Assembly: GCA_030390025.1 (NCBI GenBank)
Contig: JASTWF010000048.1
Span: 1,302,001-1,366,000 of the forward strand
DNA from: Squalus acanthias
Lineage: Eukaryota
DNA length: 64,000 bases
Direction: 5' to 3'
The notes beneath the pieces were generated by a model. It saw nothing but the letters and a program-made list of their open reading frames with translations, ran no database searches and was not told the origin of the DNA. Position 1 is the first letter of the stretch; the number at the start of each line of letters is the position of its first letter. A program made the position numbers and the translations under genes. Positions 1 through 64,000 of the stretch are shown in pieces.

Positions 1-106
1 GGTTGCTCATAGATAATTGCTTGTTAATCATGATCGAATTGCACAATGCAGCTAGTTGATATTTTGATGAATGGATGATACTAGTACATGTTCAACATTA
101 TCTTAC

Positions 107-152
107 TCGGTGCCAGCAATGAAAGAGCAAAGACCAGCGAATTGAAATGCAT
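107..152 (-). CDS. Leader exon of a family-C TCR V gene (C0); its V exon lies outside the window to the left
   Basis: ATG at 152 gives MHFNSLVFALSLLAP plus 1 nt, then a GTAAG donor. Same 46-nt length and flanks as the other family-C leaders. Confidence 0.85.
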
Positions 153-269
153 CGTTGAGGGCAATCGACCATCTAATGCCCCAAATGGGGACTGACAGAG
201 AGAGCGACGCTAATTATTCCGCATATGCAAAATCCGAGGTCAGATCCGGAAATTGCGTAGGTAAACAGA

Positions 270-800
270 AAGAAAGAACTTGCATTTCTAAAGCTCGATT
301 CGTGACCTCAGAACGACCCAAATCGCTTTGCAACCAATGAAGTACTTTTCACGTGTAGTCACTGTCGTAATATAGGAAACGCTGCAGCCAAATTTGCGCA
401 TGCAAGATCCCACAAAGAGCAATGTGATAAATCAAAAGATCATCTGCTTTTAAGTGATTTCGTTTCAGAGAAATTATTGCCCAGTTCAACTGGAGAAATC
501 CGGAATTGTATTCGTGCGAAACCTTACACCCACCTGAGGGGTAAAATAGGGCCTAGGTTTAAGTACTCCCACCGTACTGCCCCTCCGAAAGCACAGTGCT
601 CCTTCAGAACTATCACTCCGACAGTGCAGCGCTCCCTCAGTACTGCCCATCCGACAGTGCAGCTCTCCCTCAGTACTGCCCCTCCGACAGAGCAGCAGTC
701 CCTGACTGCTGCACTGTATCCACTCAGGTCTCTGGAGAGTGAAGCGAACCCACAACCATCTGTCTCAGAGGCGCAAATGGTATGAACTCAGCCGGAGCTG
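270..800 (-). mobile_element. Deu-domain/tRNA-derived SINE with a short internal 33-bp minisatellite (~565-715)
   Basis: Tail and core match the single-copy SINE at 14410-14790. A tRNA-like head (gaacccacaaccatctgtctcagagg) lies at ~735-800. Family name is from recall, not a search. Confidence 0.7.
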
Positions 801-924
801 ACAAGATATGATTTAATTTCCAAAGATTGCTGAATAAGTTTGTCACATTGACTTACTTGCGATCAGTGCAACTATTCTGATGTGTTAATGAACCTTGTGA
901 AGCACGGCTTTTGCATTCGAATTG

Positions 925-1730
925 AATGATGTCAGAGCTGAGGGACTTCAGTTATGCGGATAGGCTAGAGAAGCTGAGATTTTTCTCCTTGGAGTGGAGA
1001 TGGTTCAGCACATATTCAAAACAAGGGTACCAGGATTTAGAGACTTCAGTAATGAGAAGAGAATGGAGGAGCTGCGATTTTATTCTCCTTCGAGCAGAGC
1101 TGGGAAATGGGACGATTTAATGTGCTCAACCTGATAGAGAACACGGGGAGAAACTGTTTCCACTGGTAGGAGATTCGGTAAGCAGAGCACTCAGATTTCG
1201 GATCATTGGCAAAAGTATCCGAGTTGAAGGTCAGAAGAATCTGTTAAAATCAGCGACTTATCATGATACGGAATGTACTGCCTGAAAGTGCGATGGAAGT
1301 AAATTCAATAGTAAGTTTCAAATGGGAATTGGATATACCCTTGAAACGGAACATAAATTAAGGGTTATTGGAAAGGATCAGGGAGTGGGTCTAATTGTAT
1401 AGGGGAGACCAAAACGAGTGATCAAAAATATAACATAGTTACGAATACATTTAGTAGGGAATTCAGGAGCAATCTACTTACCCAAAGAGTGGTGAGAACG
1501 TTTAACTTGTTACAACAAGAAGTGGTTGAAGTAAATGGCATAGACGCATTTAAAAGGAAGCTAGATAAGGACTTGAGCGAGAAAAGGTTAGAAGGACAAG
1601 CTGATATGGTGAGATAAAAAGGGGTGGAAGGAGGATCATGTGGAACTAATTGGATAGCGCTTTCTAACAGCCGGACCGGGCACGATGGGCCGAATGGTCA
1701 CCTTCTGTGCTGTACATTTAATGATTCTAT
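925..1730 (+). mobile_element. Degenerate CR1-like LINE 3' fragments, repeated in each cassette
   Basis: Remnant peptide LRDFSYADRLEKLRFFSLE and 3'UTR-like gggccgaatggtcaccttctgtgctg. Confidence 0.6.
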
Positions 1731-2789
1731 AAACCATACAATATTGTTGCGTCAAAGTTCCCTCCAGATTCAGGCAGTGCGGGTTTCAGTTCCCATTTGC
1801 GAAAAGGGAATTAAAGGGTTAAATTCTCCGCGGGGCTGCACTCCTCGATTCTTTGAAAAACACATCAAATGGCATCAAGAGTCTGATAGACAGGTGGCTT
1901 AACGGTTTTCAACAGACACTCAAACATCTGTCAGGAGGCAGGTGTTCCAGTGAGAAACTTATCTGGAGCAGCATCTCGCCTTTGCACAGGGTGAAACATC
2001 GGTCACACGTTTAAGGGCTGTGCCACTTAGAGTAGAGAAGGTTAAGAGGAGATTTGAAAGAGGTGTTCAAAATCATGAAGCCTTTTGCTAAATTAAATAA
2101 TGAGAAACTGTAAACCGTGTCAGGAGGTTCGATAAACAGAGGAGCCAGATTTAAGGTAATTGACAAAAGAACCAGAGCGGGAGATGAATAGAATCTTTCT
2201 CCTCAGTGAATTGTTATGATCTGGAATGCGCTGCCTGAACGGGTGACGAAGCAGATTCAATAGTATTTTTTGAAAAGGGATTTGGATATATACTTGATGC
2301 GGAATTATATTGAGTGCTATGGGGATCGGGTCTGGGGATTGAGACCAATTGGATAGCTCCTTCAAAAATCCAGCACAGGCACGATGGACCGAATGGCCTT
2401 CTTCTGTGCTATATCATTCTATGATTCTATTTTAATCAGCGCACCTCTCGTCGCTATTGTGATAGCGCAATTAACACGTGGGATAAGCACTTCCTCTGAT
2501 ATCGTGAGCTTGGGAACTATTCACTGGTATAATCGGCAGCTATTCGTAATTCCTTCCCATATTCCTACGTCCGTTCTTTCAACACTAACACTAAACCATT
2601 TACCCAACTCATAATCTGTTGTTAAAATGTAGAGGATCCCTTAATGAAAAGTTCATCCGAAATGTTGAAAAAGCATTTTTATTCATTAATAAGCTCTTGT
2701 AATAATCTGAAGCGAAAGTGAGTAAGAGGATGTATCAATATGAATCAAAATGTAATCCATGATATATCATTTATTTGAACGGTATGATT

Positions 2790-3030
2790 AAAGAATAGCG
2801 ACAGATAGATGATACAACGATCGATAGATAGATGATAGATAGATAGATATTGTGATTGATAGATTAGCGCAAGATAGACAAATCGATGACAGATCGATGG
2901 ATAGATCGCAGATGGATAGAGAGATAGATAGTTAGACAGATAGATAGACAGAAAGACATACAAACACATCGATGGATAAATGCGTAAAGATGCAGACAAA
3001 CAGACTCACAGACAGACAACGAGACAGATC
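2790..3030. repeat. (GATA)n/(GACA)n microsatellite 3' of the family-A RSS; paralogs near 14220, 25200, 36090, 45950 and 57390
   Basis: Direct tetranucleotide repeats visible in the sequence. Confidence 0.9.
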
Positions 3031-3062
3031 TGTCTACCACAGTTATTTCCTGCCGCCTTCGG

Positions 3063-3101
3063 GGTTTTTGTTGAGCTCCTTCATCTCTCTGAGTCACTGT
3101 G
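3063..3101 (-). other. 23-RSS of V gene A1
   Basis: CACAGTG (3101-3095), 23 nt, ACAAAAACC (3071-3063); perfect consensus. Confidence 0.97.
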
Positions 3102-4015
3102 CAGACTCCAAGCGCAATAATACACGGCCGAGAGATTTGCCCGCAGACTGGTGGACTCCAGGTAGAAGTGGGTGTCGTCGGGTCTCCTGGCGGTGAATCC
3201 ATCCACCTCAACAGAGGGAGTCACCATTTCGCGGCCGATAGAATAGAAAAGGTTTTCAGGCTCCCTGTTGGGATGCCAGCGGTACCAGTAGAAATAGGTA
3301 CCTGCTGCTGCTTCTGTGTAAAGGCAATCGATGCGAACTGGAGTGCCCGGGGAACTGGAAATGGAATCGGGAGTCTGTTCGATCAGCACGGCCCGCACAT
3401 CTATAAAACGGATAAATACAGAGAGTGACAGATAAAACCAGGGAGTCATTGCATATGGACACCCGCCATGAAGTGGCAGAGAAGGGGAGAGAGAGTGAGG
3501 GCGAGAGTGGGCGCGAGAGGCAGAGAAACACAGCAAAATGGAGAGAAAGACGGAGACAATGATAGAGCGATTGTGACACAGAGAGTTAAATCCAGTGACA
3601 ATCTAAATATCCGCAGAGAACGAGAAGGAGCACACGAGGAGAGAGCGATAGAACGGTAAAGAAAGAAAGAGAGGCACAGAGACAGTGAAACATAGAGACA
3701 AAGAGAGAAAGACTCACAAAGAGAGAGAGTGAGACACAAGGGAAATATAAACTGACAGTCAGGCAGTAAGACAGACTGAGAGAGATTCAGCGGCAGAGAG
3801 AGAGAGAGAGTGCGGCAGAGAGAGTGAGAGGCAGAGAGATGGAGACAGACAGACAGAGAGAGCAAAATATAAACCGAGGTAGAGAGAATCTACACCCGCC
3901 CGCGGTGTGAAGTGACACGCGGGGAAATAAAAGTGAGGGGCGCTGGAATCTCACAGCCCGGCTCCACCTTACCCGTTAACACAAGCAACACAACCCAGAG
4001 CTGAGAGCCAGCCAT
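3102..4015 (-). CDS. TRBV: TCR V gene A1 (TRBV30-like), apparently functional
   Basis: Leader 4015-3973 MAGSQLWVVLLVLT with GTAAG donor; GA-rich intron; AG acceptor; V exon 3400-3102 DVRAVLIEQTP..C..FYWYRW..LFYS..FTARRP..YYCAWSL, open; perfect RSS. Confidence 0.9.
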
Positions 4016-4029
4016 CTCTGGGGGTAGAA

Positions 4030-4230
4030 GGATTCGAGTGTTTATGGTGTGATACCACTAGGCCGTTTTATTGGTGAATATCTCAAAGCTCTGGGCACTG
4101 CGTGAAATTTACTGTCCCATCCTCTCCAATGTTAAGCTTTCGGATGGGAGGGGCCAATTTATCTTCACTTGTTTATTGTCTCCCACATCGGGCTGGTCAT
4201 TTCCGGGGCGGGGCTAATGAGGAACCCGCG
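4030..4230 (-). promoter_or_regulatory. Family-A V promoter: TCR-beta decamer-like element, CCAAT, ETS plus GC box
   Basis: AGTGGTATCA at 4059-4050 (perfect AGTGATATCA in A3, A4 and A5); gggccaat at ~4152; catttccggggcggggc at ~4198, conserved across copies. Confidence 0.6.
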
Positions 4231-4379
4231 TAATCGGCGGCCTGTCTCCTCCCTCTGATGACGGAGACGGGCGTTCTTCAAACTGGAACAACCCCGAGGC
4301 GTCATCTGAGATGCCACTGATGGTGAGGGACAGAGAAAAGGGAGTTATACTGTCTGTCTGACTCATTCTGTGGAAATAA

Positions 4380-5180
4380 CCTGCATCTAATCAGTGAGTG
4401 ACGGTCTTTATTCTGTATCTAACCAGGGAGTGAGGGACTTTACTCTGAGTCTAACCATTGAGCTAATGGCTTTACTTGGTATCTAATCCTTGTGTGGTGG
4501 ACTTTACTCTGTATCTAACCAGTGATTGATGCGCGTCACACTGTATTTGACTAGTATATGATGGGATTCACTCTGTAACTAATCAATAATTGATGGGCTT
4601 TACTCTGTATCTAACCACTGGTTCATGGGCTTTATTCTGTATCTAAGTAATGGATCATGGACATTCCTCTGTATCTAACGAATGGTTCATGGGCATTTAC
4701 TCTGTATCTAACTAATGGATTACGGGCTTTAATTTGTATCTAACCAATAAACGATGGCTTCACTCTGTAAAATCAATGATTCATGGGCTCTATTCTGTTT
4801 CTAATCCCTGTAATGATCAGGGCTGGCCATTTATCTAACCCGGGCTCTGACTTATCCAAACAGTGTTGGCCCGATATCTAACCCGTGCTGCCCATGTATT
4901 TAAGCAGTTCCGTTCCTGTACATATCCTGTAATGTCCGTGCTTCTAACCAGTGCTGTTCCTGTATCTAAAGTGTACTGTTTCTTTATCTAAACCGTGCAA
5001 CCCATATATTTAATCAGTCCAGTCGATGTACCTATCCCGTACTTGCACTGTATTTTGCGCGTGCTATGCCGGCATCTTACCCGTGTTGTCCCAGTACCAA
5101 ACCGGTACTGTCCCGGTATCTATCCCTAACTGAAATGTATCAAATCCGTACTGTCCTGTATCTAACCTGTGCTGTCCCTT
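4380..5180. repeat. Degenerate tandem repeat of ~32-bp (tttactctgtatctaacc..gatgggc) then ~22-bp (tgtatctaacccgtgctgtccc) units; paralogs at 16180-16770, 26760-27500, 37670-38140 plus 41680-41900, and 47535-48280
   Basis: Recurring tgtatctaac core. Confidence 0.8.
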
Positions 5181-5286
5181 CTCAGCCACCAAACACGCCC
5201 CTGCCCCCACCCTCCGCCGCTGGATTGACTCCACCCCCAGTAATCCATCGACTGGCTCGGTCCTGAGCCCCGTTCTCTGCTGCACT

Positions 5287-5735
5287 GGATTTTGTTGCAT
5301 CGCCCCTACTGTGGAGTCGCCAGGCGCAGTAATACACCCGGAGTGGTCCGCTCGCAGTCGGGCCGTTCGCAGGTGAAATGTGGAACGTCGGGTCTAGAGG
5401 CGGTGAAGCCGTCTAGCTCTCCCGCCGGCTCGATGCTGTCGGAGATGCGAGAGTAGAAGAGCAGCTGTCCGTCTGGGAGCTGGCGGTACCAGGAAAACTC
5501 TGAGCTGCATAAACGCTCCGCAGAACAGCGGATCTGCAGCGGCGAGTGCAGAGAATCGGAAATTACAGCCGGACTTTGCTGAACTTTGCCGCTAGCTACA
5601 CCTGCGAATAGCAGGAAAATGATTTGTTTGAAAGAGGGGGACGTTGACATTCGGAGCCAACTCGCACCCAAGCAATGATGAGGGAGACTTAATGTGCAAC
5701 AGCAGCGCAGACACAAGACATCGGGTTAAATGCAG
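5287..5735 (-). pseudogene. TCR V pseudogene B1 with an aberrant 11-spacer RSS
   Basis: V exon 5601-5314 GVASGKVQQSP..C..FSWYRQ..FTASRP, then a frameshift. Leader ATG changed to CTG and donor GT to TT. RSS CACAGTA-11nt-ACAAAATCC. Confidence 0.88.
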
Positions 5736-5824
5736 TTTGATTAAAAGTTAGCAGAAGAGAATCAGACCGGGATTTTGTAAAAATCTGCTCTCCCGGCGCC
5801 TCCGTGACGACTTTATGTAACTGC

Positions 5825-5925
5825 AGTTCTGTTTGATTGACAGCTGCTGGCCGCTCACTCCAGGCCCCGCCCCTTACAGTCTGATTGACAGCTGTCGATA
5901 TAACCCCGCCCGCTCCCAGCTTCTC
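5825..5925. promoter_or_regulatory. Family-B upstream module: two TGATTGACAG decamers, each followed by a GC box; paralogs near 17455, 28183, 42567 and 48958
   Basis: tgattgacagctgctg...ccccgcccc...tgattgacagctgtc...ccccgccc. Confidence 0.55.
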
Positions 5926-6505
5926 TCGACTCTTCACGGAGCTGAAGTCACGCATCCCTGTTTACAATTTGGTAAATCCCCCCTGCAAGCTCTGTCTGGC
6001 CTTGACATCCTTCCTAAGGTGTGTTGCCCATGATTGGGCACAATTTTCTAGCTGGGGCTGGAGAAACACGTTTTTCATTTGTTGAACATTAAAACAAAAC
6101 GAATAATGGCGTGAGGAGCTTGTTGTTCAATACGATTCTGACACGACACCAGAAATAAAACAGTAAATTGAACAAAATTAAACTGCATCGTGGGGCATAA
6201 TGTAATCCGGCAGCTGCTGGGTTAGCAAACAGTTCCGGTTCAGTCTTAAATCCACTTCAATTTGATAGGCATAGTGTCAGAGCCGGAAGTCGCATCAAAC
6301 AGTTGCAATCGCCTCGAGAGCAACTAAACAAAATTAGCAGCAAATAAATTATATTGTGATACAGAATTCATCATCCGATTTTTATGGTCTTTGAATGGTT
6401 AAGAATTGTCGTCTTCCTCTCTGCCTTTCATTATTTCTTTCATTTTTCTCTCTTTCTGTTTGTTTCCTTTCTTCCATTGTTTCTTTCTTTCTATCTTTCT
6501 ATCGT

Positions 6506-6649
6506 NNNNNNNNNNNNNNNNNNNNNNNNNNNNNNNNNNNNNNNNNNNNNNNNNNNNNNNNNNNNNNNNNNNNNNNNNNNNNNNNNNNNNNNNNNNNNNN
6601 NNNNNNNNNNNNNNNNNNNNNNNNNNNNNNNNNNNNNNNNNNNNNNNNN
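6506..6649. other. Assembly gap within a CT-rich simple repeat
   Basis: Run of N. Confidence 1.
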
Positions 6650-6964
6650 CTCATAGTTTCTTTATGTTTGTCTTTCATTCGTTGTCTCTCTCTTTCTCTC
6701 GTTCTTTCCTCATTTATTTATATTACCTTTTTTCATTCTTTCTTACTTGGTTTCTCTCCGAGGCTCCATACGAGATGGCAGTAATGGTGAGGTGGTTAAA
6801 CAACTTCTTTCTCCCTCTCCTTCTATCTCTCTCTTTCAATCTCTCTTTCTCTTTGACTTTCTTATTGTCTTTGTTTCCTGCTTTCATTCCATTGCTCCCT
6901 TTAGTTTCTTTCTCCTGTTGTCATTAACGTTGCCTTCTTGTCGACTGCCTTCTCATCCTTCATA

Positions 6965-7620
6965 AATAACAACAACAACTTGCAGTTATATAGCGCCTTT
7001 AACGTAATAAAACGTCCCAAGGCATTTCACAAGAGCGTTATCATAAACATTGACACCGAGCTCCTAAAGGAGATATTAGGGCAGATGTCCAAAAGCTTAG
7101 TTAAAGAGCCAAGTTTTAAGGAGCACCTGAAAGGAGCAATGAGATTTAGAGAGGCGGAGAGGCTTAGCGAGAAAATTGAAGAGCTTACGGCCTCGATTGC
7201 TGAAGGCACGGCCGCTGATGGTGGAGCAAGTAAAATTCGGGTTTGCAGAAGAGGCCAGAATTTCAGGAATGCAGATATCTCGTACGGTTGTGGGGCTGGA
7301 GGAATTTTCAGAGAGGGTGGGGCGAAGCTACGGAGGGATTTGAAAGCATGCATGAGAATTTTAAAATGGAGGCGTTGTTCAACCGGGAGCCAATGGAGGT
7401 CAGCGAGCACAGGGGTGATGGGTGAACGGGGCTTGGTACAAGTTAGAATAGGAGGAGCGCAGTGATAGTTTAGGGATCGTGAAAGATGGGAGGCCGCCCA
7501 GCCGTGCTTTGGAATCAGCAATCTGGAGGTAACAACGGCATGGATCAGGGTTTCAGCAGCGGATGAGCGGATCCGGTGATGCTCCGGTGTTTCAAGTAGA
7601 CGGTCTTAGTGATGGCGCGG
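6965..7620 (-). mobile_element. L2-like LINE 3' fragment; paralogs at 18420-19085, 29130-29790, 50620-51290 and 58805-59245
   Basis: Peptide PITPVLADLHWLPVEQRLHFKIL, typical of the L2 RT C-terminus, with an (AAC)n tail. Confidence 0.8.
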
Positions 7621-7624
7621 AGTT

Positions 7625-8630
7625 TGCAGTGGTGTTCCCAAAGGTCCCGTTTTGAATGCATTAATCTTTGCAAGTGCTAGAAACGACGTAGACTCGGGGT
7701 TAGGGAGCAGCATTATAAGGTTTTCAAATGATAGGAAACTTTTCAAAGTAGCAGGTAGTGATGAGGATATTTATAGGCTTCAGGATGACATAGACAGGAC
7801 GGCGAAATCGGCAGAAGCATGGCAGATGGAGTTCAATGTGGAGGAGTGTGAAGTGGTCCACTTTGGAGCACTGATATGGAAGGACAGGATATTATAAATT
7901 GCACGATTTTGCAAAGTGCAGATGAGCTTGGTGTCCATATACATAAATCCTTGAAGGCGGCACGATAATTGATGATGTCTTTAAAAAAACAAATGGGTTA
8001 CTTGGGTTTATAAATAGACCAATATAAAATAAAATCAACGAGATCATACTGGAAATTTATAAAGTAATGGTTCGGCCTCAGCTGGAGTATTGTGAACAAT
8101 TCTAGCACCAAACTGCAGGAAAGATGTAAAGGCCTTCGAACGGGTACAGAGGAGGTTTACCAGGATGTTACCAGGGATGAGGGACTTAAGTTATGAGGAG
8201 AGGTTGGAAAAGTTAGGCCTGTTCTCCTTGAAACAGAAAAGTATAAAAGGTGACCTAATAGAAATTTTCAAGACGATGTGAGGTTTTGATAGAGAAAACT
8301 ATAGAATTAGAAAAAAACTTTCCCTCTGGCGAGTGAGTCAGTAGCCACAGTTCATACATACTAAATCATTGGCAAAAGATCTAGAGGTTAGAAGAGGAGA
8401 ATTTTTTCAACTCATTGTTTTGTCTGCAGCTGAAATGCTTTACCTGCAATGGTGGTGAAAGCGGATCAATCAAAAACTTTAAAAAGGGAGTTGGACAGGT
8501 GCGGGAGGATGAGTAACTAACTGGGTGATGGACAACAATTGGGGATGTGGGATGAAACAAAACTGCTCCGCTAAAGAGCCAGCGCAGTCACAATGGGTCA
8601 AAAGGCCTCCTTCTGTGCTGTAAGTTCATA
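7625..8630 (+). mobile_element. Decayed CR1 RT/3' fragment; paralogs at 19090-19830, 29795-30530, 51290-52010 and 59250-60140
   Basis: Remnants LQDDIDR..AEAWQMEFNVEECEVVHFG, VRPQLEYC and ERVQRRFTRMLPG. Confidence 0.75.
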
Positions 8631-8639
8631 CAATTCTGT

Positions 8640-9035
8640 ATGTTGTCGGAAGCTCATCTCGGGGTCAAATATGACACCAAGATTGCAAACAGTCAGCTTC
8701 ACCCTCAGACAGTTGCCAGGGAGAGGGATGGAGTCAGAGGCTAGGGAGCAGAGTTTATGGCGGGGTGCGAAGACAAAGGCGTCGGCCTTCGGGATACTCA
8801 GTTGGAGGAAATTTCTTCTCATCGGTACTGGATGTCGGACAAGCAGTGTAGTAAATCAGAGACAGTGGAGTGAATGAGTGCGCTGGTGGTGAGTCAGAGA
8901 TGTGTGTCGTCAGCGTACATGTGCGACCTGACATTGTGTTTTTAAATGATGTCGCCGAGGAGCAACATGTAGATGAGAAATAAGGCGGGGGGCAAGCTTA
9001 GATCCGTAGGGTACTCCAGAGGTAACAATGCCGGA
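8640..9035 (-). mobile_element. L2-like RT core fragment; paralog at 60145-60535
   Basis: HMYADDTHL catalytic motif near 8925-8900, plus NFLQL and NLGVIFD remnants. Confidence 0.7.
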
Positions 9036-9983
9036 GCAGAAAATCAATCCCAATGTTCAGATTATTAACTACCTTATGCCAATCCAAAGACAAAGTGAAG
9101 GTAAAAAAATGTATTATTTATTGGGAGCAGGCGCTGGAAATACAACATCTCTAGAAAGCAGCAGACATGAGGAAGTCTAATTGTGTTTTATGACAAATGT
9201 TCGGTAACTGAAAGGGTTAGAGAACCAGCGGAATTGACCATTAAGGGGACACGTACATCTGCGGCGCCATTGCTCGTTCTGTGCCAAAGCAGGTCGTGGC
9301 AAATGCGACAGCGAAGCTACAGCGCCAGCTAGAGGCAAGAACGTGCAACTACAAGCAACTGGGTCTTGTTATTTTCCAGGTGCAACTGATTTTGTGGGTA
9401 ATTTCAACTCATGTCCTGAAATTTACCCGCTTTCCAATTATTTTCTCCTCTCCTACAGATGTTGACGATCTTACGTAGAATTACATCGAATTTACAGCAC
9501 GGAATCCTGTCCAACTGATCCATGCAGTGGTTTATCCTCTACACGAGCCTCCTCCCACCTCACTTCATCTCACCCTGTCAATAGAACCTTCTATCCCTTT
9601 CACCCTAATGTCTTTAACCAGCTGCTATGGTATTTGCCTCAGCAGTCCTTGACGTAGTAAGTTCCACATTCTCAACGCTCTCTGTGTAATGAGGTTTCTC
9701 CTGAGTTCCTGATTGGATTTTGTAGTGACTGTCTTATATACGAGGCTCGCATTTTGAATCAACGTCATAAGTAGAAACATAATCTCTACATCTACCCTAT
9801 CAAATCCTATCATAATGTTAAATTAATCCAAGTGTTGTCTAACAACGCTATATGGAGACCAGAACTGTGTACGGTATTCTAAGTGTGGTCTAACTAAGTT
9901 AAATGGAGATTAGAACTGAGCGCTCGGCGCTGTTCTCTGAAGCCTCTGCAAAGTTACACGAGTCTGACGGCAGTTAGTCTGAG

Positions 9984-10022
9984 GGTTTTTGTCTAGGCGG
10001 CGGATGACTCTGAACCGCTGTG
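9984..10022 (-). other. 23-RSS of V gene C1
   Basis: CACAGCG, 23 nt, ACAAAAACC. Confidence 0.95.
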
Positions 10023-10824
10023 TCCCATCAGCAGCTGCACAGAAATACACCGCCGCATCAGTGTGTTTAACGCTGTCGATCTTCAGAGTGGATTTCTTAT
10101 TTTCCACAGTCCTCGTAATGGCAAACCCGCTCTCAAAACCATCGCCATACTGAGCTTCACTGCTTAAATAAATATACCCGATGTAGGTGAATCCTTGTCC
10201 AGCGGATTGCCGATACCACAGCATGTTATTGCGGAGTGTTCCATTCTGATAACAATTTAACTCGGCCTCTCCTCGCGGATCAACAGTAATCGAAGTCGGC
10301 CACTGATGGATCACATCCGCCAGCGGACAGTCTGAAAAAGAGGCGGCAGAGATGATAAAAACAATCGGATGCAATTGAGAAACTATTTTTGTTTTTCAAA
10401 TTAAGCCCGGGGTGGAAAACCGGCATTGTGGAGCCTCCGATGCCCAAACAACAGCTACAATCTGCTCAATAATTCTGGGATTATCGCCAAACTAACAACA
10501 TAATGGCGTTTATCTGAGAGTTCGGTAAGAAAGAACGAGATTATGCAACGTTCAATTATAATGAGAACAATCTACGCATCAATAAATATTACAACATCTA
10601 AAATAACTTTAAGCGCCTTAAGTTTTGTAGATTAAAATAAATTCTCGATTTAAATATTTGATTCCTCATAAATAATTGCTCGTTAATCATGATCGGATAG
10701 CACCATGTAGCTTAGTAAGAATGTCTCATGAATGGATGATGCTCGTACATCACTTATAATTGTTCAACATTATCTTACTCGGTGCCAGCAATAAAAGAGC
10801 AAAGGCCAACAAATTGAAATGCAT
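10023..10824 (-). CDS. TRBV: TCR V gene C1, apparently functional
   Basis: Leader 10824-10779 MHFNLLAFALLLLAP with GTAAG donor; V exon 10331-10023 CPLADVIHQWP..LNCYQNGTLRNNMLWYRQ..STLKI..DAAVYFCAAADG, open; RSS intact. Confidence 0.9.
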
Positions 10825-10944
10825 CGTTGAGGGTGATCGACGATCTAATGCCCCAAATGGGGACTATCAGAGAGAGCGACGCTAATTTTTACGCATATGC
10901 AAAATCTGAGGTCAGATCCGGAAGTTGCGTAGGTAAACAGAAAA

Positions 10945-11960
10945 AAAGAACTTGCATTTCTAAAGCGCGTTTCACGACCTCAGAACGTCACAAGCGCTTT
11001 GCAATCAACGAATTACCTTCGAAGTGCAGTCACTGTCGTAATATAGGGAACGCGGCAGCCCAATCAGCGCTCAGCAAGTACCAAAGAGAGCAATGTGACT
11101 CGTCAAAAGATCATCTGCTTTTAAGTGATTTTGTTTCTGGTAAACATATTGACCAGGGCAACGGGAGAAATACGACATAGTATGCATGCGAAACTTTATG
11201 TCTACCTGAGAGGGAAAAGAGGCTTAGTTTTAAGTATTCCCTCAGAACTGCCCATCCAAAATGTCCAGCGCTCCCGCAGAACTATCACTCCGACAGAGCA
11301 GCACTACCTCAGTACTGCACCTCCGACATGGCAGCATTTCCCTCACTACTGCCCCTCTGAACGTGCAGCGCTCCCTCAATACTAACCCTCCAACAGTGCA
11401 GCATTACATCAGTATTGCCCCTCCGACAATGCAGCCCTAACTCAAGACTGCCCATCCCACAATGCAACATTCCATCATTGTTGCCCCTGCGACAGCGCAG
11501 CACTTCCTCAGTACTGCCCCTCTGAACGTACAGTGCTTCCTCAGTAACGCCCATCCGAGTGTGCAGCACTCCATCAGTACTGACCCTCCGCCAATACAGT
11601 GCTCCCTCAGTACTGCCTCTCCGACAGTGCAGAATTCCAACAGAATTGCCTGCCCCCCGACAATGCAGCACTCCGTCAGTACTGCCCTACGACAATGACG
11701 CGCTGCCTCAGTACTGCCCCTCCGACAGTGCAGCATTCATTCAGTACTTCCCCTCCGAAAGTGCATTGCTCCATCAGTACTGTCCCTCCGAGAGTGCAGC
11801 GCTCTCTCATTATTGCTCTCTGTCAGCGCAGCACTACCTCTGTACTTGACGTCCGATAGTGCAGTATTCCCTCAGTACTGCCCTCCGATAGTGCAGCACT
11901 CCATCAGTACTGCCACTTCGAGAATGCAGCACTTCCTCAGTACTGTCCCTCCGATAGTGC
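10945..11960 (-). mobile_element. SINE remnant with a 33-bp minisatellite (~11235-11960); head deleted
   Basis: SINE tail and core, then cagtactgcccctccgacagtgcagcgctccct-like units. Confidence 0.8.
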
Positions 11961-12068
11961 ATCATGATCCGGAATGCACTGCCTTAAAGTGCGATGGAAC
12001 TGCATTCAATAGTACATTTCAAAGGGGAACTGGCTATACATTTGAAAAGGAACATAAATTAAGGGCTA

Positions 12069-12167
12069 AAATAAAAAGAGAAAATGCTGGAAATACTCAA
12101 CAGGTCAGGCAGCATCTGTGGAGAGAGAAACAGAGTTAACGTTTCAGGTCGATGACCTTTCGTTTTT
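12069..12167. mobile_element. ~100-bp insertion with a 15-bp target-site duplication; paralogs at ~44428-44525 and ~63663-63765
   Basis: ataaattaagggcta at both 12054-12068 and 12168-12182. The empty site is present in other cassettes (e.g. ~1354). Resembles a shark Penelope-associated short repeat, from recall. Confidence 0.75.
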
Positions 12168-13344
12168 ATAAATTAAGGGCTATTGGATAAGAGCAGAGAT
12201 TGGGACGAATTGTTTTGGGGAGACTAATACTCGTCGTCATAAATATACACGAATACATCTACTAGGGAATTCAGGAGCAATCTACTTTCACATCGAGTGA
12301 TGAGATGCATTTTACAGGAAGCTATATAAGGACAGGCGGGAGAAACGGATAGAAGGATATGCTTATATGGTGAGATGAAAAGGGCTGGGAGGAGAATCAT
12401 GTGGGACTAATTGGAAAGCCCTTTCCAGCAGCCAGACCGGCTCGATGTGCCGAATTGTCACCTTCTGTGCTGTACCTTTAATGATTCTATAAACCACGGG
12501 ACATGTTTGCGTCAATGTTCCCTCCAGTTTCAGGCAGTGCGGGTTTCAGTTCCCATTTGCGAAACGAGAATTAAAGGGTTAAATTCTTCGCGGGGCTGCA
12601 CTACTAGATTCTTTGAAAAACACATCAAAAGGCATCAAGAGTTTGATAGACAGGTGGGTTAACGGTTTTAAACAGACACTCAAATATCTGTCAGTAGGCA
12701 GGTGTTCCAGTGAGAAACGGATGTGGAGCAGCATCTCGCCTTTGCACAGGGTGAAACATCGGTCACCCGCTTAAAGGTTCTAAGATGAACTATTTCGTAC
12801 TTGTACAGTGTTGTGGTGCTTAGTGCAGAGAAGGTTAAGGGGAGATTTGAAAGAGCTGTTCATAATCATGATTTATTTCATGGATTAGGTAAGGAGAAAC
12901 TGTATCCAGTGTCAGGAGGATCGATAAACAGAGGAGGCAGATTTAAGGTAATTGACAAAAGAGCCAGAGGGCGAGAGGAGTTGAATCTTCTTTCTCAGTG
13001 AATTATTATGATCTGGAATGCGCTGCCTGAACGAGTTGTGAAGCAGATTCAATAGTAATTTTCAAAAAGGATTTGGAGCAATACTTGAAGCGGAATTATA
13101 TTCAGTGCTGTGGAGAACGGTCATGGGATTGTGACCAATTGGATAGCTCCTTCAGAATTCCAGCACATGCTCGATGGACCGAATGGCCTTCTTCTCTGTT
13201 TTTTCATTCTATGATTCTATGATAATCAGCGCATCTCTCGTCGGTATTTCGATAGCGCAAGTAACAGTTGGGATAAGCACCTATTCACTTCTATAATCGG
13301 GTGCTATGCGTAATTCCTTCCCATATTCCTATGCCCGTTCTTTC

Positions 13345-13645
13345 ATAAGCACATATGAAGTAATAGCAGGAGTAGGCCATAGGACCCCTCAAACCTGCTT
13401 CGCCATTCAATAAGATCGTGGCTGATCTTCGACCTCAACTCCACTTTCCCCGCCCGATGTCCATCTCCCTTGATTCCCCTGAGTTCAAAAATATATCTAT
13501 CTCAGCCTTGAATATACTCAAAGACTCAGCATTCATAGCCCTCTGGGGCACAGAATTCCAAACACTCACAACCCTCTGAGTGAAGAAATTGTTCCTCATC
13601 TCAATCTTAAATGGCCTACCCCTTATCCTGAGATTATGCGCCCCA
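13345..13645 (-). mobile_element. 5'-truncated CR1 3' end, specific to cassette 2
   Basis: HNLRIRGRPFKIEMRNNFFTQRVVSVWN plus 3'UTR; absent from paralogous positions. Confidence 0.85.
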
Positions 13646-13799
13646 ACAGGTACATTAACCCATTTACCCCACCTCATAATCTCTTGTTAAAATGTAGAGG
13701 AACCCATAATAAAACGCACATGCGAAATGTTGATACAGCATTTTAAGTCATTAATAATCTATTGGAATAATCTGAAGTGATATCGAGTAAGAAGATGAA

Positions 13800-14150
13800 A
13801 AGGTCGATGCAGGGAGGATGTTTCCAGTCTGGGGAATCTAGAACCAGGGGTCACCGTGTCAGAATAAGGGTTCGGCCATTTAAGACTGAGATGAGGAAGA
13901 ATTTCTCCACTCAGAGGGTGGTGAATCTTTAGAACTATCTACCTCAGAGGGCTGTGGAGGTTCAGTCGTTGAGTATATTTAAGACAGAGATCGATAGATT
14001 TTTGATTATTAATAGAATCAAGGGATTTGGGGTTAGTTCAGGAAAGTGCAGATGAGGCAGAAGATCAGCCATGATCTTACTGAATTGCGGAGCAGCCTCG
14101 AAGGGCCAAATGGGCTACTCCTGCTCCTATTCCTTCTGTTCTTAGGTTCT
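13800..14150 (+). mobile_element. 5'-truncated CR1 3' end, specific to cassette 2
   Basis: CR1 ORF2 end and UTR with a ttcttag/ttcttat tail; probable atgaa target-site duplication. Confidence 0.85.
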
Positions 14151-14409
14151 TATGAATCAATATGAATAAAATGTAATCCGTGATACGTCATTTATTTAAA
14201 CGGTATGACTTAAAGCATAGTGATAGATAGATGATAAAACGATAGATAGATAGATCGATCTGAGCTAGATAGATAATGTGATAGATAGACCACAGCTGGA
14301 CAGGCAGATCGGTGATAGATCGATGTATAGATGGCAGTTGGACAGAGAGATAGATATTTAGATAGATAGATAGACGGACAGAAAGTAAGACAGGCAGATA
14401 GATTGATAA

Positions 14410-14795
14410 CAAATAGCGCCTTTCACTATCACCGGACGTCCCCAAGCGCTTTGCAGCCAATTAAGTACTTTTGAAGTGCAGTCACTGTTGTAATGTGGAA
14501 AACGCAGCAGCCAATTTGCAAACAGCAAGATCCCAGAAACAGCAATGTGATAATGACCACGTAATCTGTTGTGTTATGTTGGTTGCGGGATAAATATTGA
14601 CACCAGGACACCGGGGATAACTCCCCTACTCCTCTTCGATATAGTGGCCATGGGAACTTGTACGTCCACCTGAGAGAGCAGACGGGGCCTCGGTTAAACG
14701 TCTCATCCGAAAGACGGCACCACCAACAGTGCAGCACTTCCTCGGCACTGCACGGTAGTCAGCCTAGCTTTACGAGCCCAAGTCCCTGGAGGGGG
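14410..14795 (-). mobile_element. Deu-domain SINE (SacSINE1-like) with an unexpanded core, inserted in the GATA microsatellite
   Basis: Core gtctcatccgaaagacggcaccaccaacagtgcagcacttcctcggcactgcac; absent from the other cassettes. Confidence 0.8.
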
Positions 14796-14879
14796 ATGGA
14801 GTAAAGAGACACACAAACAGACTCACAGAAAGTCAACGAGAGAGATCTATCTTCCACAGTTATTTCCTGCCGACTTTGG

Positions 14880-14918
14880 GGTTTTTGTTCAGCTCCTCCA
14901 TCTCTCTGAGTCACTGTG
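14880..14918 (-). other. 23-RSS of A2
   Basis: CACAGTG-23-ACAAAAACC. Confidence 0.97.
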
Positions 14919-15814
14919 CAGACTCCAGGCGCAATAATACACGGCCGAGTGATTCGCCCACAGACTGGAGGACTCCAGGTAGAAGTGGGTGTTGTCGGGT
15001 CTCCTGGCGGTAAAACCGTCCACCTCACCAGACGGAGTGACAATTTCGGCACCATTAGAATAGAAAAGGTTTTCAGGCTCCCTGTTGGGATGCCACCGGT
15101 ACCAGTAGAAAAAGGAGCCAGCTGCTGCTTCTGTGTAAAGGCACTCGATGCGAATTGGAGTGCCCGGGAGATTGGATATGGAAGCGGGAGTCTGTTCGAT
15201 CAGCACGGCCCCCACATCTGGAAAACAGAGAAAGAGAGAGGCAGTGAGAATTTGCATGTAGACACCCGCCACGAAGGGGCAGACGAGGGGAGAGAGAGAG
15301 TGAGGGCGAGAGGCAGCGAGAGATGCAGACAGACATAGAGAAATGGAGAGATAGAGACAGAGACAATGATAGACAGAATGTGACACAGAGAGATAAGAGG
15401 AACAATCTACACATCGACAGAGGACGAGAAGGAGCACACGAGGAGAGAGCGTTAGTAAAGAGAAAGAAAGAAAGAGGCAGAGAGAGTGAGAAAAACATAG
15501 AGGCAAAGAGAGAGAGACTCAGAAAGAGAGAGAGTGAGAGACAAGGGACATATAAACGGACAGTCAGGCAGTAAGACAGGCTGAGAGAGACACAGCGGCA
15601 GAGAGAGAATGCGGCAGAGAGAGTGAGAGGCAGAGAGAGGGAGACAGACAGACATAGAGAGCAAAATATAAACCGAGGTAGAGAGAATCTACACCCGCCC
15701 GCGGTGTGAAGTGACACAAGGGGAAATAAAAGTGAGGGGCGCTGGAATCTCACAGCCCAGCTCCACCTTACCCGTTAACATCAGCAACACAACCCAGAGC
15801 TGAGAAGCGGCCAT
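14919..15814 (-). CDS. TRBV: TCR V gene A2 (TRBV30-like), apparently functional
   Basis: Leader 15814-15772 MAASQLWVVLLMLT; V exon 15217-14919 open to YYCAWSL; splice sites and RSS intact. Confidence 0.9.
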
Positions 15815-16885
15815 CTCTGGAGGGAGAAAGATCCGGATGTTTAATGAGTGAAATCACTGAGCTGTTTTATTGTAGAATATCACAAAGCTCTGAGCACTGT
15901 GTGGAATTTACTCTCCCATCCTCGCCAATGTTAAACTTTCGGATGGGAGGGGCCAATCTATCTTCACTTGTTCATTGGCTCCCACATCGGGCTGGTCCTT
16001 TCCGGGGCGTGGCTAATGAGGATCCCGGATAATCGGCGGCCTGCCTCCTCCCTTTCATGGCAGGGCCGGGGGTTCTTAAAACCTGCAACAACCCCAAGAC
16101 TCCATCTGGGATGGCAGTGATGCTGAGGGAGTGAGAAAAGGGAATTATACTGTCTGTCTGACTCATTCTGTGGATTTAATCCGTATCTAATCAGTGAGTG
16201 ATGGGCTATATTCCGTATCTAACCAGGGAGTTAGGGACTTTACACGGAGTCTAAATATTGACTGAAGGGCTTTACTTTGTATCTAATCAGTGAGTGGTGG
16301 ACTTCACTCTGTAGCTAAGTAATGGATCATGGGCTTTAAACTGTAACCAACAGTATATGATGTGACTCACTCTGTACCTAATCAATAATTGATGGGCTTC
16401 ACTCTGTATCAAATCAATGACTCATGGGCGGTACTCTGTATTCAATCGCTGTACCAAACAGGGCTGCCAATGTATCTAAACCGTGATCTCACTTATCTAA
16501 ACCGTCTTGACCGGATATCTAAGCCGTGCTGCACATGTATTTAATCAGTTCCTTCCCTGTACCTAACCCGTACTGTGCCTGTATCTAATGTGTGCTGTCC
16601 CTGTAAAATGTGTGTTGTTCCTGTGTCTTACGAGTGCTGTACCTGTATCTAACCCGTGCAGCCCATATATTGAATCAGTTCAGTCCCTGTACATATCCTG
16701 TACTCTCCCTGCATCTTAAGCATGCTCTCCCTGTGTCAAACCCGTACTGTCCTGTATCTAACCGGAGCTCTCCGTTCTCTCACACCAAACCCGCCACGCC
16801 ACTCACACCCTTTGCCTCTGGATTGACTCCACTCCCAACAAAGCAGCGACTGGTTCGGTCCTGAGCCCCGTTCTCTGCTGCACCG

Positions 16886-17353
16886 GGTTTTTGTTGCACC
16901 GCCCCGCCTGCTTCTCTCACTGTGGAGTCGCCAGGCGCAGTAATACACCCCCGAGTGGTTCGCTCACAGGTGGGCCGTTTGCAGGTGGATGGCGGAGTCG
17001 TCGGTTCGAGAGGCGGTGAAGCCGTCCAGCTCTCCCGCCGGGTCGATGCGTTCGGTATTGGGAGAGTAGAAGAGCAGCACGAGCTCTCCGTCTGGGAGCT
17101 GGCGGTACCAGGAAAACTCTGAGCTGAAGGAACCCTTCGCAGAACAGCGGATCCGCACTGGCGAGTGCAGGGAATGGGAGATTAAAGGCGGACTTTGCTG
17201 AACTTTGCCGCTCGCTACACCTGAGAAAAGTAGGAAAATGATCGGTTAAAAAAGGGGGCCATTGACATTCGGAGCCAAACTGCGCCCAAGCAATGCCGAG
17301 GGAGACTTACTGTGCAACACCAGTGCAGACACAAGACATCGGGTGAAATGCAT
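16886..17353 (-). pseudogene. TCR V pseudogene B2 with a single nonsense codon
   Basis: Leader 17353-17311 MHFTRCLVSALVLH; V exon 17220-16925 in frame except TGA at 16966-16964 (CGA in paralogs); perfect RSS at 16924-16886. Confidence 0.9.
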
Positions 17354-17844
17354 TTTGTTGTACAGTTTGCAGAGGAGAAACAAACCGGGATTTTGAAAAA
17401 AAACCTGCTCTCCCGGCGGCTGCGTGGCGGCTTTATGTTATTGCAGTTCTGTTTGATTGACAGCTGTGGCCGCTCACAACCGGCCCCGCCCCCTTACAGC
17501 CTGATTGACAGCTGTCGCTGTAACCCCGCCCCCTCCCAGCTTCTCTCGACTCCTCACGCAACCGAAGTCCCTCTTCCCTGTTACCATTCTGTTAATTCTC
17601 CCCTGCAAGTTCTCTCTGGCCTTGTTATCCTTCCTAAGGTACCTTGCCCAGGATTGGATTCACATTTCTACCTGGGGCTGCAGAAAATCGTTTCTCAATG
17701 TCTAAGAGTAGAAACAAAACTAACAACGCTGTGAGGAAGTTGTTCCTCAATTCGATTCTGACACAGCCCCAGAAATAATACAGTAAATTGGACAAAATTG
17801 AATTGCATCCTGGAGGTAAAATGTAATCATGCAGTCCGTAAGGG

Positions 17845-18033
17845 TGACCCCGAGCTTCCGGTCGCCTGTCACTTTAATTCTCCGCTCCACTCCCGCTGAG
17901 TCCTCACCGTCCTCGGCCCCTTACACTGTTCCAATGAAGCTCAACGTAAGTTCGAGGAACAGCACCTCATCTTTAGATTAGGCACTTAACAGCCTTCTGG
18001 ACTCAACATAGAGATCAACAATTTCAGACCATA
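17845..18033 (+). mobile_element. Penelope-like element, GIY-YIG endonuclease C-terminal fragment
   Basis: Translates to DPELPVACHFNSPLHS..LGPLHCSNEAQRKFEEQHLIFRLGT*QPSGLNIE. Confidence 0.8.
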
Positions 18034-20569
18034 ACCTCTGCCCCTTTCCTTTTTTTCCAATGTTTTTCCTTCTTTCTTTCTGTCTTTCCTTCTTTCTTTA
18101 TTTCTCTCCAAGTTTCTTTTTCTTTGTCTTTCATTCTTTGTCTATCACTTTCTCTCTTTCTTTCCTCATTTCTTTTATATTCAACATTTTTTTGTCTGCC
18201 TTTCTTACTTAACCCGAGGCTCCATGTGAGATGGCAGTAATGGTGAGTTTATTAAACAACCTCTTTCTGCCTTTCTTTCCCCCTCTTTCAATCTCTCTTT
18301 CTCTTTGACATTCTACTTGCCTTTGTTTCCTGCTTTCATTCCATCGCTCCCTTTACTTTCTTTCTACTTTTATCATTAACTTTGCCTTCTTGTCGTCTCC
18401 CTTCTATGTCTTTCTAAATTAACAATAACAACTTGCATTTATATAGCGCCTTTAAAGTAGTAAAACGTCCCAAGGATTTTCACAGGAGCGTTATCAAAAA
18501 AAAATTGACAATGAGCCACTTAAGGAGACATTAGGAAAAATGGCCAAAAGCTTGCTTAAAGAGGGTGGTTTTCAATGGCGCCTTAAAGGAGCAGTGAGTG
18601 GTCGAGAGGCGGAGAGGCTCAGCGAGAGATTTGAAGTGCTTACGGCCTCGGCAGCTGAAGGCACGGACGCCAATGGTGAAGCAATTATAACCGTGGATGT
18701 GGAGCAGCCCAGAATTGCAAGAACGCAGATATCTCGTACGGTTGTGGGGCTGGAGGAGGTTTCAGAGAGAGTGCGGTGAGCCACGGAGGGATTTGAAATC
18801 AAACATGAGAATTTTCAAACGGAGGCGTTGCTCAACCGGGAGCCAATGCAGGTCAGCGAGCACAGGGGTGATGGTTGAACGGGGCTTGGTACGAGTTAGA
18901 ATAAGGGCAGCACAGTTATAGTTTAGGGAGGCTGGAAATTGGAAGGCCGGCCAGTAGGGCGTTGGAATATTCAAGTCTGTAGGTAACAACGGCATGGATC
19001 AGGGTTACAGCAGCGGATGAGCTGAGGCAGGGGCAGAATCAGTGATGTTACGGAGGTTCAAGTAGGCGGTCTTAATGATGGTGCGAAGTTCTGCAGTGGT
19101 GTTCCCCAATGGTCAGGTTTGGATCCATTAATCTTTGCAATTTTTACAAAAACTTCCTAGACTCGGTTCAAGGAGCAGTATCATAAAGTATTCAAATGAT
19201 GCATAACCTTTGGAAGTAGTAGATGGTGATTAGGACAGTTGTAGAATTCAGGATGACATAAACATGACGGCGAAATCGGCAGAAGCATGGCAGATGGACT
19301 TCAACGTGGAGAAGTGTGAAGTGGTCCTCTTTGGAGCACTAATATGGAAGGACAGGATACTATAAATGGCACGATTTAGCAAAGTGTAGATCAGCAGAGA
19401 GACCTTGTTGTCCATAAATATATTAAAACTTAAAGGCGACAGGGTAATTGATAATGTGGTTTAAAAAGCAGATGGGTTACTTGAGTTTATAAATCGTTCA
19501 ATAGAAAATAAAAAGAAAGAGATCATAATGGAACTTTAGGAAACACTGGTTAGGCCTCAGCTGGAGTACTCTAGACAATTCTGTCACCTAACTGAAGGAA
19601 TGATGTAAAGGCCTTAGAAAGGGTACAGAGGAGGTTTACCAGGAAGTTACCAGGAAAGAGGGACTTCAGATATGAGGAGAGGTTGGTAAAGTTAGGTCTG
19701 TTCTCCTTGCAACAGAAATGTTTAAGAGGTGACCTAATAGAGATTTTCAAGACAATGACAGGTTTTGATGGAGAAAATTATAGAAGTAGAAAAAACTATT
19801 CCCTCTGGCGAGTGTGTCAATAGCGATCGTGCATGGAAATCTATAAAAATAGGCGTGGCTCATTCTGTACCAAAGCAGGTCGGGCACAGACTACATTGAA
19901 GCCACAGCGCCAGCTAATGGCAACAACGTGCAACTACAAGCAACTGGATCTTGTTACTTTCCAGGTACAACTGATATGGTAGGTATTTTCAACTCATGTC
20001 CTAAAATTGATTTGGCTTCTAATTATTTTCCCCTCTGCTTCAGATGTTGATGATCTAACATAGAATTGCATGGAATTTACAACACGGAATCCTCTCCAAT
20101 TGGACAATGCTGGGCTTTATCCTGTACACGAGGCACCTCCCACCTCACTTCATCTCACCATATTAGCAGAACCTTCTACTCCTTTCTCCCTAGAGTCTTT
20201 ATCCAGCTTCTATGGAATTTGCCTCAAGCAGTCCATGTGGTAGCATGTTCCACGTTCTCAGCACTCTCTGGATCAAGAGGTTTTTCCTGAATTCCTTTTT
20301 TAATTTTGTAGTGACTATCTTATATACATGGCTCGTATTTTGGATCAACTGCATTAGTTGAAACATAATCTCTACATCTACCCTATCAAAACCTTCCATG
20401 AACTTAAATTATTCCAAGTGTGGTCTAACAACGCTATATGGAGACCAAATCTGTGTATGGTATTCTCAGTGTGTTCTAACCAATTTATATGGAGATTAGA
20501 ACTGAGCGCTCGGCGCTGTTCTCTGAATCCTCTGTAAACTTACACGAGTCTGACGGCAGTTCGTCTGAG

Positions 20570-20608
20570 GGTTTTTGTCGAGGCGGCGGATGACTCTGAA
20601 ACGCTGTG
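20570..20608 (-). other. 23-RSS of C2
   Basis: CACAGCG-23-ACAAAAACC. Confidence 0.95.
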
Positions 20609-21396
20609 TCCCATCAGTAGCTGCACAGAAATACACCGCCGCATCCGTGTGTTTAACGCTGTCGATCTTCAGAGTGGATTTCTTATTTTCCACAGTCCTC
20701 GTAATGGCAAACCCGCTCTCAAAACCCTCTCCATACTGAGCTTCACTGTTGAAATAAATAGACCCGATGTAGGTGAATCCTTGTCCAGCGGATTGCCGAT
20801 ACCACAGCATGTTAGTGCGGACTGTTCCATTCTGATAACAATTTAACTCGGCCTCTCCTCGCGGATCAACAGTAATCGAAGTCGGCCACTGATGGATCAC
20901 ATCCGCCAGCGAACAGTCTGAAAAAGAGGCGGCAGAGATGATAAAAAACAATCTGATGTAATTGACAAACTCGTCTGGCGTTTCAAATTATGCCCTGGGC
21001 GGAAAACCGGCATTCCCAAACACCTGTTAAATTCAACCGGATAATTCTGGGATTATCACCAAATGAACAACATAATGGCGATTATCCTACAGTTAGGTAA
21101 GAAAGAACGAGATTCCGCAAACTTAAATTATAATGAGAACAATTAACGCATCAATAAATATTAAAACAGCTAAAATAACATTAAACGCCTTAAATTGTGT
21201 AAATGCAAATAATATGTCGATTTAAATATTTGATTGCTCATAGATAATTGCTCGTTAATCATGATAGAATACCAAAATGTAGATTAGTAAATATTTTTTA
21301 TGAATGGATGATACTAGTACATCACTTGTAATTCTTCAAAATTATCTTACTCGGTGCCAGCAATAAAAGAGCAAAGGCCAACAAATTGAAAGGCAT
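20609..21396 (-). CDS. TRBV: TCR V gene C2, apparently functional
   Basis: Leader 21396-21351 MPFNLLAFALLLLAP; V exon 20917-20609 open to YFCAATDG. Confidence 0.9.
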
Positions 21397-21459
21397 CGTT
21401 GTGGGCGATCGACGATCTAATGCCCCTAATGGGGACTAACAGAGAGAGCGACGCTAATT

Positions 21460-21500
21460 AATATGCATATGCAAATACCGTGGTCAGAACCGGATGATGC
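21460..21500 (-). promoter_or_regulatory. Family-C promoter with an octamer (ATTTGCAT in gene sense)
   Basis: ATGCAAAT at 21469-21476, 73 bp upstream of the ATG. Also perfect at 53618-53625; ATGCAAAA in the other copies. ETS-like ccggaa/ccggat nearby. Confidence 0.55.
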
Positions 21501-21514
21501 ACAGGTAAACAGAA

Positions 21515-23460
21515 AGAAAGAACTTGCATTTCTGAAGCGCGTTTCACGACCTCAGAGCGTCCCAAAGCGCTCTGCAACCAATGAAGTATTTTTCCCGTGT
21601 AGTCGCTGTCGTAATACAGGAAACCCGGCAGACCAATTGCGCACAGCATGATCTCACAAAGAGAAATGTGTTCCGTCAGAAGATAATCTGCTTTTAAGTC
21701 GTTTTGTTTCAGGGAATCATATTGGCCAGGACAACGGGAGAAATGCGAAATAGTATGCGTGCGCAACTTAACCTCCACCTGAGAGGGAAGGCAGGGCCTC
21801 GGTTTCAGTGCTCCCTCCATTTGCAGCTTCCAACAGTGCATACTCCTTCAGCACTGCCCCTCCGACAGTGCAGCGCTCCCTCAGTACTGCCCCTCCGACG
21901 GTGCAGAGCTCCCTCAGTACTACCCGTCCGACACTGCAGATCTCCCTCAGTGCTTCCCCTCCGACAGTTCAGAGCTCCCTCACTACGACCCCTCCGAAAA
22001 TGCACCGCCATCTCAGTACTTCCCCTCCCACAGTAGAGGCTCGCTCGGTACTGCCTCTCTGACAGTGCAGCGCTGATTCGGGACTGTCCCTCCAACAGCA
22101 CAGCGTTTCCTCAGTACTACAGATCTGATAGTGCAGTGCCCCCTCAGTACTCCCCGCTGACAGTGCAGCGATCCCTCTGTCCTGCTCATCCAAAAGTGCA
22201 GCATCCCTCAGTTCTGCGCCTCCGACTATGCAGCGCTCCCTCATCACTGCCCCTCCGGCAGTGCAGTGATCCCTCATTACTGCCCCTACAACAGTGCAAC
22301 ACTCCCTCAGTACCGCCGCTCTGACAGTGCAGCACACCCTCAGCACCACCGATGCCACAGCGCAGCATTTTCTTCAGGACTGCCCCTCCAACACTCCAGC
22401 TTTCCCTCAGTGCTGCTCTCTGACAGGGCAGCCCTTCTTCAGTACTTCCACTCCGACAGTGCAGCGCTCCCTCAGTACTGTCCCTCTGAGAATGCAGCGC
22501 TCCCTCAGTACGTCCCCTCCAACAGTGCAGCGCTCCCTTAGTACGGACCCTCCGACAGTACAGCGCACCACCAGAACTGCCCCTCGGACAGTGCAGTGCT
22601 CCCTCATTACTGTCCCTCCGATAGTGCAGCACTCCCTCAGAATTGCCCCTCGGACTGTACAGTGCCCCCCTCAGTACTGTCGCTCCGACAGAGCAGCTCT
22701 CCCTCAGTACTGACCCTCCGAATGTTCAGCGCTCCCTCTGTACTGCCCCTCCGACAGTGCAGCGCTCCCTCAGTACTGATCCTCCGACAGTGCAGCACTC
22801 CCTCGGTACTGCTCCTCTGAGTGCAGCGCTCCCTCAGTACTGCTCCTTCGACAGTGCAGCACAACCTCAGTACTGCTCCTCCGGCAGTGCAGCTCTCCCT
22901 CACTAAGACCCCTCCAACAGTGCAGCGCCTTCTCAATACTGCCCATCCAACAGTACAGGGCTCCCTCGGTATTGCCTCTCTGACAGTGAAGCGCTCCCTC
23001 AGTACTGCCCCTCCGACAGTACAGCCCTACCTCAGGAATGCCCCTCTGACTGTGCAGTGCCCCCTCAGTACTGCCACTCTGACAGTGCAGCGCTCCCTCA
23101 ATAATGCCCCTCAGACAGTGCAGCGCTCCCTCAGTACTGCCCCTCAGAAAGTGCAGGGCTCCCTCAGTACTGCTCCTCCGACAGTGCAGCACTCCCTCAG
23201 TACTGCTCCTGGGACAGTGCAGCTCTCCCTCAGTACTGCCTCTCCAACAGTGCGGCGCTCCCTCTGTACTGAACCTTCGACAGTGCAGCGCTCCGTCAGT
23301 ACTGCCCCTCCGACAGTGCAGCGCTCCCTCAGTGCTGTCCCTCTAACAGTCCAGCACTCCCTGATTTCTGCACTGAATTCACTTAAGTGGCTGGAGAGAG
23401 AAGCGAATCCACAACCTTCTGCTCAGAGGCGCGAATGGTACATACCCAGTCGCAGCTGAC
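21515..23460 (-). repeat. SINE containing a ~1.5 kb 33-bp minisatellite (~21830-23365)
   Basis: Tandem cagtactgcccctccgacagtgcagcgctccct units between the SINE core and the tRNA-like head. Confidence 0.9.
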
Positions 23461-25466
23461 AATATAGGACATTAATCTACAAAGATGCCTGAATAAGTTT
23501 GTCACGTTTAACTTTCATGGGATCTGTGCAACAATCATGATTAGGTAATACGACTTGTGAAGCATGGCTTCTGCAGTCGACAGTGAATGATGTCAGGGCT
23601 GAAGGACTTCAGTTGTGTGGATAGAGTAGAGAAGCTGAGATGGTTTTCCTTGGGTGGAGAAGGTTAAGGAGAGATTCACCACAATTTACCAGGATTGAGA
23701 GACTTCAGCAACGTGCAAATGCTGGAGAGTCTGGGATTTTATTCTCCTTCGAGCAGATGTGGCTCATGGGGACATTTAATGTGTTCAAACTGATAGAGAA
23801 CACGGGGAGAAGCTGTTTCCACTGGTAGGAGCGTCGCTAAGCAGAGCACTCAGATTTAGGATCATTGTGAAAATTACCCGAGGTGTAGATCAGAAGAATC
23901 ATTTTAAGTCAGCGAGTTGTCATGATACAGAATGCACTGCCTGAAATTGCGATGGAAGTAAATTCAATCGTAAATTTGAAATGGGAATTGGCTATATAGT
24001 TCAAAAGGAACATAAATTAAGGGCTATTCGCTAGGAACAGGGGGTGGGACTAATTTTATAGGGGAGGCCAAAACTAGTGGTCATAAAAATAACATAGTCA
24101 CGAATACATCTACGAGGGAATTCAGGAGCAATCTATTTACCCAAAGAGTGATGAGAATGTTTAACTTGTTACCACAAGGAGAGGTTGAAAGGAATAGTAT
24201 AGATGCATTTAAAAAAAAGCTATTTAAGGACATGAGTGAGAAAGGTTAGAAGGACACGCTGAGATGGTGAGATTAAAAGAAGTCGGAGGAGGATCATGTG
24301 GAACTAATTGGATAGCGCTTTCTAACAGCCGGACCGGGCAAGATGAGCCGAATTGCCTCCTTCTGTTCTGTACCTTTAATGATTCTATAAAGAACAGAAT
24401 ATTGTTGCGTCAAAGTTCCCTTCAGTTTCAGGCAGTGCGGGTTTAAGATCCTTATGCCCTAAACGAGAACGGAAGAATTAAATTCTTCGCGGGGCCGCAC
24501 TCCTAAATTATTTGACAAACACATTAAATGGCATCAAGAGTCTGACAGACAGGTGTCTTAACGGTTTCAAACAGACACTCAAACATCTGTCAGGATGCAG
24601 GTGTTCCAGTAAAAAACGGATCTGGAGCAGCATCTCGTATTTGCACAGGGTGAAACATCGGTCACACGTTTAAAGGTGCAGAGATGAAGTATTTCCTAAT
24701 TGTATGGGGTTGAGCCCATTAGAGCAAAGAAGGTTGAGGGGAGTTTTGAAAGAGGTGTTCAAAATCATGATTTTTTATCATGCATTATGTAAGGAGAAAT
24801 GATATCCAGTGGCAGAAGTTCGATAAACAGAGGAGACATATTTAAGGTAATTAACAAAAGAACCAGAGCGAGAGATGAGTAGAATCTTTCTCCTCAGTAA
24901 ATTGTTATGATCGAGAATGCGCTACCTGATCGGTTGGTGAAGCAGATTCAATAGTAATTTTCAAAAGCAGTTGGATAACTAATTGAAGCGGAATTATATT
25001 CAGTGCTATGAGGAACGGGTCAGGTGATTGTGCTCAATTGGATCCCAGAATGAAAAGGACATCCGAAATGTTGAAACAGCATTTTTAATAATTAATAATT
25101 TATAGTAATAATCTGAAGCAAAGGAGAGTAGGAAGATGAATCAGTATGAATAAAAAAGTAATCCATGATATCTCATTTATTTGAACGTTATGATTAAAGA
25201 ATAGCGATAGATAGATGATAAAACGATAGGTACATAGATGGTAGATAGATAGAATTTGAGATAGATCGATCAGAGCTTGATAGATAGATCGATGACAGAT
25301 CGATGCATACATCGCAGATGGATAGAGATAGATAGATAGTTCGATAGATAAATAGATAGATAGAAAGACATATAGATAGATAAATGGGTAAAGAGACACA
25401 CAAACAGACTCACAGGCAGACAACGAGACAGATCTGTCTCCCACGGTTATTTCCTGCCGCCTTTGG

Positions 25467-26397
25467 GGTTTTTGTTGAGCTCCTTCATCTCTCTGAGTCA
25501 CTGTGCAGACTCGAAGCGCAGTAATACACGGCCGAGTGATTTGCTCGCAGACTGGTGGACTCCAGGTAGAAGTGGGTATCGTCGGGTCTCCTGGCGGTGA
25601 ATCCATCCAACTCACCAGAGGGATTCACCACTTCGGCGACGTTAGAATAGAAAAGGTTTTCAGGCTCCCTGTTGGGATGCCAGCGGTACCAGTAGAAATA
25701 GGTACCAGCTGTTGCTTTTGTGTAAAGGCACTCGATGCGAACTGGAGTGCCCGGGGAACTGATATGGAAGCGGGAGTCTGTTCGATCAGCACGGCCCGCA
25801 CATCTGTAAAACAGCGAAAGAGAGAGAGTGACAGATTAAACCAGGGAGACATTGCATATAGACACCCACCATGAAGGGGCAGAGTAGGGGAGAGAGAGAG
25901 AGTGAGGGCGAGAGTGGCCGAGAGCGGCAGACAGAAACGGCGAAATGGAGAGAGAGACAGAGACAGTGATGGAGCGAGTGTGACACAGATAGAGATATCG
26001 GGGGACAATCTAAACAGTGAAAGAGGACGAGAAGGACAGAGCGATAGAAAAGAGAAAGAAAGTAAGAGAGGCACAGAGAATGAGATACATAGAGACAAAG
26101 ACTGAGAGGCTCACAAAGAGAGATCGTGAGAGACAAGGGAAATAGACAGGCAGTAAGATAGACTGAGAGAGATACAGCGGCAGAGAGCGAGAGCACGGCA
26201 GACAGAATGAGAGGCAGAGAGACGGAGACAGAGAGAAAGAGAGAGCAAAATATAAACCGAGGTAGACAGAATCTGCACCAGCCCGCAGTGTGAAGTGACA
26301 CACGGAGAAATAAACGTAAGGGGCGCAAAAATCTTCCAGCCCAGCTCCACCTTACCCGTTAACAGCAGCAACACAACCCAGAGTTGATGCACAGCAT
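25467..26397 (-). pseudogene. TCR V pseudogene A3
   Basis: Leader 42 nt instead of 43 (frameshift); V exon 25803-25506 is 298 nt instead of 299 (1-nt loss near 25760); ends YYCASSL; perfect RSS at 25505-25467. Confidence 0.85.
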
Positions 26398-27615
26398 CTC
26401 TGGAGGGAGAAACATCCGATCGTTTATGATGTGATATCACTGAGCCGTTATATTGTGGAATATCACAAAGGTCTGAGCAATGAGTGGAATTTACTGTTCC
26501 CTGTTCTCCAATGTTAAACTTTCGGATGGGAGGTGCCAATCTCTCTTCAATTGTTCATTGGCTCCAACATCGGGGATTGTCATTTCCGGGGCGGGGCTAA
26601 TGAGGATCCCGGATAATCGGTGGGCTGCTCTTCCCTTTGATGGCGGAGTCTCGGATCTTTAAGCCTGTAACAACCCGAGGCTCCATCTGAGATACCAGTG
26701 ATGGTGAGGGACTGAGAAAATGGAGTTATACTGCCTGTCTGACTCATTCTGCGGATTTAATCTGCATCTAATCAGTGATCGTGGGGCATTATTCTGTATC
26801 TAACCAGGGGGTGAGGGGCTTCAAACGGACTTTACCCACTGACTGAAGGGCTTTACTCTCTATCTAATCAGTGAGTGGTGGACCTTACTCTGTATCTAAC
26901 TAACGGATCATGGACTTTACACTGTATCTGACTACTATATGATGGCATTCACTCTGTACCTAATCAATAATTGATTGGCTTTACTCAGTACCTAACGAAT
27001 GGATCATGGGTTTGACTTTGTATCTAAGCTAAACGATGGACTTCAATCTGTATGAAATCAATGATTCATGGGACCTACTGTATCTAATCACTTTATCAAG
27101 CAGGGCTGCCCATGTATCTAACCCGTGCTCTCACTTATCTCAACTGTGTTGACTGGATATCTAATCCGTGCTGCCCATGTATTTAATCAGTTCCGTCCCT
27201 GTACCTATCCCGTACTGTCCCTGTATCTTACCCGTACTGTCCTTATATCGTACCTGTACTGTGCCTATACCTAACCCGCACTGTGCCTCTATCTAACGCC
27301 TGCTGTCCCTGTATCTAATGTGTGCTGTTCCTGTATCTTAGGAGCGCTGTGCCTGTTTCGATCCCGTGCAGCCCATATATTTAATCAGTTCAGACCCTGT
27401 CCCTATCCCCTACACTCCCTGCATCATACGAATACTCTCCCTCTATCAAACCCGTACTGTCCGGTATCTGACGCTTGCTCTCCCTGTATCTTACCCGTGC
27501 TGTCCGTTCTCACACACCAAACCCGCCCCCCTACCAACCCTCCGCCTCTGGATTGACTCCACCCCCAGCGAAGCAGCGGCTGGTTCGGTCCTGAGCTCCG
27601 TTCTCAGCTGCACCG

Positions 27616-28083
27616 GGTTTTTATTGCACAGTGCCGGCTCTATGTGGCAACTGTGCAATCGCCAGGCGCAATAATATACCCCCGAGTGGTTCGCTCGCAG
27701 GCGGGTCGATTGCAGGTGAAATGTTGGGTCGTCGGGTCTACATGCGGTGAAGCCGTCCACCTCTCCCGCCGGCTCGCTGCGGTCGGTATTGGGAGAGTAG
27801 AAGAGCAGCAAAGCTGTCCGTCTGTGAGCTGGCGGTACCAGGAAAACTCTGAGCTGAAGTTGCCCACCGCAGAACACGGATCTGCAGCGGCGAGTGCAGT
27901 GAATGGGAGATTAAAGGCGGATTTTGCTGAACTTTGCCGTTTGCTACACCTGCGAATAGTAGGAAAATGACTGGATTAAAACAGGGGGCCGTTCACAGTC
28001 GGAGCCAAACTGCGCCCAAGCAATGCCGAGAGAGACTTACTGTGCAACAGCAGCGCAGACACAAGACATCGGGATAAATGCAT
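27616..28083 (-). pseudogene. TCR V pseudogene B3
   Basis: Leader 28083-28041; V exon 27949-27656 with two 1-nt deletions; RSS CACAGTT-24-ATAAAAACC. Confidence 0.88.
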
Positions 28084-31000
28084 TTTGTTGTACAGTTTGC
28101 AGAACAGAATCAAACGGAGATTTTGTTAAAAATCTGCTCGCCCGGCGGCTGTGTGGCGGCTTTATGTTACTGCAGTTGTTTTTGATTGACAGCTGCTGCC
28201 CGCTTACTCAAGGCCCCGCTCCCTTACAGTCTGATTGCCGACTGTCGACATAACCCCGCCCCCTCCCTGCTTCTCCCGACTCTTCACGTAACTGAAGTCC
28301 TTCATCCCTGGTACCATTCTGGAAAATCTACCCTCCAACCTGTGTCTGCTCTGGACATCCGTCCGAAGGCGCGTTGGCCATGTTTGGATTCACTTTTCTA
28401 GCTGGGGCTGGAGAAACCCATTTCTCAATTTCTAAAGATAGAAACAAAACGAACTATGTTGTGAGGAAGTTGTTGCTCATTTCGATTCTAACACGCCACC
28501 AGAAATAAAACATTAAATTGGAGAAAACTGACCTTCATCTTGGTAGTGTAATGCAATCCGGCGGGTGCTCGTTTAGCAAACAGTTCCGGTTCAGTCTTAA
28601 ATCCGCTTCGGTTTGATTGGTATAGTGTCAGAGCCGGAAGTTGCAACGAATAGTTGCATGCGCCCATGGAGCAAATAAACATGTTTAGCAGCAAATACAT
28701 TGTATTGGACCACAGAATTCACCAACTGATTTTGATTGATGGTGTTTGAATCGCTACAGAATTATCTTTCTTCCTCTCTGTCTTTCTTTCTTCTTTCTTT
28801 CCTTCGTTTCTTTCTTTCTCTCCGTTTCCTTTTGTTTGTCTTTCATTTTATGTCTCTCCCTTTCTTTCCTCATTTATTTTTTTATTACTTTTTTGTCTTC
28901 CTTTCTTACTTGCTTTCTCTCCGAGGCTCCATGTGAGATGGCAGTAATGATGAGGTGTTTAATCAACTCTTTCTCCCTCTTTTTCTTTCCACTTTCAATC
29001 TCTTTTTCGCTTTGACTTCCTTATTGTTTTTGTTTCCTGCTTTCATTCCATCGCTCCCTTTACTTTCTTCTCCTTTTATCATTAACTTTGCCTTCTTGTC
29101 GTCTCCCTTCTCTTTCTTTCTAAATTAACACCAACAACTTGCATTTATATAGCGCCTTTAACGCAGTAAAACGTCCCAAGGCTTTTCACAAGGAGCGTTA
29201 TCAAAAAAAAATTGACAGTGAGCCTACTTAAGGAGATATTAGGGCAGATGGCCAAAGCTGGTTAAACAGCGAGGTTTTAATGGGCGCCTTAAAGGAGCAA
29301 TGAGGGGTAGAGAGGCGGAGAGGCTTAGCGAAAGATTTCAAGTGCTTACGGCCTCGGCAGCTGAAGGCACGGTCGCCAGTGGTGAAGCAATCAAAATCGG
29401 AGATGCGGAGCAGCCCAGATTTGCAGGAACGCAGATATCTCGTACGGTTGTGGGGCTGGAGGAGGTTTCAGAGAGAGTGGGGGGCGCGACGGAGGGATTT
29501 GAAAGCAAACATGAGAATTTTAAAACGGAGGCGTTGCTCAACCCGCAGCCAATGCAGGTCAGCGAGCACAGCGGTGATGGGTGACCGGGGCTTGGTACGA
29601 GTTAGAATAGGGGGAGCACAGTTATAGTTTAGGGAGGGTGGAAGATGGGAGTCCGGCCAGTAGTGCGTTGGAATAGTCAAGTCTGGAGATAACAACGGCA
29701 TGGATCAGGGTTACAGTAGCGGGTGAGCTGAGGAAGGGGCAGAATCGGTGATGTTACAGAGGTTCAAGTAGGCGGTCTTAATGATGGCACGAAGTTCTGC
29801 AGTGGTGTTCCCCAATGGACAGTTTTGAAACCATTAATCTTTGCAATTTTTACAAAAAAACTTCCTGGACTCGGTTGTAAGGAGCAGTATTATGAAGTAT
29901 TCAAATGACGTGTAACTTTTCAAAGTAGTAGATGGTGATAAGGATAGTTGTACAATTCAGGATGACATAGATAGGACGGCGAAATCGGCAGAAGCATGTC
30001 AGATGGAGTTCAATGTGGAGAAATGTGAAGTGGTCCACTTTGGAGCACTAATATGGAAGGAATGCATAGTATAAATGGCACGATTTTGCAAAGTGTAGAT
30101 GAGCAGAGATCTTGGTGTACATATACATAAAACCTTAAAGGCGGCAGGGTAATTGATAATGTGTTTAAAAAATGTAGGTGGGTTATTTGGATTTATAAAT
30201 AGTTCAATAGAAAATAACAACAAAGAGATCATACTGGAACTTCAGGAAACACTGGTGAGGCCTCAGCTGCAGGACTCTGGACAATTCTGTCACCTAAATG
30301 GAGGAAAGATGTAAAGGCCTTAGAAAGGGTACAGAGGAGGTTTACCAGGGTGTTAACAGGAATGAGGGACTTCAGATATGAGGAGAGGTTGGTAAAGTTA
30401 CGTCTGTTCTCCTTGCAACAGAAATGTTTAAGAGGTGACCTAATAGAGATTTTCAAGACAATGACAGGTTTTGATGGAGAAACTTATAGAAGTAGAAAAA
30501 AACTATTCCCTCTGGCGAGTGTGTCAATAGCCGGCGTTAATAGTAAACTATAAAAATAGGCATGGCTCATTCTGTACCAAAGCAGGTCGTGGCACAGGGT
30601 ACATTGAAGCTACAGCGCCAGCTAATGGCAACAACGTCCAACTACAAGCAACTGGATCTTGTCACTTTCCAGGTACAACCGATATGGTAGGTATTTTCAA
30701 CTCATGTCCTGAAATTGATTTGGCTTCTAATTATTTTCCCCTCTGCTTCAGATGTTGACGATCTAACATAGAATTGCATGGAATTTACAACACGGAATCC
30801 TGTCCAATTGGACAATGCAGGGCTTTGTCCTGTACAGGAGGCACCTCCCACCTCACTTCATCTCACCCTATCAGCAGAACCTTCTACTCCTTTCTCCCTA
30901 GAGTCTTTAGCCAGCTTCTATGGTATTTACCTCAAGCAGTCCTTGTGGTAGCATGTTCCACTTTCTCAGCACTCTCTGTGTCATGAGGTTTTTCCGGAAT

Positions 31001-31276
31001 TCCTTTTATAATTTTGTAGTGACTATCTTATATACATGGCTCGTATTTTGGATCAAGCGCATAAATTGAAAAATAATCTCTACATCTACCCTATCAAAAC
31101 CTTCCATGAACTTAAATTACTCCAAGTGTGGTCTACCAACGCTATATGGAGACCAGCACTGTGTACGTATTCTAAGTGTGATCTAACCAAGTTATATGGA
31201 GATTAGAACTGAGCGCTCGGCGCTGTTCTCTGAATCTTCAGTAAAATTACACGAGTCTGAGGGCAGCTCATCTGAG

Positions 31277-31315
31277 GGTTTTTGTCGAGGCGGCAGATGA
31301 CTGTGAACCGCTGTG
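31277..31315 (-). other. 23-RSS of C3
   Basis: CACAGCG-23-ACAAAAACC. Confidence 0.95.
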
Positions 31316-32116
31316 TCCCATCAGTAGCTGCACAGAAATACACCGCCGCATCCGTGTGTTTAACGCTGTCGATCTTCAGAGTGGATTTCTTATTTTCCAC
31401 AGTCCTCGTAATGGCAAAGCCGCTCTCAAAACCCTCTCCATACTGAGCTTCACTACTTAAATAAATAGACCCGATGTAGGTGAATCCTTGTCCAGCGGAT
31501 TGCCGATACCACAGCATGTTGTTGCCGACTGTTCCATTCTGATAACAATTTAACTCGGCCTCTCCTCGCTGATCAACAGTAATCGAATTCGGCCACTGAT
31601 GAATCACATCCCCCAGCGGACAGTCTGAAAAAGAGGCAGCAGAGATGATTAAAACAGTCGGATGTAATTGACAAACTCGGTTGGCTTTTCAAATAAATCC
31701 CGGGGCCGGAAGCCGGCATTGTGGAGTCGCCGATTACACAACACCTGTTAAAATCTACCCGATAATTCACGGATTATCGCCAAATGAACAACATAATGGC
31801 GATTATCCTACAGTTTGTTAAGAAAGAACGAGATTCTGCAACTTTGAATTATAATGAGAACGATCTACGCATCAATAAATATTAAAGCAACTAAAATAAC
31901 ATTAAACGCCTTACGTTTAGTAGATTAAAATAAATTGTCGATTTAAATATTTGATTGGTCATAGATAATTGGTCGTTAATCATGAGCGATTACATAATGT
32001 AGAATAGTAAATATGTTTCATGAATGGATGATACGAGTACATCACTTATAATTGTTCAACAGTATCTTACTCGGTGCCAGCAATAAAAGAGCAAAGACCA
32101 GCAAATTGAAATGCAT
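31316..32116 (-). CDS. TRBV: TCR V gene C3, apparently functional
   Basis: Leader 32116-32071 MHFNLLVFALLLLAP; V exon 31624-31316 open to YFCAATDG. Confidence 0.9.
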
Positions 32117-32209
32117 CGTTGAGGGCAATCGACGATCTAATGCCCCAAATGGGGAGTGCATATGCAAAATCCGGGGTCAGAACCGGAAGTTGCGTAGTTA
32201 AACAGAAAA

Positions 32210-34065
32210 AAAGATCTTGCATTGCAAAAGCGCGTTACACGTCCTCAGAACGACCGAAAGCGCTTTGCAACCAATAAAGTACTTTTCAAGTGTAGTCGCT
32301 GTCGTAATATAGGAAACGCGGCAGCCCAATCTCCGCACAGCAAGATCTGCCAATGAGAAATGTGATAAATCAAAAGATAATCTGCTTTTCTGTGATTTTG
32401 TTTCAGGGAAACATATTGGCCAGGACAAAGGGAGAACTCCGAAATAGTAAGCGTGCGAAACTTAACGTTCACCTGAGAGGGTAGGCAGAGCCTAGGATTA
32501 AGTACTCCCTCAATACTGCAGCTTGCAACAGTGCAGCACTCCCTCAGTACTGCCCCTCGGACACTGCAGCGCTCCCTCTGTACTACCCCTACGACAGTGC
32601 AGAACTCCATCAGTAGTGCCCCTCCAAAAGTGCAGCGCTCCCTCAGTACTGCCCCTCCGACAGTGCTGAGTTCCCTCAGTACGAGACCTCCGACAGTGTA
32701 GCGCCTTCTCACTACTGCCCCTCCGACAGTACAGGGCACCCTCGGTACTGCCTCTCTGAAAGTGCAGCGCTGCCTCAGGACTGCCCCTCCGACAGTACAG
32801 CGTTTCCTCAGTACTGCTCCTCTGATAGTGCAGCGCTCCCTCAGTACTGCCCCTCCAACAGTGCAGCGCTCCCGTGGTACGGCCGCTCCGACAGTACAGC
32901 GCTCCCTCAGTACTGCCCCTCCGACAATACCGCCCTCCCTCAGGACAGCCCCTCTGACTGTGCAGTGCCCCCTCAGTACTGCCCCAACAACAGTGCAGCG
33001 CTCCCTCCATACAGCGCCTCCGACTATGCAGCGCTCCCTCAGCACTGCCCCTCCGACAGTGCAGTGCTCCCTCATTACTGCCCCTACAACAGTGCAGCAC
33101 GACCTCAGAACCGCCCCTCTGACAGTGCAGCACTCCCTCAGCACCACCTCTGCCACAGTGCAGCATTTCCCTCAGTACTGCCCATCCGACACTCCAGCTT
33201 TCCCTCAGTGCTGCACTCTGACAGGGCAGCCCTTCATCAGTACTTCCCCTCCGACAGTGCAGCACAGCCTTAATACTGCCCCTCCGAGACTGTGGCTCTC
33301 AATCAGAACTGCCACACCGACGGTACAGCGCTCCCTCAGTACTGTCCCTCTGAGAGTGCAGAGCTCTCTCAGCACATCCCCTCCAACAGTAAAGCGCTCC
33401 CTCAGTACTGCCCCTCCGACAGTGCAGCGCTCCCTCAGTACTGCCCCTCTGACAGTGCAGCTTAACCTCAGTACTTTGACTCCGATAGTGCAGCACTCCC
33501 TCAGAACTGCCCCTCGGAAAGTGCAATGCTCCCTCAGTTCTTTCCCTCCGACAGAGCAGCTCTCCCTCAGTACTGACCCTCCTAATGTTCAGCGCTCCCT
33601 CAGTATTGCCCCTCCGACAGTAAAGCGCTCCCTCAGTACTGCTCCTCCAACAGTGCAGCACTCCCTCATTACTGCCCCTCCGACAGTGCAGCACTCCCTC
33701 AGTACAGCCCCTCCGACAGTGCAGTTCTCCCTCAGTACAGCCCCTCCGACAGTGCAGTTCTCCCTCAGTACAGCCCCTCCGACAGTGCAGCGCTCCCTCA
33801 TTACTGCCCCTCCGACAGTGCAGCACTCCCTCAGTACAGCCCCTCCGACAGTGCAGTTCTCCCTAAGTACAGCCCCTCCGACAGTGCAGTTCTCCCTCAG
33901 TGCTGTCCTTCCTACAGTGCAGTTCCTCCTCAGTGCTGTCCCACCAACAGTGCAGCACTCCCTGACTGCTGCAATGAATTCACTTCAGTCGCTGGAGAGA
34001 GAAGCGAACCCACCAACCTTCTGCCTCAGATGCGCGAATTGTACAAACCCAGTCCCAGCTGACAA
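32210..34065 (-). repeat. SINE containing a ~1.45 kb 33-bp minisatellite (~32505-33970)
   Basis: Same unit; the most homogeneous stretch is 33600-33900. Confidence 0.9.
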
Positions 34066-36368
34066 TACAGGACATTAATCTACAAAGATGCCGGAATAAG
34101 TTTGTCACGTTTAACTTCATGGGATCAGTGCAACAATCATGATTGGGTAATGAGACTTGTGAAGCACGGCTTCTGCAGTCGGCAGTGAATGATATCAGGG
34201 CTGAAGGACTTCAGTTGTGTGGATAGAATCGAAAAGCTGAGATGGTTTTCCTTGGAGTGGAGGAGGTCAAGGAGAGATTCACCACAATGTTATCAGGATT
34301 GAGAGACTTCGGTAACGTCCGAATGCTGGAGAGGCTTGGATTTTATTCTCCTTCGAGCAGATGTGGCTAATGGGGAGATTTAATGTGTTCAAACTGACAA
34401 AGAACGTGGGGAGAAATTGTTTCCACTGGTAGGAGCGTCGGTAAGTAGAGCACACGGATTTAGGATCATTGGCAAAATTATCCGAGGTGCAGATCAGATG
34501 AATCTTTTTAAGTCAGCGAGTTGTCATGATACAGAATGCACTGCCTGAAATTGCGATGGAAGTAAATTCAATAGTAAGTTTCAAATGTGAATTGGCTATA
34601 TAGTACAAAAAGAACATACATTAAGTGCTATTGGATAAGAGCAGGGAGTGGGACAATTTTACAGTGGAGGTCATTTTCTAGTTGTCATAAATATGACATA
34701 CTCACGAATACATCTACGAGGGAATTCATAAGCAATCTACTAACCCAATGAGTGGTGATAATGTTTAACTTGTTACCACAAGGAGAGGTTGAACGGAATA
34801 GTATAGATGCATTTAAAAAAAAAACTATGTAAGGACATGAGCGAGAAAGGGTTAGAAGGAGACGCTGATATGGTGAGATGAAAAGGGGTGGAAGGAGGAT
34901 CATGTGGAACTAATTGGAAAGCGCTTTTTAACAGCCGGACAGTGCTCGAAGGGCCGAATTGCCTACTTCTGTGCTGTACCGTTAATGATTCTATAAAGAA
35001 CAGAATATTGTTGCGTCAAAGTTCCCTTCAGTTTCAGGCTGTGCGGGTTTAAGTTCCTTGTGCCCTAAACGAAAATTGAAGGGTTAAATTTTTCGCGGGG
35101 CTGCACTCCTAAACTCTTTGAAAAACACATCAAATGGCATTAAGAGTCTGATAGACAGGTGGCTTAACGTTTTTTAACAGACACTCAAACATCTGTCAGG
35201 AGGCAGGTGTTCCAGTGAGAAACGGATCTGGAGCAGCCTCTCGCCTTTGCACAGGGTGAAACATCCGTCACCCGTTTAAAGGCTCTGAGATGAACTATTT
35301 CCTATTTGTATGGGGTCGTGCACATTAGAGCAGAAAAGGTTAAGGGGAGATTAGAAAGAGCTGTTCAAAAGCATGGTTGTTTTTCATGGGTTAAGTAAGG
35401 AGAAATTGTATCCAGTGGCAGGAGGTTCCATAATCAGAGGAGACAGATTTAAGGTAATTTACAAAAGAGCCAGAGGGCGAGATGAGTAGAAGCTTCTCCT
35501 CAGTTAATTTTTATGATCTGGAATGCGCTGCCTGAACGGGTGGTGAAGCAGATTCTATAGTAATTTTCAAAAGGTAATTGGAGAAATTCTTGAAGCGGAA
35601 TTATATTCAGTGCTGTGGGGAACCGGTCAGGGGATTGTGACCAATTGGATAGCTCCTTCAAAAATCTAGCACTGGCACGATTGATCGAATGGCCTTCTTC
35701 TGTGCTATATCATTCTATGATTCTATGATAATCAGCGCATCTCTCGTCGCTATTGTGATAGCGCAATTAACACGTGGGATATGCACCTCCTCTGATAGCG
35801 TGAGCTGGGGAACAATTCACTGGTATAATCGGAAGCTATGCGTAATTCCTTCCCATTTCCCTACGTCCGTTCTTCCAACACTAACATGAACCCATTTACC
35901 CCACCTCATAATCTGATGTTAAAATGTAGCGTATCCCTTCATGAAAAGGACATCCAAAATGTTGAAACAGCATTTTTAATTATTAATAATCTATAGTAAT
36001 ATTCTGAAGCGAAAGTGAGTAAGAAGATGAATCAGTATGAATAAAAAAGTAATCCATGATATCATATTTATTGGAACGGTATGATTAAAGAATAGCGATA
36101 GATAGATGATAATACGATAGATAGATAGATAGTTGGCAGATAGATAGATATTGAGATCGATCGATCAGAGCTGGATAGACAGATCGATAACAATTCAATG
36201 CACAGATTGCAGATGGATAGAGAGATAGATAGTTAGACAGAATAGATATATTGACTGACAGACAGACAGGCAGATAGATAGTTAAATTGGTAAAGAGACA
36301 CACAAACAGACTCACAGGCACACAACGAGATGAATCTGTCTCGCACGGTTATTTCCTGCCCCCTTTGA

Positions 36369-37319
36369 GGTTTTTGTTGAGCTCCTCCATCACTCTGAGT
36401 CACTTTGCAGACTCCAAGCGCAGTAATACACGGCCGAGTGATTCGCCCGCAGGCTGGTGGACTCCAGGTAGAAGTGGGTGTCGTCGGTTCTGCTGGCGGT
36501 GAATCCATCCACCTCTCCAGAGGGAGTGACCATTCCGGCGAAGTTAGAATAGAAAAGGTTTTCAGGCTCCCTGTTGGGATGCCAGCGGTACCATTAGAAA
36601 GAGGTACTAGCTGTTGGTTTTGTGTAAAGGCACTCGATGCGAACTGGAGTGCCCGGGGATCTGGATATGGAAGCGGGAGTCTGTTCGAACAACACGGCCC
36701 GCACATCTGTAAAGCAGAGAAAGAGAGAGAGTGGTAGTTAAACCAGGGAGACCTTGCATATAGACACCCAGCATGAAGGGGCAGAGTAGGGGAGAGGGAG
36801 AGTGAGGGCGAGAGTGTGCGAGAGCGGCAGACAGACACGGGGAAATCAAGATAGAGACAGAGACAATGATGGAGCGAGTGTGACACAGAGAGAGAAACCG
36901 CGGGACAATCTAAACATTTAAAGAGGACAAGAAGCAATACACGCGGACAGAGTGATAGAAAAGAGAAAGAAAGTAAGAGAGGCACAGAGAATGAGTGACA
37001 TTGAGACAAAGATTGAGAGGCTCGCAAAGAGAGAGCGTGAGAGACAAGGGAAATATAAATGGACAGACAGGCAGTAAGACAGACAGAGAAAGATACAGCG
37101 GCAGAGAGCGAGAGTACGGCAGACAGAATGAGAGGCAGAGAGAGGGAGACAGAGAGACAGAGAGAGCAAAATATAAACCGTGGTTGACAGAATCTATACC
37201 AGCCCGCAGTGTGAAGTGACACGCGGGAAAATAAATGTAAGGGGCACAAGCATCTCACAGCCCAGTTCCACCTTACACGTTAACAGCAACAACACAACCC
37301 AGAGCTGATGCACAGTCAT
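36369..37319 (-). pseudogene. TCR V pseudogene A4
   Basis: Leader 37319-37277 MTVHQLWVVLLLLT; V exon 36706-36408 has TAA at 36596-36594, just before the conserved Trp; heptamer mutated to CAAAGTG. Confidence 0.9.
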
Positions 37320-38149
37320 CTGTGGAGGGAGAAAGATCCGGGTGTTTATGATGTGATATCACTAAGCCATTTTATTGCAGAATTTCACAAAGTTCTGAGC
37401 AATGAGTGTAATTTACTGTCCCCTCCTTTCCAATGTTAAACTTTCGGATGGGAGTGCCTATCTCCCCTCACTTGTTCATTGGCTCTCACATCGGGGATGG
37501 TCATTTCCGGGGCGGGGCTAATGAGGAACCCGGATAAACGGTTTGATGGCGGGGCTGGGATTCTTTAAACCTGCAACTGCACCGAGGCTCCATCGGAGAT
37601 ACCAGTGATGGTGAAGTGTGAGAAAAGGGAGTTATAATGTCTGTCTGACTCATTCTGTGGATTTTATCTGCATCTAATCAGTGAGTGAGGGGTTTTATTC
37701 TGCATCTAACCAGGGATTGAGGGACTCTATTCTGAGTCTAACCATTGAGTGTGGCATTTACTCTGTATATAATCACTGAGTGGTGGACTTAAATCTGTAA
37801 CTAACCAATGAATCATGGGCTTTGCAATGTATCTGACGAGTGTATGATGGGATTCCCTCAGTACCTAATCAGTAATTGATGGGTTTTACTCTGCATCTAA
37901 TTAATATTTCGTGGGTTGTACTTTGTATCTAACCAGTATTTGATGGGCTTCAATCTGCTTCAATCTGTTTCAAATCATTGATTCATCGGCCCTACTCTAT
38001 ATCGAATCCCTGTAACAAGCAGGGCTGCCCATGTATCTAACCCGTGCTCACCCTTATCTAAACCGTTTTGACCGTGTATCTCACGCGTGCTGCCCCTGTA
38101 TCTAACCTGTGCTGTCCCTGTATCTAATGCGTGCTGTCCCTATACTTTG

Positions 38150-39995
38150 AGTCGTAGGGGAAAACAGAGTATGAGAGTCAACTTGCAAATTACATAAACG
38201 CGGACTGGAAAAGCTTCGACAAGGATGTAAAAAGAAAAAGATTAGTGAAGACAAATGTAGCTCCCTTACAATGAGAAACGGGAGAATTTATAATGAGGGA
38301 CAAGGAAATGAGAGAGCAATTAAACAAATACAACGTTTCTGTCTTCACAGAAGAGGACACAAATAACTTCCCAGAAATACTCTGGAACCAAGGGTCTAGT
38401 GAGAAGGAGGAATTAAAGGAAATTAGTGTTAGTTAAAAATTAGAGTAGGAGAAATTAATGGGTCTGAATGCCGATAAATCCCCAGGGCCTGATACTGAGC
38501 AACCCAGAGTACTAAAAGAGGTAGCCATGGAAATAGTGGATGCATTGGTTGGGTTGTCATCTTTCAAAATGCTATAGATTATGGAACAGTTCATGCAGAT
38601 TGGAGGGTGGCAAATGTAAACTCACTATTTAAAAAAGGAGTGTGAGAAAAAACAGGGAACTACAGACCGGTTAGCCTAACATCAGTAGTAGGGAAAATGC
38701 AAGAGTCTATTAAAAAAGATGTGAAAGCAGGACACTTAGAAAATATCAACGGGATTAGACAAAGGCAACATGGATTTATGAAAGGGAAATCGTGCTTGAC
38801 AAACCTACTGGTGTTTTTGAGGACGTCACAGGTAGAATAGATAAGGGAGAAACAGTGGATGTGATTTATTTGGATTTTCAGCAGGCCTTTGATAAAGTCC
38901 CACATCAGAGGTTAGTATACAAAATTAAAGTACATGGGATTGGGGGTATTATACTGGCAAGGATTGAAAATTGGTTAACAGACAGGAAACAGATAGTAGG
39001 AATAAATTTGTCTTTTTTGGGGTGGCAGGCGGTGAATAGTGGGGTACTGCAATGATCAGTGCTTGGGCCCCAGCTATTCAAAATACATATTAATGATCTG
39101 GAGGAAGGAACCAAATGTAATATTTCCAAGTGTGCTGACGACACGATACTAGGAGGGATTGTGAGTTGTGAGGAGGATGCTAAGAGGCTTCAAGGAGATT
39201 TAGACATGTTATCCACTTCAGTAGGAAAAACAGAAAGGCAGAGTTTTATAAAAATGGTGATAGTTTCGGAAATGTTGATGTATAATGGAAACTGAGTGTC
39301 CTTGTACACCAGTCACTGAACGCAAACATGCAGGTGCAGCAATCAGTTAGGAAGGCAAACGGCATGTTGGCCTTCATTGCAAGAGGATTTGAGTACAGGA
39401 GCAAGGATGACTTACTACAGTTATACAGGGCCGTGGCGAGACCACACCTGGAGTATTGTGTGCAGTTTTGCTCTCCTTTATTAAGAATGGTTATACTTGC
39501 CATAGAGGGAGTACAGCGAAGGTTCACCAGACTGATTCCTGGAATGGAAGGACTGTCGTATGAGGAGAGATTGGTTCGACTCGGCCTCTATTCACTAGAG
39601 TTTAGATAAATGAGAGGGGATCTCATTGAAACGTATAAAATTCTGACAGGGCTAGACAGACTGGATGCAGGGAGGATGTTTCCCCTGGCTGGGGGGTGGG
39701 GGTGTCTAGAACGAGGGGTCACATTCTCAGGATACGGGGTAGGACATTTAGGACTAAGATGAGGAGAAGTTTCTTCACTTAGAGGGTGGTGAACCTGTGG
39801 AATTATCTACCACAGAAGGCTGTGGTGGCCTTGTCAATGAATATATTTAAGAAGGATATAGATAGATTTCCAGACTCAAAATTCACCAAGGGGTATGGGG
39901 AGAGAGCGGGAATATGGTATTGAGATAGAGGATCAGCCATGATCATATTGAATGGCAGAGCAGGCTCGAAGGGCCGAATGGCATACTCCTCAATT
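38150..39995 (+). mobile_element. CR1 LINE, 5'-truncated, disrupted ORF2 (RT) plus 3'UTR
   Basis: NYRPVSLTSVVGK, VDVIYLDFQQAFDKVPH, LGPQLF..INDL, KCADDT and RPHLEYCVQF, with stops and frameshifts. Confidence 0.93.
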
Positions 39996-40069
39996 CCATA
40001 TTCCCACTCTCTCCTTGTACCCCTTGATGCATTTTGCGTCTAGAAATCTATCTATCTCCTTTTCACTCA

Positions 40070-41670
40070 TAGTAAAATGACAGTACCTGAAAAATTAATG
40101 GGATTAAAAGTAATAAATTCCTCGGAGCGGATGACCTACATCCTAGGGTTTTGAAAAAGGTGGCCATTGGGATAGTGGTCGCATTGGTTGTCATCTTCCA
40201 AAATTCTATAGATTCTGGAACGGTTCCTGCAGATTGGAGGATAGCAAATGTAACCCCGCTATCTAGGAAAGGAGGGAGAGAGAAAACTGAGAACTACAGA
40301 CCTGTCAGCCTTACATCAGCAGTTGGGAAAATGGTGGTATCTATTATAAAGGAAGCAATAACTGGGCACTTAGAAACTAATAGTAAGATAGGGCAGAGTC
40401 AACAAAACTATAGGATTTCTTTGAGGATGTAACTAGTGGAGGAGACAAAGCGGAACCGGTAGATGTGGAGTATCTGGATTTTCAGAAGGCTTTCGATAAG
40501 GTCCCAAACAAGAGTTTGGTGAACAAAATTAGGGCACATGGAATTGGGGGCGATATACCAGCATGGATTGAGAATTGGTTAACAGACAGAAAACAGAGAA
40601 TAGGATAAACGGGTCTTTTTCAGGATGACTAGTGGGGTACCGCAAGGATCGGTGCTTGGGCCCCAGCTATTCACAAATTATATCAATGATTTGGATTAGG
40701 GGACTAAATGTGACATTTCTAAATTTGGTGATGATACAAAGCTAGGTGGCAGTGTTAGTTGTGAAGAGGTTGTGTAGAGACTTCAAGGGGATCTCTACAG
40801 GCTTAGTGAGTGGGCGATAACATGGCAGATGTAATTTAATGTGGATAAATGTGAGCTTATTCACTTTGGTTGAAAAAACAGAAAAGCAGAGTATTTCCTC
40901 AATAGTGAAAGATTGGGGAGTGCAGATCTTCGAAGCGACTTGGTTGTCCTTGTACATGAGTCACTGAAAGTGAATGTACAGGTGCAGCAAGTCATTAGGA
41001 AGGCAAACGGTATGCTGGCCTTCATTGCAATGGATTTGAGTACAGGAGTAAAGAAGTCTTACTCCAATTATATAGGGCCTTGGTGAGACCACACCTGAAG
41101 TACTGTGTGCAATTTTGGTCTCCTTCGCTAACGAAGGATATACTTGACGTAGAAGGTGTGCAACGAAGGTTCACGAGATTGATTCCTGGGATGGCGGGAC
41201 TGTCGTATAAGAAGTAATTGAGTAAACTAGGCCTGTATTCTCTTGAATTCAGAAGAATGAGAGGGGATCTCATTGAAGCATACAAAATAATTACAGGGCT
41301 TGATAGGGTGGATGCTGGGAGAATGTTTCCCTTGGCTGTGGAGTCTAGAACCAGGGGCCACAGCCTCAGGATAAATGGTAGGCCATTCAGGACTGAGATG
41401 AGAAGAGATTTCTTCACACAGTGTGTGTTGAATCTTTCGAATTCTCTAGCCCAGAGGGCGGGGAGGCTCAGTCATTGAGTATATTCAACACAGAAGTCGC
41501 TAGATTGCAGACTAGTAAAGGCATCAAGGGATATGGCGATAGGGTCGGTGAATTGAGTTGAGGCAGTAGATCAGCCAGGATCTCATTGAATGGCGGAGCA
41601 GGTTCGAGGGGTCGAATGGCATACTCCTGCTCCTATTTCTTCTGTTCATATGCTCTTAATTTCTTATGCT
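40070..41670 (+). mobile_element. Second CR1 LINE copy, 5'-truncated and disrupted
   Basis: PADWRIANVTPL..ENYRPVSLTS, YLDFQKAFDKVP, KFGDDTK and LGLYSLEFRRMRGDLIE, plus 3'UTR. Confidence 0.93.
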
Positions 41671-42017
41671 CCTATTTTTATACCCGTACTGTCCCTGTAT
41701 CCAATGCGTGCTGTTCCTGTGTCTTAGGAGTGCTGTCCCTGTAGCTAACTCGTGCAGCCCATATATTTAATCACTTCAGTCGCTGTACCTATCCCGTACT
41801 GTCCCTGTATCTGACACTTGCATCTTACGCATGCCTTCCCTGTATCTAACCCGTACTGTGCTGTATCTAACGCGTGCTGTCACTGGATCTAACCGGTGCT
41901 GTCTCTCCTCACACACCAACCCACCCGCCCCCCTCCCCCATCCTTCGCCTCTGGAAATACAGCACCCCCAAAAATGCAGCGACTGGTTCAGTCCTGAGCG
42001 CCGATCTCGACAGCACC

Positions 42018-42465
42018 GGATACTTGAGGCAACGTCCCGGTTCCTTGTGTCACAGTGGGGTCGCCAGGCGCAGTAACACAGCTCCAAGTGGTTCGCTCAC
42101 AGGCGGACCGTTTTCAGGTGGAAGTTGGAGTCATCGGTTCTGGAGGCGGTGACGCCGTCCAGCTCTCCCGCCGGGTCGATGCTATCGGTATTGGGAGAGT
42201 AGTCTGGGAGCTGGCGGTACCAGGAAAACTCTGAGCCGAAGTTGCCCAACGCAGAACAGCGGATCCGCAGCAGGGAGCGCAGGGAATCGGAGATTACAGG
42301 CGGAATTTGCTGAACTTTGCCGATTGCTAAACCTGAGAATGTACGAAAAAGACTGGGTTAAAACATGGGGCCGTTGACATTCGGAGCCAAACTGCGCTCA
42401 AGTAATGCCGAGAGAGACTTACTGTGCAACAGCAGCGCAGACAAAAGAAATCGGGTTAAATGCAT
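42018..42465 (-). pseudogene. TCR V pseudogene B4
   Basis: Leader 42465-42423; V exon 42332-42058 with a ~20-nt deletion in FR2 (near 42202); heptamer CACTGTG; nonamer decayed. Confidence 0.85.
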
Positions 42466-43122
42466 TTTGTTGTACAGTTTTCAGAAGAGAAACAAACCGG
42501 GATTTTGTAAAAAAAAATCTGCTCTCCCGGCGGCTGCGTGTCGGTTTATGTAACTGCAGTTCTGTTTGATTGACAGCAGCTGCCCGCTCACTCCATTCCT
42601 CGCCCCTTACAGTCTGATTGACATCTGTCGACATAACCCCGCCCCCTCCCAGCACCTCTCGACTCTCCGCTTAACAGATGACCCCCATCCCTGGTACCAT
42701 TCTGGTAAATCTCTCCTGCAAGCTCTGCCTGGCCTTGACATCCTTCTAAAGTGGCATTGCCCATGCTTGGGGTCACTTTTCTAGCTGGGGCTGCAGAAAC
42801 TCGTTTTTCAATTGTTAACCATTAAAAGAAAACGAACAATGTTGTGAGGAAGTTGTTGCTCAATTAGATACTCACACAATACCCGAAATAAAACAGTGAA
42901 TTGGTCAACATTGAAATATATTCCGGCCGGTGATGTTTTAGCAAATAGTTCCGGCTCAGTCTAAAATCCGCTTCGGTTTGATTGGCACAGTGTCAGAGCC
43001 GGAAGTTGCATTAAACAGTTGCAATCGTCCCTAGAGCAAGTAAACACAAGCAGCAGCAAATAAATTATATTTGGCCACAGAATTCACGATCTGATATAGA
43101 TGGTGTTTGACTCGTTACGGAA

Positions 43123-43250
43123 NNNNNNNNNNNNNNNNNNNNNNNNNNNNNNNNNNNNNNNNNNNNNNNNNNNNNNNNNNNNNNNNNNNNNNNNNNNNNN
43201 NNNNNNNNNNNNNNNNNNNNNNNNNNNNNNNNNNNNNNNNNNNNNNNNNN
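43123..43250. other. Assembly gap in the CT-rich repeat, at the position paralogous to the first gap
   Basis: Run of N. Confidence 1.
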
Positions 43251-43499
43251 TTTCTCTTATAGTTTTCTTTTGTTTGTCTTTCATTCTTTCTTTGTTTCTC
43301 CTTTTCTCTCTTTTCTTCCTCATTTCTTTTTACATTACTTTTTCGTCTTACTTTCTTACTTGATTTTTTCTCCGAGGCGCCATGGCGGTAATGGTGAGGT
43401 GGTTAAACAACCTCTTTCTGCCTCTATTTCTTTCCCTCTATTTCAATCTCTCTTTCTCTTTGACTTTCTTATTGTCTTTGCTTCCTCCTTTCATTCCAT

Positions 43500-44320
43500 C
43501 CCTCAGTACTGCCCCTCCAAATGTCCAGCGCTCCCGCAGAACTATTCTTCCGACACAGCAGCACTACCTCAGGACTGCAGCTCCGACATTGCAGTATTTC
43601 CCTCATTACAGCCCCTCTGAACATGCAGCGCTCCCTCAGTACTGCTCTTCCAGCAGTGCAGCATTCTATCAGTACTAACCCACCGACAGCGCAGCAGTCG
43701 GTCAGTACTGCCCCTCCAACAGTGCAGCATTACATCAGTATTGCCCCCGACAGTGCCGCACGCCATCAGCACTGCCTCTCTGACAATGCAGCTCTAACTC
43801 AGTACGGCGCCTCCCACAGTGCAGCGTTCCCTCAGTACTGCAACTCTGAAGTTGCAGTGCTCCCTCAGTGCTGCCCCTCCGACACTGCAGCACTCCGTCA
43901 GGACTGCCCCTCCGGCAGTGCAACGCTCCCTCAGTACTGCCTTTCCGACAGTGCAGCACTCCGTCAGTTTAGCAATTCCGACAGTGCAGCATTCCATCAG
44001 TATTGCGCCCCCCGCCCCGACAATGCAGCACTCCGTCAGTGCTGCCCTCCGACAATGACGCGCTGCCTCAGTACTGCCCCTCCGACAGTGCAGCATTCAT
44101 TCAGCATTGCACTCCGGCAGTGCAGCGCTCCATCAGTACTGTCCCTCCGATAGTGATGCGCTCCCTCAGTATTGCCCTCTGACAGCTCAGCACTTCCTCT
44201 GTACTTCCCGTCCGATAGTGCAGTATTCCCTCAGTACTGTCCTCCAACAGTGCAGCACTGCATCAGTACTGCTGCTTCGAGAATGCAGTACTTCCTCAGT
44301 ACTGTCCCTCCGATAGTGCA
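43500..44320. repeat. 33-bp minisatellite array starting at a deletion junction
   Basis: Unit order matches the arrays at 11235 and 62740. Confidence 0.88.
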
Positions 44321-46212
44321 TCATGATACGGAATGCACTACCTTAAAGTGCGATGGAACTAAATTCAATAGTACATTTCCAATGGGAACTGGCTATACAT
44401 TTGAAAAGGAAAATAAATTAAGGGCTAAAATAAAAAGAGAAAATGCTGGAAATACTTAAAAGGTCAGGCAGCATCTGTGGACAGAGAAACAGAGTTAACG
44501 TTTCAGGTCGATGACCTTCGTTTGTATAGGTTAAGGGCTATTGGATAAGAGCAGAGTTTGGGACTAATTGTTTTGGGGAGACTAAAACTCGTCGTCTTAA
44601 ATATAAGATAGCCACGAATACATCCAATAGGGAATTCAGGAGCAATCTAATTTCACATCGAGTGATGAGAGCATTTTAAAGGAAGCTATATAAGGACAGG
44701 CAGGGGAAACGGATAGATGGATATGCTTTAATGGTGAGATGAGAAGGGCTGGGAGGAGAATCATGTGGGACTAATTGGCAAGCTCTTTCTAACAGACGGA
44801 CCGGGATCGGTGGGCCGAATTGCCTCCTTCTGTGCTGCACCATCAATGATTCTATAAACAACAGAACATTGTTGCGTCAAAGTTCGCTCCAGATTCAGGC
44901 AGTGCTAGTTTCAGTTCCCATTTGCGTAACGAGAATTAAAGGGTTAAATTCTTCGCGGGGCTGCACTACTGGATTCTTTGAAAAACACATCAAAAGGCAT
45001 CAAGAGTCTGATAGACAGGTGGGTTAACGGTTTTAAACAGGCACTCAAACATCTGTCAGGAGGCAGGTGTTCCAGTGAGAAACGGATCTGGAGCAGCATC
45101 TCGCCTTTGCACAGGGTGAAACATCGGTCACCCGTTTAAAGACTCTAAGATGAACTATTTCCTATTTGTACGGGGCTGTGGCGCTTAGAGCAGAGAAGGT
45201 TAAGGGGTGATTTGAAAGAGCTGTTGAAAAGCATGATTTTTTTTCATGGATTCGGTAATGAGAAACTGTATCCAGTGTCAGGAGGGTCGATAAACAGAGA
45301 AGGCAGATTTAAGGTAATAGGCAAAAGAACCAGAGGGCGAGATGAGTAGAATCTTTCTCCTCAGTGAATTGTTATGATCTGGAATGCGCTGTCTGAACGT
45401 GTGGTGAAGCAGATTCAATAGTATTTTTTGAAAAGGGATTTGGATAAATACTTGAAGCGGAATTATATTCAGTTGTATGGGGATCGGATCAAGGGATTGT
45501 GACCAATTAGATAGCTTCTTCAAAAATAACGCTCAATGGACAGAATGGCCTTCTTCTGTGCTATATCATTCTATGATTCTGTGATAATCAGCGCATCTCT
45601 CGTCGGTATTGTGATAGCGCAATTAACACGTGGAAAAGACAACTCCTCTGATAGCGTGAGCTTGGGTACTATTCACTGGTATAATCGGGAGCTATGCATA
45701 ATTCCTTCCCATATTACTACGTCCGTTCTTTCAACACTAACACTAACCCATTTACCCCACCTCATAATCTGTTGTTAAAATGTATAGGATCCTTAATGAA
45801 AAGGACATCCAAAATGTTGAAACAGCATTTGTATGCATTAATAAACTATTGTAATAATCTGAAGCGAAAGAGAGTAAGCAGCTGAATCAATATGCATAAA
45901 AAAGTAATCCATGATATATCATTTATTTGAACGAAATTATTTAAAAATAGCAATAGATAGATGATAAAACTCTTATAGATAGATGGTGATAGATAGATAT
46001 AGCGATAGATCGATCAGAGCTGGATAGACAGATCGATGACAATTCGATGCATAGATCGCGGCTGGATAGACAGATAGATAGATAGACAGATAGAAAGACA
46101 GAAAGACAGACAGACAGATAGATGGATAAATGGGTAAAGATGCAGACAAACAGACTCACAGACGCACAACGAGACAGATCTGTCTCCCACGGTTATTTCC
46201 TGCCGCCTTTCG

Positions 46213-46251
46213 GGTTTTTGTTCAGCTCCTCCATCTCTCTGAGTCACTGTG
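46213..46251 (-). other. 23-RSS of A5
   Basis: CACAGTG-23-ACAAAAACC. Confidence 0.97.
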
Positions 46252-47167
46252 CAGACTCCTGGCACAGTAATACACGGCCGAGTGATTTGCCCGCAGACTG
46301 GTGGACTCCAGGTAGAAGTGGGAGTAGTCAGGTCGCCTGGCGGTGAATCCATCCACCTCACCAGAGGGAGTGACCACTTCTGCGACGTTAGAATAGAAAA
46401 GGTTTTCAGGCTCCCTGTTGGGATGCCAGCGGTACCAGTAGAAATTGGTACTAGCTGTTGCTTTTGTGTAAAGACACTTGATGCGAAATGGAATGCCCGG
46501 GGAACTGGATATAGAAGCGGGAGTCTGTTCGATCAGCGCGGCTCGCACACCTGTAAAACAGAGAAAGAGAGAGAGTGATGGATAAAACCAGGGAGACAAT
46601 GCATATAGACACCCACCATGAAGGGGCAGAGCAGGGGAGAGACAGAGTGAGGGCGGGAGTGGGCGAGAGAAGCAGAGAAACACAGCGAGATGGAGAGAGA
46701 GACAGAGACAATGATAGACCGAATGTGACACAGAGAGATAAACCGAGGGACAATCTAATTATGGACAGAGGACGAGAAGGAGCACACGAGGAGAGAGCGA
46801 TCGAAAAGTAAAGAAAGAAAGAGAGGCACAGAGAGAGGGAAACATAGAGACAAAGAGAGAGAGGCTCTCAAAGACAGAGACTGAGAGACAACGGAATTAA
46901 AAATGGACAGTCAGGCAGTAAGACAGACTGAGAGACACAGAGCGGCAGAGAGAGAGAGAGAGTGCGGCAGACAGAATGAGAGACAGAGAGAGAAAGACAG
47001 AGCGACCGAGAGAGCAAATTATAAAGCGTGGTAGACAGAATCTACACCAGCCCGCAGTGTGAAGTGATACACGGGGAAATAAACGTAACGGGCGCAAAAA
47101 TCTCACAGTCCAGCTCCACCTTACCCGTTAACAGCAGCAACACAACCCAGAGCTGATGTACAGTCAT
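46252..47167 (-). CDS. TRBV: TCR V gene A5, apparently functional; ends YYCARSL
   Basis: Leader 47167-47125 MTVHQLWVVLLLLT; V exon 46550-46252 open; decamer AGTGATATCA at 47211-47202. Confidence 0.9.
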
Positions 47168-48391
47168 CTCTGGAGGGAGAAAGATCCGGGTGTTTATGAT
47201 GTGATATCACTGAGCCGTTTCATTGTAGAATATCACAAAGTTCAGAGCAATGTGTGGAATTTGCTGTCGCCTCCTCTCCAATGTTAAACTTTCGGATGGG
47301 AGGGGCCAATCTCTCTTCAATTGTTCATTCGCTCCCACTTCGGGGATGGTCATTTCCGGGGCGGGGCTAATGAGCACCCCGGATAATCGGTGGTCTGCCT
47401 CATCCCTTTGATGGCGGACGCTGGGTTTTTTTCAGCGTGTAACAACCCCGAGGCTCCATCTGAGATACCAGTGATGGTGAGGGAGTGAGAAAAGGCAGTT
47501 TTACTCTCTGTCTGACTCATTCTGCGGAGTAAATCTGCATCTCATCAGTGAGTGAGGGGCTTTATTATGTATCTCACCAGGGAGTGAGGGGCTTCACACG
47601 GAGTTTACGCACTAACTGAAGGGCTTTACTCTCTATCTAATCAGTGAGTGGTGGACCTTACTCTTTATCTAACTAACGGATCATGGACTTTACACTGTAT
47701 CTGACTAGTATATGATGGCATTCACTCTTTACCTAATCAATAATTGATGAGCTTTACTCTGTACCTAACTAAAGGATCATGGGTTTTACTTTGTCTCTAA
47801 CCAGTAAACGATGGGGTTCAATCTGTAGGAAATCAATGATTCACGGGACCTTCTCTGTATCTAATCACTGTATCAAGCAGGGCTGCCCATGTATCTAACC
47901 CGTGCTCTCACTTATCGCAACCGTGTTAATGGATATCTAATCCATGCTGCCCATGTATTTAATCAGTTCCGTCCCTGTACCTATACCGTACTGTCCCTGT
48001 ATCTAATCCGTACTCTCCTTATATCTTACCTGTACTCTGCCTATACCTAACGGGTACTGTGCCTCTATCTAACGCCTGCTGTCCCTGTATCTAATGTGTG
48101 CTGTTCCTGTATCTTAGGAGCGCTGTGCCTGTATCGAACCCGTGCAGCCCATATATTTAATCAGGTTAGTCCTTGTACCTATCCCCTACTCTCCCTGCAT
48201 CTTACGCATACTCTCCCTCTATCAAACACGTACTGTCCGGTATCTAAGGCGTGCTCTACCTGTATCTAACCAGTGCTGCCCTTTCTCACACACCAAACCC
48301 GCCCCCCAGCTAACTGCCGCCTCTGGTTGGACTCCACACCCAGCGAAGCAGCGACTGGTTCGGTCCTGAGCTCCGTTCTCAGCTGCATTGT

Positions 48392-48860
48392 TTTTTTTGT
48401 TGCACCACCCCGGCTCCTTGTGTCACTGCGCAATCGCCAGGCGCAATAATGTACCCCCGAGTGGTTCGCTCGCAGGCGGGCCGATTGCAGCTGGAAGGTG
48501 GAGTCTTCGGGTCTAGAGGAGGTGTTGCCGTATAGCTCTCCCGCCGGCTCGATGCGGTTGGTATTGGGAGAGTAGAAGAGCAGCAAGAGATGTCCATCTG
48601 TGATCTGGCGGTACCAGGAAAACTCTGAGCCGAAGTTGGCATCTGCAGAACAGCGGATCTGCACTGGCGAGTGCAGGGAATGGGAGATTACAGGCGGATT
48701 TTGCCGAAATTTGCCGCTCGCTACACTTGCGAATAGTAGGAAAATGATTGGGTAAAAACAGGGGGCCGTTCACTATCGGAGGCAAACTGCGCCCAAGCAA
48801 TGCCGAGAGAGACTTACTGTGTAAAAGCAGCGCAGACACAAGATATCGGGATAAATGCAT
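48392..48860 (-). pseudogene. TCR V gene B5: open V frame but defective signals
   Basis: Leader 48860-48818; V exon 48726-48431 open; acceptor AG changed to AA (48728-48727); RSS CGCAGTG-23-ACAAAAAAA. Confidence 0.85.
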
Positions 48861-49524
48861 TTTGTTGTACAGTTTGCACAAGAGTAACATACGGAGATTT
48901 TGTAAAAATCTGCTCTCTGGGCGGCTGCGTGGCGGCTTTATGTAACTGTAGTTCTGTTTGATTGACAGCCGCTGCCCGCTTACTCCAGGCCCCGCCCCCT
49001 TACAGTCTGATTGACAGCTGTCGACTTAACCCCGCCCCCTCCATGGTTCTCCCGACTCTTCACTTAACTGAAGTCCTTCATCCCTGGTACCAATCTGGAA
49101 TATCTCCCCTCCAACCTCTGTCTGCTGTGGACATCCGTCCGAAGGCGCGTTGCCCATGTTTGGATTCACTTTTCTAGCTGGGGCTGGAGAAACCCGTTTC
49201 TCAATTTCTAAACTTAGAAACAAAACGAACTACGTTGTGAGGAAGTTGTTGCTCAATTCGATTCTGACATGGCACCAGAAATAAAACATTGAATTCGAGA
49301 AAATTGATCTTCCTCTTGGTAGTGTAATGCAATCCGGCTCTTCTCGTTTAGCAAACAGTTCCGGTTCAGTCTTAGATCCGCTTCGGTTTGATTGGCATAC
49401 TGTCAGAGCCGGAAGTTGCAACTAAACACAATTAAGCAAATACATTGTATTGGGCCACATGATTCACAAGTTGATTTTGATGGTGTTTGAATCGCTACAG
49501 AAATACTTTTCTTCCTCTCTGCCT

Positions 49525-50260
49525 TTTATTGCTGGGGGACAGATTATAAAAACAGGGAGATATTGCTGCAGTTATATGGGGTATTGGTGAGACCGCACCT
49601 GGAATACTGCATACAGTTTTGTGGTCAATACTTAAGAAAATACATACTTGCTCTCGAGGCAGTACAAAGAAGTTTCACTCGGTTAATCCCCGGGATGACG
49701 GGGTGGACATATGAGGAGAGGTTGAGTAGATTGGGACTCTACTCATTGGAGTTCACAAGAGTGAGAGGCGATCTTATTGAAACATATAAGATTGTGAAGG
49801 GGCTTGATCGGGCGGATGCGGTCAGCATGTTCTCAAGGATGGGTGAAACTAGAACTAGGGGGCATAATCTTGGAATAAGGGGATGCTCTTTCAAAACTGA
49901 GATGAGGAGATACTTCTTCACTCAGAGGGTAGTAGGTCTGTGGAATTTGCTGCCCCAGGAAGCTGTGGAAGCTGCATCCTTAAATAAATTTAAAGCAAAA
50001 ATAGACAGTTTCCTAGAAGTAAAGGGAATTAGGGGTTAATGAGAGCGGGTATGAGGCTGAGTTCGGATCGGTCGAGGCCCTGTGGGTGGCGTAGCGGGCC
50101 CAGGGGCTGAGTGACCAGATCCTGTTCCAACTTCTTGTGTTCTTCAGATTTGAGGTGAGGATCAGATCAGCCATGATCTTATTGAATGGTGGTGCAGGCT
50201 CGAAGGGCCGATTGGCCTACTCCTGCTCCTATTTCTTATGTTCTTATGTTCTTATGTTCT
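49525..50260 (+). mobile_element. 5'-truncated CR1 insertion, specific to this cassette
   Basis: Open 158-aa ORF2 C-terminus LVRPHLEYCIQF..LGLYSLEF..FFTQRVVGLWN with a (TTCTTATG)n tail. Confidence 0.92.
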
Positions 50261-52754
50261 TTCTTTCTTCTTCCTTTATTTCTTCTTTCTATCTTTCTTT
50301 CGTTTCTTTCTTACTCTCCGTTTCTTTTTGTTTGTCTTTCATTCTATGTCATTTCCTTTCTTTCCTAATTTATTTTGTTCTTCCTTTTTTTGTCTTCCTT
50401 TCTTACTTGCTTTCTCTCCGAGGCTCCATATGAGATGGCAGTAATGGTGAGGTGATTAAACAACCTCTTTCTCCCACTTTTTAATTTCCACTTTCAATCT
50501 CTTTTTCGCTTTGACTTCCTTTTTGTTTTTTGTTTCCTGCTTTCATTCCATCGCTCCCTTTACTTTCTTTCTACCTTTATCATTAACTTTGCCTTCTTGT
50601 CTATTTCTTTCTAAATTAACAACGACAACTTGCATTTATATAGCGCATTTTACGTAGTAAAACGTCCCAAGGCTTTTCACAGGAGCGTTAGTAAAAAAAA
50701 AAATGACACCGAGCTAATTAAGGAGATGTCAGGGCAGATGGCCAAAAGCTTGGTTAAAGAGCGAGGTTGTAAGGGGCGTCTTAAAGGAGCAATGAGGTGT
50801 GGAGAGGCGGAGATGTTTAGCGAGAGAATTCAAAAGATTACGGCCTCGTCAGCTGAATGCACGGCCGCTAATGGTGGAACGATTAAAATTCGGGTTTGCG
50901 GAAGAACCCAAAATTGCAAGAACGCAGATATCTCGTACGGTTGTGGGGCTGGAGGAGGTTTCAGAGAGGGTGGGGCGAGACCATGGAGGGATTTGAAAGC
51001 AAGCATGAGAAATTTAAAATGGAGGCGTTGTTGAACCGGGAGACAATGTAAGTCAGCGAGCAGAGGGGTGATGGGTGAACGCGGCTTGGTATGAGTTAGA
51101 ATAGGAGGAGCGCATTTTTAGCTTAGGGAGCGGGAAAGTGGGAAGCCGGCCAGTAGTGCGTTGGAATGTTCAGTCTGGAGGTAACAACGGCATGGATCAG
51201 GGTTACAGCAGCGGAAGAGCTGAGGCAGGAGCAGAACCGGTGATGTTACGGAGGTTCAAGTAGGCGGTCTTAGTGATGGCGTGGAGTTCAGCAGTGGTGA
51301 TCCCCAAGGATCCGTTTGGATTCCGTTAATCTTTGCAATTTCTGGAATCTTCCTAGACTCGGGTGCAGGGAGCAGCATTATAATGTTTTCAAATGATACA
51401 AGACTTGTCAAAGTAGCAGATAGTGATGAGGATATTTATAGGCTTCAGGACGAACCAAACAGGACGGCGAAATCGGCAGAAGCATGGCAGATGGAGATCA
51501 ATGTGGAGAAGGGTGAAGTGGTCCACTTTTGAGCACTATATGGAAGGACAGGATACTATAAAGGGGACGATTTTGCAAAGTGTAGATGATCAGAGAGACA
51601 TTAGTGTCCATATACACAAATCTTTAAAGGTGGCAGGGTAATTGATAATGTGGTTAAAAAGCACGTGGGTAACTTGGGTTTATAAATAGACCAATAGAAA
51701 ATAAAATCAAAGAGATCATACTGGAAATTTAGAAAATACTGGTTAGGCCTCAGCTGGAGTATTGTGAACAATTCTGGTACCAAACTGCAGGAAAGATGTA
51801 AAGGCCTTAGAAAGGGTACAGAGGAGGTTTACCAGGAAGTTACCAGGGATGAGGGACTTCAGCTTTGAGGAGAAGTTCGAAAAGTTAGGCCTGTTCTCCT
51901 TGCAACAGAAAAGTTTAAGAGGTGAGCAGATAGATATTTTCTAAACTTTGAGAGGATTTGACAGAGAAAACTATAGAAATAGTTTCCTCTGTCGAGTGGT
52001 TCAATAGCCAGAGTTCGTAGAAACCTATAAAATTAGGCATGGCTCATACTGTGCCAAAGCAGGTCGTGGCATATGCTACATTTAACCTACAGCGCCAGCT
52101 AGTGGCAACAAAGTGCATCTACAAGTAACTGGGACGTGTTACTTTCCAAGTACAATTGATTTGGCAGGCATCTTCAAGTCATGTCCTGAAATTGATCCGC
52201 CTTTAAATTATTTTCTCCTCTCCTTCAGATGTTAACGACCTTACATAGAATTACATCGAATTAACAGCACGGAATCCTGTCCAACTGATCCATGCAGGGG
52301 TTTATCCTCTACACGAGCCTCCTCCCACCTCACTAAATCTCACCCTATCAGCAGAGCCTTCTACTCCTTTCTCACGAGTGTCTTTATCCAGCTTCTATGG
52401 TATTTGCCTCAAGCAGTCCTTGAGGTAGTAATTTCCACATTTTCACCACTCTCTGTCGAATGAGGTTTCTCCAGAGTTCCTGTTTGAATTTTGTTTTCAT
52501 TATCTTACATACGTGGCTCGCATTTTGGATCAACATCATAAGTAGAAACATAATTTCTACGTTTAGCCTATCAAATTCTTCCATAATCTTAAATTAATCC
52601 AAGTGTGGGCTAACAACGCCATATGGAGACCAGCACTGTGTCCGGTATTCTAAGTGTGGTCTAATCAAGTGATATGGAGATTAGAACTGAGTGCTCGGCG
52701 CTGTTCTCTGAATCCTCTGTAAAATTACACGACTCTGACGGCAGTTCGTCTGAT

Positions 52755-52793
52755 GGTTTTTGTCTAGGCGGCGGATGACTCTGAACCGCTGTG
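52755..52793 (-). other. 23-RSS of C4
   Basis: CACAGCG-23-ACAAAAACC. Confidence 0.95.
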
Positions 52794-53545
52794 TCCCATC
52801 AGCAGCTGCACAGAAATACACTGCCGCATCCGTGTGTTTAACCCTGCCGATCTTCAGAGTGGATTTCTTATTTTCGACAGTCCTCGTAATGGCAAATCCG
52901 CTCTGAAAACCCTCTCCAAACTGAGCTTCACTGCTTAAATAAATAGACCCGATGTAGGTGAATCCTTGTCCAGCGGATCGTCGATACCACAGCATGTTCG
53001 TGCGGGCTGATCCATTCTGATAACAATTTAATGCGGCCTCGCCCCGCGGATCAACAGTAATCGAGGTCGGCCACTGATGGATCACATCCGCCAGCGGACA
53101 GTCTGAAAAAGAGGCGGCACAGATGATAAAAACAATCTGATGTACTTGAGAAACTCGGTTGGCTTTTCAAATAAAGCCCGGGGCGGAAAACCGACATTGT
53201 GGAGCCTCCGATTCGCAACCGCCAGTTAAAATGTACACGATAATTCTGGGATTATCGCCAAATGAACAACATAATGGGGATTATCTTAGAGTTAGGTAAG
53301 AAAGAACGAGATTCAGCAACTTTGAATTATAATGAGAACAATCTACGCATCAATAAATATTAAAACAGCTAAAATAACATTAATCGTCACAGATAATTGC
53401 TCGTTAATCATGATCGAATAACACAATGTAGCTGAGTAAATATTTTTCATGAATGGATGATAGTAGTACATCACTTATAATTGTTCAACATTATCTTACT
53501 CGGTGCCAGCAATAAAAGAGCAAAGGCCAACAAATTCAATTGCAT
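52794..53545 (-). CDS. TRBV: TCR V gene C4, apparently functional
   Basis: Leader 53545-53500 MQLNLLAFALLLLAP; V exon 53102-52794 open to YFCAAADG. Confidence 0.9.
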
Positions 53546-53664
53546 CGTTGAGGGCAATCGACGATCTGAAGCCAGGGATGGGGACTGACAAAGTGAGCGA
53601 AGCTAATTATTACGCATATGCAAATTCCAAGGTCAGATCCGGACGTTGCGCAGTTACACAGTAA

Positions 53665-55370
53665 GAAAGAACTTGCATTCCTAAAGCGCGTTTTACGACC
53701 TTAGAACGACCCAAAGCGCTTTGCTACCAATGAAGTGCTTTTCACGTGTAGCCACTGACGTAATATAGGAAACGCGGCAGACCAATCTGTGGAGAGCAAG
53801 ATCTCACCAAGGGGAATGTGATACGTCTGCTTTTAAATGATTTTAATTCAGGGCAACATATTGGCCAGGACAACGGGAGAAATGCAAAATAGTATGCGTG
53901 CGAAACTTAACGTCCACCTGGGAGGGAGGCCAGAGCCTAGGTTTAAGTACTACGTCAATACTGCCCCTCCGACAGTGCAGCAATCCTTCAGCACTGCCGC
54001 TGCTACAGTGCAGCGATCCCTCAGCACTACCCCTCCGACAGTGCAGCGCTCCCTCAGCACTACCCCTCCGACAGTGCAGCGCTCATTCAGTACTGCGCCT
54101 CCGACAGTGCAGCGCTCCCTCAGTATTTCCCCTCCAACAGTGCAATGCTCCCTCAGTACTGCCCCTCCGACAGTGCAATGCTCCCTCAGTACGACAGCTC
54201 CGACAGTGCAGCGATTTCTCAGTACTGCTCATCCAACAGTACAGGGTTCCCTCGGTACTGCCCCTCCAACAGTGCAGCGCTCCCTCAATACGGCCGCTCC
54301 GACAGTGCAGCGCTCCCTCAGTACTGCCCCTCCGACATAACTGCCCTCCCTCAGGACTGCCTCTCTGACATTGCAGCGCTCCCTCAGTACTGCCCCTCCG
54401 ACAGTGCAGCGCTCCCTCAGTGCTGCGCCTCCAACAGTACAGCCCTCCCTCAGTACTGCGCCTCCGACATAGCAGCGCTCCCTCAGCACTGCCCTTCCGA
54501 CAGTGCAATGCTCCCTCGTTACTGCCCCTACAACAGTGCAGCATTCCCCTCAGTACTGCCCCTCTGAACGTGCAGCACTCTGTCAGTACTGCCCGTCCGT
54601 CATTGCAGCACTTCCTCAGTACTGCCCCTCCGACAGTCCAGCTTTCCCTCAGTACCGCCTCTCCGAAGGCGCAGTGCGCCCTCAGAACTATCACTTCGAT
54701 AATGCAGCGCGCCCTCAGTACTGAACCTCCGAAATTGCAGCACTCCCTTAGCACTGCCCCTGCGACAGTGCACCACACCCTCAGTACAGCTCATCCGAAG
54801 GAGCAGCGCTCCCTCAGTACTGCCCCTCCAACATTGCAGCGCTCCCTCAATATTGACCCACTGACAGTGCAGCACCTTCTCAGAACTGATCTCCGACAGT
54901 GCAGCGCACCCTCAGAATAGCCCCTCCAAAAGTACGGCACTCCCTCAGAACTGACCTCCGACAGTGCAGCGCTCCATCATTGCTGCCCCACCTCAGTATT
55001 GCACTCCGACAGAGCAGTACTCGGTCAGTGCTGCCCATCTGACAGGGCAGAAGTCCCTGAGTACTGCCCCTCCAACAGTGCAGCACTCCCGCAGTGCTGC
55101 CCCGCCAACAGTGCAGCACTTCCTCAGTACTGTACAGCGACAGAGCAGCACTCCGTCAGTGCTCACCCATCCGACAGTGCAGCATTCCCTTAGTACTACC
55201 CCTCCGACAGTGCAGTGCTCCCACAGTTCAGTGCTCCAAAAGTACTGCCCCTCCCACAGAGCAGCAGTCCCTACATTCTGCACTGTATCCACTCAGGTGT
55301 CTGGAGAGTGAAGCGAACCCACAACCGTCTGTCTCAGAGGCGCAAATGGTACGAACTCAGCCGGAGCTGA
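53665..55370 (-). repeat. SINE containing a ~1.3 kb 33-bp minisatellite (~53950-55280)
   Basis: Same unit; tRNA-like head at ~55300-55370. Confidence 0.9.
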
Positions 55371-57654
55371 TAATTTAAGACTTATTCTACAAAGATCCCT
55401 GAAGAAGTTTGTCAGATTGACCAACTTGTGATCAGTGAAACTATTCTGATTAGTTAATGAATCTTGAGGAGTACGGCTTCTGCAGTGGACTTGAATGATG
55501 TCAGAGCTGAGGGACTTCAGTTATGCGGATAGACGAGAGAAGCTGAGATTGTTCTCCTTGAAGCGGAGATGGTTAAGCACATATTCACCACAAGGTTACC
55601 AGGATTTAGAGACTTCTGTAATGAGGAGAGAATGGTGAATCTGGAATTTTATTCTCCTTCGAGCAGAGCTGGCTAATGGGGAGATTTAATGTGCTCAACC
55701 TGATAGAGAATACGGGGAGAAACTGTTCCACTGGAGGAGCTTCGGTAAGCAGAGCACTCAGGTTTCGGATCATTGTCAAAAGTATCCGAAGTGTAGATCA
55801 AAAGAATCCGTTTAAATCAGAAACCTATTATGATACGGAATGTACTGCCTGAAAGTGCGATGGAAGTAAATTCAATAGTAGGTTTCAAATGGGAATTGGT
55901 TATACCCTTGAAACGGAACATAAATTAAGGGCTATTGGAAAAGAGCAGTGGGTGGGACTAATTGCATAGGGGAGACTAAAACTAGTGGTCAAAACTATAA
56001 CACAGTCACGAATACATCCAGTAGGGAATTCAGGAGCAATCTACTTCCCGATAGATTGGTGAGAATGTTTAACTTGTTACCACAAGAAGTGGTTGAAGTA
56101 AATAGTATCGACGTATTTAAAAGGAAGCTATATAAGGACATGAGCGAGAAAGGGTTAGAAGGACAAGCTGATATGCTGAGATGAAAAGGGGTGTGAGGAG
56201 GATCATGTGGAACTAATTGGATCGCGCTTTCTACCAGCCGGACAGGGCTCGATGGGCCGAATTGCCTCCTTCTGTTCTGTACCTTAAATGATTCTATAAA
56301 CCACAGAACATTGTTGCGTTAAAGTTCCCTCCAGTTTCAGGCAGTGCGGATTTCAGTTCCCATTTGCGAAAAGAGAATGAAAGGGTTAAATTCTTCGCGG
56401 GGCTGCACTCCTAGATTCTTTGAAAAACACATCAAATGACATCAAGAGTCTGATAGACAGGTGGGTTAACGGTTTTAAACAGACACTCAAACATCTGTCA
56501 GGAGGCAGGTGTTCCAGTGAGAAACGGATCTGGAGCAGCATCTCGCCTTTGCACAGGGTGAATATCCGTCACCCGTTTAAAGGTTCTGAGATGAACTATT
56601 TCCTACTTATATGGGGTCGTGCCCATTAGAGCAGAAAAGGTTAAGGGGAGTTTTGAAAGAGCTGTTCAAAAGCATGATTTTTTTCCATGGATTCAGTAAG
56701 GAGAAACTGTATCCAAACGCAGGAGGGTCGATAATCAGAGGAGACAGATTAGGGCAATTGACAAAAGAGCCAGTGGGCGAGATGAGTCGAATATTTCTCC
56801 TCAGTGAATTGTTATGATCTGCAATGCACTGTCTGAACGGGTTGTGTAGCAGATTCAATAGTAATATTTAAAAGGCAATTGGAGAAATACTTGAAGCGGA
56901 ATTATATTCAGTGCTATGGGGAACCGGTCTGGGTATTGTGACCAATTGGATAACTCCTTCAAAATTCCGGCACGATGGACCGAATGGCCTTCTTCTGTGC
57001 GATATCATTCTATGATTCTATGAAAATCAGCGCATCTCTCGTCGCTATTGTGATAGCGCAATTAACAGGTGGGATAAGCACCTCCTCTGATAGCGTGAGC
57101 TTGGGAAAATTTCACTGGTATAATCGGGAGCTATGCGTAATTCCTTCCCATTTCCCGACGTCCGTTCTTTCAACACTAACATGAACCCATTTACCCAACC
57201 TCATAATCTGTTGTTAAAATGTAGCGGATCCCTTAATGAAAAGGACATCCGAAATGTTGAAGCAGAAAATTTAATAATGAATAATCTATAGAAATATTCT
57301 GAAGCGAAAGTGAAGAAGATGAATCAGTATGAATAAAAAAGTAATCCATTATATCACATTTATTTGAACTGTATGATTAATGAATAGCGATAGATACATG
57401 ATAAAACTCTATATTGATATATGGTAGATAGATAGATAATGAGATAGATCGATTAGATCTGGATAGACAGATCGATGACAATTCGATGCATAGATAGCAG
57501 ATGGATAGAGAGATAGATAATTAGTTCGATAGATAGATAGACTGACAGACAGACAGGCAGATAGATAGGTAAATGGGTAAAGACACACACAAACAGACTG
57601 ACAGACGACAACGAGACAGATCTGTCTCGCACGGTTATTCCCTGCCGACTTTGG

Positions 57655-57693
57655 GGTTTTTGTTGATCTCCTCCATCTCTCTGAGTCACTGTG
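57655..57693 (-). other. 23-RSS of A6
   Basis: CACAGTG-23-ACAAAAACC. Confidence 0.97.
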
Positions 57694-58568
57694 CAGACTC
57701 CAGGCGCAGTAATACACGGCCGAGTGATTCGCCCGCAGACTGGTGGACTCCAGGTAGAAGTGGGTGTTGTCAGGTCTCCTGGCGGTGAATCCATCCACCT
57801 CACCAGACGGTGTCACCATTTCGGCGACATTCGAATAGAAAAGGTTTTCAGGCTCCGTGTTAGGATGCCAGCGGTACCAGTAGAAATAGCTTACAGCTGT
57901 TGCTTTTGTGTAAAAGCACTCGATACGAACTGGAGTGCCCGGGGAACTGGATATGGAAGCGGGAGTCTGTTCGATCAGCACGGCCTGCACATCTATAAAA
58001 CAGCGAAAGAGAGAGTGACAGATAAAAACAGGGAGACATTGCATATAGATACCCACCTTGAAGTGGCAGAGTAGGGGAGAGAGTGAGTGAGGGCGAGAGT
58101 GGGCGAGAGAGGCAGACAGACACAGCGAGATGGAGAGAGAGACAGAGACAATGGCAGATAAAGAATGAGATACAGAGAGATAAACCGAGGGAAAGTCGTA
58201 ATATCGACAGAGGACGAGAGGGAGCACACGAGGAGAGAGCGATAGAAAACAGTAAGAAAGAAAGAGAGAAACAGAGAGAGACTCACAAAGAGAGAGTGGG
58301 AGACAAGGGGTATATAAATGGACAGTCAGGTAGGAAGACAGATAAACAGAAATACAGCGGCAGAGAGTAGGGCAGAGAGTGTGAGAGGCAGAAAGAAGGA
58401 GACAGACAGAGAGAGCAAAATATAAATCGAGGGAGAGAGAATCTACACCAGCCCGCGGTGTGAAGTGACACACGGGGAAATAATAGTGAGGGTGGCTGAA
58501 ATCTCACAGCCCAGCTCCAGCTTACCCGTTAACATCAGCAACACAACCCAAAGCTGAGACCCAGCCAT
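57694..58568 (-). CDS. TRBV: TCR V gene A6 (TRBV30-like); coding region intact, promoter decamer deleted
   Basis: Leader 58568-58526 MAGSQLWVVLLMLT; V exon 57992-57694 open to YYCAWSL. Confidence 0.9.
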
Positions 58569-61484
58569 CTCTGGAGGGAGAAAGATCCGGATGTTTATGA
58601 GCCGTTTTATTGTAGAATATCTCAAAGCTCTGAGCAATCAGTGGAATTTACTGTCCCATTCTCTCCAATGTTAAACTTTCGGATAGAAGGGGCCAGTCTC
58701 TCTTCATTTGTTCATTGGCTCCCACATCAGGGATGGTCATTTCTGGGGCGGGGCAAATGAGGAACCCGGTAAATGGCGGCCTGTCTCCTCCCTTTCATGG
58801 CGGGGCCTCTGCAGCTGACTGCACGGACGGCAATGGTGGAACGACTAAAATTCGGGGTTGCGGAAGGCCCAGAATTCCAAGAACGCAGATATTCCGTACG
58901 GTTGTGGAGCTGGAGAAGGTTTCAGAGAGGGTGGGGCGAGGTCACGGAGGCATTTGATAGCATGCATGAGAATATTAAAATGGAGCCGTTGCTTAACCGG
59001 GAGCCAATGAAGTTCAGCGAGCACAGGATTGAAGGGTGAACGGGACTTGTTACGAATTAGAATAGGGGCAGCACAGTTATATTTTAGGGAGGGTGTATGA
59101 TGGGTGCCGGCCAGTAGGGCGTTGGGATAGTCAAGTCTGGAGGTAACAACAGCATGGATCAAGGGTTACAGAAACGGATGAGCTAAAGCAGAGGCAGAAT
59201 CGGTGATGTTACGGAGGTTTAACTAGACGGTCTTAATGTTGGCGCGAAGTTTTGCAGTGGTGAGCCCCAAGGGTCAGTTTTGTAGACATTAATATTTGCA
59301 AATTTAGAAACGACCTAGACTGGGGTGTAGGGAGCAGTATTATAAAGTTGTCAAATGATACGCGACTTGTCAAAGTAGCAGATAGTGACGAGGATAGTTA
59401 TAGGCTTCAGGATGATATAGACAGGACGGCGAAATCGACAGAAGCATGGCAGATTGTGTTCAATGTGGAGAAGTGTGAAGTGGTCCAATTTGGAGCGCTA
59501 ATATGGAAGGACAGGATACTATAAATGGCCGATTTTGCAAAGTGTAGATGAGCAGATAGACCTTGCTGTCCATATACACAAATCCTTAAATTATTGGTAA
59601 TGTGGTTAAAAAAGCACATGGGTTACTCGGGTTTATAAATCGAACAATAGAAAATAAAAGCCAAGAGATCATACTGGAACTTTATAAATCATCAGTGAGG
59701 CCTCAGCTGGTATATTGTGGACAATTCTGGCACCAAACTGCAGGAAAGATGGTAAAGCCTTAGAAAGGGAACAGAGGTGGTTCACCAGGATGTTACCACG
59801 GATGAAGGATTTCAGATAAGAGGAGTAGTTGGAAAAGATAGGCCTGTTCTCCTTGCAACATAAAAGTTTAAGAGGTGACCTAATAGAGATATTCAAGATG
59901 ATGAGAGATTTTTTTTCACTAACCGAGTTGCCTGCAGCTGAAAAGTTCTTCCTGCAGTGGTGGTGGAAGCCGATCAATCAATAATTTTAAAAGGGAGTTG
60001 GACAGGTCCGGGAGGATGAGGAACTAACAGTGTTATGGGCAAAAAGTGGGGATGTGGGACAAAGCAAAACTGCTCCTTCAAAGAGCCAGCGCAGTCACGA
60101 AGGATCGAATGGCCTCCTTCTGTGCTGTAAGTTCATGTAATTCTGTATGTTGTCGGAAGCTCATCTCGGGATCAACTATAACACCAAGATTGCGACAGTC
60201 TGGTTCAGCCTCGGAGAGTTGCCAGTGAGAGAGATGGACTCAGATGTTATGGAACAGAGTTTATGGCGGGGACTGAAGACAATGGCTTCGCTGATCCGAA
60301 TATTTAGCTGGAGGAAATTTCTGCTCATCCGGTACTGGATGTCGGACAAGCAGTGTAATGAATCAGAGACAGTAGCGTAAACGAGTGTGAGGCAGAGCTG
60401 TGTGCCGTCAGCGTACATGTGCAACCTTACGTTGTGTTTTTGCATGATGTCGCCGAGGAGCAACATGTAGATGAGAAATAAGTCGGAGGGCAAGCATAGA
60501 TCCATAGGGGAATCCAGAGGTAACAATGCCGGAGCGGTGAATGAATCACAATGTGCAGATTATTAAGTTCCTTCTGCCAATCCAAAGACAGAGTGAAGGT
60601 AAATAAAGTGCATTATTTATTGGGAACATGCGAGAGAGATACAACATCTCTAGAAAGCAGCAGACATGAGGAAGTTTAACTGTGTTTTTGTGCTAAAAGT
60701 TCGGTAACTGAAAGGGTTAGAGAAACAACGGAGTTGACCATTCAGGTGATTCGGACATCTGCGGCGCCATTGCACCTTCTGTGAGAAAGCAAGTCTTGGC
60801 ACAGGCTAGAGAGAAGCTAGAGCGTCAGCTAGAGGCAAGAACGTGCAACTACAAGGAACTGGGACTTGTTACTTTCCAAGTACAACTGATTTGGTGGGTA
60901 TTTTCAAATCATGTGCTGAAATTGACCCGCTTTCCAATTATTTTCTCCTCTCCTACAGATGTTGACGATCTTACATAGAATTACATCGAATTTATAGCAC
61001 GGAGTCCTGTCCAATTGTTCCATGCAGGGATGTATCCTCTGCACGAGCCTCCTCCCACCTCACTTCATCTCACCCTATCAGCAGAACCTTCTACTCCTTT
61101 CACCCTAGTGTCTGTATCCAGCTTCTATGGTATTTGCCTCAAGCAGTCATTGAGGGAGTAGATTCCACATTCTCACCACTCTCTGTGTAATGAGGTTTCT
61201 CCTGAATTCCTGTTTGGATTTTGTAGTGACTAATTTATATACGTGGTTCGCATTTTGTATCAACATCATAAGTGGAAAGATAAGGTCTACGTCTACCCTA
61301 TCACATCCTTCCATAATCTTAAATTAATCCAAGTTTGGTCTAACAACGCTATATGGAGACCAGCACTGTGTACGGTATTCTAAGTGTGGTCTAACTAAGT
61401 TACATGGAGATTAGAACTGAGCGCTCCGCGCTGTTCTCTGAATCCTCTGTAAAATTACACGAGTCTGACGGCAGTTAGTCTGAG

Positions 61485-61523
61485 GGTTTTTGTCGAGGCG
61501 GCGGATGACTCTGAACCGCTGTG
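61485..61523 (-). other. 23-RSS of C5
   Basis: CACAGCG-23-ACAAAAACC. Confidence 0.95.
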
Positions 61524-62323
61524 TCCCAGCAGCAGCTGCACAGAAATACACAGCCGCATCCGTGAGTTTAACGCTGCCGATCTTCAGAGTGGATTTCTTA
61601 TTTTCGATAGTCTTCGTAATTGCAAACCCGCTCTCAAAACCCTCTCCATACTGAGCTTCACTGCTCACATAAACAGACCCGATGTAGGTGAATCCTTGTC
61701 CAGCGGATTGCCGATACCACAGCATGTTATTGCGGGCGGTTCCATTCTGATAACAATTTAACTCGGCCTCTCCTCGCTGATCAACAGTAATCGAAGTCGG
61801 CCACTGATGGATCACATCCGCCAGCGGACAGTCTGAAAAAGAGGCGGCAGAGATGATAAAAACAATCGGATCTCATTGAGAAACTCGGTTGGCTTTTCAA
61901 ATAAAGCCCGGGGCGGAAAACCGCCATTGTGGAGACACCGATTCGCAAACGCCAGTTACGATTTACACGATAATTCTGTGATTATCACCGAATTAACAAC
62001 ATAATGGCGATTATCTGAGAGTTAGGTAAGAAAGAACGAGATTCTGCAACTTTGAATTATAATGAGAACAATCTACGCATTAATAAATATTACAACAGCT
62101 AAAATGACATTAAGCGCCTTAAGTTTAGTAGGTTAAAATAAATTGTCGATTTAAATATTTGATTGCTCATAGATAATTGCTTGTTAATCATGATCGAAAA
62201 CGCAATGAAGTTTAGTTGATATTTTCATGAATGGATGATACCAGTACATCACTTATAATTGTTCAACATTATCTTACTGGGTGCCAGCAATAAAAGAACA
62301 ACGACTAACAAATTGAAATGCAT
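61524..62323 (-). CDS. TRBV: TCR V gene C5, apparently functional
   Basis: Leader 62323-62278 MHFNLLVVVLLLLAP; V exon 61832-61524 open to YFCAAAAG. Confidence 0.9.
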
Positions 62324-62444
62324 CGTTGAGGGCGATCGACGATCTAATGCCCCAAATGGGGACTGAGAGAGAGAGCGAGGCTAATTATTACGCTTATGCA
62401 AAATCCAACGTCAGAACTGGAAGTGGCGTAGGTAAAACGAAAAA

Positions 62445-63556
62445 AAGAGCTTGCATTTCTAAAGCGCGTTTCACGACCGAAGAACGTCACAAAGCGCTTT
62501 GCAATCAGCGAATTACCTTCGAAGTGCAGTCACTGTCGTAATATAGGAAACGAGGCAGCCCAATCGGCGCTCAGCAAGATCCCACAAAGAGCAATGTGAT
62601 TCATCAAAAGATAATCTACTTTTAAGTGATTTTGTTTGTGGTAAACATATTGGCCAGGACAACGGGTGAACTACGACATAGTATGCGCGCGAAACTTTAC
62701 CTCCACCTGAGAGGGAAAAGAGGTTCAGGTTTAAGTATTCCCTCAGTACTGATTTCCAAATATCCAGCGCTCCCGCAGAACTATCACTCCGGCACAGCAG
62801 CAATACCTGAGGACTGCACCTCCGACATGGCAGCATTTCCCTCACTACTGCCACTCTGAACGTGCAGCGCTCCCTCAGTACTGCCCCTCCAACAGTGCAG
62901 CATTACATCAGTATTGCCCCTCCGACAGTGCCGCACTCCATCAGCACTGCACGTCCGCCAGTGCAGCGCTTCCTCAGTACTGCATTTCCCACAGTGCAGC
63001 GTTCCCTCAGTACTGCTCCTCCGACAGTGCAGTATTCCAACATTATTGCCCCTCCGACAGTGCAGCTTTTCGTCAGTACTGCCCTCCGACAGCGCGGCAC
63101 TTCCACAGTACTGCCCATCTGAACGTGCAGTGCTCGCTCAGTGCTGCCCCTCCGACGGTGCAGGACTCCGTCAGTACTGCCCCTCCGCCAGTGCAGCACT
63201 CCGTCAGTACTGCCATTCCGACAGTGCAGCATTCCATCAGTATTGCCGCACCCGACAATGCAGCTCTCCGTCAGAACTGCCCTCCGACAATGACGCGCTG
63301 CCTCAGTACTGCCCCTCCGAAAGTGCAGCATTCATTCAGTATTGCCCTCCGATAGTGCAGCGCTCCATCAGTATTGTCCCTCCGATAGTGCAGCGCTCCC
63401 TCAGTTTTACCCTCTGACAGCGCATCACTTCCTCTGTACTGCCCGTCCGATAGTGCAGTATTCCCTCAGTGATTTCCTCCGAAAGTGCAGCACTCCATCA
63501 GTACTGCCGCTTCGAGAATGCAGCACTTCCTCAGTACAGTCCCCCTGATAGTGCAT
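62445..63556 (-). repeat. SINE remnant with a 33-bp minisatellite (~62740-63556); head deleted
   Basis: Same structure as 10945-11960. Confidence 0.88.
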
Positions 63557-64000
63557 CCTGATTCGGAATGCACTGCCTTAAAGTGCGATGGAACTGAATT
63601 CAATAGTACATTTCAAATGGGAACTGGCTATACATTTGAAAAGGAACATAAATTAAGGGGCTAAAATGAAAAGAGAAAATGCTGGAAATACTCAACAACA
63701 GGTCAGGCAGCATCTGTGGAGAGAGAAACAGAGTTAACGTTTCAGGTCGATGACACTTCGTTTTTATAAATTAAGGGCTATTGGATAAGAGCGGAGGTTG
63801 GGACTATTTGTATAGGGGAGACCAAAACTCGTGGTCATAAATATAACATAGCCACGAATACATCTACTCTGGAATTCAGGAGCAATCTACTTACACAAAG
63901 ATGCATTTTAAAGGAAGCAATATAAGGACAGGCGGGAGAAACGGATAGAAGGATATGCTGATGTGGTGTGATGAAAATGGCTGGGAGGAGAATCATGTGG

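What the first reader, a model, noticed from the sequence alone, without database searches (positions are those of the whole stretch)
107..62323. TCR V array built by tandem amplification of a three-gene ~10.6 kb cassette
Seen: family-C leader ATGs recur at 152, 10824, 21396, 32116, 53545 and 62323. Between them the same order repeats (SINE-minisatellite, V-A, tandem repeat, V-B, L2/CR1 fragments, V-C), all on the minus strand with 23-RSS. Known: homology-unit duplication built mammalian TRBV loci. Inference: this is a recent, lineage-specific expansion of a chondrichthyan TRB locus in which each unit carries three V families with three different promoter types. To my knowledge such architecture is poorly described in sharks.
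Basis: partly seen in the sequence, partly recalled or inferred. Interest (0 to 1): 0.75.

Follow-up and report, generated by a model that had tools for sequence, protein, structure and literature searches.

The report
Old shark T-cell-receptor beta V array
This is part of a shark T-cell-receptor beta locus, built long ago by repeated copying of a roughly 10.6 kb block of three variable genes, one of which is now dead in every copy; it is a tidy example of an ordinary way that immune gene arrays grow.

Summary
The repeat array is real. The window holds 17 V segments, all on the minus strand (6 A, 5 B, 5 C, one C leader), in six units of 8.8-11.0 kb plus two partial ones. Only 4 of 6 units carry all three genes: U4 lacks C, U6 lacks B. 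All 5 B copies and 2 of 6 A copies are defective; 9 of 16 complete genes look functional; 11 of 16 have an intact 23-RSS.

The locus is most likely shark TRB: family C is 67-71% identical to V domains in shark gene models ending in a TCR-beta constant region; A relatives sit beside C-like genes in other sharks.

Units differ by 12-17%, so they are not stacked haplotypes and not recent: about 30-155 Myr on a borrowed shark clock. Nearest neighbours switch along the unit (p=0.0002), pointing to unequal crossing-over and birth-and-death. Promoter motifs differ by family but are no better conserved than background.

Alternating V subfamilies already appear in a published bamboo-shark TRB table. 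One oddity remains unexplained: a nearly flat substitution spectrum (ts/tv about 0.76). Verdict: new member of a known kind.

The parts
107..152 (-). V-C0 leader exon only; its V exon lies left of the window
566..11237 (.). Unit U1, 10,672 bp, complete (A1, B1, C1); N gap 6506-6649
3063..4015 (-). V-A1: leader 43 nt, intron 572, exon 3400-3102, 23-RSS; intact
5287..5735 (-). V-B1 pseudogene: CTG start, TT donor, frameshifts, RSS with 11-bp spacer
9984..10824 (-). V-C1: leader 46 nt, intron 447, exon 10331-10023, 23-RSS; intact
11238..21805 (.). Unit U2, 10,568 bp, complete; carries unit-specific repeat insertions at about 13346-14805
14880..15814 (-). V-A2, intact, 23-RSS
16886..17353 (-). V-B2 pseudogene: in-frame stop in FR3; intact 23-RSS
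20570..21396 (-). V-C2, intact, 23-RSS
21806..32504 (.). Unit U3, 10,699 bp, complete
25467..26397 (-). V-A3 pseudogene: 1-nt deletions in leader and exon; intact 23-RSS
27616..28083 (-). V-B3 pseudogene: frameshifts; 24-bp spacer
31277..32116 (-). V-C3, intact, 23-RSS; 27-nt deletion in proximal promoter
32505..43498 (.). Unit U4, 10,994 bp: A4 and B4, no C; N gap 43123-43250
36369..37319 (-). V-A4 pseudogene: in-frame stop before the conserved Trp; heptamer CAAAGTG
38145..41685 (+). U4-specific insertion of two decayed LINE (reverse transcriptase) fragments in tandem, inside the 22-bp repeat
42019..42465 (-). V-B4 pseudogene: 21-nt deletion, stop, degenerate nonamer
43498..43499 (.). Deletion junction removing about 4.3 kb including the whole C gene of U4; short microhomology
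43499..53945 (.). Unit U5, 10,447 bp, complete; unit-specific LINE 3' end at about 49530-50261
46213..47167 (-). V-A5, intact, 23-RSS
48392..48860 (-). V-B5: open frame, but splice acceptor AA and heptamer CGCAGTG; predicted non-functional
52755..53545 (-). V-C5, intact, 23-RSS
53946..62737 (.). Unit U6, 8,792 bp: A6 and C6, no B
57655..58568 (-). V-A6, intact coding and 23-RSS; 14-nt promoter deletion removes the CRE-like motif
58803..58804 (.). Deletion junction removing about 2.9 kb including the B gene of U6; short microhomology
61485..62323 (-). V-C6, intact, 23-RSS
62738..64000 (.). Start of a seventh unit (U7); the array continues beyond both window ends
21829..23362 (.). 33-bp minisatellite upstream of each C promoter. 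Longest copy shown here (46.6 units); others at 566-703, 11238-11961, 32505-33963, 43499-44320, 53955-55227 and 62765-63555 (4 to 44 units)

Best explanation
This is part of the germline V region of a shark TCR-beta locus. An ancestral block of about 10.6 kb held three unrelated or distantly related V genes (transcription order C, B, A) with old retroposon fragments between them. It was amplified in tandem by repeated unequal crossing-over in shifting registers, with occasional conversion tracts, over tens of millions of years. Afterwards the copies followed birth-and-death: B decayed in every unit, A died in two units, deletions removed C from one unit and B from another, and retroposons inserted into single units. 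The 9 intact A and C genes are kept by selection on their frameworks and differ mainly in CDR1 and CDR2. Each would be joined by RAG through its 23-RSS to a D-J outside the window. Shown: anatomy, divergence, mosaic ancestry, selection pattern. Inferred: beta identity (by homology), unequal crossing-over as the mechanism, age, and actual rearrangement and expression.
For: V-set domains in 4 of 4 exons scanned. Leader, intron, V exon and RSS anatomy. Family C is 71%, 70% and 67% identical to V domains of H. perlo, R. typus and S. tigrinum models that end in a C1-set domain. For the H. perlo model, 60 of the 60 best PDB matches shown are TCR-beta chains; for the R. typus model, 57 of 60. A relatives share a contig with C-like V genes in H. 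francisci and C. punctatum. Whole-unit divergence is 11.8-17.3% over 15 of 15 pairs. Informative sites change partition between segments (chi2 308, p=0.0002, 265 sites); segment trees give (U2,U5) 100% in one segment and (U2,U3) 100% in two others. pN/pS: A 0.44, C 0.47, B 0.86. Variable residues: CDR 9/13 against FR 16/82 in A, and 7/12 against 15/86 in C. The C1/C2 exons differ at 2 of 68 synonymous sites, against about 15% in their flanks.
Against: No D, J or C lies in the window. The beta link comes from predicted gene models of other species, several plainly chimeric, not from cDNA. Family A is tied to beta only by linkage; no hit joined A to a constant region. Family B has no close relative among the hits (at most 50% identity). 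The age uses a clock from another shark lineage and from synonymous sites, and the flat substitution spectrum might mean a locally raised rate. Recombination tests cannot separate unequal crossing-over from long conversion tracts.
Confidence: 0.85

Rival explanations
1. The amplification is recent, and the 12-17% divergence comes from a locally raised mutation rate with little transition bias, for instance from error-prone repair during recombination.
For: ts/tv is 0.64-0.80 in four non-coding segments and 0.76 on 751 polarised singletons. It stays 0.44-1.0 in the six youngest tracts, so it is not saturation. The CpG effect is weak (0.159 against 0.115).
Against: No AID-hotspot enrichment (p=0.67) and no significant excess of adjacent changes (36 against 29.8, p=0.13). 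A LINE insertion found in U4 only has itself decayed, with several frame changes and stops. C paralogues are 86-92% identical in protein, like the whale shark/zebra shark pair (91%), whose split is put at about 50 Myr (PMC13100897). No shark baseline for ts/tv was found.
Confidence: 0.1
2. The array is an assembly artefact: stacked haplotypes or noisy consensus copies of one unit.
For: Two N gaps lie inside the array, so it is scaffolded; a flat spectrum resembles random error.
Against: All unit pairs differ by 11.8-17.3%, against nucleotide diversity of 0.2% in epaulette shark (PMC10587355). C exons differ by 6% while their flanks differ by 13-17%, which error would not do. Indels are few, 5-15 openings per 2,785 columns. 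Units have private insertions and deletions.
Confidence: 0.02
3. The V genes belong to another receptor locus (TRG, TRA/D or an IgH-related cluster), or families A and B do.
For: A 23-RSS does not separate TRBV from TRGV, TRAV/TRDV or IGHV (general knowledge). Direct PDB and fold searches with the V exons did not single out beta chains.
Against: The three best full-length relatives of C carry constant regions; the two tested against PDB match TCR-beta. A and C are interleaved here, and A relatives lie beside C-like genes in two other sharks.
Confidence: 0.05
4. The cassette is ancestral to several shark orders rather than lineage-specific.
For: H. francisci models on one contig alternate an A-family V with a C-like V and share a repeated spacer (89-94% identical translation among three of four models). 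Window A genes are not resolved from H. francisci A genes in the tree.
Against: The H. francisci partner gene is only 45-49% identical to C and forms its own clade, while window C genes group together. The bamboo-shark table shows no run of three-gene units.
Confidence: 0.15

Closest known systems
Homology units of human and bovine TRBV loci (PMC2685407, passages read)
   Same: Tandem blocks holding genes of several subgroups (7-31 kb in cattle), unequal copy lengths from later deletions, birth-and-death, occasional conversion.
   Different: Bovine positional homologues are often more than 97% identical; here units are 83-88% identical and the register is very regular over at least six units.
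Chiloscyllium punctatum TRB locus (PMC10322711, supplementary file 16, part 1 of 5 read)
   Same: Shark TRBV array with repeated subfamily pairs (TRBV04/TRBV22 three times about 3 kb apart; TRBV04/TRBV05 twice). TRBV15 has the leader (43 nt), intron (535 nt) and exon lengths of family A; this is a match of lengths only.
   Different: 35 V genes in 24 subfamilies with only one pseudogene listed, and two D-J-C clusters in opposite orientation; no long three-gene run.
Heterodontus francisci V cluster (gene models P0005-P0008)
   Same: An A-family V alternating with a second V family, with a repeated spacer.
   Different: The partner gene is a different subfamily (45-49% to C), and the repeats look younger. 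Known here only from predicted proteins.
Sterlet TRB arrays (same supplementary file)
   Same: Repeating multi-subfamily patterns such as TRBV08-08-09-10.
   Different: Ray-finned fish, units of a few kb.

Membership tests
Rearranging antigen-receptor V gene | Leader exon, phase-1 intron, V-set exon with Cys, Trp and Y-x-C | tested here: met
   intact in 9 of 16 complete genes
Rearranging antigen-receptor V gene | 3' recombination signal, heptamer-spacer-nonamer | tested here: met
   intact 23-RSS in 11 of 16, including all 9 intact genes
TRBV | Closest relatives are V domains joined to a TCR-beta constant region | tested here: met
   Family C: (predicted models, not cDNA)
TRBV | Families A and B belong to the same locus | tested here: inconclusive
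   A is linked to C-like genes here and in two other sharks; no A or B hit carried a constant region
TRBV | Linked TRBD-J-C cluster and flanking synteny | not testable with these tools
   Outside the window; no shark genomic DNA in the open collections
TRBV | Rearranged and expressed with the beta constant region | not testable with these tools
   Needs cDNA
TRBV | CRE-like decamer in the V promoter | tested here: inconclusive
   AGTGANNTCA exact in 4 of 6 A promoters, absent from B and C; not conserved above background
Multi-gene homology-unit array | Tandem blocks with genes of several subgroups plus shared intergenic DNA | tested here: met
Multi-gene homology-unit array | Birth-and-death: pseudogenes, deletions, selection on survivors | tested here: met
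Recent segmental duplication | Copies more than about 90-95% identical (threshold recalled) | tested here: not met
   Whole units 83-88% identical; best tract 94%
SacSINE1 / L2 / CR1 repeat families | Alignment to the family consensus | not testable with these tools
   No repeat library; names recalled. Rfam gave 0 hits; RVT_1 weak

The most novel reading that the evidence does not exclude
Shark TRBV arrays around the A family are a recurrent amplification site, copied as multi-gene cassettes independently in different shark orders, and this array has evolved under an unusual germline mutation regime: raised in rate, almost without transition or CpG bias, and not AID-like. It would then be younger than a genome-wide clock implies and would be diversifying germline CDR1/2 faster than the rest of a slow-evolving genome.
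Probability: 0.12. Interest if true: 0.65.

Novelty: new member of a known kind. Interest (0 to 1): 0.3.

Why it matters
It extends the homology-unit, birth-and-death model of TRBV evolution to a cartilaginous fish, with a clean natural experiment. Three genes were copied together; one decayed at the neutral rate in every copy while the other two were kept and vary in their CDRs. It also gives a usable annotation (9 intact V genes) for repertoire work. It changes no model. Only the flat substitution spectrum would be surprising, if it proves specific to this locus.

Tried and rejected
PDB sequence searches with the V exons or the A profile were dominated by multi-domain antibody constructs and could not tell the chain class. 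The AlphaFold model of A6 was poor (pLDDT 58.8), and its Foldseek hits were a mix of light chains and TCRs; not used.

Promoter footprinting: the longest invariant runs were no longer than in column permutations (p=0.65, 0.37, 0.92). The window-wide motif counts exceed shuffles only because the copies are paralogous.

SHM-like origin of the flat spectrum was rejected. Rfam found nothing. Pfam at the default threshold found nothing in three LINE fragments. In the multiple alignment the right half of U4 is mis-aligned, so those columns were ignored and U4 was left out; pairwise values come. The epaulette-shark per-generation rate gives implausibly old dates and was not used for dating.

Left unchecked: accession numbers and transcript support of the shark protein models; the species; orthologous shark DNA (the open contig collection is prokaryotic, so it was not scanned; the viral and metagenome collections stayed unchecked). 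Supplements of the other papers, and parts 2-5 of the table read, were not seen and may hold shark TRB maps.
Full report
OBSERVATION. Self-alignment shows a direct tandem array over the whole window; 93% of bases have a match of at least 300 bp more than 6 kb away. Counting from one 33-bp minisatellite to the next gives six units of 10,672, 10,568, 10,699, 10,994, 10,447 and 8,792 bp, with partial units at both ends. The window holds 6 A, 5 B and 5 C genes plus one C leader, all on the minus strand. The RSS scan found no plus-strand signal, so no D or J lies here.

Four of six units are complete. U4 has lost C through a deletion of about 4.3 kb joined at 43498/43499, in contiguous sequence right of the N gap, and has gained about 3.5 kb of decayed LINE fragments. 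U6 has lost B at 58803/58804. Nine of 16 complete genes are intact: A1, A2, A5, A6, C1, C2, C3, C5, C6. A3 has frameshifts, A4 has a stop and a broken heptamer, and all five B copies are defective: four by stops or frameshifts, and B5 by its splice acceptor and heptamer. Eleven of 16 have an intact 23-RSS.

IDENTITY. The four exons scanned are V-set domains. A-B identity is 38-51%, A-C 21-26% and B-C 14-20%. A search with C1 among longer proteins gave 7 hits from 37 candidates, all named shark records. The three closest (H. perlo 71%, R. typus 70%, S. tigrinum 67%) end in a constant region. The best PDB matches were TCR-beta chains for 60 of 60 shown (H. perlo model) and 57 of 60 (R. typus model). 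A1 gave 3 hits from 75 candidates, and a three-family profile 3 from 80. The A relatives lie on the same contigs as C-like genes in H. francisci and C. punctatum, judged by equal contig lengths and neighbouring gene numbers; none carried a constant region. These are predicted and partly chimeric models, so TRB is a strong inference, not a demonstration.

AGE AND REALITY. Whole units differ by 11.8-17.3% (15 pairs). Non-coding segments have mean K2P 0.14-0.19, and the closest long tract differs by 6%. Haplotypes are excluded: diversity in epaulette shark is 0.2% (PMC10587355, passages). Sequencing error is excluded because C exons differ by 6% while their flanks differ by 13-17% and indels are few. 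Whale and zebra sharks differ by dS 0.061-0.111 after about 50 Myr (PMC13100897, passages). On that clock the youngest tract is 30-54 Myr old and the bulk 63-155 Myr. The clock is borrowed from another lineage and site class. A cross-check agrees: C paralogues are 86-92% identical and the whale/zebra shark V pair 91%. Bovine homology units, by contrast, often exceed 97% (PMC2685407, passages). 'Recent' is not supported.

MECHANISM. Nearest neighbours switch along the unit. Among five units, 265 informative sites partition differently by segment (p=0.0002). Trees give (U2,U5) at 100% downstream of A and (U2,U3) at 100% in two segments near C. This fits unequal crossing-over in changing registers or long conversion tracts (inference). 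The C1 and C2 exons differ at 2 of 68 synonymous sites against about 15% in the flanks (binomial p about 0.001 before correction for 10 pairs), suggesting one exon-sized conversion. pN/pS is 0.44 for A (CI 0.28-0.67), 0.47 for C (0.28-0.84) and 0.86 for B (0.57-1.36). Among intact genes, variable residues concentrate in CDR1/2 (CDR bounds set by hand; Fisher p=0.0006 and 0.004), but pN does not exceed pS there, so positive selection is not shown. RAG joining to a D-J through the 23-RSS follows from established V(D)J rules and was not observed.

PROMOTERS. The three upstream regions share no detectable similarity. A has a CRE-like AGTGANNTCA in 4 of 6 copies; that motif is reported for TRBV promoters (PMC2685407). 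B has GC boxes and TGATTGACAG at 8 of 10 positions; the PBX/MEIS-PREP label is recalled. C has TTTGCATATGC, exact in 5 of 6 and with one mismatch in the sixth; the octamer label is recalled. None is conserved above background, so 'three promoter types' is a hypothesis.

COMPARISON AND NOVELTY. Multi-gene homology units are established for human and bovine TRBV. A published table of the C. punctatum TRB locus lists 35 V genes with repeated TRBV04/22 and TRBV04/05 pairs, and sterlet arrays show similar runs (PMC10322711: passages, section 17, supplementary file 16 part 1 of 5). H. francisci models alternate an A-family V with another V family and share a repeated spacer. In a 31-row protein tree with no rows dropped, window C genes form a clade (93/90), B genes a clade (99/98), and A genes are unresolved from H. 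francisci. Literature searches listed no paper describing cassette amplification in a shark TRB locus; the library lacks most subscription journals. Passages were also read in PMC11754216, PMC5931798, PMC12227049, PMC10464911 and PMC5499810; a term search of the main text of PMC7677710 returned nothing. PMC5931798 reports six beta V families and no hypermutation at beta in nurse shark.

UNEXPLAINED. Substitutions between units are nearly flat: ts/tv 0.76 on 751 singletons, 0.44-1.0 in the six youngest tracts, and a CpG effect of about 1.4-fold (majority polarisation biases this downward); window CpG o/e is 0.67. LINE copies that diverged elsewhere gave 0.83-1.33 at higher divergence. There is no AID signature and no significant excess of adjacent changes. 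A vertebrate norm near 2 is recalled, and no shark baseline was found. It may be a general shark trait.

VERDICT. A real, old and mosaic shark TRBV homology-unit array, working as a two-family array with a dead passenger. New member of a known kind; interest 0.3.

Noticed in passing
window 5287-5313: A 12-nt deletion has shortened the B1 RSS spacer to 11 bp, giving a 12-like signal among 23-RSSs. In principle it could pair with a neighbouring V signal, but B1 is a pseudogene.
   Followed up: no
window-wide, non-coding segments: Nearly flat substitution spectrum between units (ts/tv about 0.76), weak CpG effect and high CpG o/e (0.67); not AID-like.
   Followed up: partly
window 5834-5891, 17454-17511, 28183-28192, 42567-42576, 48959-49017: The B upstream region has two copies of GC box plus TGATTGACAG (8 of 10 exact), resembling a housekeeping-type promoter (label recalled), although every B gene is defective.
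   Followed up: partly
window 221-231, 10893-10903, 21465-21475, 32158-32168, 53614-53624, 62392-62402: An octamer-like motif lies about 70 bp upstream of C leaders (about 42 bp in C3), just beyond the 3' end of a SINE-like repeat; octamers are typical of Ig rather than TCR promoters (recalled).
   Followed up: partly
window 58600-58610 and 32150-32160: Two intact genes have private promoter deletions: 14 nt in A6 (removing the CRE-like motif) and 27 nt in C3.
   Followed up: no
window 566-703 and six homologous sites: The 33-bp minisatellite varies from 4 to 47 copies between units and appears to have grown from a motif inside a SINE-like element; a separate copy of that element lies at about 14410-14805.
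   Followed up: partly
window 49530-50261: U5-specific LINE 3' end with a perfect 8-bp tail repeat (3.6 copies, 100% match), probably the youngest insertion in the window.
   Followed up: no
proteins P0005-P0008 (Heterodontus francisci): Four gene models on one contig share a translated spacer and alternate an A-family V with a C-like V, suggesting a separate, younger cassette amplification.
   Followed up: partly
PMC10322711 supplementary file 16: The bamboo-shark TRB locus has two D-J-C clusters in opposite orientation with V genes on both strands, so the D-J-C used by this array need not lie to the left.
   Followed up: no
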